Assembly (NCBI RefSeq): GCF_004010195.1 | Contig: NC_057713.1 | Coordinates: 110,193,490-110,257,489 of the forward strand | Direction of reading: 5' to 3' | From: Chiloscyllium plagiosum | Lineage: Eukaryota | Length of the DNA stretch: 64,000 nucleotides | In this document: positions 1-64,000 of the stretch, piece after piece | Position numbering within the stretch: position 1 is the stretch's first letter | How the letters are laid out: every line of letters starts with the position of its first letter | The notes under the pieces: model-generated | Database searches by the model: none | What the model saw: the letters and a program-made list of their open reading frames with translations, nothing else | What the model was told of the DNA's origin: nothing | Position numbers and translations under genes: made by a program

Positions 1-834
1 CCCGAAGTTTAATTAGCAGCTTGAAGAAAGACTCCATGCCTTCATTATGACTATCATTGTTACCACAAAAAAAAATTCTGATTTTATCCAATTTCACAAC
101 AAAAATAAATAGTTCTTTGATTTTAAGGGTGAATCACTTTTGTTTATATCTCATAATTTCCCTCAATAGCTTTGAGAGATCAGAAAGTGATTTCTTGATC
201 GGTCTGTAGAGTTTGGGAATAATGACATTAGGCATGTGATGGGTTTGGAAATAGTAAGGACAGCACATGCAGGAAGCAGAGTCAATAAATGTGGAACTGG
301 GGATGTTTTGTATCAAACAGAAGGCAGTAACATTACTTTGATGTTACAGTTAAATAGTTATGCCAAATTACTACATCTCAATCATGTCAGATTTTGACAG
401 TGCACTCTATTAATAATTATCTTTGTAGAATTAACAATCATGGCTTGTGATCACTTTTACAAACAGTACTCAACAATCAAATTGTGAAATTAGAATTAAT
501 GAATAAAACATCAGTTTTTTTAATTTTATGGCACATTTTAAAACCACAGACATATTTCTAGGGATGTGAATGTGGAACCAACTTTGAAATTTGGTGGTGT
601 AAGGAGGAAATCATCATAGTTTTGAGATTGTTCAGGTGTTTTTCTTTGACATCTGGAACTATTTCAGACACTGAGCTATCAGTTGTTGTTAGCTAATGTC
701 AGCCTTTAGTTAGTGTATAATGATAGGCTATGTCCAGTCATGGCTTAGAGGCTTGGTCAGTCTCCCAGTCAGGGTCAGGGTGAACTATATGCAGGAAATG
801 GGCCACAGTGCATCCTAGGTTCTAGTGCAATGGA

Positions 835-1020
835 CGCCACCCCCACCCTCCTCTAGCTTATCTCTCCATGCTTCAGGCTCTCTGCCTTTATTCCTGATGA
901 AGGGCTTTTGCCCGAAACGTTGATTTTGCCTGTCCTCGGATGCTGCCTGAATTGCTGTGCTCTTCCAGCACCACTGATCCAGAATCTGGTTTCCAGCATC
1001 TGCAGTCATTGTTTTTACCT
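835..1020 (+). mobile_element. Short Penelope-derived element with hammerhead-like core
   Basis: Contains CTGATGA-AGGGC-TTTT-GCCC-GAAACGTT followed by ...GATGCTGCCTGA...TTCCAGCA...CCAGCATCTGCAG. The same terminal sequence ends the GIY-YIG-bearing fragment at 9883-10603. Confidence 0.75.
894..921 (+). ncRNA. Minimal type I hammerhead ribozyme motif
   Basis: Core CTGATGA, an extra A, stem II GGGC/GCCC with a TTTT loop, GAAA, palindromic ACGT and then T. Stem I is weak in this copy. Confidence 0.6.
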
Positions 1021-3187
1021 TGGAGACAGAAGTATCCCAGCAGAGCCTACCTGGGTCAGACCTCCTTAGAAATACCCAATTATGTAGCCCCTCCCCCTGC
1101 GAGCTTCTGATTTTCTTTGATATCTCTCCATATCTCTCAAAAGTGGGACTGTTACTATGACACCCATTGTAGGAATATGCTGAAGCCATAGTCCTCAAAG
1201 TGGTACCTAACACCTTGCCACATCCAGCACAAGTCCATGCCGATTTCGCTAATTTTAAGCCTCCCCTCCAAACACCTATTACTTCCAACAATTAAAAAAA
1301 AAAGCCAATAAAAATAATAAATGACTAACCTGCAAGCTGGATGACCTTAAATGACTTTGGTTGGTGGGGTCCTTTTTGCTAGTCAATGCACAAGATCCAA
1401 AGTAGTACTGCTGGCATCAAGTCAACATTTACATACCAACAGATATCACCAACCAATAACTCTGTGTCCTCCTAAAGTACGCAAGTAATGCTTCCATAAA
1501 TGTTCTCACCAAAATGGCATATCACGTCGGTTGTGTCAGAATTAGCTGGAAGTCTGCTTCCTAGCCAATAGTCTAGCACTGTGCAAGATATTTTATTGTG
1601 AAAAAAATGAGCGTTAGTTTATTTACCAACTTCATAAATTCATGCCAGCCCATGATTTATCCTTTGTAAAGCTCTCACAATTTTGTGGAAATGATTTGGG
1701 ATTTTCTGGAATTATATTGAAATAACAACATTGTTACAGTTTGACCTAAATAATCTATTCTGATATTCATTCTGCAGAAGTGTAATTCTACTCGCACTTT
1801 CCCACCATGTACTCATATTTCTTTATTTCTTTTCTTTCAACCACCAATCTATTCTTCAATGTAACATGGTTTCCGCTTCAATCAATAGCTCTGGAACTGC
1901 TTTCTACAACTTCACATCTCACCATATATAAAAATATACTGCCTACTTTCTGTTCTTGCATTTTATTCATGTCCTCTATCTGACAAATTCCCGACTCTCT
2001 ACAGATTTTGGGGGATAATTATGTTCAATATGGAGTGGGCAAGAATAAATTATCTTGGAGACTGCCCCTTTCTGCCCCATTGAAATGTCTGGCTCATTTG
2101 TATTCATGCATAATAGGCAAAACCGTAATTGGATTGACATGTGCAAATGCTGTAATCCTATCATAGACAGAACCACCATTCTCACATGTCTGCCTCAGCA
2201 CCTTCCATATATCCATGGTGCCGGAATCAGTAGGATGTTGGAAGTAGATTAAATCAAAAAGACTGGGGTATTTGCTTCTGCAATACAAATGGCTGACAAT
2301 GACAATATTTTTCTTTGTTTGTTAGATCTTCCTACCAATATTGAAACTGAGCTACGCTGTACCACCGTTGTCTACTAATGCCATTGGATTTGTAATTGTA
2401 ATTGATTCCAGAAAATGGGATTGGTTCAGAGATACCTGGCAACAGCAGCTGCAAGTTTCATTCTGCTGGATTCAATGTCAGGTCTGGATACAGATAAATT
2501 AAACGGGAAAATCTTCATATGAAGAAACAACAAATGTTTATTTTACAAACACTGGCACTGTAGTGGATTTTACTATTCAGAATTACAGTAAAACAGCATT
2601 TGTTTAGGACATTCCATCCTCTGTGAATACAGAGGCACAGTCCTGAGACAACAGAAATTAACACAAACTAGGGATTGAAATATTGATGAAAGGCACATCT
2701 AACTTGATGCTCAGAAATTATACTAATGGCTAAATAATATCCCTCAAAGTAGACCCACAATGATTGAATAATATTCTTCACTTCAGTGCTAGATTCCATA
2801 TTAATAGTTGGCCATCATTTCTCAATCCAGTACATTGTCTGTTTTGCTAATGATGTAAGATAAACTATAGCATAAGTTATCTTATTATAGTAGCAAATGA
2901 TCAGTTGGAACTGAAGCCAGTCTATGATATTGACAGGCAAATACACCTTCAACATCTGACAGCAAATTATCCTTTTACAGCAAAAAAACGAAACTCAGAT
3001 ATAAACAGATCAAAACACGTCCAGTATTACTGATGATTCCTTTGATAAGCTGTCAACATTAGATAATACTTTAGTGGAAGCAGATCAAGTTTGCAAAGAA
3101 ATTACCAACATGTCAGTACAATTATATAGTTTCTCTTCTATTGGGAGAAGAACATTTAAGCTTATTGTGCACAAGTTTTTGCCTTAC

Positions 3188-3416
3188 CTTGCAGGTTTTG
3201 CAGTGGTAATGTCATAATGCCTCCAGCAGCAGCTGCTGCAACCAGACCCTGAATGTTGGTTAAATTGGCAGCTGGCAGCGTGAGGACGAGGCCCTGTTGG
3301 TTGCCAAGCTGACCAGCCATATTAAATGGTATGAGGATTGGCTGATTGAGGGCAGGATTGCTTGTTGGCATCACTCCTGCCACAGCTGAAGCTAGCTGTT
3401 GTGCTGTCAACAATGG
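3188..3416 (-). CDS. POU6F2: POU6F2 internal coding exon (229 nt)
   Basis: Translates to PLLTAQQLASAVAGVMPTSNPALNQPILIPFNMAGQLGNQQGLVLTLPAANLTNIQGLVAAAAAGGIMTLPLQNLQ, which I recognise as the vertebrate POU6F2 N-terminal region. Acceptor is ttcctttctgttctttacAG|CCA and donor is CAAG|GTAAGG. Phase 0 in, phase 1 out. Confidence 0.95.
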
Positions 3417-4492
3417 CTGTAAAGAACAGAAAGGAATAATTGAACAATCAGTATGAATGTTCCTTATGTTAAATAGTAGCTACAATTTGGGCACATTAGT
3501 GCTCACTGCCTATCAATATCATCTTATTAACTAGCTTCTAATATCACAATTATACAATTGATTTAATTTCTTCTCAAGTCAAGGCCAGTTGGTGCATAAT
3601 CCTCATGCATTTGCAACCTATCTAGATAAGTCCATGATCAAACAAGCAGGTGATAAGTAGCAAACTTTGCGATTTGTATTACATGCTGCAGTGTTACAAT
3701 TGCTAAGGTTATTATGGTTAACATTTTTAATTAAGTGTTCATTCTTTATTAATAAATTACAAATTAGGATTGTAATTGTCACAATTGTAAAACTCACAAT
3801 TTACTGAAAGTGATTAAGAAACTAATGTTGAGCAGTGTAGTTAATTATTCAGCTTATTACAGAATCAAGACAAGTGACTGCTGATTGTTCCCTTCACTGT
3901 CTTCACTCAATTATACCTCATCTGTTACATAATGCCAAATCTCACTGTACATTTGTTGGAATTGGACTTGCCATTTCTTAGCTTCTGTGAGGGCTCAATA
4001 ATGAGTGACCGCTAAAATGATCTGTTCAAACCGCGGGCAATGAACAGAATCTACCAGTTCTGCAAACCCCTCCAAATAACGGTAAGTAAGGCAGTCAGTG
4101 TAATTGCAGCAGATTATAACAAATTTTGATGTTAAAATGAACATTTGTGTTCATTTATAGGAATCTGAATGTGCACTTCTTGGAAGCTTGCAATAAGTTT
4201 TAAAGTCTTTTGCTATTTAATGGTCAGGGTTTAGTAACTAATAGGTTACAAATGCTGAGCCCATCCATTTTTTGGCATACTTATATTGACCTAAATAAAA
4301 CCACTTGTGTACTTCAGTGACAATTCAATGAGGAATGATATTGTCCAATACAAAATGTAGAAACAGCCTCACTTTGCTTCATGACATGACAACAAACATA
4401 TACCTGTACAAGGTAATTTCTGATGGGCACAGTGAATTGCATTGTATTTTGAGAGTTAACATTGGAATATGAGTGTATGGTGAATGTAATGA

Positions 4493-4920
4493 GGCTGAAA
4501 TTCCATGGGTGACTGCTTTCTGGGGTTGCACCCAATAGCATTGACCCTGCCAAGCCTGTCAGTGGAGCAACTCAAAGTGAGGTTGGAGGGGATGTATCTT
4601 GGGCAACAACCAACAGATGAGGATGCACAATGCATTTAAATGCCAATTAGGGTTGTTTGGGCCATTTCCAAGAAGCAATGAATCAGCTCATGAACCACAA
4701 GTAGCCCCATGGCCATTACCAGTTTTATGTTATCTTCAGAGATACAGATCTAATCTTCAGCTGGGGTAACCTTCCCACAGGATCCACTTGCACAGGTGCC
4801 TCTTCTCCTTTCACTTATGTGTCTTTGATTTCTTGTTGGCCTCACCATCTGACACAGATGCCCAAGTAAGTGACATATGGAACGTCTACACTTTATTAGT
4901 CCCGTGGCGGAAATTTCAGG
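4493..4920. mobile_element. Possible old non-autonomous DNA transposon (MITE-like)
   Basis: Imperfect inverted ends ggctgaaattcc ... ggaaatttcagg around a locally GC-richer interior. Confidence 0.25.
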
Positions 4921-6494
4921 AAATATTGGAAACCCTGGTGCAACCTAACTTACATGGGAAATTGTTAGAACCTTTGAAGAATACAAATCTCAATCTTCTA
5001 ATCATTGCAGAAGGTCGCTTCTGAGTAAAATAATAAAATGCTTCTACAGATTGATACCCGACATTGAACATGACAATAAAGCCCCTATCATTAGGTGTAA
5101 AATATAGGCTGTTTTTAGGCAATGATTGCTATGTGATCATGAATCTGTTAACACTGCAGAGTGAATTCTTTGAAATTCACAAAAACACACACTCTACCAA
5201 CCCACATGCTGGCGCACACTTAGAGTCAGACATGCATACTCATACACAAGCGTGTCCACACATTTTTCTGAAAACAGCAGTTTCTATAACTTCTTATTTC
5301 TGGTTATTTGAGAGATCATTGATACTTAATTTTATAAACTGAATGTGCAACGTAGCACCAATAGATGCATGATCTCTGAATGCATTTGTTACTAAATGGC
5401 TCCCATGCAGCAATAAAAATCTTCGCCTCCAGGTTTGGTGATAGATTAGTTTGATGGTGGTGTTTTATTCTATTATATGTGGCAGGTTCATTGTTTCATT
5501 GCTCATTGAAGTTCATTGTTTTTAGTTATATTGCTTTCTCTGCATTAAAAGTCCTTGGTTTCATCATAAGATGCTGCATGACCGTTTCTGATTCTGTAAG
5601 CTCAATCGAGAAAGCTTTATCCATACTCCAGGTTGTCCTCATGTGATTAAGAAGTCCAGGGGGGTAAAAAATGCATTTGAAGAGACCTAACTCTTCTTTA
5701 GTAACTCAGGTAGGGTATATAGCGCAATGATGCTCACAATCCATTGAGGAGAATGCTAAAAAACATAGTAAGCACAACTTGATTTTCACTGTGGTAGCTG
5801 GAAATGCTTGACTAAATACCATTATGTCGACTTCTAATTTTAATGTAAGAAAGTTAAATAACTGCAATGCCCTTAACTCATTCCCACTGTCACATTTAAA
5901 TTATCCATAAAACACACACTGATAGAGCATGACCATAAACAACAGAACATTTGCCTTTATGAATCTAAAGATAAGTATTAAGTATTTTAAGATAACTATC
6001 AAATAATAGTTAAGAATTATGATTCTTATTTTTAATTAGTGACAATGACACAGACCTGAAGCTGCAATTCGGAGTTACTTAAATGTATAGGGTTGAGCAT
6101 TCATTCTTTAGACAAAATTCTCTGCTTTTGCACTTTTTGACTGTACAATGGTTAACTAAGTAACATTTCCCACATCTATCACAACTCAATTTCCAGATGA
6201 AGAAATGTGTGCTACAGTAGTCATGTGGTCCAGAGTGTACAGCATTGCAGTGATCTGAAGAAACAACTATTAAAATGCACTAATCAGTAAAAATCAGGGC
6301 AATGCCTCAAAATCACTCAAACTGTGATATACCATGTTACAGTCCTATACCATACAAAGTCTTATGACCAGATCTAAAAATCATTTGCAGTGAAAGGTTA
6401 ACTCCATCAGAAACTGTCATGAAAACTGTAACATTCTGTTTCTGTGCTGCTGTGTGATTTCAAGAATCAGAAGATGATATATGCAAAATATATG

Positions 6495-6830
6495 CCAAAA
6501 AATCACAATGACTCCTTCAACAACAGCTTTCAAACCACTGACCTCTACCATCTAGAAGGACAAGGGCTACAAATGCATAAGAACACCACCACGATTAAGT
6601 TTCCCTCCAAGCTACATCCCATGCTAACTTGGAACTATAAAGCTTTTTTTTACTGTCACTGAGTCAAATTCCTGAAACTCCCTGCCTCGTGGTATTGCAG
6701 TGTCTCTAGATTCCAAGGACTGCAGCAGTTCAAGAAAGCACCTCACGACCATCTTCCTCAGAGCAGTTAGGGAGGGAATGAATGGTGGTCAAGCCAGTGA
6801 CTTGCATATCACAGGAGCAAATATTAAAAA
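6495..6830 (+). mobile_element. CR1/L2-group LINE 3' end
   Basis: The tail ...ctagaaggacaagggc...ggactgcagcagttcaagaaagcacctcacgaccatcttc... recurs at 11040-11840 and near 58105. Confidence 0.6.
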
Positions 6831-7049
6831 TAATTCTTAACATCTAATGCACAGGGATATCAAGCACTTTACCCACAATAATATCTGACAACCATCTTAA
6901 ATCTTCCAGCAAAATCAGCCTCAAATGGATTGCTTTCTCCACTCCTCGCCAAACACAACTTGAGTCCATTTTCTCCTTTTTGGAAGTGAGTAATGGAAAC
7001 TTGGCCAGGCTCTGGTGCAAGACCAAGAAGTGGAAGAAGAGGAGAATGA

Positions 7050-9345
7050 TGATTAAGAAACACTGACACTTAATTTCACATTTAAGCCAGTTCTCAGTTA
7101 CTGGTACTTTGTATATTTTAGAGGGTACCACAGAGTTGAGATTTTTAAATGATGAAAAACATACAAAATATGTTTGAGCAAAACTAGAGGCTACAGGGCA
7201 GCTTATAAGAGCAACCTAAAAGAGATTACATAAGGAAACTTGCCAGGGACATCAAAATTAATAAGAAGAAATTTTATAGTTACAAAAAAGGGAAATTGGG
7301 TGGTCAGAAGCAATGTTGGCCCATTAAAGACTGAAGATGTGGATATTGTTAATGCGTAGTGGGAAATGACAGACACATTGAACATTACTTTGCTTCAGTA
7401 TCTACAGTAGAAAAGAGAAAGCATTCCGGAAATCCCCAGAAAATTAAAAGCAGGATCTGAATAATACTAGTGTAGATAAAACATCAGTAGTGAGGAAATT
7501 AATGGAATTAAAGAGTGAAATCCCTGGCACCTGATGGCTTCCATCAGAGGGTGTCAAAGGAAGTACGGAGAATACATAGTAGATGCGCTATTATCTTTCA
7601 GAATTCCCTAGATACAGGAATCCTCCCTCTGAATTGGAAAATCGCGCATGTCCCTCTGCTTTTGAAGAAGGGCCAAAGAGGAAAACTGGAGAATTCCAGA
7701 CCAGTTAGCCTAACATCTATGGTGGGGAAGTTGTTGGAGCCTCTAATCAAGGAAACGGTAACTGAATACCTTGGAAATGACTGGCAAACCTTATTTAACT
7801 TTTTGAAGAGGTGACTGAAGTATTGAAATGGGGAATGTCTATGGATATTGTTTATATGGACTCCCAGAAGACATTTGTTAAAGTCCCATATGGTTGGCAA
7901 GGTGGTTAGCATTGCTGCCTTACAGTGCCAGGGACCTGGGCTCGATTCCACCCTCGGGCGACTGCCTATTTGGAGTTTGCACATTCTCTCCATGTCTGCC
8001 TGTGTTTCTTCTGGGTGCACCGGCTTCCTCCTTCAGTCCAAAGATGTGCAGGTGGATTGGCCATGTTAAACTGCCCACAGTGCCCATGGATGTGCAGGCT
8101 AGGTGGATTAGCCATGGTAAATGTAGGGTTATAGGGTGGTAGAGAGGGTCTGGTTGAGATGCTTTTTGGAGGGTCAGTGTGGAGTCGATGGGCCGAACAG
8201 CCTGTTTCCACACTGTGAGATTCTTTGATTCAATGATAAAGACTGTTAGTTAAGATAGAAGCCCAGGGAATTGAAAGCAAATTACTTACATGGCTGGGAA
8301 ACTGGTTCAGTGGTAGACAACAGAAAGTCGAGATAATACATTTTCTCAAATTGGCAGGATGTGACCTGTGGTGATCCACACAGATCTGTGTTAGGGCCTC
8401 AGTTAATCAAATTATTTATTAATGACTTGGATAATGGCATAAAAAGTCACTTATCCAAATTTACTGATAACACAAAGTTGAGCAGCATTATAGACAGTAT
8501 AGATGGTAACATAAAATTGCAAATGGATATCGATAGACAAAGTGAATGTGGCAGATAGGGTTTAATGTAAGGTGTGAGGTTACCAAGTTTGGACTGTAAA
8601 AGGATAGATCGGAGTACTTTCTAGATGGCTTGAAATTGAATACAGAGGAAGTCTAGAGACTTGGGGGTTCAGGTGTATATAACTTTAAATTATCACGAAA
8701 GATGCAGGAAATAAACAGTAAAGCTAATGCAATGCTGGGCTTTATATCTAGAGGACTAAAGTACCAGGATGTAGAAATTATGCTGCAGCAATATAAAACC
8801 CTGTTTACATCCGGCTTGGAGTACTCTGAGCAGATCTGTCTATTAGACCTTACGAATGATGTATTGGTCTTGGAGGGAGTACAATGTAGGTTTATCAAAA
8901 TGATACCTAGACTTCAGAGCTTTAGTTATGAGGAAAGTCTACACAAATTAGGCCTGCTTTCTCTAGAATTTCGAAGGTTAACTAGTGATATGATTGAAAT
9001 CTTCCAGATATTACTAAAAAAAGACAGGGTAGATAAAGATAAACCATTTCCAATGGTTGTGGATTTCTAGAACTAGGGGGCAAAGATTTGCAAATTAGGG
9101 CTAAACCATTCAGGGGAAATATTAGGAGGCACTTCTACACACAAATGGTGGTATATGTTTATACCTTCCATGAATGGCCGCAGATGTAGGATCAGTTGTC
9201 AATTTTAAATGAGAGAGATAAAGTTTTGTTAACTAAAATTATTAGGGGATGTGGAATAATAGCAGGTATATGGAATTAGGCCACAGATCTTAGTGAACAG
9301 TGCAACAGGCTCAAGGGGCTGAATGGCCTACTCCAGTTCCTAGAC
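7050..9345 (+). mobile_element. Degenerate CR1-type LINE (ORF2 RT region and 3' UTR), interrupted by an HE1 SINE
   Basis: Frameshifted RT peptides: PDGFHQRV, WKIAHVPLLLKKG, RPVSLTSMVGKLLE, SVLGPQL..LFINDLD, KFTDNTKL, KANAMLGFISRG. Confidence 0.9.
7892..8232 (+). mobile_element. HE1-type tRNA-derived SINE
   Basis: tRNA-like head (gtggttagcattgctgcc...ctcgattcc), V-domain-like core (tggagtttgcacattctc) and HER1-like tail (gggccgaacagcctgtttccacactgt). Confidence 0.9.
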
Positions 9346-10755
9346 CATTTGAGCCTTGAATCTGGGTTGGCGTTCAGTAAGAGGGTGACTGATCTGTTTG
9401 TGTTTTAGATACCACATTCCCATCAATCCCACTCACCCTCAATTCCCCAGCCTAACAAGAAACCATCCACCTCAATTAAGTAAACATCTCCTGAACCACC
9501 TCCAATGTATTTCCATCCTTCCTTAAATAACTGCACACAATATAGGAGATATGGTCTCACCAAAGCTCTGTGTGACTGAATCATAACAGTCTTACTTTTA
9601 GTTTCAATTTCTCACATAATGAAGGTAGCATCTCATGCACCTTTTTGACTGTATGCTGTACCTGCATACTAACTTTATGTGACTCATGCACCAGACACCG
9701 AAAACTCTCTGCACTTCAGAATTCTGCAGTCATTCTCTGTTTAAATGATACTCTGCTTTTTTATTCATCTTGCCAAAGGGAATACCTTCACATGTTCTCA
9801 CATTTTCCTCCATCTGCCAGATTTTTGCCCATTTATCCAACTTATCTATATTGTCTGCAACTTCCTTCACAAACATACTTCCACACCTGGCACCTTCCCT
9901 TGCTGCCACAAGTGGTGTAAAACCTGCACCCCCACCTCTCCCCTCACCTCTGCCCAAGGTCTCAAAGGACCCTCCCATCCTGCACATCCAAATACCTCAA
10001 CTGCAGTGTCCGTTGCTCTCGAACTGGTCTCCTCTACATCGGGGAGACAGGATACCAACTCAAGGAATCTTTCAGGGAATACCTCTGGGACACATGCACC
10101 AACCAACCTCATCGCCCTGTGACCAACCACTTCAACTGCCCCTCCCACTCCACCAAGGACATGCAAGTCCTGGGCCTCCTCCACTGCTGAATCCAAGCCA
10201 CCTGACGCCTGGAGGATGAACACCTCATCATCCACCTTGGGACCCTCAAACCACACAGCATCAATGTCAATTTCACCAGTTTCCTCGTCTCACCTCCCGC
10301 CAGATCAAACCCTCCAACTCAGCATCACCTTCTTGAACTGCCCCACCTGTCCATCTTCCTTTCCACATATCCACTCCACCCTCCACCATCACCCTCCCCA
10401 CATGCATTTACCTATCATCTTCCCCCAGCCCCACACCCACCCTCCTATTTGTCTCTCAGCCCCCTAGCCCCCAACATTCCTGATGAAGGGCTTATGCTCT
10501 AAACATTGATTCTCCTGCTCCTCAGATGCTGCCTGATCTGCTGTGCTTTCCAGGACCTCACTTTTCAAATCTGATCTCCAGCATCTGCAGTGCTCACTTT
10601 CTCCATACTTCCCAGTTATCTTGGTATACGTTATGAGTTTAGCTACCAACAATTTACTCCCTCCACCTAAGTCACTGGCGTAAATGTTTAAACATTGAGA
10701 CCCCAGCACAGATCGGTGTGGAACACCACTCATCACCATTCTGCCAAACAGCAAA
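9345..10755 (-). mobile_element. CR1-type LINE 3' portion, split by a Penelope-like insertion
   Basis: Minus-strand peptides SGVPHRSVLG and DIDKLDKWAKIWQM-like. The sequence resumes after the insertion at 9883-10603. Confidence 0.8.
9883..10603 (+). mobile_element. 5'-truncated Penelope-like retroelement (GIY-YIG endonuclease end plus terminal repeat)
   Basis: Peptides C..CKTC and CSVRCSRTGLLYIGETG (YIG motif). Degenerate hammerhead core at 10480-10507. A 9-bp direct repeat catacttcc lies at 9874-9882 and 10604-10612. Confidence 0.85.
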
Positions 10756-10764
10756 AGACCCATT

Positions 10765-11040
10765 TATGCAAGGGAAAACCTTTTATAACTAAGATGTGGA
10801 GGAATTTCTTCGGCCAGAGGGTGGTGAATCTGTGCAACTCATTGCTGCAGAAGCCTGCAGAGATCAAGTTACTAAGTATTTAAGACAGAGATATATTGAT
10901 TCTGGGTTACTAAGGGAATCAAAGGTCATGGGAAGAACACAGTGGAATGGATTTGAGAAACATATCAGGCATAAACAAATGGCAGAGTAGTCTTCATAAA
11001 CCAAATGGCATAAATTCTGCTCCTATATCTTATGGTCTTA
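10765..11040 (+). mobile_element. CR1-type LINE 3' end
   Basis: RNFFGQRVVNL peptide and a tail ending ...tgctcctatatcttatggtctt. Confidence 0.8.
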
Positions 11041-11044
11041 GGTC

Positions 11045-11840
11045 CATCTATCTTCAGCTGTTTCATAAATTACCTTCTCTCCATCGTAAGGACAGACGTG
11101 GAGATGTTCACTAATGATTTCGCAATGTTCAGCACCATTTACCACTCTTCAGATACTAAAGTAGTCCATGTCTATTTGTAGTAAGATCTGACAACATGCA
11201 GGTTTGAGCTGATAAGTAGCAAGTAACATTTGCGCTACACAACTGGCAGGCTTTGACCATCTCAAACAAGAGAGAATCTAAGTATTGCCCCTTGATGTTC
11301 AATGGCATTACCATTGCTGAAATCATCCACAATTCATATCTGAGGAGTTACAATGGACCAGAAACTGAACTAGACCAGCCATATAGGAATAGCCATGTAG
11401 ACTAGGAATTCTGCAGTGAGGTACTCACTTCCTGTCTCCCCAATGTCTATCCAGCATTTGTAAGGCAGAAGTCAGATGTTTGATGAAATACTCTCTATCT
11501 CCTAGATGTACAATAACATGTAAGATTTTTGGCACCATCCAGAACAAAGCAACCTACTTGGCTAGCATCCCACCCCCTATCTCCAACATCCACTCCTTCC
11601 ATGACTGATGCACATTGGCAGCAGTGGGCACCATCCACAAGATCATCTTGAAACTGTATTGTCACTGGATCAAACTCCCTGTAATCATTTTCTAACAGTA
11701 TGAGACAGTATGTACATACACTCCAGGTACTGAAATGTTTCAAGGGGACAGCTCATCATGATTTTCCAAGGGAAATTAGGAATGGGCAATAAATAGTGGT
11801 CTCATCAGCAGAGCCCATAGTCCATGAATGGATATTAAAA
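11045..11840 (+). mobile_element. CR1/L2-group LINE 3' fragment (second family)
   Basis: Degenerate MFADD-like region and the same tail as 6495-6830. Confidence 0.65.
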
Positions 11841-12249
11841 GAAAATGCACCTGTAGTCTAGGTACATTTACTTGAAACATTCACAGAGACGTACCTTGAT
11901 CATCTATGACTCATGAGGAAGGGTGAATGACTAGTGTCATCAAGACATCCATAGAAATTCCAAAATAGGAGCCTTTCTGTCTACGAATGTGAAAATACCA
12001 TTATATTTCTGTACTATCAAGATCTATATGAGCCTTCAATTGCATTTGCCGGACTGATTAGTCTTTCATGCAGCAATCTCAAATCACCCATACCTTTAGG
12101 AAATAAACCTCCAAGACAGAAAAACAACCCCAGCAGTGCCTGTTTTATCTGGATGAGTAGGATTTAAGAGGAAAGTGAATGGAGAATAAAGAAATCACCA
12201 ATTTTATTGTAAGACCAATGAGTACATAATTGTATGAAACCAGTATCAT

Positions 12250-12350
12250 GGGTTCTTCTGGTGCAGTGATGTTGTCCCTACCTTTGAGCTGGGAGGCCTA
12301 GGTTCAAGTCCCACCTGCTCCAGAGGTATGTCGAAACACATCTGCACAGG
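12250..12350 (+). mobile_element. Short tRNA-derived SINE, split by a LINE insertion
   Basis: Box A/B-like tggtgcagtg ... ggttcaagtccc. It continues at about 13052 (gattataaatatct). A sister copy lies at 50350-50470. Confidence 0.55.
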
Positions 12351-12351
12351 T

Positions 12352-13050
12352 TATAGAGTCATAGGGTCAGAGAGTTGTACAGCACGGAAACAGACCCTTT
12401 GGTCCAATTTGTCCATGCCAACCAGATATCCCAATCTAGTCCCACCCATCAGCACCCGGCCTATATCCCTCCAAACCCTTCCTATTCATATACCCATCCA
12501 GATGCCTTTTAAATATTGCAATTGTACCAGCTTCCACCACTTCCTCTGGCAGCTCATTCCATACACTCACCACCCTCTGCATGAAAAAGTTGCCCCTTAG
12601 GTCTTTTTTATATCTTTCCCCTCTCACCCTAAACCTATGCCCTCTAGTTCTGGACTCCCACACCCCAGGGAAAATAACTTGTCTATTTACCCTATCCTTG
12701 CCCCTCATAATTTTATAAACCTCTGTAAGGACACCCCTCAGCCTCCGACGCTCCAGGGAAAACAGCCCAACAGCTCTAGCCTATTCAACCTCTCCCTACT
12801 TCCAACCCTGGCAACATCCTTGAAAATCTTTTCTGAACCCTTTCAAGTTTCACATCATCCTTCCGATAGGAAGGGACCAGAATTGCAAGCAATATTCCAA
12901 CAGTGGCCTAACCAATGTCCTGTACAGCTGCAACATGACCTCCCAACTCCTGTACTCAATGCTCTGACCAATAAAGGAAAGCATACCAAATGCCTTCTTC
13001 ACTATCCTATCTACCTGCGACTCCACTTTCAAGGAGCTATGAACCTGCAC
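12352..13050 (-). mobile_element. Young HER1/CR1 LINE 3' fragment
   Basis: KAFGMLSFIGQSIEYRSWEVMLQLYRTLVRPLLEYC and LRGNFFMQRVVSVWNELPEEVV peptides. Very similar to 19188-19913 and 47405-47597. Confidence 0.92.
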
Positions 13051-16000
13051 TGTTGATTATAAATATCTTAAATCAATAACAGTTCAGATAGTGAGCTGAA
13101 TTACTGAGCCTTGCTCTAGTCAGGCTCAAAAATACCAATGTAAGCAAACATGCCATTTACAAACCGCATTCCTGACGTTGGCCATTTTTGCTGAGAATGT
13201 TTTGGTACTAACAGATCTACCTAATCTTATGGGGGAAGCGTGTCATGTTGAGACCATTTAAAGGAAGCTAACTGTGATTATTCAGTTGGATAATGCCAAC
13301 TCAGAGGATGAGGGGAACGGGTAATTGAACTGGCTTGGGGAGGGGGCATCCTTAAGGACCCTAGACAGGTCAACGATGTGATGTGGAGTGGGGTAGTGTT
13401 CCTGGCACAACTAAAGCCCTCTCTAAAATTGAAACAGAAAGGGCTGAATAAAACTCTGCAGTTCAGGCAGCATCTGTGGAGGGAAATGGAATTAATGGCC
13501 GAATCGTCTATTTTGAAGCTCGATGGGAATTGCGCATGAGAAAACTGTGGAATCCCTGACATAGCTGACTCCGAAGGAATTGCCAGGGAAACTGAAAATT
13601 CCACTAAGCACCCTTCTCCTGTGCAGTCTTCTTTTGGGCAATTTTCTCCTGCAGACATCTCTACTGTCGCTATGCTGATTCTATGGCAGCATATCATCGC
13701 TGATGTGGAAGATGTTGGACTTCCTGCTGTCATTTACTGTCAAATATACCCCAGGTACTTTCCATTCTCGTCCTTTCAGCTTGAAATACTCAAAAACATG
13801 GTATGCAAGCTGCAGCCATAATAGAATTCTGTCAAACATTTACCAGAGGGAAATGTCACAGCAGCTGGAATGTGTGAGCTTTTATTCAAATTGGATAATG
13901 ACAACTTCAAAAAATTCACCTGGAATGCTGTCCAAACTCACTTCTGTTTTCCTGGTCAGCTTTCAGAACCCTGGGAAACCTCTGCTGCTCAAGGAAAACT
14001 CAAAGAGAAGTTAAAAACAATCTGAAATAAGTAACTAAACCCAAGGTTCTTAGTTGCACTAATACAAAGCTGCCTGAATCTAACTAGGAAATACCTGAAT
14101 TTCGAGAATAGCTTTGGCACGAGCATTCAAATACACCTCAGGTGAATCCAAAAGTGGGTGTGCTGCAGCCAACTTGCATTTCAACTTTAAAAATTATTAA
14201 TTTCATCCCTTGTCTGCTTCCTATTTTCCAGCTCTCGAGGGTTAAAATTCCACTCAATAATGGCAGACATAGTATACCACATAGGAATATTGCAATTCAT
14301 GGGCTCATGTTTGGATTGTTTCATTGATATATGTTATGATTGACAAGAGCAACTGAAGTTTAAAGTTTGTGGAATATTATTTAAGAATGACATGTTAAGA
14401 GCTGATTGCATTCTGAAGTAAATTTACCGCTCAACACTTAATGAATTAAATCTATCCCTGACTAGTTTGCCTGTCCTGAGTTCACACAGGGATGGAATTA
14501 TGCCCTTCTCCATGTGACTTTGGTGGCAGATGACATTTAAATCAGGCAGACGGTTGGTGGGTGAGGACCTGAAGCTTCCCAAACCTGGCCTGATTAAACT
14601 GGTGGTGGAACAGGTCACGAAAGGCCTTCCTGTCACCCAGAATTGGGCAATGAACTAGCTACATGGGAAACGTGAAAAACAGAGTTTTTGCTTCTATCAC
14701 ACAGTGTTTAATTGAGGATCAAGCATTGGATTTGTGCACCATCATTCTTCCCTTGCTGCCAACGCACACCGAGCAACCCATTCTTACAATCACTCATCTA
14801 TGCCCAGGCCCATCAGCAACTCAGCAGTCACCACCTTGCCTGGAAACCTCTTCCCTGGATTCTTGTTGTTGCCAGCTGTGGCAAGCCTTCGCAGAAACAG
14901 ACAACAATGGACTTTCTCTAGGTATCCTACAGAAGGGTCACCTCTAATATTTACCACTAAATCGTTTCAAGATTCTGAAGAAAAAGCAGTTCCCAAGTTG
15001 CTGCAACTTTTGCTGCTGTCTTTTTTTTTGACTGAGCTGCATTTTTTGCTAAGTGTTATATTGCCAATTTGCAATCCATTTTATGGACTGGAACATGTAA
15101 CACTTGCACAAAATTGGAAGTTACTTGAGTAAGCAGATAGCTTCCCTCACAGTCACAAGACGACTCAGTTTTTGGTAACAGAAATTGACTTGTTAACGAT
15201 AGCTAAAATGTAAAATGTAAAAAAAAGCTCCAAGTTCTGCAGCTGTAGCTGCAGCTAGAACTAAAATATTCTGAGTAGTATGAATCAACAGAAGGGGCAT
15301 CAAGAGAATTGTCATCGATGCCCTTCCAGTGATTGTGTCAACTGAGTGTTCAATTTACCGGCTGAGAAACCTCTACAATTGAGTTTTGTAATGCACTTGA
15401 GAATTCAGCATGAGGTATTCAATGTTACTCCCCTCTCACTCAGTGATAAGCTGAAAATGTGAGCTTTGGCTGAAATCTTTTTGAAATCTGAATATCCTAC
15501 AAACAGGGAAATCTGCTCAATAAAGAATCATTTTGAAATTGTGAGAGACAATAAAACAAAAGCCATCGATGTTACGAGTTGAGTTATTTCGAACCGAATA
15601 CCATTTTGATATATAACTCTCAACACTACGACGACTAAATTCTCCTCTTGCGGTGTATTGTATTGAGCAACATGCTCAGCTGTAGGCTTTACACCTCCCC
15701 GACAAACAGGGCAGCAAAACAGCAGCAGAATTTGTAATGAACTACATTCCCTCACCATTTAAAAAAAGTCCTACATAAAAGTGTAAGATGGTATACTTTG
15801 CATGAATTGAATAAATTTCATCATTAAATAAGACCAGCAATATCTGAAATTTTACCAGGTTTGCTTACATATGTGTTTTGGTTGTAAAACCAAATATGAA
15901 TATATCCAGGATAATTTACATGTAAAAACACTGTTCTTCCTAAATATTTTTGTTAAACAATTATTTATGTTATCATTTGACAAGAAACAACATAGAGAAT

Positions 16001-17717
16001 TTTTTTTCCTGTTTTCAGCATATTTCAAATCACCTATTTAGCTTATTTCTCTTTCTCTGTAGGCACTGATCTCCATTTTCATTAGTTCGAATATCCTCTC
16101 TCAATGGGTCTGACTGGATCAAACCTAAACTTTGACTTTGAATACCAATTCCACTTAATGGCTGGCACTGTGACATTGACTTGTTTTGATCTGACACCCA
16201 GACTCACTTTGCTTTGCTCTACTATTGGATTCTTTAAAACCAGCAAATTTTCAGTTTCTTTTTGGACTGCAGAAGGGATTGGGATAAGAGGAGGCTCCTT
16301 CTGCACTCCCCTTGTCAGTTTTCCCCTTTCAAGCAAATGGTTTATACAGAGTCTCTCTCTACTAGATATATAAATGCATCCGGTCTCCACAACAACTCCA
16401 CTTATATATTTTGATGAACCATCTCAGTGATTTTTTTCAGCAGATTCATCTGGCAAGGTCTGTCCAGGATTCACACTAGATTTTAATTGTAATCAGCAAA
16501 GGCTTCTTCCATGGTGTCCCCACATCCATATATTAGCAGATAACCCTCATAGCTTCCATTCTTGGCAGATCATGGACTATCTCATGCTGTCTGCATCGCT
16601 ACTCTTTTGAAGCCAAAGAAATTCCAAATGGGACGCACAACCATTTGTATCTCCCAAACAGCATTCAGAGTGTGGTTAGAAAGCTACTGCTTTCATCAAA
16701 CTTCACTAGCCATCCTTCACATTGATGGTTGTGAAGATTTTATCTTTGCAAGTTGTGACAAAATTGCATAAATGACTGGCATGGAGTAATGAGCTCCTTT
16801 CAGATTTTTATTTAGATCCTTCTACAAATACTCCAATTGCTTTGGCAGCATGATACCAGTGAAACATTCTGCAGGAATTATCACTATTTTGATTACTCTC
16901 TTCTTTGCTAGCTCTTCTAATTTGTTTTCCATCTGGTCTCGAGGGCAGTTGAAAACTTCCTTGGTAAATATTATCTTGGTCTTACACTCATCGACTTTGA
17001 GATGAGGTTATCCAGGAGGATATCTAAATCTGTACACATTGCTATACTCCTCGAGGATCTGTTCAGCTGTTTAGTGGTTTTGCATGCTGTGATACATTGC
17101 AAAGATTTTTAGGCACATTGATGGATAACACCCTAAGTTTTAGACTTGCTTTAAATGACACAAGTCATAGATGACAGCAAAAGCCATTCCTAACTCCAGA
17201 TCTTCAGTTTTGTTATTGCATTGGGCTCTCAGACTACATGCATCCTCTCATTAGAAGAATGGGTGTCTTAACTTTGGGATCTCCATTTTGGATCACCATT
17301 TTGAACCATTTTACACATGTCTGTGAAAGTCAATATTGTAAGGAACACCAGTATCTGATCTATGTTAACCTGATTTTGTCCTTATGTGATCATCATTCCA
17401 ATAATTACAACCTATCAACCTGGCTGAGCCAACCTTTTGCATGTTGTGCAATAATTCATCAGAGTCTTCTGCTGATCTCTCTCAAGTGGCCTTCTATATT
17501 GTCTTTTGTGCTTCCTTGCAGATCAACATTTGCTCACAAAAGGGATTGGATTCTTGCAGTGAGAATTCCTCATTCCCCACACTGAATATCCCTCCTTTTC
17601 TTTTGTGAGATTTCCTCCTATTCTTTGTCCATGACCTTTCTGCTCTTTTGGCCTGGAATATATGTCAACATAATGCAAAGCCTGCACTGTTATGATTTGA
17701 AAATGCGTTAGTTGCGG

Positions 17718-18452
17718 ATTTGATTTGATTTGGTTTATTATTGTCACAGGTACTAAGACACAGTGAAAAGTATTGTTTTGTGTGGTACCCAGATAAATCA
17801 TACCTACATAAGTACATCAACATAATAGACCAGAATATGGAATATAGGAATATGGAATATGTGGGCGGCACGGTGGCACAGTGGTTAGCACTGCTGCCTC
17901 ACAGCGCCAGAGACCCAGGTTCAATTCCCGACTCAGGCGACTGACTGTGTGGAGTTTGCACATTCTCCCCGTGTCTGTGTGGGTTTCCTCCCACAGTCCA
18001 AAGATGTGCAGGTCAGGTGAATTGGCCATGCTAAATTGCCCGTAGTGTTAGGTAAGGGGTAAACGTAGGGGTATGGGTGGGTTGCACTTCAGCGGGTCGG
18101 TGTGGACTTCTTGGGCCGAAGGGCCTGTTTCCACACTGTGAGTAATCTAATCTAACGTATGTAATCTAATCATAGTGTTACAGCTACAAAGAAGGTGCAA
18201 AGAAAGATCAACTCTAATATATGAGAGGTCTGATCATAAGTCTGAAAACAGCAGGGATGAAGCTGTTCTTGAATCTGTTTCAAACTTTTGTATCTTCTGC
18301 CCAATGGAAGAGGGTGGAACAGAGTAAAACCAGGATGGGAGGGTTCCTTGATTCTGTTGCCTGCTTTCTCAAAGCAGCAGCAAGTAAACATGGAGTCAGT
18401 AGAAGGAAGGGTGGTTTTTATGATAGATTGGGCTGCGTTCACAACTCTGACC
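17718..18452 (-). mobile_element. Rex1/Babar-type LINE 3' end containing an HE1 SINE
   Basis: Peptide NAAQSIIKTTLPS...KEPSHPGFTLFHPLPLGRRYKSL; 3' tail ...aataaaccaaatcaaatcaaat. Confidence 0.75.
17863..18155 (+). mobile_element. Young HE1 SINE
   Basis: Head gggcggcacggtggcacagtggttagcactgctgcctcacagcgccagagacccaggttcaattcc with CpGs retained, and an (aatct)n tail. Confidence 0.95.
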
Positions 18453-19187
18453 TGTAGCTCAGCCTTTTTAAGGCTTTTCTGTGAGTTATTTCTCTTATAC
18501 CTCAGTTAACATGCTCCCAGTACAGGTTCCCTTATGTCCTAGATAGCCTTATCTTTAATTTGACCAACTTTTAGATTCACAAATTCAGAGAATTGTGTTA
18601 TGTGTTAATGCAGTTATGTATTAAACAATGGACTCTTTCACCCTGAGCCCTATACAGAACACAGAACATTCATGAGTTCTATTCACATGGGGGTCAAAGT
18701 GTGCTTTCAAGGCTTTCATAATTTCTGTAGTCTGTTATTTACTCGTCTTCAAAGAGATTTCAGATAGAATACATGCTGTAACAGTCTCTTGTCAGCAATG
18801 GTGAAGTTGTTCAATGCCAAGAATACCATTTTGAGTTCTATCTTGCAGTTAATGTTCCCTCTTTGCTACACAGAGTTCTATCCTTTTAGCAGCAGAATGG
18901 AATTGCTCATCTTCCCTTGCAATCAAGCCAACCAGTGGTATTCCAAGAGATTCTCACACATTTGAAGGTTAGTTTCTTGTTGATTTATTCTGTCTGTTGC
19001 TGTGGTCTGATAAATGTTACTTGCTTTCCATTGTTGTTTGTAGTTGAAAATGTCTGTAGGTACAGGTGACACAGGGGCTGAAGGCTTTTATAGCATGTAG
19101 TTTTTTTCCACACATGGATGCTTTATTTTAAGTAGGAGAAAGTGATGCTGGAGATCAGAGCTTAAAAATGTGCTGCTGGAAAAGCCT

Positions 19188-19913
19188 TCTAGTTCTGGAC
19201 TCCCCGACCCCAGGGAAAAGACTTTGCCTATTTACCCTATCCATGCCCCTCATAATTTTGTAAACCTCTATAAGGTCACGCTTCAGCCTCTGACACTCCA
19301 GGGAAAACAGCCCCAGCCTGTTCAGCCTCTCCCTATAGCTCAAATCCTCCAACCCTGGCAACATCCTTGTAAACCTTTTCTGAACCCGTTAAAGTTTCAC
19401 AACATCTTTCCGATAGGAAGGAGACCAGAATTGCACACAATATTCCAACAATAGCCTAATCAATATCCTGTACAGCCGCAACATGACCTCCCAACTCCTG
19501 TACTCAATACTCTGACCAATAAAGGAAAGCATACCAAACGCCTTCTTCATTATCCTATCTACCTGCGATTCCACTTTCAAGGTGTTATGAACCTGCACTC
19601 CAAGATCTCTTTGTTCAGCAACACTCCCTAGGACCTTACCATTAAGTGTATAATTCCTGCTAAGATTTGCTTTCCCAAAATGCAGCACCTCGCAATTATC
19701 TGAATTAAACTCCATCTGCCACTTCTCAGCCCATTGATCCATCTGGTCCAGATCCTGTTGTAATCTGAGGTAACCCTCTTCGCTGTCCACTATACCTCCA
19801 ATTTTGGTGTCATCTGCAAACTTACTAACTGTACCTCTTCTGCTCGCATCCAAATCATTTGTGTAAATGACAAAAAGTAGAGGACCCAGCACCGATCCTT
19901 GTGGCACTCCACT
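19188..19913 (-). mobile_element. Young HER1/CR1 LINE RT fragment
   Basis: Nearly open frame SGVPQGSVLGPLLFVIYTNDLD...SKFADDTKIGG...W.EKWQMEFN. Confidence 0.95.
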
Positions 19914-22191
19914 GGTGGTAAACACCTTCTCCATGGCTTTAAGACAAGCAGGCATAAAATGTATTTTCTGTTTAGCTTCTGCTGTCTCTAATTGTGTGTC
20001 ATCTCATCCTGCAGGGATCAGGTAAGTGTACCATTGAGTGCTGTGCAATCTGGATGTTGTGACTGTCATGGTTGAGTAGTTGGCAGCTTTTGCAAGTTTG
20101 GAATGTAAGTATGAGATCCACGACATTTTTAAATGTGTGACAGAGAAGTGGGCTTTTGGAAAGGAAGTATGAGCCCTGATTAATATAAGTTAGTTGCAGG
20201 TAAATGATAAAGGTTCAATACATGCAGCAGGGTATGAGGCATGAAGTGCAGCTGAAGATGCATGGTTTTGAAACTGATCGTGAATACGTATGCAAGACAT
20301 TCAACTTCTTGTGGCATTCTGCATTCAAGCCTTTGGGGAAACTTGACTCTTGGCATTGAACTCCATGGCAGTTTGCTCTCCTTGCATGAGTCTGGAGAAT
20401 TTCTTACCTCCTTCAACACAGGACACATTTCCTCCTTTCCACCTTGTCCACCAAGGGTCCCAATGCACCATAGGAAAACCTTGGAGCCATGTTCTCTTAT
20501 GTAATGTCATTCTTCAATGGTTGACACACTAGGTTAACTTCCCATGCTACTATCAGCACAGTCTCCAGTTACAATGCACCTCCCTTTTAAGAGGTGCACA
20601 TCAGCTTTCAGTGTTGCTGGCCACTCTGGCTCAGTCATCCAGCCAAAAAAAAAAACACTATGTTTAATGTTAGCTGGATGCTAAAAAGCTTAAAATGAGC
20701 AGGCAGCAGCAATTTTATGTGCTTCCAGCATTACAACCAATGGGCATGAGTTACTCATGCATATCTGTGTTGGGGAGTAGGGTAGCACCATACACTTATT
20801 TTGGGGCTATCAAATTTAACTACTGTCTTTCTTTGTAGACAGAAGGGAGATTATTGAAAGATTCATCAACATTCCTGTTGATCAGTTTCTCCCAAACCCT
20901 ACTGTAATATTAATATGCCAGACATTTTATTTAAATTCTTGTCAGACACATTAACATAATAGTGCTAATCTACCACAACAAAGGATATTGATTTTCTGCA
21001 CTGCGGGGAGCAAAAGTGCACTCAAGATCTGTGCACAGAGCAGGGCTTAATGAAAGTAGACAGACTAATTGAACAAACATTCATGATGCATTTGAGAGCA
21101 TTATGCTTTTTGCAACTGTATTGCTGACATATATCAACACACTGTGGTGACCCCTTTTGATTAAGCCTACCACTAAAATACAGTAATAACGCAGGTAATT
21201 AAAGCTGCTCAATTATTATCTACTAAGACTACACAGGTTTGGATGTCACATATAACTCCGCGTGACCTATGTCTCAATAATGAGCTCTTGAAGCCCAGCT
21301 AATGGAAAGCTGTTGTTGTTTGCTCATTGTTTGTCTGTTTAGTTGCTTGAGTTTTGTGATATTATTCTATTTACAGCTTATGGGTGGAAAATTAGGTGCA
21401 AGGAGGAGGATTAGTAGTGTTCTCACTGTTGATAACTTACAGAAAGATCTTTACTGAATCTGAATATTAGGATTATTAGTATCACCAATTCCAGATAGCT
21501 TAAAATTAACGGGAACTTGGATTTCCGATTTCATAACCCTTGTTTGAATGTAGCTGAAGGATTCTTCCAGCCATCTATTGACAAATTACAGAAGTAGAAT
21601 AACAATGAGGTTCATGGCCTCTGCATATTATTTTAAGTGTTAGCTCATATCCATGGAACAGACTGGATGCCCATCTACCCTCCCATTTCCATTCATGCCA
21701 CAAGTGAACAATTTCCTCTGCCTGACCCAAACCTGCCTGCCTGTTTCTTGTGGTTCAAAAAAACTTTGGTGGGGGGAGCAGCACATTGATGAGAAAAGCA
21801 TATGGCCACAGCTCAATCATTGAGAATGCTGGTGACATCAAGGACAAGAAGCCAGACACTGCAGCGCACCTGGCTACAATTGGATAGGCTATGTTGGAAC
21901 CACATTAAAAAAAACACTGACAAGTTTAGCTGGTAACCATCTTTGAAACTCACAGTAATATCCTGCAATTCCTTAAAATATCTAGAACACTTAGCTCAAT
22001 GTTTCTTACTCATGCAGTGAGAACAAATTATTGACCAATTCGGGATAATGTTCTCTGAATCATGCAGTCATTTAACAGAATTGGAAGAGAAAAAAGACAT
22101 TTCTTAAACAAAGATTGATGTGTAGTTGTATATATGGAGAAACAAATGAGCCAGGCAAACTCTACTGCCTGTAAAATTGCTATCTACGCAC

Positions 22192-22283
22192 CTGTGCCCC
22201 GACTGAAAAGGAAGGGTGTGTTTGGCTAGGCTGGTGCTGGTCGGTTGTGACAGGTTCGATGGGTGTCGAGCTTCCTCTGGTGC
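22192..22283 (-). CDS. POU6F2: POU6F2 internal coding exon (92 nt), upstream of the 229-nt exon
   Basis: Translates to (G)TRGSSTPIEPVTTDQHQPSQTHPSFSVGAQ, resembling mammalian GARGNPALSDPGTPDQHQASQTHPPFPVGPQ, which directly precedes PLLTAQQ. Acceptor is ttctgtttgggttttAG|GC and donor is CAG|GTGCGT. Ends in phase 0, matching the next exon. Confidence 0.9.
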
Positions 22284-22866
22284 CTAAAACCCAAACAGAA
22301 GAACAAATAAATATCCACCACCATTTTCCCTTTAAGATGTCACACAAAACCCACTTTATTTCTGCTAAAACCATTGAATTCATGATGGTCTGAAATTATT
22401 GCTTGTTTGCACAATAAATCCATTCAACTTGATTAACATCTAATCAAAGTATCACTATCACATAATGCTTACAAGAAGCAACTGATTAAAACATATGCAC
22501 TGATCTAACGTATCAAAAAATAGAAGTTGAAGCACTGGATGGGTGTAAGCCACTCGAGAGATGGCAGCATGTGAAGCATTGAAAAAATAGATTTTTTAAA
22601 TATTACAAAAGTACAAAACAATACAATTCAAAACAATACAAAGAAAGAACACAAATTTTAACAAACCCAACCCGCCCTCATGTACAAATGTATAAACATT
22701 AATTGAAAAATACATAATAAAAAACCCAACTAGCTATTTAACTAAATAAATAATAACCATTAACAAACTAATAGATAGTAATAACTCAACTCAGCCAAAC
22801 AAGACACTCATACGTTCGCAGTTCCTCCTCTCTGGATATTGGACTCGTAAAACACAATCATTACGG

Positions 22867-25800
22867 CTATATAAAAGCCCTTATTAGTGTGGCAGATAAA
22901 TCTGTGTCCAGGTATTCCAAACAGGGTTACCATGTCTTATAAAAATTCTCAGTTTTGTGCTGTACCATATTTGTGAGAAAATCCAAGGGGATATACTCCT
23001 TGCCAACCCAATAGGCCCGGGGGGGTTGGTTTCCAGATACCCAACCTAGCAAGATATTCTTCCTTGCGCAGGAAGTGAGGGGGTTGAAAAGTTTTTTCTG
23101 ATGCACCAGGCCAAGAAGAGGAGAGATTGGATCCTTCTCCAACCTTACACCCAAAATTGCACCTGCCACAGCACTCCAGTATGTTTGAAGCCTACCACAG
23201 GACCACAGACAATGGGTGAGAGTGCCTGTACAGACCTTGTACTTGGGACATGTTGAAGATACTCCTGGTTTAACTTTTGACAAATGGTCCGGAGCCAAGT
23301 GGACCCTGTGGAGAATCTTCAACTGTAAAGCATGGCTCCTATTGCAAATTGATATCTTTCTTGCGTTTTCTCAAGTATCTTCCCATGCCTCTGAGAAGAC
23401 CTCAACACCTAGCTCTCTCTCACACCCTGCAGAGTTGATTGAACTCATCTGAGGGGGCACCCCCCAATTGATGACATAAAGTGCTGACAGAAAAGTGTAC
23501 TCTTAGCACTGAGCACCCTCCTCTCTATGTTGGATTTGTAGGGATGTGTCAAAAGCATAGTTTTTTTGTTATGGCAATATTCCCTGACTGTCGTCATTTT
23601 GTCCAGGAACAGCAAGCTAGTAAGGGGGCACCTTGCCTGGAAGGTCTCAATATCTAACCACATTGAAAGAGGGTCCCCACAGGCCCAATCATTCACATAG
23701 GATAAAAGCGAGCTTAGTTAGTAGATTTTAATGTCTGGAAGAACCACTCCCCCAATCTGTGAGGCAGTTGCAGTTTAGCTAATTTAATGAGGGGCCGCTT
23801 ACAATGTCAAATAAAGGAGTTGAATCAGCCGTTCAGTCTCCTGAATGTTTGCTTATTGAAAATTGGGGGACCATCTGGATAGGGTATAACAAACGGGGGA
23901 GAATATTCATCTTAATAAGCGCTATCTGACCCAACCACGAGACCGGATATGCCTCTCATCTTTGAAGGTCTTGTTTGATTTTGTCAAATCATTGAACAAA
24001 ATTAGCTTTGAACAGTCGATCCAGAACTGGAGTAATGAATATGCCCAAAAACACAAAACCCCCCCATGACCATTTTAAATGGGAATTGATATTTGTCCTC
24101 AAGACCTAGCACCTTTGTAAGACTACCCATAGGCATAGTCTCTGATTTTGCAAGATTGATCTTGTACCCTGAAAAGGTGCCAAGCACACTGATGCATTGT
24201 ATTAGGCGAGCACTGAAACTGCTAGATTTGACAAAACAATTAGGACATGGTCCGCGTACAATGAATTCTTATGTAATTTTGACCCCACTTGTGGAGCTGA
24301 TACATTGGGATCCCTATGAAGGGCCTCCACCAATGGTTCAAACACCAACGTAAAAACGTAATGGTAAAAGGGGGCAGCCCTGCCGCTGTCTCTAAAAATG
24401 TTAAAATTGCCTGATTGGACCCCATTGGTGATGACCGCAGTGGGAGAGTCACTGTAGAGAACCTTTACCCATCTTATAAAGACTTCACCCAAGCCAAACC
24501 GCTCCAGATTATAGAAAAGGTACGGCCACTCAACTCGGTCAAACGCCTTCTCTGCATCCAGAGAAATCACCAATCCCTGTATTGACTGTTGTTGATACAC
24601 TTGAATTACATTAAGCAGCCTCCTAACATTATTAGAGGATCTGCCACCCTTTATGAAGCCCATCTGATTCTCTTTAACAATAGAACGTAACACAGTCTCC
24701 AGCCTTAACATAAGAGAGTCTAAGAGAGGATTTTAAAATCCACATTTGAGACTGAAATGTGCCTGTACGAAGCACAGTCCTCCAGAACCTCCCCTCTTTT
24801 AAGAATAAGCGAAATATTGGCCTCTCTCAGAGATGGCGGGAGACAATCATGGTTGTATGAGTCATTAGACATGTTGAGCATCAGGCCTGACAGGATGTTT
24901 ATACATTCCTTATAGAATTTGCTGGGAAGTCCATCAGGACCAGGCACCTTTCCACTCTGAAGCTGCTTCACAACCTCCAACGCTTCTTGCTCTGATAAGG
25001 GGGCATGAGAAAAGGCCCTTGTTCAGGGGTCACACCCAGGAGCTCCAGATCTTTAAAAAAAAGACTCAATTTTGGCCTGCTCCTCCTCACAACCCTCAGA
25101 TTGGTATAACTTAGAGTAATGTCTTTGGAATGCCTCATTCATCTTTTTGGAGTCACATGTTAGGTTCCCAGACCCTTCCCCAATTGCCGTAATGGCTTGA
25201 GAGGCACTCCTTTTCCTGGCAAGATATGCTAAATATTTGCTTGTGGATAAAGGGATCCATTCACCTCGAAGCCACTGTAATGTCCTTAATCTTTACCAAC
25301 AGATAACAATGGAGCATGATCGGAAATTACCAATCGTACAAGATACCACCAAGTCCAAGGTTGCCACAGGGGTCAGAAAAAAAAATCAATCCTGGTGTGA
25401 CATTTGTGTGGATTGAAAAGAAACACAAAACCCCTGCCTGTAGGGTGGAGACGCCTCCAGACGTCCAACAACCCTAACACCCCACACAGATCCACTAATT
25501 GTTTAGTTTCTACAAAGTGTATCAGGGGGCCTTTGGGCAACCTGTCTACTGTGGGATCCATGAGACAGTTAAAATCTCCCCCTATAACAATATGCTGGGA
25601 CTCAAGACAGATCAGCTTAGAGAACGCATCTATCAAAAATTTGAGGGAATGGGCCAGAGGGCAGTAAACATTTAAAACACCATATTCTTCCCAGTTTATC
25701 AGGGCTTTGAGAATTACAAACCTCCCGTGTGTGTCTTTAAGACACTCTCGTAATGGAAATGGGAGATTCCTTCGAACCAATGTAACCACTCCCCAAGTTC

Positions 25801-26001
25801 TGGTATTAAAAATGAAAAGTAAATCTGATCAAAGCCATTCTGCTGTAGTTTCAAATGCTCCCTATCATCCAAGTGTGTCTCCTGTAACAAAGCAATATCC
25901 ACCTTCTTGTCTCGAAGACTCAGAAGTACCTTCTTCCTCTTAATTGGTGAGTGACTCCCCTTGATATTCCAAGTACACCATTTAATCAAGTCATTAGCCA
26001 T
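22867..26001 (-). pseudogene. L1 ORF2p (APE endonuclease, reverse transcriptase, C-terminal Cys-rich region), disrupted
   Basis: TWNIKG, LLQETH, IGGDFN, RIDFF, SDH, PGPDG, SLDAEKAFDRVEW, LYADHV (YADD equivalent), SGYKIN and TCPKYKVCTGTLTHCLWSC across several frames; shorter than typical, so probably internally deleted. Confidence 0.92.
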
Positions 26002-26663
26002 AACCTTCTGCGGTAACATTTAAATTCCAGAGAAGATAAACTCGAAACACAAATCGCCGAGCCTTTCTGTCACAAGGTCCATCAAACATAAAAACTACAC
26101 AAACTAAAACCATTACAGTTAACAAACCTACAAAGTTATCAAAGATTATATACAATAAAAACCAAAAAAAGCCCCAACATATAAAGCGCCAACGGCACTG
26201 AATAGGGGAACTCAACCCCTGCCCAAAGGGGGCAACTACACATCCCAAAACCCAATTTCCCATCCCACTGCCAAGACTGCAGCCTGGGGATTTAAATACC
26301 TGAACCGGGTATAACCTGCCCATAAGTAGGCATCTAGCTATCCCAACCATTTTCCTGCCTCCCATCTAGAGCTGCACCGCAAACACAAGCAGAAAAGAAA
26401 GAAAATACACCATGGAATAGCAATGTGAATAAAGATTTTTTTTAAAAGAAAAAAGGGGTAAATACGTCACCCATCCTTTGGTATAACTTAACTTATAAAT
26501 TGAAAGTACATATCTCAAGCATGACCAAACATAGTTTAAAACAGAATATTGCCAATAAAAAAAGGAAAAAAATACCCAACTGGACTTCCTCTGTTTTATA
26601 AAGAATAAAGAACAGAGACATATCCAAACAATACTATTATTTGCACATACTAAATTGTTCAGA

Positions 26664-27464
26664 TTAGGTTAATTTGTCCACAAAGTCTCTTGCCTTCTCC
26701 GACATGTCAAAGACGTGTACAGATCCACCTGAGGTGATCTGAAGCACTGCCAGATACCTCAGAGTACTGGATCCCAAGTTCCCTCAGACTCCTCTTGACA
26801 CCATCATAGGATTTTCTTTTCTTTTCTGGATCACTGCCGCTGAGAAGTCCTGGAAGAACATAATCTGAGAGCCTTCGAAAACTAGGGCCTTCGGATCCTT
26901 CCCCTGGATTCTGGAAGCTTCCACGATTCTCTCCTTATCTTTATAATGATGAAACCGGACCAAGAGAGGACAAGAATGTTGACCTAGACCTGATCCCAGT
27001 GACCCGGTGAGCCCTCTCGATCTTCAAGTCTCTCATTCCAGCCTTCAAGTTAAGGAATTTTGGCAACCAGTCCTCAATAAATTCCACAGGCCGCTTACCT
27101 TCCTTACCCTATGGCAGACCGAAAATCCAAATATATTTTCTCCTGCCCCTGTTCTTAAGATCATCCACTTGGTCACATAAATTACAGACCTGCGTCTGCA
27201 GGGCTTGGATCCTATCCTTGGAGGAACTGGTATCAGCTTCCACAACTGTGACTCTGTGTTTAACCTCATTCAGGTCTCCCAGCTGCTGTTCAGGCTTCTG
27301 CAGAATGATAGAGATCAGGACCTGCTTCTCATCTATCTGCTTATTCAGCATCTCACGAGATTTCGCGAGGTCCTTCACCAGGACCTGGTAGGTAATCGAA
27401 TCAGAGGATCCGGCAGGCTGGGCCACAGGCCCAGCCCAGATGCTCTTCCTCCCTTCTTTGGCAT
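26664..27464 (-). pseudogene. L1 ORF1p (frameshifted)
   Basis: MPKKGGR start, coiled-coil region, DDLKNRGRRKYIWIFGLP motif, IMFFQDFSAAV, ending DFVDKLT*. Confidence 0.85.
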
Positions 27465-27626
27465 CTCTGGATGGTGAAAACGCAGCTAAGTTGATTTTTC
27501 ACAGTTTCCTGGGACTCCATGACCTTTCCAGAGTCCCAGGACATCGCAACAGTCCAGGTAGGGCGGGTTAGAAGTTCGTCCCACTTGTGCTGCGGTGCGG
27601 AGCTCTGCAACGCGATCCTCCTCGTT

Positions 27627-27640
27627 CGCCGCCATCTTGG
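27627..27640 (-). promoter_or_regulatory. YY1-type motif at the L1 5' end
   Basis: CCAAGATGGCGGCG located a few nucleotides from the G-rich element start. Confidence 0.65.
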
Positions 27641-27794
27641 ATCCCCTCGATAATCAAGTAAATATTAAGGCTTAACAAATTGCAGATAATCAGTAGAACT
27701 TAGTATTTAATATGAATGTGTCTCAATTTTTGTGCCACTTTAGGACTCTTTCACAATTAAAAGAAATTAGATTCTGAGAACTATTCCTATGTTG

Positions 27795-28500
27795 GACATT
27801 ATAAGAACATTGAATTTAGGAGCATGAGTCGGCCAATTGGCCCTTTGAGTTTACTCCAATAAGATTATGGTCGATCTGGTTGTGGTCTCAGCTAACTTTC
27901 CTCCTTGTCCCCATTATGCTTGACTCTCTGGTCTATGAAAAAAAAACTAACACAGCCTTCAATAAATTTAAAGACTCAATTCCACTACCTTCTGGGAAAG
28001 AGAATTCCATGGTCTAATGACCTTCCAAAAAGAGAATTCTCCTCATCCAGGTCTTAAAAGTGAGGCCACTTATTCTTAAATGATGTCCCTTCGACTCAAG
28101 GGGCTTATAGAGAGATATAAATAGATGAAGTGAGTGGGCAAAAATCTTGGCAGACACAAAACAATATTAGAAAATGTGAACTTATGTACTTTGGCAGGAA
28201 GAATAGCAGAGTTGACTTTATTTAAATTGGGAAAGATAGCAAAAACATGCAGCACAAAAGGATTTTGAGGTCCGAGTGCCTGAATCACAAAAAGCTCGCA
28301 TCAAATTTAGCAGGTAATAAGGAAGCAAATGGACTGTTGACCTTTGAAGGGAATGGGAGCATAAATATAGGAAGGTCTTGCTAAAACTATACAAAACATG
28401 AGTCAGACTGTAGCTGTGAATAGATTAAGCCCCATTAGCTAAGAAAAACTATACTAGCAATGGAGGCAGTCCAGAAAAGGTTCACTAGGTTGAATCTAAA
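27795..28500. mobile_element. Two fused CR1 fragments in opposite orientation (minus about 27795-28090; plus about 28100-28500)
   Basis: A reverse 3' tail (ataagaacatt...ggagcatgagtcggcc) followed by plus-strand RT C-terminal sequence. Confidence 0.65.
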
Positions 28501-28821
28501 TATGCAGTATTATGTCTGACTTGGGCACCAAATTTTAAGATGTCCAGGCCCAAGATGAAGAAACATGTAAGACCCTGGGGTTTCACTGGTCAAAGTGTCA
28601 GTAGACAGAAGCCATTCATTTAAACAAAATAAACAAAGGTGGGAGAAAGCAAATTTTCTTCATATGGCAACATGTTATGATCTGTAATACACTGGATGAA
28701 AGGATGGTAAAAGCAAATGCAATTGATACTTTCAAACATATTAGACATATGTGAACAGTACATATTTGCAGTGTACATTGTGAATAAAAACAAATAAATT
28801 ACATTAACTGTTCAGTTCTTT

Positions 28822-28950
28822 CAATGAGCCAATACAGCCACTAGCACAGCCACAATGAGCCAATACAGCCACTAGTACAGCCACAATGAGCCAATACAGC
28901 CACTAGCACAGCCACAATAAGCCAATACAGCCACTAGCACAGCCACAATG
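28822..28950. repeat. 31-bp minisatellite, about 4.2 copies
   Basis: Unit caatgagccaatacagccactagcacagcca repeated four times with only two substitutions. Confidence 0.95.
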
Positions 28951-29669
28951 GCCGAAAGGTCCCTTCTGTGTTGGTGGATTTTACGCTTGGGACTGGATTA
29001 GATTGGGATAGCTGGTCGGCATGGACGGGTTGGACCGAAGGGTCTGTTTCCATGCTGTCTATCTCGAAAGCTCTATGACCCTAAATAGTCCATATTCTAA
29101 GTTACCATGAGAAGTGCCATATATAGAAATAGACTTTGAAAATCAGATGCCATCAAAATGTGCTCCCATCATAATGTATGTGGCAATATGTGGACAAGTT
29201 TGAAATTATGCTGGAACCCAGATAAACCATATCCTGCTATGATATGGGAGCTCACCTTATGATAATCAGGACAGGACAGTAGCACAACAGTAGCGAAAGT
29301 GAATCCAACTGGTCATCAACAGGCTCAGAATAGTGGTCTTAAATCCCAAACAGGATCATGCAGGTGCCTTACAACAACAGGTGGAATCAGAGTTGGGGGG
29401 CACAGGGAAGGGAAGCAGGAAGCAAGTCACAGGGGTATAGTATGCGAGCATTACTAGCCAGCTATTCTTCAGTGAAACTTTGAGGACAGGCACTGTGGGG
29501 TCTGGTTCTTTTCACTTCACCGACTTTCAGTGAAAATCGCTTGAGAACCTTGTGCACTTAAATGGGGTCAGAAATCAGGTTCTTGGTCGATGAATCAGGA
29601 ATGGGGAATGGGGAATAAATGCTGGCCTAGTCAGTGACATCTACATTCTGTGAATGAATAAAATAACAG

Positions 29670-30230
29670 GAGTGTGGCAGGATTTAGCAGAGTCAACATG
29701 GATTTATGAAGGGGAAATTATATTGAAGAATAGGAACAGGAAGGTCTGGAGAAACGAAGCAGGCCTAACAGCATCTATGGAGAGAGAAACAAAGTCAATG
29801 TTTTGAATCAAACATGTTCCTTCTTCAGAAATAACGATATATTTTGACTTTTTGAGGAAATAACTCACAGAATTGATATGAGAGAACTGTTGGATATAAA
29901 ATATTTAGATTTTCAGAAAAAGTTTGGTAAGTTTCCACACAAGTGGTCAGTAAACAAGTTTCCACACAAGATGTCAGCGTAAGTGGATATATGATATAGG
30001 AGCAGAAAAGGAGGCTGGGCAGTGTTGAACTTGACAGAGACTTAGGTATCCTTGCTCATGAATCACTGAAAGTTGACTTGCAGGTCCAGTAAGCAATTAA
30101 GAAGGCAAATAGCATTTTAGCCTTTGTTACAAGAGGACGTAAGTACAGGATAAAGATGTCTGACTGCAATTATACATACAGCCTTGGTGAGATCACACCT
30201 GGAGTATGGAGTGCAGCTTTGATCTCTTTA
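29670..30230 (+). mobile_element. Old CR1 RT fragments, with a hammerhead-family element (minus, about 29740-29830) inserted
   Basis: QHGFMKG and YLDFQK-like sequence. Confidence 0.6.
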
Positions 30231-30354
30231 CTTTTGGGTAGATGGGACAGATCTTGCAAACAGGGTCAGGAGAAAGAGTAAACAGCACTGTGATTCTCTG
30301 ACAAGGACTTGGTAGACGGGATGATCCAGTGACGGGACACTCTTGTAAAGCATA

Positions 30355-31375
30355 GACAATACAAAATAGGAAGAGGAGAAGGCTATTTGGCCCTTTGAGC
30401 CTACTCCGTCATTCAATAGGATCATGGCTGATCCGATATTCCTTGTGTCTACGTTTCTGCCTTTTGCCCATAACTCTTGATTTCCCTATTGATCTAGAAT
30501 GTTTCTATCTCAGCCTTAAATATATAAAAGGATTCTACCCCACAGCTCTCTGTGACAAGGAGTTCTAAAGACTACAACCCTCTGAGAGAAGGAATTCCTC
30601 CTCATCTCAGTATTAAATTGGTACCCGTTTATTCTGAGTCTATGTTCTCTGGTCCCAGATTTTCCCACGAGGGGAAACATCCTCTTGGAATCTACTCTGA
30701 CAATTTCCTTAAGAAACCCATATGTTTCAAAGAGATCGCCTCTCATTATTTTAAACTCCAGTGAGTAGAGTCCCAATCTGTTTAGCTTTTGCTCAGAAAT
30801 CAATGCCCCCTCCCCCATACCAGGGATCATCCTAGTGAACGTTTCTGAACTTTCTCTAAAATAATATCTTTCTTTAAATAAGAGAACCAAAGCTGCTCAC
30901 AGTACTTCAGATGTGGTCTCACCAGCACCTTGTACAGTGACATACTCTTTACTCCAACTTCCAATCCTCTTGAATAATGGTCAATATTTTTCATTAGCCT
31001 TCCAGATTACCTGTTGCTAGTGTGTGCTAGCTTTCTGTGTTTCATGCACAGGTAACCCCCATGTACCTTTGTGTTGCAGCTTTCTGAAGTTTTTCTCCAT
31101 TTAAATAATATTGTTCTTTTATTATCTCTTCCAAAGTTAACAGTTTCACATTTTCCCACATTATAATCCTTTTGCTAACATTTTACCCAATTACTTAATC
31201 TATCAATATCTTTCAGTAAAATGTTTATTTCCCTCTTGCAACTCGCTCTTTCACCTATATTTGGGTCTTCCACAAATTTGACTACAGTATAGTACAGTGG
31301 CTTTCTTCCTCCAAGTCACTAATATATATTTTAAACAACTGCGGTCCCAGGACTGATCCTTGTAGAACTCCAGGA
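30355..31375 (-). mobile_element. CR1-type LINE 3' fragment
   Basis: FTRMIPGM..LNRLGLYSLEF..MRGDL..EMRRNSFSQRVV; GVLQGSVLGPQL at the 5' end. Confidence 0.85.
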
Positions 31376-31608
31376 CCCCATCCAACCCATGTACATGAGA
31401 CTGCACCTACGCACCTTTACCCCCTGAGCTCCTAGCTTATGCTGTGTCCAGGCTAGACGTGATCATGTACAGTTCTTGCCTTGAAATCAGAGTGCTCTTG
31501 CCTATGGATGAAACCATCTGCATTTTATCCCATTTTCATTCAAGCTTTACCTTATAGCCCCCTTATAAATATACCTGTCCCCCTTACAATTGTCATTTGC
31601 TCCTCCCA

Positions 31609-31637
31609 CAGAGAGAGAGACACACACACACACACAG
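31609..31637. repeat. Compound (GA)n(CA)n microsatellite
   Basis: Seen directly. Confidence 0.85.
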
Positions 31638-32179
31638 ACTGTGGCCTCCAAACCAAAAGTCCTATTGGGCTGCAGCCTATTCTCTGGAGAGTTCTAACTG
31701 GACAGCATTGAACAAAAAGTGCCCAGACCCCTGATTGATGACTGTCTATCTCCCTGACTGCATTGACCCTACACGAAAGACTACAGAGCCATAGGACTGA
31801 CAATGACCCACTTGCTAGACTGCTGGTCAAATAATTAATGACTGGAAACATGCTTGGGAATTTAACTTTATGATTCATCCATCTCCATTTTTGGCCATAT
31901 GGCATGACATCAGACAACAAACTTTGGTGCCGCACGTCAGGCATCACCTTCTTCTACATGGATATTTTTGAGTGATGGTATCAATTGGATGAAATTCTAC
32001 ATTTACAAAAACTTTTCAATTGCAAATTAGAGAAGCAAACACAAATCAAACAGAATGTGACTGAAAATACCTGAAAAAATTTTAAATTAGAAGATCTGAA
32101 AAAACTCAAAATAAAATCGAATTGCTAAATATTTTTGGAAAATCCTTTTCACCACAATCCTAACAGAACATCACGATTA

Positions 32180-32500
32180 ATGGGCAATCTGATAGAAATA
32201 TTAAAAGTATAATAAGCATGGATAAGGTGTTTAGTTGACATGTTTTCACCAGCATGGGGTTGTCAAATACCGAGGGACACAGATTTAAGGTGAGGGGGAT
32301 AATCTAAAGGAGATGTGTGAGGCAAGTTTTTTTTTACACAGACGGTATAGCTGGCTGGAAATAGATGCGATAGCAATCTTTAAGAAGCACTTAGGTAGAC
32401 ACAAGACCAGGGGTAAAGAATACAGTGATATATACAGGCAGATGAGATTAGTTTAGAATGGTGTCATCGCCAGTTCAGACTTGTTGGGTAAAGGGTCCAT
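32180..32500 (+). mobile_element. CR1 LINE 3' end
   Basis: gagggacacagatttaaggtgagggg...ggcaagttttttttacacag. Confidence 0.7.
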
Positions 32501-33739
32501 TTTATCCTCAATTAGCAATCTAACGATGCCACAAGCATCAATTTTTAAAAAATAAACCACAAATCCAACCTAAATAAGAACACTTTCTGTATTTGTATGA
32601 CTTTCATTTTGCAAGTCATGTAGGCTTTCCAATCATCTGGAAATTTTCAAGGTGTTTAGTCACCCTATCCTTCATCATAAAATCCAATAAATTTCCTAAT
32701 AACAGATGTTAACTGGCCTAGAAATGTCTGGTTTCCATCTCTCATTTTTCTTAACTAGTAGAGTAAATACACAACTTGGTCTATTCAAGTAAACTGCTGT
32801 TAGAGAGATATTGGTCTTTTGCTAGATGCAGAGATTTATTTCTGTCATTGAAATACTTATTTATCTATGGCACTGGTTAGCAAAGAATAATACAAGCTTT
32901 CATTAAGTTAATTAAAAAATGCTTACTATCCATTCTGCCAGATCTCTTACATTGCTCTATGTTTTTCTAATTCCACGCTCCAGCAGAGCAGCCTTTCTAT
33001 ACCCTAATCTTTGATTTATCAATAAATGAGTTAAGTAATTTCTACAAAAGTAGAAATGGAGTTGTGAAATCCCAATAAATTAATTGATCAAAATCTGTCA
33101 GCAATATTCCCACAGAAAACAGAATTTTCCCAGAAAAACACATACTTGTTAAGAGATTTTACTAGTTAATTTATGTTAAAGGAATGCAAATTGTTGTTCA
33201 ATCTACTCATGATCTTCCTTATGGCAGTGAACTGAGATGCTGTAGTACAGTCTAACATTAATAACTGAAAAAAACTAAAAAGATGTACCAAGATATAGAA
33301 TGCAATCGGTGATTAAATAAATAAATAACTTAAAATAAACGAAATGACAGCAGAGGACATTTTGGGACAAGTAGTTAACAGTGCCCTGTTAACCCTCATT
33401 CTAATATGATATCAGCAATCCAGGTTTGGGGATTTAAGTTCCACACCAGTGCCTTAAGCACAGAATTTAGGCTGGCTGTGTGGTACAATCGTGAGGAGGT
33501 GCACTGCTTAATATGCTACCTTTCTTTGTCCATTGCAAATTTGGATGGTGGGTGAATTTCAGAGGCAGTCAACAGCCATAAGATGTTTTCCAACATCCAC
33601 AGATTTGGAGCCCCACCTGACACAATGGAAACTGGCAAATCTAATCTTAATCAAGAGAGGGCAAATTCCATGTGTATTCTTTTTAATATTGAAAATCGTC
33701 ACAACTATCTAGCCATGATCTTGGAACAGCCGCCAGCTG

Positions 33740-34750
33740 TGGTCTGATACTCATTCCTGTTACATGGAGGGAGTGGGAGGGAAAACATCTCCCTGTGGTT
33801 CAAACACAGACCAAACCCTTACTAGATGTGAGCTCATTGCATTGACCTGAATGTCTTCGAAACAAATGTAGTGAACACACCTACTGACTGGAATTCCCCC
33901 TTGGTATGGGAATGGAGCTTCAACTGTTCCTTCATGCTGAACTACTACTTGTCCACATACTGAAGCAGGAGTCGGTCTGTCTTCCAAAAACGTTGTTTCT
34001 ACCTCACAGCTCAAGACAAACATTTCTCTTATCCCTTCCTTATCCATCCTCAGCCATATTTCTTTGCAAACTGGCCACCAAATTATCCAATTACAAACAA
34101 GAAACGAATTACAAGCACTGCACCTGGGGCTCTGTAACAATAATGAATAAATTAAGAAAGGATAGAGAAAGATGAAGGGGTTCAATCAAAATGGCATTGG
34201 AGGGGGGGAGAATCATGTACCCCAGGCCTCGTTATGCCTACCTCTCTCTAAAAGCCTCAACGGTGCTAGTGAATACAGCTTGCTCTCTTTGCAAAGACAC
34301 CCAGATACAAACATAGCCATAGAAGAGAGGCCCCATCCTTTGCCTGGAAAACTAGGCCTTTTTTCCTACAGCCACCAGCAAAGCATCCATATTGCCAAAT
34401 AAACAATATGTACAAAGTCTGACCAATAATATAATGTTAACAAAGGGAAACAGGGGCATGAACTCAAATTAAAGTTATGTCAGAGGATGCGATAATGCAC
34501 TCCAGCCCTCATCATGTTCACCTATCCCTAAAGGTTTCTAGAGTACAGGTGGACACCGTGTGTACCCTCTCCAAACTCAGGTACAAATGTAACTGCAGAA
34601 GGGGGACAGGCGGTCAGGAACTATGACCCCTTCCACAGATTGAAAACTAGCCCAACCACCAAATCAACCAAACAGTCAACTAAATAAATAAGTTATAGGC
34701 CGCAGTGCAACAATAATAAAACAAACAGTGTATAAAACAAGGGAGAGAGC
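33740..34750 (-). mobile_element. Possible ancient L1 spacer/endonuclease fragment
   Basis: Composition and faint EN-like peptide resemble region 25400-26600 of the younger L1. Confidence 0.3.
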
Positions 34751-34951
34751 TAAATCAAAATGATATCAGAAGGAGAGATAATGTACTCCAGTCCCTGCAA
34801 TGCCCCATTTATCTTCCATCACTTCACCCGTGCCTCCAATTAATTATCAAATTTACACGCAAAGCTCATCGGGGCAGTGCAATAACATGAAAGGTGAGGG
34901 AATCAACAATCAAAGTGGAGTTGAAGGGAGAAATAAGGCAGCCTGTGGCAC

Positions 34952-34955
<4 letters not shown>

Positions 34956-34983
<28 letters not shown>
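34956..34983. repeat. (CT)n microsatellite
   Basis: Seen directly. Confidence 0.95.
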
Positions 34984-35064
34984 AAAGGCATCAAATGCTC
35001 ATTTCTTTTAATAAAGCAGATCAGCAAAGCTAAATTCTCCACAGACACTTACATGCAATGAATA

Positions 35065-35185
35065 AAACCAAATACTGTTGATGCTGGAAATCTGAAATGA
35101 ACACAGAGAATGCTGGGGAAACACAGCTGGTCTGGCAGCATCTATGGAGAGAGAGTTACCAAATCCGATATGACTCTTCTTCACA
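35065..35185 (-). mobile_element. Degenerate Penelope-derived short element
   Basis: gatgctggaaatctgaaa...tctggcagcatctatggagagag...tcttcttca, homologous to the arms at 52328-52541. Confidence 0.65.
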
Positions 35186-35214
35186 CCCCAAATGTTCTAT
35201 AATTAGGGAACACA

Positions 35215-35550
35215 TTGGCATTGTGGTAATGTCACAGGATTAGTAATCCAGAAGCTCATAGGCAGGTGAACACAAGGCTTCAAATGACATCATGGCAGCT
35301 GATGGAATTTGAGTTAATAATTCTGGAATTGGAAACGAGTGTAAATAATGTTAACTATGAAACCATCATTGACTGTCCTAAAAACCCATCTGGTTTACTA
35401 GTTCAGTTTAGAGAAGGAAATTAGCTATCTTAACCTGGCCTACATGTGACTCCAGCCACACAGCAATATGGTTGACACTTAACTGCCTTCTGAAGTCACT
35501 CAGTTCAAGATTAAAATCAGGTATAGGCAATAAATGTCTGGTGACAACCA
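35215..35550 (+). mobile_element. Shark SINE-like repeat
   Basis: gtggtaatgtcac...gtaatccaga...aaaacccatctggttt...cctacatgtgactccag; a homologous copy lies at about 57575-57790. Confidence 0.6.
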
Positions 35551-38500
35551 TATCTCTTAAAAGGACGTTCAAATTTGAAGGGACATTCTCAACAAAAATT
35601 CACTTGGGAATATGGGAATTTAAAGCATCCTGCTTTGGAAGGAAATTACACTCACTTTTTTCCAACAAATGTTGTTGGTAGGGGTGGGGAGCAAGGGAAA
35701 GAGCCAAGTCTGCATGAAACTTTCTATTCTATTGTGAAAAGAGACATTTGAAGATGGCAGGCTAATTGAGTTGCAATATATTATCCTCCAGAAGGACAAG
35801 TGTGCCCCTCATCCATAAGGAAAGAGACAGTTATCCTTTTTAAATATTTTTCTGCATCACAATAATCCAAAGGAGACATAGCCAGAGATTGGGCTTAGGT
35901 AACCTCTCTCAGTTGGAGGTAGACATGGACTTTCTAGCCACAGGAGATAGTTACTGGAACATGCACCTACTGAAGCCTGCACCAATTCTTCTCATCAAAC
36001 TGAGGATCCCTTCCACTGACTCTGCAAATTCTGGTGAGGCCAAAGCTGATGGAGGCCAGTGGTTGTGCATAATCAACAGGGACATTACTTCTCACTGTCT
36101 GGTCTTTAGTCACAATCCAGAATTAATCAAGGGACATTAATTCAAACATTTTAAGATGATTTCTCTTGGCATTGCATACTTTTCATGTTTTGATTCCACA
36201 GCACCCATGAGCAATCAATGGGAGGCTGTAAATAAAAATGATTAAACATGTAAAGAAGCAGACGTTATTCCTTCTCTAAATGGGCTACAACATGTAAAAG
36301 GAAGCAGTTCACCCCTCTCACCCTCTTAACTAGTCAGCTTGCATGAGTGAAGTGTCTGATTATGTGTGTGATACTGCACCCAGAATCCTGGCAATCGAAC
36401 ATTTCAGACAATCAATACAATAATGAACTGAACTGTATTTCTCTTTCCACAGATGCTGTCAGATGTGTTTTGTCACCAGAGGGATCTTAATCTATTTGTT
36501 TCATAACTTTCATTCTGGATAAATACATGATGTGGTTAGTAGATTCCAGCTTTGTGTGTTTTTTCAAGGTTTATCTATTAAGACAAGCTGAGAAGGAGAA
36601 GGAATATAGGCACCTTAGTTCATAAACAGTGAAGATCACAAGCAATAGAACTAGGCCATTGGGAACACAATGGGGGTTTAGGAGTATATAGCTGGTATAT
36701 TCCAATCAGAAATTCAACAGTCAAAACCATTCTTGCAGAAATTAGAGTTATGGGTCTAGTTTTAAGCTCCACAATTATGGGAGATATTGAAGCCCTAGAA
36801 AAAGGTGCAGAGGGAAAGATGATATTAAAGATAATATTTAGACTTAAGTACTTAATTATTTAAATAGGCTAACTGAACCACAGTCAGTTCATTAGGAAAT
36901 TCAGTTGATATGATATTTTTCAATTGAGGAAGAGATTCTAACTCATTAGATTAATGATTTGAGTAAAAAATGAATGGAGAACCTGGCACATGATTACTAC
37001 GTAACTAGGCAGGAAGTCAAGTAATATTCCTTTCATTTTACTCACTCTGAAACTGATTACTAAATAAAATAATGAGATTAACTTCCTCCAAAAAAGAGCT
37101 CTCTGAAACTTTTGTAGGGGGGGAAGGTATCTTAAATACTGGGAAGTTGTGTACTTAAACTGAAAGATAATTATGCCAGAGGAAGAGAATTGGAAATAGC
37201 CACAGGTGAGTCAGACCAGTGAATTGGCAAGCTAAGGAAGAGTGGACATAAACTGCAGGACTTGGATGCCTGAACTGTCATAGTTGTAGAATAAAACTGT
37301 AACCATTAGGGTACATCATAAGGAAATGCAAAATGAAGAAGGCTGCTCAGTTCAGTTTATGTTATCTTACCAAAGCCATTACAACATTCCCCCACTGAAC
37401 CAATAAAATGTTCTTTAAAATATTCTAATATCTACTCCACTAGTTTATCAGTATGTTTATTGAACACCTCTCAACTCAGTCTGGAAAGTCAGGTGCACTA
37501 AGAAGCATTTGTGTTCATATTGCATTATACCATCAGGTAGTATTTTAAATCCTTTTGTTGTATTAAGTATCCAGGACCCTAATTACTACCTTGAATAGCA
37601 CAGATACCGGATGTATCTTCAGTTTGAGGAACTCAAGCTCTGGTTTTGGATTAGAGGTTGTTACCCCCAGCTTCAGATTGTGTGGCAAAGAGGGAATGGG
37701 GGAATTGCCATTGCAACCATGATAAAAGGCATCAGGAGGATGTGCAGGAGATCCAAGTGCATCGCACTCTTTAACTGGTATTTACTTTTCAACATTGGTG
37801 AGGGTGACTGTTTCTCTGGGAGGATAGATAGAGTTAAGAAAATGGTTCTATCGGTGTCCCAGCTGTCCCAGAAATAGGGATATGGCATTCAATATTGAGG
37901 ATGTGACTCTGGTATGTTACTTCCATAGTGAAAGGAGAAACAACCAGGAGCTAGTTTTCCATATTGGTGTTTATGATTTAGGTACAAATATGTGTGGTAC
38001 TGTAGATAGATACTAGGGAGCTAGAACAGAACATAGACGTAAAATGTTAACTCTATCTCTCTCTCCACAGACATTGTGAGATCTGTTGAGTATTTTCAGC
38101 ATTTTTCTCAATTTAAATTTAATCATTGAAGGATTAGAGTTGATTGAGGAGAATGTTTCTACACCCAGAGAGTGGAAATGGCCTGGAAACTGTTGCCAAA
38201 GGCCGATGGCCTCAATGTATCTTTAAAAATTAACTTGAATATATTCTTTAATATGCCCCAAGCTAAAGTGCTGTGGGCCAAGCAGTAGAAAATGGGATTC
38301 GATTGAATAGATTTTGAACAGGCACAGACACAATAGCGAGGTACTGGGAGAAAGACCCAGCTGATATTCTAATTGAGCACTATGGATTTCTGGATGGATC
38401 AGCAAAATTGTGCAGTTGTATTTATTCTGTGAACTTGCGAAAAGAATTATACTACATTTTGTGGATGTGCACGGAATCAGTCCCGTTTCCATATTTCTCT

Positions 38501-41500
38501 GCTCCAAAAATTACTCCACCTCTGTGGAATCTATCACAGTATTTTTTTGATTCTAATGTACAAGTAGCTTAAAACACTTAACAGACTAGTCTGCTTCTTT
38601 AACTTCATGAATCTATCATTCAGATCTGCTGAACCTGGTGCCAAGGAAACAGCCTTATTGACACTTTGGAGTGGTAAGCGCAGTTCTGGCCACCTGTTCA
38701 ATAGCAAGAGTATTATTGTACTTGATAGAGCACAAAGACAAGCATAAAATCGGATTCTGGGTGTCAGGAATTACTGCAAAGGAAACCGGCCTTATTTATT
38801 TTGCAAAAGCAAAGTATTAAGAGATTGCCTTCAGCAATGTAATGTTTTACAGGTTGGTACAATGGTCAGAAAGGCCCTCATTTCAATTCAAAGCTTCCAA
38901 ATGTGCAATGTTTGAATCTTTGAGGTAATCAAAGTAAATTTGTCAATATAATGAAGGAAATTAATAGAAACTGTTCCGAACAGGTGTTCATTTTGGTGAA
39001 GTATTTATGTGTGGGGAATCATAAACTAAAAAAACTAAGGGGTATAGAAGAACTGTGAAATAAGATCCAGGTAACCAAGAAAAGGAAACAGTGTAAACAG
39101 ATCTTCGTGAGAAATAAATTGAGGGATTGTGGTGAATAAGTTGTTCATGGGATCTATGTCTGAAGATAAAGAGAACATTTTGAATTCAATAGGTATCCCT
39201 GTTTTGAAAAGAGTACGCTTATCCCAGAACTCTTGAAAAGCTTCAAGTTTCTCCCTCATGTTCCTCTGATTTCTGATTTTCTAATTAACACATGCGTTCG
39301 GATGCTTGACCTTTGTTGCCAGAGAGAACAATTTGCAAACTGAAAAATTTGCTGAAGCGATTTTTGTTCATTCTGTTCACTGAGATGAAGTGAAAAGAAA
39401 CATCAATTTTCAGCAAAGGACTGCAAGTCACTTTAACAATTTGAAGTAACATCAGTCAAGTTGCCAGATTCCACCATCCTGTGACTGGTGGGAATGGCCT
39501 TTCATCAGTTCCCATATTTCCCAAGAGATTTTTTTCAGACTGTGCAAGTTGGAAGATCTGCACATCTTCTGCAAATGAGAAATGTTAACCATTCAAATAT
39601 ATTCACCATCATCATAGAGGAGGGCTTCTTGTGTCTGAATCATGTGGAAATGGCCGAAGTAATGTGCAACCCCATACAACCAAGATAGTAGCCCCATACA
39701 ATCACTGTAGTGGGTAGACTACATTACATTTGAAAATTATATCTGGCAGACCATATTGGCTCTCAATGTGACCTAACAACTAGTCAGTAGTAATTCTCCA
39801 GTATCTTGCAATTCAAAGCTCTTGCTCAGATGCCGGGGGCTTACCCAAATTATAGATTCTTTTCCAGTACTAAGCAGCCTCAGCTCTTGAGCTTGGCCAA
39901 CAGCTTTGAGATACTTGCTCCCTGCGCAGATGAAGAAAAGGACCATACACTGTGGTATAGAAGGCCTTTCAAGCAGGGAGCAAATAAAAAATGTAGTAGG
40001 AAATTCTCAAATTAGAGGTCCAGACAGTAGCTTTTGTGTGTAAGACGAAGAGTTCCCCATGATGTGTTGCCTGTTGGTGCCAAGGTAAGGGTAATTACGA
40101 ACTGGCTTGACGGGATATTGGAGTGGGAGGAGGATGATACTCCTGTTGTGGTCTGTTTGGGCCCAATACATATGCTAGCAGTCCTGTTTGAGGAAATAAT
40201 AGGAATTAGGAACACAATTTAATTAAAGCAAGACTTCAAGGTTACAATCTCTGGTTTATTACTCGAACCACATGCAAATAGTATAGAGATAAGAAAATTA
40301 GGGAAGCAAATCTGTGGCTAAAGGAGTGGTGTGGAAAAGGGAGGTTCCATTTCGTTGGGGCACTGGTGTCAGTATTGGGGAAGGAAGGCATCATACTACT
40401 GGGACAGGCTCCACCTGAACCAATCTGGGACAAGGACCTTAGCAGAAAGGCTAATTGGGGTGGTCACAAAGAGTTTAAACTAATTAAGGGATGAGGTGGG
40501 GGAGGGAAAGAGGAGGAGGAGGAAGAGTAGGGAGGGATCAGGGAAATTGTTAAATTTTCCAGAACAATACAGAGAATCTGGAAAGGGTCAGGAATCTAAC
40601 CTCAAGCACATCAGATAAAGGGACAGCTATGAGAAGAGGGGTGATCATTGCAGGAGTGAGGGTGTTGTACCTAGATGCATGCATTATACAAAAACAAGAT
40701 AAATCAGATGATAGATTGAAATTAGTGACTACGGTAACGTGGGCATTAGAGATGTGACAGCAAAGGGACCAGGGCTAGGAACTAAGGGTCCAAGATACAC
40801 ATCTTAGAGGATTGACAGACAGAAGGGCAGAGGAGTCCAGGGTGCCTTGTTAGGAAGAAATGAATTTAAAGCGATGGCAAGATGATGTAGAGTCCAAAGG
40901 CGTAGAATCTGTGTGGGTAGAATTGAGGTACCACAAAAGGAAAAAGACCCTGATAGGAGTTACGTACGTTCCTCCTAGCAGTAGTCAAAGCGTGGAGCAG
41001 AAAATAAATCGGGAGATAGAAAAGGCATGTAAGAAAGGCAGTACTACAATAAACACAGGAGACGTCAATATGCAGGTGGACTGGGAAAATTAGGTTGGTA
41101 GCAGATCCCAAGAAATTCTTGGAGTATCTAAGGGATGGGGTCTTTTGGAGCAGCTTGTGGTAGAGCCAACTAGGGAATACACAACTCTGGATTTGGTGAC
41201 GTAAAATGAGGCAGACTTGATTAGGAGCTTAAGACGATGGAAACACGAGGAGGCAGTGACTGATATGATAGAATTTACCTTGCAGTTTGAGAGGAAGAAA
41301 CTGGAAGAGGAAGATGTAATGACATTACAATTGAGTAAAGTTAACTACAAAGACATGTGGGAGGAGCTGACCAGCTTTGATTGCAAGGGGAGTCTAGCAG
41401 GGAAGACAATACAGCAGCAATGGTCGGAGTTTCTGAGAGTAATTCAGGAGGCACAGCAGAAAATCATCCCCAAAAAGAAAATAAACAGTGGCTGTCAAGG

Positions 41501-42439
41501 GAAATCAGAACCAGCATAAAGGCAAAGAAGAAAAGCATACAATATTGTGAGGATTAGTGGGAAGCTTTTAACCAGGAGAGGTAAACTAAAAGAACAATAA
41601 GAAGGGAGAAGATGAAATATGAGGGTAAGCTAACTAGTATTATATAGTAATATAGTATTACATTGCAAGAGATGTTTTAGATATATACAAGGCAAGAGTG
41701 CATATTGGAGTGCTGGAAAATGAGGCTGGTGAAGTAGTAATAGGGAACAAAGACATAACAAAGGAACTGAATACAGGTACGTACTTTACATCAACTTTAT
41801 GGTCAAGGATGCCAGTAGCGTACCTGTTCTTCATGAGAGCTAAGTGAAATGGCCACCACTAAGGAGAAGGTGCTGGGAAAGCTGAAGGATAAGGTGGATA
41901 AATTATGTAAACCAGATGGACTACACCCCAGGGTTCTGAAGGAGATAGCTGAAGCGATTCTGGAAGAATTGGTGGTGATCTTTCCAGAATCATTGGAGTC
42001 AGGGAGAGTCTCAGTCAACTGGAAAATGGCTAATGTAATGTCACTGTTTAAGAATTGAGGAAGGCAGAAGACAGGAAATTATAGGCCAGTTAGCCTGAAC
42101 ACAGTCATAGTAAGTTTACAGAGTCCATTATAAAAGATGAAATTGCAGAGTACTTGAAATGCATGGTAAAATAGCGTTGAATTAGCACAGCTTCATCAAG
42201 GAGATGTCATGCCTGTCAAATCTTTTAGAAATCTTTGAGAAAGTAATGAATAAGTTAAACGAAGGTGAGCTAGTGGACATGATCTATTTGGATTTCGAGA
42301 AAGTCTTTGACAAGGTGCCACACATGATGCTGCAAAATAAGATAAGAGCCCCATGGTGTCAGGGGCAAGAAACTGGTATGGACAGAGGATTTGATGACTG
42401 GCAGAAGGCAGAGAGTAGAGATAAAGGGGTCTTTTCTCA

Positions 42440-42830
42440 GGATGGTGCGCAAAGCAAGATCAACATTAGCAAGATCAATGGGATTTGAAGTTAGAGAGTC
42501 CATTCATCAGTCTAATTATGGCAGGGAAGAAGCTGTTCTTGAACTTGCTGGTGTGTGGGTTCAAGCTTCTGTATCTTTTGCTAGATGGAAGAGGTTGTAG
42601 GAGAACACTGCTGGGGTGTGATGGGTCTTTGGTGATATTGGCAGCCTTTCCGCTGCAACGAGAAATGTAAATGGACTCTATGGGTGAGAGGTTGGCTTCC
42701 ATGATGGTCTGGGCTGTGTACGCAAACTTCTGTAGTTTCTTACAGTTTTGGGCAGAGCACTTGCTGTACCAGGCCATTATGGACCCCGATAGTATCCTTT
42801 CTGTGGCGCAAATCGTAAAAGTTGGTGAGG
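42440..42830 (-). mobile_element. Rex1/Babar-type LINE fragment nested in the CR1
   Basis: ILSGSIMAWY...KDPSHPS..LLQPLPSSKRYRSL..TSKFKNSFFPAIIRLMN. Confidence 0.8.
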
Positions 42831-42897
42831 GTACAATGTGGAACAAATGTGAGAAACTGTGAAGTTATGCACTTTGGTAGGAAGAACAGACGTGTAG

Positions 42898-42992
42898 TCA
42901 AGATTAGAGTGGTGCTGGAAAAGCACAGCAGGTCAGGCAGCATCCGAGAAGCAGGAAATCGATGTTTTGGGCAAAAGCCCTTCATCAGGAAA
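42898..42992 (-). mobile_element. Short Penelope-derived hammerhead-family element nested in the CR1
   Basis: Reverse complement reads cctgatgaagggcttttgcccaaaacatcg...; flanked by tgtag at 42893-42897 and 42993-42997. Confidence 0.8.
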
Positions 42993-45900
42993 TGTAGACA
43001 GTTTTTGAAATGGGGAAAGGCTTTGGAAATCTGAAGCACAAAAGAAACTTGCAAGTCATAGTTCAGGATTCTCTTAAGGTTAACTGTTGGAAGTTAGGAT
43101 GGCAAATGAAATGTTAGCATTAATTTTAAGAGGGCAAGAAGAGGGTTGCATAAGGCTCTGGTCAGACTGCATTTGGAATACTGCGAGCAGTTTTGGGCCC
43201 CATATGTAAGGAATGATGTGTTTGCATTGGAGGCTGTCCACAGGTTTACAAGCGTGATCCTGGGAACGAAGACTTGTCATATGAGGAGTGCTTGAGGAGT
43301 CTGGGTCTGTACACAATAGAATTTAGAAGGATGAGGGGGGATCTAATTGAAATTTACAGAATACTGAGAGGCCTGGATAGAGGGAACATAGAGATGTTTC
43401 CACTAGTAATAGAGACTAGAACCCAAGGGCGCAGCTTCAGAGTGAAGGATGATCCTTTAGAACTGAGATGAAAAGGAATTTCTTCAGCCAGTCAGTGATA
43501 ATCTGTGCTGCAGAATGCTGTGGAGGCCAAGTCATTGAGTGTCTTTCAGACAGAGATAAATAGGTTCTTGATTAGTAAAGGGATCAAGTATTAAGGGGAG
43601 AAAGCAGGTGAATGGGACTGAGAAACAGATCAGCCATGAACAATACCTCACCCGAATGGCAAGGTCAAGGCCCTTAAGTAGCTTGTAATTGGCCCTGACA
43701 TGATCGTAACAAGTCCAGATGATGATGAGCATTTCACATCCCACATTCTCTCCTGATTTCTAGACCCCTAACCAAAATAATACCCTAGCCCCACTTTTTC
43801 CAACTTGCCCTCCCATGACCGTCCTGGCCAGATCCAAAGGGTGGAATTCAACTGCTGCTGCTCAACACTAAATCTTCTTTACAACTGGCTCCATCCCTAG
43901 TTCTTTTCCAAAAATGAAGTTAATAAAATATTGGGATAAAATTCTTTGAAAATTATGATAGTTTTAACTTGAAGCATGAATGTAAAGATGCTGACCAACA
44001 TTAAGTACAAATCAAAAGTTAAACTATTCAAATGAAATAGTTTCAAGTTTGAATTTAATTCTTAAATCACTGTTCACAAACTATAACAATCTATCTCTAC
44101 TAACAGAAGCAAAATATTCTTTGGTTCACAGTGCAATGTTACCAGAAAGAAATATCCCTGTGGAAAAGGGAAACAAATCCTTCAACTTATTTATTTCTGC
44201 TCTAAAAATACACATAAAAACACAATGTAGCTAAACTTGTGGACTGGTATTAGAACTGGAGATCAATTAAGTAACTAGCGGCGATTAAGAAGTGAAAGGA
44301 TAAATAAAGCAAACTTGAATAAAAGTGCTGCTTACAATGCACAGCACATCTGCCAGCATCTGGAAGGAAAAAGGCAGATTAAGGTTTCATATAAGACCTT
44401 TATGCTTAAACATTAACCTGACCTCAGTGAAAAATAACCTCTCTTTGTTTTTGATACTGGTGGACTTGATGTGTACTTACAGCATTTTTTTTTTGCAGCT
44501 CTGTGAATAATCACTCTCTCTTTCGCTGTCTCTGCAGGCTGTGAATTTGCTGCATGTGTGAAGGCTCTAGCTGTGCTAACATTAATTTTCGTGCTAACGT
44601 CAGTGGATTTAAAGTTAACTGATAAATTAAATATTTATCTGTCAAGATCCTGTGAAAACTCTTTTGTTGTGGCCAAATCTTAGACTGGAGACCTCTTCCC
44701 AATTCCTGGGTTCAGGCTAATGGGTAGGGTGGACCGCTGCTACCTGAAACCAGCTCAACATTGCTACCACTCCACCGATATCATTAAAATAGATTATCCA
44801 CAAATTCCGTTCATTGCTGTCTGTAGGATCTTGCTGTGCACAATGTAAGGAAATGTTTGGAGCAATATGGTCCAGGTGCAGGCAGGTGGGACTAGTTTAG
44901 TTTGGGATTATGTTCGGCATGGACTAGTTGGACCGAAGAGTCTGTTTCCATGCTATATGACTATGACTGCCACATTTCTTCTGCATTACAAAACTAACTA
45001 CATTGTAAAAGTGTTTTATTGGTTGCAAAGTCTTCAGGAAATAACTGTTGCAATTTAGTGTATCCACCACAGAGGTCAGTGCTGAAAAAACTGAACTCCT
45101 CGGAAACACTATTATTAAAACAAATGTAGGGCAATACAGCTCACCTATCGATGAACTCAGAAAGGTATTGCTTGTAACAACCAGGGAAATGTGTCTCAGG
45201 CCCAGACACCCATGTAATGATTGTTCCAGAAGGGCACACTGGCCAGGAAATGGGTGCTTACTTTTCTAGTGGAAGCATGCCTTCCCTATTTTAATGCCAT
45301 GACTATTAAACTAGAATTTCAGCAGGAAAATCTGGAAGATACTTTACTCCATGGAAATTGTTTAGCTACAATCATATCTTTGAAAAAAAGCAGCAAACTT
45401 CACAAAATGGTAGATTGTAAGACCACAGCGACAGCTAATTACAGCCACACTCATGTTTCTTTTTCCCTCGACAAGATGACAACTGGGGTTTTCTGCTTCA
45501 GTACTCGCAGGCTTATGATTTCCTGCCTGTTTGCTTTAATGGGTGGAAAATCACAGACTGCCAAGCACAGGAGCAGAAAGGCATGCTCATTAATACAGCA
45601 TTCTCCTCCTTCCTATCATGTCTTTCCTTTTTTTCAAGAAACTTATCTCATTCTTTTCCCAAGAAAAAATACTGCCTGTGCATTGACAATGGTTTGTAGA
45701 ATAGAATCTTCCACCCCTCTGTGTAACCGTAATTCACTGCACAGGTGATATTGGTGATGAATGCTATAAATTAGACCACTTTTCTTAATCTTCCAGCAAT
45801 GAATATGTTCAAATTTACTTTTAGGAAAAAAGCCCACTGTGAACATTGCAATAGATTGGGAGTGATGGCACCAATACTTGATACACATTCAGGGTACCAG

Positions 45901-46254
45901 ATTGTGACACAGAAGAAAACATCAGGTAATGTAATAGGGAAGTGTTAACATGTAATAGCTCTAACCTGATGATGTGAGATTGGTAAAATGGGCCAAGAAT
46001 TTCTAGCTGTACTGTCAATATTCACTGTCAGTACTGCTTGAAAATGACGTTGACTTCTGGTGTTGGCAGATTTATGATTAACTGAAAAAAATCTGTAAGT
46101 TACTGTTGTTGATATCCTATTCCTTCACAGGGTGTGCAGTTGCAAATTTTGCAGATGTAATCAGCACAGGATCCATAATTTGACACAAACTTCAACTTTT
46201 TACACACTCCTCTTGAATTTATGAAGCTAAACCTGAACAGATTGGTAACGGAAC

Positions 46255-47160
46255 TGCAGGGATCAAGGCTCGGTCCACAACTATTTATGATCAACACTTT
46301 CTTGAAAGAACCAACTTATTGAAGCCAAAGTTGCTGATAAGATTAGAAAAGCAAGTTCGAAGGAGGATACAAAGAGTCTGCAACAGGATATAGAGAGGCT
46401 AAGTGAATAGGCAACAATTTGGGGAGAGTATGAAGTGGGAAGATATGAGGTTGTGTCTTTGATAGTTGTATGGCAAAGTAGAATCTTACATAAATAGAAA
46501 AAGATTGCAGAATTCTGCAATACAGAGGGCCTCTGAATGTAGCAAATAACTAAGACAGCAAACCAATGTTGATCCTTACTACAAGAGGGATAGATTATGA
46601 AAGTAGGAAAGTCTTGCTATAATTGTGCAAGGTTTTGCATGACCAGGCCTTTCAATACTTTGGGCAACTTTGATCATTTTACTTAAGGAGCAACATACCT
46701 GTATTGAAGTCAGTTCAGAAAAGATTCACTATGCTGATTCCTGGGATGAAGGCATTGTGTTTGAAGAAAGGTTGAGCATGCAGCTAACAAACTTGGGCCT
46801 ATACTCATTAAGTATAGAAGAATGAGAGGGGGTTTGCTGAAAGATAAATGATTGAGTGGTTTATCAAGGTAGATACTGAAAGGAGGCTCTCCCCTTCAAA
46901 ATAAGTTGCCTCCTGTTTAGATGAAGAGAAGGATTTTTTTTGAGTGTCTGCATTTGAAACTCTATTCTCACGTTATGTGGTAAATGTTGGGGCACTGAGT
47001 ATGTGCAAGGCTGAGTTACACAAACGTTTGATTGGCAAAGGAGTCAAGGATTGCAGAGATAGGTAGGAAAATGGATTTAAGGTCAAAACAAGGTCAACCA
47101 TTCATTTATTGACTGATGATGCATGCTGAAGGGGATGAATGGTTTACTCCTCCTGTCTGT
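46255..47160 (+). mobile_element. Old CR1 LINE 3' fragment
   Basis: QGSRLGPQLF and LQQDIERLSE peptides, plus a typical tail. Confidence 0.75.
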
Positions 47161-47404
47161 TTCATTAATATGGGAAATTGATAGCACTGTTTATTACAAA
47201 TTGTGGGCAACTTTCTTCAAGTTCAGTGGCAAGGGCCATCCATTCAATGCTGACCATACAATCTAGGTCTTGGTGGAATTTAAAGTAATTGAGTTTATAT
47301 TAAATATACAAATCGGTATTAGGAAGAGGATCATACATAAAGGGTGATTCCCAAACTGTATGGAATTGTTCAGCTAAACTATTTGTGCCACATCAAGTGA
47401 AAAT

Positions 47405-47597
47405 AGTCATAGAGTTTACAGCACGGAAACAGACCCTTTGGTCCAACTTGTCCATGCCGACCAGATATCCCAAATTAATCTAGTCCCATTTGCCAGCATT
47501 TCGCCTATATCTCTCTAAACCCTTCCTATTCATATACCCATCCAAATGCCTTTTAAATGTTGTAATTGTACTAGCCTCCACCACTTCCTTTGGCAAA
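47405..47597 (-). mobile_element. HER1/CR1 3' end
   Basis: Near identical to 12360-12550. Confidence 0.9.
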
Positions 47598-50594
47598 TAC
47601 TGTCAGTAGTTGAATTAGTCAGCAGTTCAGTCAGTTCTGATGAAAGGGTGTTGGGCTGAGACATTAACTCTTTCTCCCTTAACATATGTTACCTGATCTG
47701 CTGAGTATTTCCCACATTTTCTGTTTTTGCTTTGGATCAGATGTGTTTATTCTATAAGCATAATAAATATCAGTATAAAAATAACTGAAGTCAGGTCAAA
47801 TCAGAAAATATGTGGCGCAAGATAACTTGTTACTTTTTTTAAGGTTTATGATCCCAATGACATTTCTCAAACAAGTCAGGAAAGCTATCACTCTCAAGTA
47901 ATGTGTTGAATGATTGTATAAATGTGTTATTGATTTTGACCCCGCTATCCCAGCTTTCCAATGGTCTAAGTGACTGTGTTGGTTGCATTGACACTAATTC
48001 AACAAACCCGATCAAGCCATTGACTTAAAGAAGGTTCAGTAATGATAACTAATTGTTCAAATTTTTCAGTGGGGACTCTCAAGGAGTGCAGAATCCCAAA
48101 CAAATTATGATCTGACATATTTACTGTTATAATTTCCTAGAATTTCCACATCATAATGATTTATGCTATAGATGAGTCATGTTGACAGTGCAAACTTTCA
48201 GCAAAGCCAGGCTCTTTGTAATAATCTTTAAGTCTGTTCTTACTTTCAACCACTTCCACCTTTACTTACCACACCATAATGATTAATAATCTTGGATATA
48301 ATAACCATATTTATTGAGCTTTTTACATTGGAGATGGTTGTATTGTCTTTCTTTTATCAACAAAATCACACACAATCACAGTTTTAGGGTTTCTTTAAAT
48401 CCTCACTTTAGGGATGTTCCAGATTATCCTTCTCAGTGTGCTAGTCTCATTATTCTCCACATACATACAAAAATGTTTTTCCAGATGAGTTCAGTGTGCC
48501 CAAGAAGCAAATAGAGAATGTTTCTCAGTTCACCTCAGTTACAGATCCTGTCACATTTTGTCTTTGCAAGGTGGCAGAATAGCCCTACCTTAGAGTTTAA
48601 CTGCCAAATAATTTTATTATACAATAAAAGGAGAAGTGAATAGTCATAGTTACACATTATGCATTTATAGCTGTATATAGCTCAGCTAGGTTTTTGTGTA
48701 GGAAAACAAATAGCAAATTGCTTGAGATTTCTGTGGTAATAATCTTATGAAGAAGTTTTGTTTTCTTTTACTTCTGTTTACAAATATTTTGTGGCTTTAT
48801 TTCATTTTAGAAGTTTCAGTCAGATCCTGATTTGAAGAAAAACAGGTTAATTAGTGTCTTGAATTAATATCAGACATGAGAAGATTTAAATAAGCGACAT
48901 TCTTTTAAAAATGATGCAAATCAAATTTGAACAAATCCCATAAATTGTTTATTTTTGCACTCATCAAATCGGCCCTATTTTTGGATAGCAGTATCAGAGA
49001 GTGACAGGTTTTATAACATATATATTAAGAAATGATTTCAGTGCTTAAAATTCATTTTTAATCCTTTAGGTCAGTATTGCCCAAACTTCTACTAACTGTG
49101 ATCCCATTGTCATGACTCTTCAGCGAGAGACAGTGTGTGGTGAATACGACGTGAGAGCAAGTATCTATTGGCGAGGGAACATAGCTGTTATAAGTTGGTT
49201 AGAACTTTATGCCAACCACTGTTGTCTCAAAATTCAGGTCCCCAAGCATCAGCTTGCAACTCCACTTGAGGAAGCCCAGCCTTATGTCATTTGACAAAAT
49301 TAATGATGCCAAAATAACACTGGCTGAATTTTTCTAATATGGAACTTACATTATTACTGTGCTTATGGACTCTAAGTAAGTCCGGACATACCTACATTTA
49401 AGATTTGAGAGATTTTTAGACTTCCAATTGCCTACTTTACTTTCCTGGATTGCTCCACAATTTCTACGACAGTGAATTCAGATGGCTAGATCCACAGAGG
49501 TTTAGGTTTTAGCCCTGTACTCACTGTGGTTTTTACATGGATCGATTTAGAAAGTTTCATGATAGGCATAAAGCCTGTTGAGTGGCATAACTTTAAGCTG
49601 GAGTGTCAAAGCACAAAGTAAACACATTGTTTCAATTGTGCCACAGCATGTTTCCAAATATACTCTTACAAATCAAATAACCATCTTATCCATTTACTGA
49701 AAAATTAACTTCAACTATATTTTCTCAAATCACCAGTATTACTTTAATATTGCACAAAAAAAACAATTTCATTTTTATAATTGTACTTACTAATTATTTG
49801 AAAACTAATGATTGCTTCATGGAATTGCTCATGGTAAGTCATTATCTGTTTATGACAGGTAGATTATATCCAGCAACACACAGGCTAAAGAATGGTCTTC
49901 AGTTGCAGAATGAAAGCAGTTCATTGTAAAATGGGGTACCCATTCACATCACATCCATTTTCTGTTTTTATTAACTCCAGCTATAAAAAAATACTGCCAA
50001 TATAATGATGAGTTTATTTTGTGCACCCAGCAGAGACCAATTTTATTTCTATAATAAAATTATATTTGTGGTCAAGAACTTGCAATTAATCTATTGTGGC
50101 AAATTGTTCTAATTTATTCAAAATTTTACTTTTGATTAAAGCATGATTTCAATACAGTTAGATCCTTGCCTGGTCCCAGTAGTATTAAGAGGGTTTGCAT
50201 GCTAATGAATCAATGTTTAACATGGCTATACTTACCCAATCTGGGCATGGAAGTTATTACATACGGGTAATAACCTTTGGTTGTAGGGAAACAATGAATT
50301 TATGAGTACACATTTGGGATTAGTTGACAAGAGGCTCTGCCCATGTGGGGAGCATCTGTTGTGGCACAATAGCAGTGTCCCTGCCTCTGAGCCAGAGGAG
50401 CCAGGTTTCAGTCCCACTTGTTCCAGAGGTGTGTCATAACATTTCTGAAAAGGTTGATTAGAAAATCTATCCAGGTGGGCAGCTAACAGGTTTAATTAGT
50501 AACTCTTCTGGCTAAAACCTACTTGATGGGGAGAGAGGTCAAATTCCTGTACACACAGGCAAATAAGAAACTTTGTTTCTGGTCAGTTCTTACA

Positions 50595-50926
50595 ATCATA
50601 GAATCCCTACATTGTGGAAGCTGGCCATTCAGCCCGTTGAATCCACACTGACCCTCCACAGAGCATCATCTAGACCCACCCTATCCCTGTAACCCTGCAT
50701 TTCCCATTGCTAATCTACCTAGCCTGCACATCCCTGGACACGATAGGGCAATTTAGCATAGCCAATCCAACTAACCTACTGGACTGTGGAAGCAACCAGA
50801 GAAAGCCCATGCAAACACCAACAGAATGTGCAAATGCCACACAGTCAATCACCCAAGGGTAGAATCAAATTCAGTCCCTGGTGCTGTGAGGCAGCCAGTG
50901 CTAATCACTGAGTTACCATGCCATCC
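50595..50926 (-). mobile_element. HE1-type SINE (older)
   Basis: Reverse-complement match to the HE1 head, core and tail. Confidence 0.85.
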
Positions 50927-51351
50927 AATGTTTCTGTAAGAATCATGTAAAGACACAGGACTAAGATTAAGATAATGCCAGTCAGGTTTTATCTAAGGCA
51001 TACTAGAAATATGAAGCAAGGCAAGTATTTAGTCTATTAACAGCAATGCCATCGTATCTTTTTATTGCCTTGTACAGTGTGGGAAATACAATGAAATAAT
51101 CTAAGAGACTGAATAGTCGTATGCTGCAAAACAAATCAGCTTCTTGATTTTATACTGACCCCAATCTCTACCTGGAGCATTCATCAGTTACAGCTTTCAG
51201 ATAATTGAAGAGGTCACATCCATATTATGCAGTTTTCATGAATAAGGGTGTTCTCATTGTTATTCCTCCCCTCAGGTCTCACAGTCATATATCAAGCTAT
51301 TCGTTAGTGAAAGTCAGCTCTTCATACTGAGGAAATCAGGTCAATTTAACA

Positions 51352-51697
51352 GGGGCAGCACGGTGGTTCAGTGGTTAGCAGTGCTGCCTCACAGTACAAA
51401 GGACCCAGGTTTGATTCTATACTCAGCATCATTCTGTGTGGAATTTGCACATTCTGCCCGTATCTGCCTGGGTTTCTTCCAAGTGCTCCGATTTCCTCCC
51501 ATGGTCCGAAGATGTGCAGGTTAGGTAGATTAGCCATGTTAAATTGCCCATAGTGTCCAGCGATGTGCAGGCTAGCTGGGTTAGCCATGGGAAATGCGGG
51601 CTTAGAGGGGTAGGGTAGGGGAGTGGATCTGGATGGGATGCTACTCAGAGGATCAGTGAGGACGCGGTGGGGCTTTCACATTGTCGGGATTCTATGA
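51352..51697 (+). mobile_element. HE1-type SINE
   Basis: Head ggggcagcacggtggttcagtggttagcagtgctgcctcacag. Confidence 0.9.
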
Positions 51698-52327
51698 GGA
51701 AAGACTTGGATGCCAACCCAAGAGAATAACTAGCTAGTGCTACATGTTTGCAATATTACACTGGAAGATATCCAGTCATGTTGCTCTAGTATGTAGGCTT
51801 GGGATGGAGTAGTCAGATCAGCAGTAAAGCACTTGAAGAGGAGGTTAATGAGGGAGGAGATGCAACATGACCACATATCAGTTGTCTAAACAGGACAAAG
51901 TAAATGGAGAGGCAAAGCCTGAGAACTGTAGAAACAGTTTGTGGGCTTAAGCAAAGAAAACTGGGCTCTTGGAACTGATTGGTTATATTTTCACAGCACT
52001 TTGATGCTAATAACTGGTAATTTTCATCTCTGGCTATTATTAATGGTGATTTGTTCCCATTATCTGTTCAGTTAAAATTCAGTTATTTAATAAATATGAC
52101 ATCAGAGATAATCAAATGTATACAATGTATACTTGCAATGCCTACAGATGTGTTTCCTGATGTATTTTAGCAAATTCTGTAATTGTTTGTCTAAATATCT
52201 AAATGTTATATTTCCTGATTTTCTTCTTCATGTATTTGCCACCCAATATTTATCTCACTGTATGTATTTCATTCTTCTTTGTAAAAATCCTAGAGAACTG
52301 CAGATGGTGGAAATCAGAAACAAAAAC

Positions 52328-52541
52328 AGAAGTTGCTGGAAAATCTCAGCAGGTCTGGCAGCACCTGTGGAGAGAAATCAGAGTTAAAGTTTCAGGTCCA
52401 GTGACCCTTCTTCAGAACGGAGCTCAGAAGATCAGTTCTAAAGAAATCCAGTTCTGATGAAGGGTCACTGGGTCTGAAACATTGACTCTGCTTTCTCTCC
52501 ACTGATGCTGCCAGACTTGCTGATTATTTCCAGCAATTTCT
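52328..52541. repeat. Inverted pair (about 91-bp arms, 32-bp spacer) of hammerhead-family elements
   Basis: 52328-52418 is the imperfect reverse complement of 52451-52541. Each arm has CTGANGA-AGGGTC-ACTG-G(A/G)(C/T)CT-GAAAC. Confidence 0.9.
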
Positions 52542-53437
52542 CAACAATTTTACCAGAGCACATTATCACATAATTTCTCTCACTGTTTGTAATGGGAACT
52601 TGCTGATGCAGAATTCCTGCACATTTTCTTCCTTTATAATTATATTTTTCAAAAACACTTCACTTCTAGGAAAGTACTATGATATATTGAGAAGCTTGCT
52701 CAAAGAGTAACATAAGTGAGCAGTTTATTTCCTTTCTTAGTTCTCTAGCAAATCACTTCTGGCTGCTAATTCATCCCTATGATGAGTTCCTGCTTACCAA
52801 AAGTTCTCCACTGAAATGTCTCTAGCAATGGAATGACTTCAAAATGTTTATTATTCTCTTTGGGGCATCTGCTGTGCAGCCAACGTTCTATTGGAGTCAC
52901 TGCCATAAATCTATTATTTTCTCAAAAATCACTTACAGGTACTCATTATTCATTACACAAATGGCGAATTCAGTGAATGAGAGATTCAGCTAGAAAGTTG
53001 GTCATCACCTTGCAGGAACAAACAATTCCTCTGTAGGAACCATATTAAATCAATTAAACAAGAGATCTAAAGCAAAAATAGTTTTGCTGCCAAATTTCTC
53101 TGCATTAATTTTTTTGTGAACTCAGTCAAAATTGCCATAAGTTGACATTTTATGCAACCACATTTGCAATCACAGACAAACATGGCACGGATAGCTGCTA
53201 TAACATATGTGCTTTTAAATCAAAATGTATGAACTGGAAGGTGTAAATAGTGGATAGATAGCAGGATTGAAAAAATCTAAAAGCTGCCTTAAGCTTAATC
53301 AAAACTCACCCAACTCAGAGGTCAGGAGCAATTCAAGTAACAACAATGTCACTTTTTGGTGAGTTAATTATGTTGCTGCCTTTTACTGTAATATATTTCC
53401 ATTTTAACATAATGGGGACTGGGGTGGACAGAGTTAT

Positions 53438-53575
53438 AAGTCACACTACTCCAGGTTATAGTCCAACAGGTTTGACTTTTCAAACAAGTCAACTTCACCT
53501 GACGAAGGAGCAGCACTCTGAAAGCTTATGATTTCAAATAAACCTGTTGGACTATAACCTAGTGTTGTCTGACTT
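53438..53575 (+). mobile_element. Second Penelope-type terminal-repeat family with inverted ends and a hammerhead core
   Basis: Inverted arms at 53438-53473 and 53540-53575 (aggttatagtccaacaggttt / aaacctgttggactataacct). Core CTGACGA-AGGAG-CAGCA-CTCT-GAAAGCTT at 53499-53527. Confidence 0.75.
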
Positions 53576-54911
53576 CTCATTTTGAATTAATACACAACTG
53601 ATATGAAAGAAATCTGAGTGACTGTGGCAAAGTGAATGTGTACTGTATCCCAGAATTGAACTCCAAATTAAATAGAAATTCTCATCAAATATTTTCACTG
53701 AAATCACTTTTGTCACCTTGTGCATTCGAATACACAGGAACATTGTCCATGACTTTCAGTCATTGAAAAGCAATTGGTGATACAACTTTGAACCTGCTGA
53801 TAGACGTATGGAAACCCAGGATGGAAATTCATCAAAATTCAGGACGTATTTAGAAAACATGTCCTGCACAGTGCAAGACAACAGAAACACTACGCAAGAT
53901 TCACTCAAGACTTTACTGATAAAGGACAACTGTGTATAGAGCAAGTAATAGGACTATTAATGTGACTGTCAATAAGTGAAACACATTCCTCAGGAAATAC
54001 ACGTGAACAATGAAAGACAGAAAGAGATCTACATCCATCCATCTGATCCCGTAAAACTGCAATGCGATACAAAGTTCTCTCTGCCATGCAATCTCCTAGG
54101 AGATACCAAATACAAACCCAAACCATTGTAGGGAAAACAAATGTTGGAAATTTCTTTTATCATACATCCAACTCTTCACCCAAAATACACACAAACTCTC
54201 ACACATTTGCAGTACATACCAAATGTTGAGTAAGAAGAGGAAGGAGACCAACAGAGATTAAGGAAGCATTTCAGTGCATGTCAGTGACTAAGACAAACAG
54301 GGAGTTGGGAAGAAGCATTCATGTGAAATACCTAGGAAGATATTAGTGCCAAGCACAACTTTCAATCTTCATTATTCCATCAACAGGTAAACTGTGTATT
54401 CTAATCTTACAGATTTTACTCTGAACTGTTGTTCTCTAAAATGATGACCAAGATCTAATTATCAATTCAATCTATCCAGATTTCATCCTCTTGCACTGAA
54501 CACATTTTGTCACTTTACTCTTGCACTTTATTCCTCGCACTATCTTTTCCAAAGTTAAACAGTTCAATACATCACATGGGTGACATATTCATGGTTGGAC
54601 AAAGGGATAGATATGAAACCGGGAGAAAAATATCCTCCCTACTTTTTTCATCATTCCATGACTTGTTCTTTGTTCATCTCACAGAATTTAGAGTCTGTTT
54701 AATGCATATAAGTAGATTTCATATATTTTTTGTAATGGTTCACAAACAGGTAATGATAATTGGTTGATTTTAAAGTTCAACATAAAAAATGGAAATAATA
54801 TTTAATTAATAAATAAAGGGTACAACTGAGTATGGGAGAATGGCTGTGAGTATTGCAATGAGAGATTAACCTTGCATGTTGGTAGCCAAGGAGAAAATAT
54901 GTATTGTACAT

Positions 54912-55243
54912 TTAGATTTAGATTAGATTTAGATTTAGATTAGATTACAGTGTGGAATCAGGCCCTTCTGCCCAACAAGTCCACACCAATCCGCCGAAGC
55001 GAAACCCACCCATACCCCTACATTTACCCCTTACCTAACACTACGGGCAATTTAGGATGGCCAATTCACCTGATCCTGCACATCTTTGGACTGTGGGAGG
55101 AAACTGGAGCACCCGGAGGAAACCCACGCAGACACGGGGAGAACGTGCAAACTCCACGCAGTCAGTCGCCTGAGGCGGGAATTGAACCCGGGTCTCTGGC
55201 GCTGTGAGGCAGCAGTGCTAACCACTGTGCCACCGTGCTGCCC
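54912..55243 (-). mobile_element. Young HE1 SINE with a long (aatct/aaatct)n tail
   Basis: Reverse-complement near match to 17863-18155. Confidence 0.95.
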
Positions 55244-55459
55244 ACATATTCTTATAAAAGTCAAGCCTACATTTTCAGGGATCAAAGCCCTGTAATGTCA
55301 GAAGCAAAGTGCAATCTCCACAGTTTCATTAACAAGCTCAACCTTTGGGAGAAGCCAATAGCATAGTGGTAATTGTATGGGAATTTTTATTCAGGAAGGA
55401 GAGATTACATCTCGAGTGAGACATTGCCCAAGTGAGTCTATAGTTCAGGGGATTTGGAG

Positions 55460-57575
55460 GCAGCGTGGGAATTCAGTGCAGAGGAAAGGAAGTGTTTTTT
55501 GTTTGCCTTTTAGGCTCATAGTTTGTAAGGTTTTATTAATAAGATAAATTGAAGTCCAAGATTGGGGCCTAGCACAAAAGAGTGACATCATGGTAAACGT
55601 AAGTTAATTGGTTGATAACTACTAATTTGGATATCTATTATAGGTTCCTTTCAGACTGAAGGTAAATAGAGGAAATATTTACAGGCTACAAATCAGAACA
55701 CAAGTGTGGAATTTTAAGTATCAAATTAAGAACTAAATGATGAAACTAGAGACGTTGGGCCAGTTGATGAGTTGTAACTGCATTCTGTGGAAGTTGGTGG
55801 ACTCCACTGTGGGTAATAGCGGCTCCATCTGTCCCAAGTATTGGTTGCTTGAAGAAGTGCAGCTCAGAGTTGATGAGCTTGAGTCTGAACTTCAAATACT
55901 GTGACACATCAAGGAGGGGGAGAATTATCTAGATGCTGTGTTTCAGTCACATTCCTCAAACTACCTACCTCGAATTTGGTCAGTGGTCAGGGACAGGAGC
56001 GAATGACTACCAGTGAGGCAGACAGAGGGATTGGGTGAGTAGTGCTGAAGGAGCCTCAGCCCTTGAGCTTGTCTAAGAGGTTTGCACTTTTGCTTCCTGT
56101 ATGGTTGAAATTGGTATTATAGGGAGGTTGAGAAAACTGACCAGAGCACCGTGATACAGAGAACCTTTCAAAAGTGGGGAGGAAAGAGAAATGTAGTTAT
56201 AATTGGGGATAGTATAGTCATGAGAATAGACACTGTTCTCTGCAGGCAGAGTCAAGAGTCTCAAAGGCTGTGATGCCTGTCTGGTATCTGGACTCAGGAA
56301 ATGTCATCTGGGCTGCAGAGGAACTTGGAGTGAGAGGGCAAAGATCCAGTTATCCATGTCGATACCAACAATATAGGGAGAAAAGGAAAAGAGGGAATAT
56401 GAGCAGTTGGAGAATAAATTAAACAGCTGAACAAAAAAGACCATAATCTTCAGATTACTACTAGAGCCATGAACAAATGGCACAGGATCAACAGGATTAA
56501 AGAGGTAAATGCATGGCTCAAAGATTGGTGCGAGAGAAACAGATTTGAATTCATGGGACATTGGCAGCAGTACAGGCGTCACCAGTACATCAGTGGGATG
56601 GGCCCTACCTGAATCATGCTGGGACCAGAGATCTGGTGAATTGCATAACTAAGCTTGAGGATAGTGCTTTAAACTAAATAATGGAGGGTGGGTTGAGTTG
56701 CATCGAAAATTATTGGAAAACTCATCAGAGATGAGTTCATCAGAGGGAGAGCTCATCAGAGATTAATAAAGTTACCAGAACAAGTAATAGGACAGAGTAG
56801 GGAAATGGTCTTGAATCTAACTTCAGACACAGCAGCCAACTATGAGAAGGAAGGCAGTCAACACAGGACTGGGGGTGTTGTACTTAAATGCACACAGTTT
56901 ATGAAAAGGTAAATGAGCTTGTAATGCAGATTGAAATTAACAGGCATGATGTTGTGGTGGGGGTGGTTACAGAGACATGGCTGCAAGTATACACGTCCTC
57001 TTGAAAGGACAGGCAGCAAAAAAAACTATGATGGGAGTTGTATACTGGACACTTAGCAATATCAGGACATGGGGAACAAAATAAATTAGGAGAGAGAAAA
57101 GGCATGGAAGAAAGGCACTAATATAATAATCATTGGGGAGTTCAAAATTCAAGTGAACTGGGAAAATCAGGTTGGTAGCAGATCACAAGAAAAGGAAGGA
57201 TGAGGGAGAATCTGATTGAAACTTACAGAATATTGAGAGACGTGGATAAACTGGATATGAAGAAGATGTTTCCAGTAAACTAGGAGCTGGGGATACAGCC
57301 TCAGAATGATGGGACGACTCTTTAGAACTGAAATGAGGCGGACTTATTCCAGCCAGAGGATGGTTAATTGATGGAATTCATTGCTGCAGAGTGCCGTGGA
57401 GACCAAGTCATTGAATATATTTAAGACAGAGATAGGTTCTTGATTAGTAAGGAAATCAAAGGTTAATGGAGAAGGCAGGAGAATGGATTTAAGAAACATA
57501 TCAGTTATGATTGAATAGTGGAGCAGACTCATTGGGCTGAATGGCCTAATTCCAATCCTGTGTATTATGGTCTAA
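55460..57575 (+). mobile_element. CR1-type LINE retaining the 5' region/ORF1 and the 3' end, with most of ORF2 deleted
   Basis: Cys-rich plus coiled ORF1 segment (ICPKYWLLEEVQLRVDELESEL), esterase GDS block (IIGDSIV) and the EN start. An abrupt junction at about 57195 leads to MRENLIETYRILR and the 3' tail. Confidence 0.8.
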
Positions 57576-59049
57576 CATCACTAGACTAGTTACCCAGAAG
57601 CCCAGAAAAATGTTCTGTGATTAATTAATCAAATCTGGAATTAAAAGCTCGTCTAATAGTGACCACAAAATTGCTGTCATAAGTTAGTTCACCAATGATT
57701 TGTAGGGAATAAAATCTGTCACTCTTACCTGGTCACGCCTATATGGGACTCCAGGCTCGAGCCTAAATGTGGTATCAAGCAACTACAAGATTTAAGAAAG
57801 GAATGAAAGCAGATGGACCACGTGGCATTGACTTTCCCCTGGAAATTAACAGAAAGGTCAGGCAGTTCTAGAGAAACCAGTAGGCAATACAGGAGATCCC
57901 AAAGTCCTGTTCACTAGTCAGATTTCTGTTTTAATACTGATGAGCCCATTGAGTCCTCAGAGAATGCAGTCAGCACAAAGTTTGTGGCACATGGGTAATT
58001 CAGCGGCAAAGCAAGTGACAATGAAGAGGGGAAGAATTTGCCCAGTGCCGCTGGGCAAATTCTTGAAATTTCCTTCCTGGTTGTGCATCTAGCTACAGCA
58101 ATATAGTCTGCAGCACTTCAAGAAGGTAGCTCACTTTCTCCACTACCTTCTCAAGGGCAACTTTGGATGGACAACTGCAACAGCAGTTCTAAAGAAGGGT
58201 CATATCAGACTTGAAATATTAGTTACGGTTCTCTTTCCACAGACCTGTTGAGTATCCAGCATTTTCTGTGATTGTTTCAAATTTCCAGCATCTGCAAAAT
58301 TTTGCTTTTATTTAATGAGCAACAAATGCTTAGCTGCTAATGACACCCACATCTTACGAAAGAATAAAAGAAAGTAAGATGGGATTTTGACTCTCCAGGG
58401 AGCAGATTAAGGACAGTGCAATTCAGAGCACTTTAAAAAAGTTTCTGACTTTGTGTCTGAATGAAATTGATCAATACAAAATGTTGAATTAACTTTTAAC
58501 AGCATTCTGTCAATCATCGTAACATTTCATTATATGATTAAGGAATAAATGTGCAAGCATCTCATGTAGAATTTATGATTTTTCACTTTACTTGAAGCTA
58601 CTGGTGACTTTCATTGCTTTGGGAACATTTACGTGCATTTTAATGTAGTTATGATGAAATGAAGTAAACTGATGAAAAATAACTTTGCTGACACAACATA
58701 AAATACCTTCCTTATTTTTCTCCCTTAATAAGTGCTCTAACCAACTCATGGTCAATTTACTCGGGCTGAAATTTCAGGTGACAGCAGGGAACTGTTCTTA
58801 AATAATGACATTCTCAGATAGCCATTGGCCTGCCCACACATCACAGTGTCAGGAACATAAATAGCCTGCCTATACTTCTCTTTCTTTAAGATTGCAGGTC
58901 ATTTTTTTTTTAAATGAGTGTGGGGAATTGCCTGTTTGCTCATTGCTATTTAGCTCAATTTGAAGCCCACCTTCTGTAATGTTCCCTGAAATCTGATGTC
59001 CAGTTTATAAAATATTCAAAGGTTTGATGAGGGTACAGAAGTGTTACAA

Positions 59050-59490
59050 AAGTAACAACCCCAGAAATGTGGAATTTCAGTTATTTAGAGAGATTAGAGA
59101 AGTTGAGATTGTTCTTCCTAGATTAGACAAGGCTAGGGGCAAGGTTTAAGAGGGAGGTACAAAATTCTGAAGTATTTTGACAGAAGAACTGAGGGGAAAC
59201 CATGCAACTGTCAGGAGGTGAGGAAGCAGAAGGAAATAGAATGAAGATAAGTGGCAAAAGAATCTGAATGGATGTAAGGAGAAGTTATTTTTGAAACTTT
59301 TAAGTTGCTACACTTTGGAATGCACCTCATAAATGTGGAAGTAGATTCAATAGTAATTTTCAAATCAAACTTGAACGTACACTTTAAAAAGGAAAAATGT
59401 GCAAAGCTCCAGGGAAAGAGCAGTAAAGTGTAACTAACTGAATAACTTCACAAAGAACTCAAAGGGCCAAATGCATATCCTGTGTTTTAA
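59050..59490 (+). mobile_element. Old CR1 3' fragment
   Basis: Degenerate RLEKLRLFFL region and tail. Confidence 0.6.
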
Positions 59491-60619
59491 GATAACATGA
59501 TTTTAAAAAGGCCTGACAAAAACCTGATACTGAAAAGATGAATCTACCTGATCTCTTTACAGATGCTGAAAGACCTGCGGAGTTGTTCAATACTTTCAGT
59601 GTTGCATTCAGATTTACAGTAATTTGTAGTTGCTCCTTTTTTTAACATGAACAATTTAGGATACATACAGTGCAGTGCTGAATCTCCATGGGGAATTCTC
59701 TTGATCGTCTGCTGTTATCAAGGTGCAAATGACAAGCTCGACTGACAGATAATGGGATCAAATGACACAGAATCAGTGAAAAAAACTGCCCAACATTACA
59801 AAGCAGATACGTTAGGTTTCCACTGGTGGAATAATTAAGGTTTGCCTCATCTGTGGCTATTTTGTGATTCTTCACTAGTGCAGCTTTAGAACTTCAAAAA
59901 TGACAAAACCTGCCCTCATTTTTGTTGTAGAAGACGATAAGGGTGATGCTTTAATCTCATAAGTTGGATTTTACATACCTCCACCAATGATTTTGAAGGT
60001 GGGGATGGGGAGGGTTGACGTGGAGAATGTAAAATACAGCAGATGGCTTGCTCATCCATCCCTGATCTGTCTCAGGTTTTAAGGGTAAAGGAAAGATGCT
60101 GAGCAGCCTGCTTGGCTCCCATTAGGTCTATTTTACCCGTGGAATGGGGTCGCCTATGCCAGGGTGCAAATCCAGCAGCTTGAGCTTCATGGGCTAATGC
60201 ATAGGGAAGCCCTTCTAAAGGTGCTCCCTGGGCTCACCAGAGGCAATACTTCCCCCAAAAGCATCCTGGCCTTTTAAACCTGGGTTCCCTCAATCCTATC
60301 ATCGCAATCGATGCAGCTCTAGCACTCCCTCAATGTTCTGCCAATGTAAGGCAAAAGTGATGAATGCTGTTCCCAGTGTTAAATTGCTGTAAGGAAGTCA
60401 GCAGGACCTTGGACAGGCTCCACACTGACCTTTTATTATGGCTGGTTTCTGAGAAATCCTGGCATGCTGATATCCCATAGTGAAAATTTGAGCTCATGTC
60501 ATACACAGCTTTCCCACCATATGTAATCTGGATTTCCGATACACTGCCTGTGGCTGTGGTTCTCTGCTGTAAACATGAAATTGGTCCCATCCAATGTAAC
60601 AGAAACCATCTAGACACTG

Positions 60620-61040
60620 AAATGATACAGAAAATAGGAGGCTGGGGATTGCCAGAAGTATTTTTGTGAAGATGAAGGATGCATGATCAACAAAAAAACT
60701 TCAAGTTCATAACAAGGAAAGAATCATCAGATGCTTCAACCTATCAACCTTCCTGTATGCCTCAGAAATATGGATTAGAGGTGAAGATCTGTGGAAGAAA
60801 ATAGAAGCTTTTGAAATGTGGACAGTAAGATGTTCTTTAATAATTCCATATGTAGATCATAAAAGAAATGGAGAGGCCCTTGAAATTGCAAGAGTAAAAG
60901 GAACTCTGAGAAGTAAGCTCTAGAAAAGAAATGTCAGCAGTTCAAACATTTGAAAAGCTACAGAGATTTCTTCTTGAGGGCAAAGTGGAGAACAGCAGAG
61001 AGTGGGGTCGACCTAGGAATGGTCGACTGATGGGATATCA
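60620..61040 (+). mobile_element. RTE-clade LINE C-terminal fragment
   Basis: Manual translation gives LGIARSIFVKMK, TRKRIIRCF.LSTFLYASEIW, KKIEAFEMW and LLEGKVE.SREWGRPR, typical of RTE ORF ends. Confidence 0.7.
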
Positions 61041-61959
61041 CCCAGTTGCTGCAGTTGAGCGACAGTGGATTTGTGAGAAGGAGCTCAAAACAGCAGCAGC
61101 AGACACCGATGTAATTGCTGCCAGTTTTCCATTCATTTCAACACTGAATAAATGAGAACATTTGACCAACCAAATACTCACTGAAGAAATCAATCAGACA
61201 AATAGAAGAAGAGATAGCACCAGTTTTTCTGGGTCAGCGCCTAAACGGCCTGGTTGTCATGAGTTCAGCAAATAAAAGAAAATTGGGTGGATTGGAGACT
61301 CGAGTTCATGGAATCTGTCTAATTTTCCTCAATGTAAATGACCAAAAGGAAAATGCTTTTTAAATAGTAGATTAGAAACTCCTTCCTGACTAAGCTGCAG
61401 ATACCGTGTGAACTGGCAGTCCAATTTCTTGCAAGCATTCTTACTCAGGCATTAGGCCCTCATTAGCATATTTTATAGTCAGCCTGCACACATGGAAAAT
61501 GGTCTGACTCATGGTTGAATGATTTCCAGCTGTTCTTTGAGTACAAAATAGTGTCTGGAATTCTTAATAAAAACATTTTAATGAATCAGAATTTCTGCGT
61601 GCAAAGGCTACCCTCTGGGACAATCTTGCTACAGGTGCACAAGTAACAAGCCATCTTCGCGTTCACTGAGGTGGGTTGATGAAGTGTGAAGACCCATCAG
61701 GAGACAGCATGCAAAAGTGCCTGGCAGCCTTCACTGTGGCTGCTGTGAGAGACACTAGCTGAATAAGAGGGAGCACCTCCACGAGAGGGAGTCATGGAAG
61801 ATAGGGTGAGATAATTCTTATTCAGTACAGTGTGCTCAGTGGCAGCAGGCTGCACGAGAGTCCATCACAATGGCAGAGCTTTGCCTACCTTTGAACATAG
61901 CCTATCTGTTTTCATGACATAATTCGCAGATCTCGAGTAAAACTAAACTGCTGGAAGTC

Positions 61960-62472
61960 ATCTCTGGTGACTTAACCAGTGCGTTTATCCCTCAGTTAAT
62001 ATAATAATAAAAATCTGGTAATTTTCACATTGCTGTTAGTGGGAGTGTGCTGTGTGCAAAATTAACCATGTTTCTTGTATTGCAGCAATTCAGAAAAACT
62101 TCACCGATTCTAAAGCACCTTGAGATATGATTAGGTTAAATTGATTAGATTCCCTACAGTGTGGCAACAGGCCCTTCAGCCCAACCAGTCCACACCAACC
62201 CTCTGAAGAGTAACCCACCCAGACCCATTTCCCTCTGACTAATGTACCTAACACAATGGGCAATTTAGCAATTCACCTGACCTGCACATTTTTGGACTGT
62301 GGGAGGAAACCGGAGCACCCTGAGGAAACCCTTGCAGACACAGGGAGAACGTGCAAACTTCACACATACAGTCACCCGAGGCTGGAATCAAACCTGGGAT
62401 CCTGGTGTTGTGAGCCACCATGCCGCCCATATCCAGTGGTTATGAAAAGTGCTATATAAATGTAAGTCTTTG
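61960..62472 (+). mobile_element. DeuSINE-like (SacSINE1/AmnSINE1-type) 3' region split by an HE1 SINE
   Basis: cacattgctgttagtgggagtgtgctgtgtgcaaa ... gtgctatataaatgtaagtcttt; related pieces lie at about 44790-45035 and 52570-52730. Confidence 0.55.
62129..62428 (-). mobile_element. HE1-type SINE
   Basis: Reverse-complement HE1 sequence with short atat repeats on both sides. Confidence 0.9.
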
Positions 62473-63291
62473 GCTTTTATTCTTTATCTCCTGCTGTGTA
62501 CCTGTTTCCTGTGAGCTGTCAAATCATGCATGTGTGGGGGCTCTTAGTCACCACACACGCAAGATTAGGATGTTGCAGGAAAGCCCAAACCAACTGCTTT
62601 AATTGGTTTGTTGCAGGGGTCTGTTTGAATGCTATTCGCATCCCAATGTCACCTTTGGTAAAAGTGTGTAGAGGTAGGAACTGATCAATCAAATTTTCAT
62701 CATTTTTTTCTGCAACCCCTCCATCCACCTCAAACCTCCAAATCCAACCACAAGGGCATTGGAAAGTTTCAGGCCTATCTATCTCAAATTAGTGTTTCAA
62801 TTACTGCCTTTGGTTCACAACTAAATACCAAATTCTATTTCTGTGCTTTTATAACATCTCCACCATTTTACAATTCATTACTGAGTTTGGCTAGTTCAGG
62901 TTTCAAATTACAAAACTCTATTTTTCTATATAGTTTAGTTGGACAATGTTGTAATTTCAGTTCAAAATTAATCTATTGCTTTAATGATTCAGCATTAACA
63001 AATATGTTGCATTTAACAAATCTTAATCAATTTAACTATTGATCATGGAGGAATACATAAATTTTAAAGTTATATAATTACATGACTGGTATTGCTAACT
63101 TATGAAGGCGTCATGCATAATTAAAGAAGCACAAACATATGACATATGTACATAAGTTTCTATACGTTAGACAACTAAGCAACAATATTGATTGGGATAG
63201 ACAGACCTTTGGGTAGATATCGGTCAATAAGTATGATTTAGATAAATAAGCATGTGGAAAGTTGGACAAATAGACAGGTAGGTGAATATAT

Positions 63292-63430
63292 GCCCAGTCC
63301 TGATGAAGGGTCCTGCCCGAAATGTTAACTCCCCTGCTCCTCAGATGCTGCCTGACATGCTGTGCTTTTTCCAGTGCTACACTTTATCCACTCTGACTCT
63401 CTAGCATCTGCAGTCTCCACTATCTCCTCA
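63292..63430 (+). mobile_element. 139-bp hammerhead-family element with a 14-bp target-site duplication
   Basis: gtaggtgaatatat at 63278-63291 and 63431-63444; core CTGATGA-AGGG-TCCTG-CCC-GAAATGTT. Confidence 0.88.
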
Positions 63431-64000
63431 GTAGGTGAATATATTGCAATTGAGGAAAGGCATTAACGTTAATGGCCAGAGATACAGGCAGCACAAACAA
63501 ATCCTGTGGCAGAATGAGTATTATCCCAGACGGTCGAGGATCAAGTCTTACCCAAGGTCATAATGACCAAGGAAGGCGCATTCACAATGTGGTCAAACAT
63601 TGTGATTAATTGATGTGGTCAATCAACCTGCAAATTCTTCCAGCACATGCTGATGAGAGTGGGAAAGATTCTTGGTCAATTGTGTAATCAAAAGAAAGTT
63701 AGAGCCTCTATATTACCATCTGTAGCTCTAAACTAAAACATGCATATAAAGGTGCATGAGAGAACCTTAACACACCATCAACATAGGCAGATAAATGGAT
63801 ATGGATATACCACACATTGAAATGCATAAGACAACCCAAAAGATCATGTTTCCGCATTTATTCAACATACAAGTTGATTTCACTTGCCCACCCCCATTTT
63901 CAGCCATGACTTGTCATATTTTAATATAAAGTCAGCCTATGTTTCTTGCTCCACAATTGCACAATAACTATATGCATGGGATCAAGCAGATGATATAGGT

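Follow-up and report, generated by a model that had tools for sequence, protein, structure and literature searches.

Short hammerhead-ribozyme motifs recur along a 64-kb stretch of Chiloscyllium plagiosum DNA (the window), and the question they raise is whether they constitute a ribozyme element of their own, tied to the POU6F2 gene around them, or parts of something already described. A preliminary description had named eight places with a recurring CTGANGA...GAAA core (894, 10480, 42988, 47637, 52415, 52454, 53499 and 63300) and more decayed copies near 29800, 35170 and 58230; we confirmed the motif family at all eight coordinates, and the three decayed copies, the first two on the minus strand, belong to it as well (Table 1). 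The core itself has fared less well, both boxes being kept in only five of the eight named copies, with GAAA lost at 10480, 42988 and 47637. One of the eight (894) passes a descriptor demanding stem II of at least 4, a palindromic 15.2/16.2 and stem I of at least 2, and none passes with stem I of at least 3. In all, the window holds 16 pseudo-LTR (pLTR) arms, and its minus-strand POU6F2 exons, with further exons on either side, place every motif copy in an intron of that gene, as had been proposed.

The copies had also been called dense, but in a genome sample of 120 fixed-coordinate 10-kb stretches, which contained 369 arms, the mean was 3.1 arms per 10 kb (median 2) against 2.5 in the window. 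As the window density is the genome average, the POU6F2 location is incidental. The great abundance foreseen for this shark genome, in contrast, was borne out: ~32 arms per 100 kb genome-wide correspond to roughly a million arms, and exact intact motifs number 59,108 for family A1, with a further 5,405 and 51 (~65,000 in total).

Table 1. Penelope-derived features and POU6F2 exons in the window
Feature	Positions	Strand	Remarks
POU6F2 coding exon (host gene)	3165..3425	-	Bounds from alignment; actual exon a little shorter
POU6F2 coding exon (host gene)	22189..22290	-	
A1 3' stub	837..1020	+	~57 nt of 3' UTR, minimal hammerhead, pLTR and tail; 3' end beyond 1007 read from sequence
Hammerhead of this stub	894-921	+	Sole window copy that passes the descriptor; cleavage predicted after 921
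Broken ORF end	9880..10290	+	CxxxCxxC-type linker and GIY-YIG endonuclease remnant; frameshift and stops
3' UTR and tailed pLTR of the same A1 insertion	10190..10604	+	Hammerhead 10480-10507 without GAAA
A2 pLTR fragment	13432..13486	-	Begins downstream of hammerhead
Short A1 pLTR fragment	19144..19185	-	No hammerhead
A2 solo pLTR	29735..29830	-	Decayed
A2 solo pLTR	35074..35183	-	Decayed
A2 pLTR fragment	38042..38105	+	Decayed
A1 solo pLTR	42906..42991	-	Tail-less; G12 to A; sense to POU6F2
A2 solo pLTR	47631..47732	+	Decayed; GAAA lost
A2 head-to-head pair	52294..52541	.	Tailed arm 52294-52421 (-), tail-less arm 52449-52541 (+); no clear target-site duplication
Family B head-to-head stub	53410..53584	.	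Inverted arm 53416-53473, direct arm 53496-53584
Family B hammerhead in direct arm	53499-53527		Stem I broken by G1.1>A
A2 solo pLTR	58183..58296	+	Decayed
A2 pLTR fragment	59552..59619	+	Decayed
A1-like solo pLTR	63295..63428	+	Tailed; starts 5 nt before core; 17-nt target-site duplication (15/17 matching)

Association with Penelope-like elements

Directly upstream of the hammerhead at 10480 lies a remnant of an endonuclease (EN), seen by translation and matched by the L067 protein in tblastn (61–71% identity, E 1e-30); Pfam matched nothing in this window fragment by itself. First-look candidates in the genome numbered 71,836 for the EN and 72,871 for the RT of the window element. At 23 of 30 EN loci, that of the window among them, the A1 pLTR follows EN on the same strand, 97–337 nt downstream, and in family B, a second Penelope-like element (PLE), the pLTR is downstream of EN-B in 20 of 24 loci. 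Upstream of the pLTR, one ORF joining reverse transcriptase (RT) to a C-terminal GIY-YIG was found for A1 in L261 and L067 and for B in L285. The long RT-linker-GIY-YIG frame of L261, which is followed by a pLTR, matched RVT_1 (E 2.8e-6) and GIY-YIG (E 6.5e-4), neither match reaching the curated cut-off, and a PDB search with its protein gave nothing; L285 combines a YIDD-type RT, a linker and GIY-YIG. Between RT and EN, the A1 and B proteins carry the CX2-5CxxC linker that serves as the Neptune/Nematis criterion in the available text of PMC8557442. For family A2 the tie to an ORF is weak, with a same-strand EN-like match upstream in three of 30 loci. Neither a complete pLTR-ORF-pLTR copy nor a complete copy in which a pLTR upstream leads into the ORF (a partial tandem) was seen in the long stretches fetched, many of which, like most long copies, contain N gaps; ten long "open frames" that we fetched proved to be mostly N gaps.

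The EN remnant and the RT-GIY-YIG ORFs upstream of pLTRs uphold the suggested link between minimal type I hammerheads and PLEs. We are confident that the motifs are minimal hammerheads at the 5' edge of PLE pLTRs, of at least two and likely three families, and that the window copies are 5'-truncated, likely dead insertions, an explanation that the literature supports (PMC4209133, PMC3846280, PMC8557442, PMC11167929, PMC2377424). That they constitute a novel ribozyme element, or have any particular tie to POU6F2, is improbable.

The preliminary description had instead favored SINE- or retrozyme-like non-autonomous elements. A separate SINE-, MITE- or retrozyme-like family of short hammerhead elements, copying itself as a unit via PLE proteins, would agree with the finding that only 51 of 369 arms retain at least 50 nt of upstream element, with target-site duplications (TSDs) around the palindromes, with a 355-nt direct repeat holding two B hammerheads in L272, and with PLE-derived tandem retrozymes in one chondrichthyan, as described in the available text of a 2026 preprint (bioRxiv 10.64898/2026.07.22.740005). 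Yet such a family appears improbable: the stub sequence is identical to the 3' end of ORF-bearing elements, and while three of 21 A1 junctions are equal in length and near-identical in sequence, the other 18 differ. Head-to-tail neighbors are rare (eight among 369 arms), a same-strand, same-family neighbor occurs within 1 kb in 13 of 199 core-spanning arms, and neither a tRNA-like head nor an A-tail is visible in the family consensuses. We rejected a SINE as the upstream sequence is either PLE 3' UTR or unrelated flank and the 5' ends vary; ARAGORN found nothing in the window, a weak test that also misses degenerate SINE heads. A retrozyme was likewise rejected, head-to-tail tandem units being absent among the 16 window arms and the L272 repeat being the one two-unit case. 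We read the copies instead as 5'-truncated ends of autonomous RT- and GIY-YIG-bearing PLEs.

Ribozyme core, decay and the host gene

The family consensuses and 212 core-retaining copies show the core CUGANGA...GAAA-NN-UH without a helix III loop. The one-base insertion pointed out earlier is indeed present between 9 and 10.1 (A in A1, A2 and B; U in family C), but it is a general published feature of PLE minimal hammerheads, as set out in the available text of PMC4209133. G10.1-C11.1 is kept in all of A1, A2, B and C; our four-family descriptor demanded both this pair and the extra base, and unconstrained base counts agree. The palindromic 15.2/16.2 is CG in A1, A2 and C and GC in B, the CG form decaying to TG or CA. 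Across the four families, pairs change in a compensatory manner at 10.4/11.4 (C-G, U-A, G-C, A-U), 2.1/1.1 (C-G, U-A, C-G, A-U) and 2.2/1.2 (U-A, U-A, A-U, C-G), the covariation resting on four masters only, with stem II of A2 and B set by search patterns. We counted pairs by descriptor because a cross-family MAFFT alignment moved GAAA by one column. Most A1 copies lack pairing at 2.3/1.3, and stem I of the predominant A1 subfamilies contains a U.U mismatch (71/94). The covariation described earlier holds between families, but the stems GACCT and CTCT, taken for subfamily variants, are CpG-decayed versions of GACCC and CTCC. Since pairing covaries between families, the ribozyme would likely have been selected only in master elements. 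Within families, copies decay at CpGs, the catalytic G12 included (hammerhead CpG sites changed: 20% in A1, 37% in B, 40% in A2). Non-CpG change in A1 is 2.9% at core positions vs 5.2–6.9% downstream, which may reflect ascertainment and base composition, or weak selection.

The genomic pLTR copies are decaying, likely without cutting POU6F2 pre-mRNA. Domestication as active intronic ribozymes regulating POU6F2 would suit the intronic position of all copies, the sense orientation of those at 42988 and 52415, and the strict intactness of 17 of 199 sampled core-spanning arms elsewhere in the genome, but we give it very little credence: besides the average density of the window, each sense copy carries damage (G12>A; non-palindromic 15.2/16.2), and the only intact copy (894) is antisense. 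The pair that contains 52415 is predicted to form a single long hairpin (-139.9 kcal/mol, z -13.3), locking the sense hammerhead against its inverted partner, and stem I is not predicted to form in any monomer; according to the literature, PLE hammerheads may cleave as dimers or with protein assistance. The idea that these sequences fit a short descriptor by chance is just as hard to credit and is refuted for the sequence family, for although the proposed comparison with Rfam found no hammerhead family in the window at E≤1 and the monomers fold no better than shuffled sequences, all four families preserve the core, extra base, G10.1-C11.1 and palindromic pair while stem pairs change in step, reversed controls gave no hits against 369 arms and no descriptor hits against 49 on real sequence, and the place in the pLTR agrees with published PLE hammerheads. 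Two tmRNA matches from the Rfam scan fell below gathering scores and were taken as chance.

Head-to-head pairs and a possible route of insertion

About half of the sampled arms (178/369) lie in ORF-less head-to-head pairs, of which there are 89, against six tail-to-tail and eight head-to-tail. One arm is tailed and the other tail-less in 73 of the 89, both belong to one family in 85, and 45 have a TSD with at least 11 matches (0 of 600 shuffled flank pairs). A1 arms are more similar within pairs than between them (89.5% vs 83.1%); the gain is small in A2 (81.8% vs 77.7%) and B (85.3% vs 84.3%). Arm 3' ends are bimodal, near +85 and +125. As for 5' ends, which like all arm ends come from BLAST and are accurate to a few bases only, 166 of 369 fall at -12 to +6 from C3 (8.7 per nt) vs 22 at +25 to +34, around the cut site (2.2 per nt). 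With no pile-up at the cut site, we rejected cleavage-defined 5' ends. There was no excess of G before the modal -4 break as a cap signal (6/22), and family B has no initiator-like sequence at that position; four of the 22 cases at -4 represent a subfamily variant upstream rather than breaks. Cross-family pairs were discarded as proof of two RNA templates, being only four of 89, one of them clearly nested.

We infer that the element protein cuts both target strands and primes reverse transcription at two internal sites, ~85 and ~125 nt beyond the core, as was shown in vitro for the anole element, which gives two arm lengths. Both cDNAs, copied from uncleaved RNA, would extend to a point just upstream of the hammerhead, likely where a transcript initiated within the pLTR begins, and be joined there. 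A fuller scheme, which we consider less likely than not, takes the ~million pLTR stubs of this shark as fossils of PLE integration. In it, a protein dimer makes its two cuts with an 11–20 bp stagger, both cDNAs are primed on the uncleaved RNA of one element at the sites bracketing the tail, and both run off at a transcript start ~4 nt before the hammerhead and are joined head to head; the ribozyme would then occupy the extreme 5' end of the RNA and have no say in which sequence is copied. Fold-back self-priming accounts for the pairs roughly as well as twin priming does. Two single-cell polyA runs from a related organism were compared with an A1 copy: the first yielded 2,846 reads, which covered both strands and showed no position where many molecules start or stop, and the second yielded none. 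As this library type cannot reveal cleavage or starts, we draw no evidence from it.

Comparison with known systems

The pairing of ribozyme and PLE is already described, the motif, extra base and PLE link having been in print since 2014, and as a ribozyme discovery our results matter little. What remains useful is the scale in one genome and the regular insertion shape, which makes it possible to test statistically how well published models describe PLE integration and the role of the hammerhead. Of residual interest is the gathering of 5' ends just upstream of the ribozyme instead of at the cut site.

Cervera and de la Pena 2014 (PMC4209133), in the text available, already describe an additional base following A9, a stem III that is palindromic, and pairs lying on opposite strands. 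Their PLE hammerheads and ours are type I, lack a helix III loop, combine a palindromic 15.2/16.2 with G10.1-C11.1 and a single added base between 9 and 10.1, and form several consensus families per genome, mostly as single motifs from truncated PLEs but also as opposite-strand pairs. Here stem II is short (4–5 bp), the dominant A1 stem I has its U.U mismatch, and the shark counts are higher than those given there for Xenopus (~9,000) and coelacanth (~4,000), the search methods being different. The available text of that paper does not name sharks, although its supplements may list shark families; our literature search found no account of shark Penelope hammerheads or palindromes, which the supplement of the 2026 preprint may likewise list.

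With Adineta Pen2a, as far as described in PMC3846280, the shark copies share the head-to-head inverted pLTR, a 30–40 nt tail on one arm, a TSD and strong 5' truncation, and with EN+ PLEs (PMC8557442) the C-terminal GIY-YIG with its linker; they differ from both in that the ORF-less two-arm stub is the commonest product. In the available text on Anolis Poseidon PAc (Frangieh et al. 2024, PMC11167929), which concerns the Poseidon clade in vitro, we likewise find two internal RT start sites bracketing the tail, cutting and extension of both target strands, no RNA ends at the cut site, and insertion that does not need hammerhead cleavage; that text does not deal with an accumulation of 5' ends immediately before the ribozyme, as seen in the shark. 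Non-LTR retrozymes (see also PMC7229834), in the accessible parts of the preprint, share the type I hammerheads, the non-coding nature, the derivation from PLE pLTRs and a chondrichthyan report, but according to the preprint they are head-to-tail tandem units, whereas the shark copies are solo or head-to-head.

Motif copies and host gene

The hammerhead motif family is present at all eight sites named in the preliminary description, and a profile built from seven of those copies recovered the three decayed copies also claimed there as well as several further ones; family models place 16 arms in the window (an arm being one pseudo-LTR, or pLTR, copy of a Penelope-like element (PLE), typically with a minimal hammerhead at its 5' edge). 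The core said to recur in these copies retains both CTGANGA and GAAA in five of the eight, GAAA being gone at 10480, 42988 and 47637. Under a descriptor that asks for a palindromic pair together with stem II of at least 4 and stem I of at least 2, only the copy at 894 passed; none of the eight did so with stem I of at least 3, and Rfam comparison of the window gave no hammerhead match at E ≤ 1. A weak alpha_tmRNA match at 2310–2456 (25.9 bits against a gathering value of 50), ~700 nt from a POU6F2 exon, was dismissed as chance.

Exact matches to the intact motifs of families A1, B and A2 number 59,108, 5,405 and 51 genome-wide, with no matches to the reversed control pattern of any of them. 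A census over 120 10-kb stretches, chosen by round coordinates and holding 1,149,525 non-N bases, yielded 369 arms, or 32 per 100 kb, and none in the reversed sequence; extrapolated to 3.56 Gb, this gives roughly a million arms. At 25 per 100 kb the window is ordinary, its "dense" family being no more than the genome average.

The assignment of the host gene to POU6F2 stands, with more of its exons beyond the window on either side. Cutting of its pre-mRNA by hammerheads in the sense orientation seems unlikely, because those copies are damaged and the one at 52.4 kb is predicted to pair with its own mirror arm.

Features of the window, including repeats of other kinds
Feature	Position	Strand	Remark
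POU6F2 exon	3189–3416	-	translation identical to POU6F2 of several sharks
Second POU6F2 exon	near 22.2 kb	-	
Head-to-head pair	52.3-kb element		
Head-to-head pair	53.4-kb element		
Solo tailed arm	63295–63428		17-nt duplication
Dispersed ~350-nt repeat	7884–8219, 17863–18142, 51353–51698, 54946–55251, 62124–62420		tRNA-like head; presumably a true shark SINE
Decayed LINE	22900–27500	-	ORF1-, endonuclease- and RT-like frames; presumably L1/Tx1-like
LINE RT fragments	19389–20003, 30516–30896	-	presumably CR1/L2-like
LINE RT fragments	40854–42600, 43217–43643		presumably CR1/L2-like
Tandem repeat	28791–28976		31-nt unit

Families of Penelope-like elements

The hammerhead motifs are end pieces of PLEs. 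Sequence upstream of the copy at 10480 codes for a Cys linker and GIY-YIG domain, both broken; this fragment had 71,836 first-look candidates genome-wide. Of the 30 loci that matched best, 23, including the one in the window, have this hammerhead-pLTR 97–337 nt downstream on the same strand. One locus elsewhere in the genome (L261) has a long frame running from RT through the linker to GIY-YIG and then the pLTR, its Pfam matches (E 2.8e-6 for RT, 6.5e-4 for GIY-YIG) both falling below the curated cut-offs. The copy at 53499 belongs to a second family, B, whose copies have a common long 3' UTR preceded by a different GIY-YIG; at 20 of 24 loci the B pLTR lies downstream of this domain. RT, linker and endonuclease are all present at locus L285. 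The third family, A2 (copies 52415, 52454 and 47637 plus decayed ones), is similar to A1 downstream of the ribozyme, and just 3 of 30 loci link it to an ORF; its median identity to consensus is 82%, against 88% and 87% in the two others, and judged by sequence it is the oldest of the three. The Cys linker, a mark of the Neptune or Nematis clade in the available text of PMC8557442, would place the elements in one of these.

The covariation proposed between subfamilies is found between families; copies within a family decay. Across A1, A2, B and C (a fourth family, outside the window), the 10.4/11.4 pair is C-G, U-A, G-C and A-U, the 2.2/1.2 pair U-A, U-A, A-U and C-G, and the stem III pair CG or GC, the core, extra base and G10.1-C11.1 being retained, in a comparison of four masters only with no phylogenetic test. 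Stems GACCT and CTCT, put forward as subfamily pairings, are instead products of CpG decay; CpG positions of the hammerhead are altered in 20–40% in A1, A2 and B, G12 among them in all three. Non-CpG change in A1 is 2.9% in the core versus 5.2–6.9% downstream; ascertainment and base composition are our explanation for the difference, though one we cannot prove.

In the dominant A1 subfamilies, positions 2.3/1.3 are mismatched as U.U (71/94). Beside this commoner form, an A1 subfamily with a fully paired 4-bp stem I occurs at L101:9031–9068 and L140, and the two make a natural pair for comparing cleavage. The minimal hammerhead of family C has a longer stem II and U as extra base (L241, L262, L263, L109, L127, L144, L157); in L098 a decayed C copy lies downstream of a different endonuclease-like end, which we take to be Poseidon-type.

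Shape and formation of the insertions

Head-to-head pairs, 89 in the census, hold 178 of the 369 arms, with 6 tail-to-tail and 8 head-to-tail neighbours besides. The 3' ends of the arms fall into two groups, around +85 and +125 (offsets from C3 of the core), and 73 of the 89 pairs join one arm of each type. Both arms are of a single family in 85 of 89; head-to-head neighbours of mixed family, seen at L079, L180, L117 and L155, are rare, making up 4/89 of the pairs from the fixed-coordinate stretches, and some of them are nested. Flanking duplications with at least 11 matches accompany 45 of 89 pairs and 0 of 600 shuffled flank pairs. A1 arms are 89.5% similar within pairs versus 83.1% between them, the gain being small in A2 and B; junctions are mostly unique, and the 3 of 21 that are near-identical are explicable by short microhomology. 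From pair layout, within-pair similarity and junctions, each palindrome most likely arises afresh at insertion. This arrangement is one already reported for PLEs, rotifer elements included (PMC3846280, PMC8557442).

The template RNA was likely uncleaved, because 5' ends pile up at -12..+6 (166/369, 8.7 per nt) and not around the cut site at +25..+34 (22/369, 2.2 per nt). In A1 their mode is -4 (22/96, four of the 22 being a subfamily variant and not breaks), where the surrounding sequence, we assume, fits the initiator consensus; family B is without such a motif. The cDNAs would run off at a transcript start in the pLTR; a cap-G signal for run-off was not found at the A1 -4 break. Drosophila Penelope has an internal promoter in its pLTR (PMC2377424, in part).

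For an anole element in vitro, PMC11167929 describes both target strands being cut and then extended, two internal RT start sites bracketing the tail, and a hammerhead that needs a protein's help to cut and is dispensable for insertion. Fold-back self-priming, as outlined in PMC3846280, is another account of how the pairs would be produced. The shark pairs fit the anole scheme of cutting and extending both strands in their two arm lengths and staggered duplication.

Relation to known hammerhead elements

The motif family is real and belongs to an already known kind of element. It had been described as SINE/retrozyme-like, a label we drop: the copies have no SINE head and lack the tandem arrangement by which bioRxiv 10.64898/2026.07.22.740005 defines retrozymes. 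Separately, locus L272 contains a direct repeat of 355 nt in which two B hammerheads, both intact, share a strand (G000:C1:17711314 and 17711669), a candidate retrozyme-like dimer. A search limited to the texts of papers turned up nothing on shark PLE hammerheads. For PLE hammerheads, Cervera and de la Pena 2014 already give an additional base between 9 and 10.1 as well as a palindromic 15.2/16.2 pair. They also describe consensus families with compensatory changes, motifs that stand singly as remains of truncated PLEs, and pairs on opposite strands.
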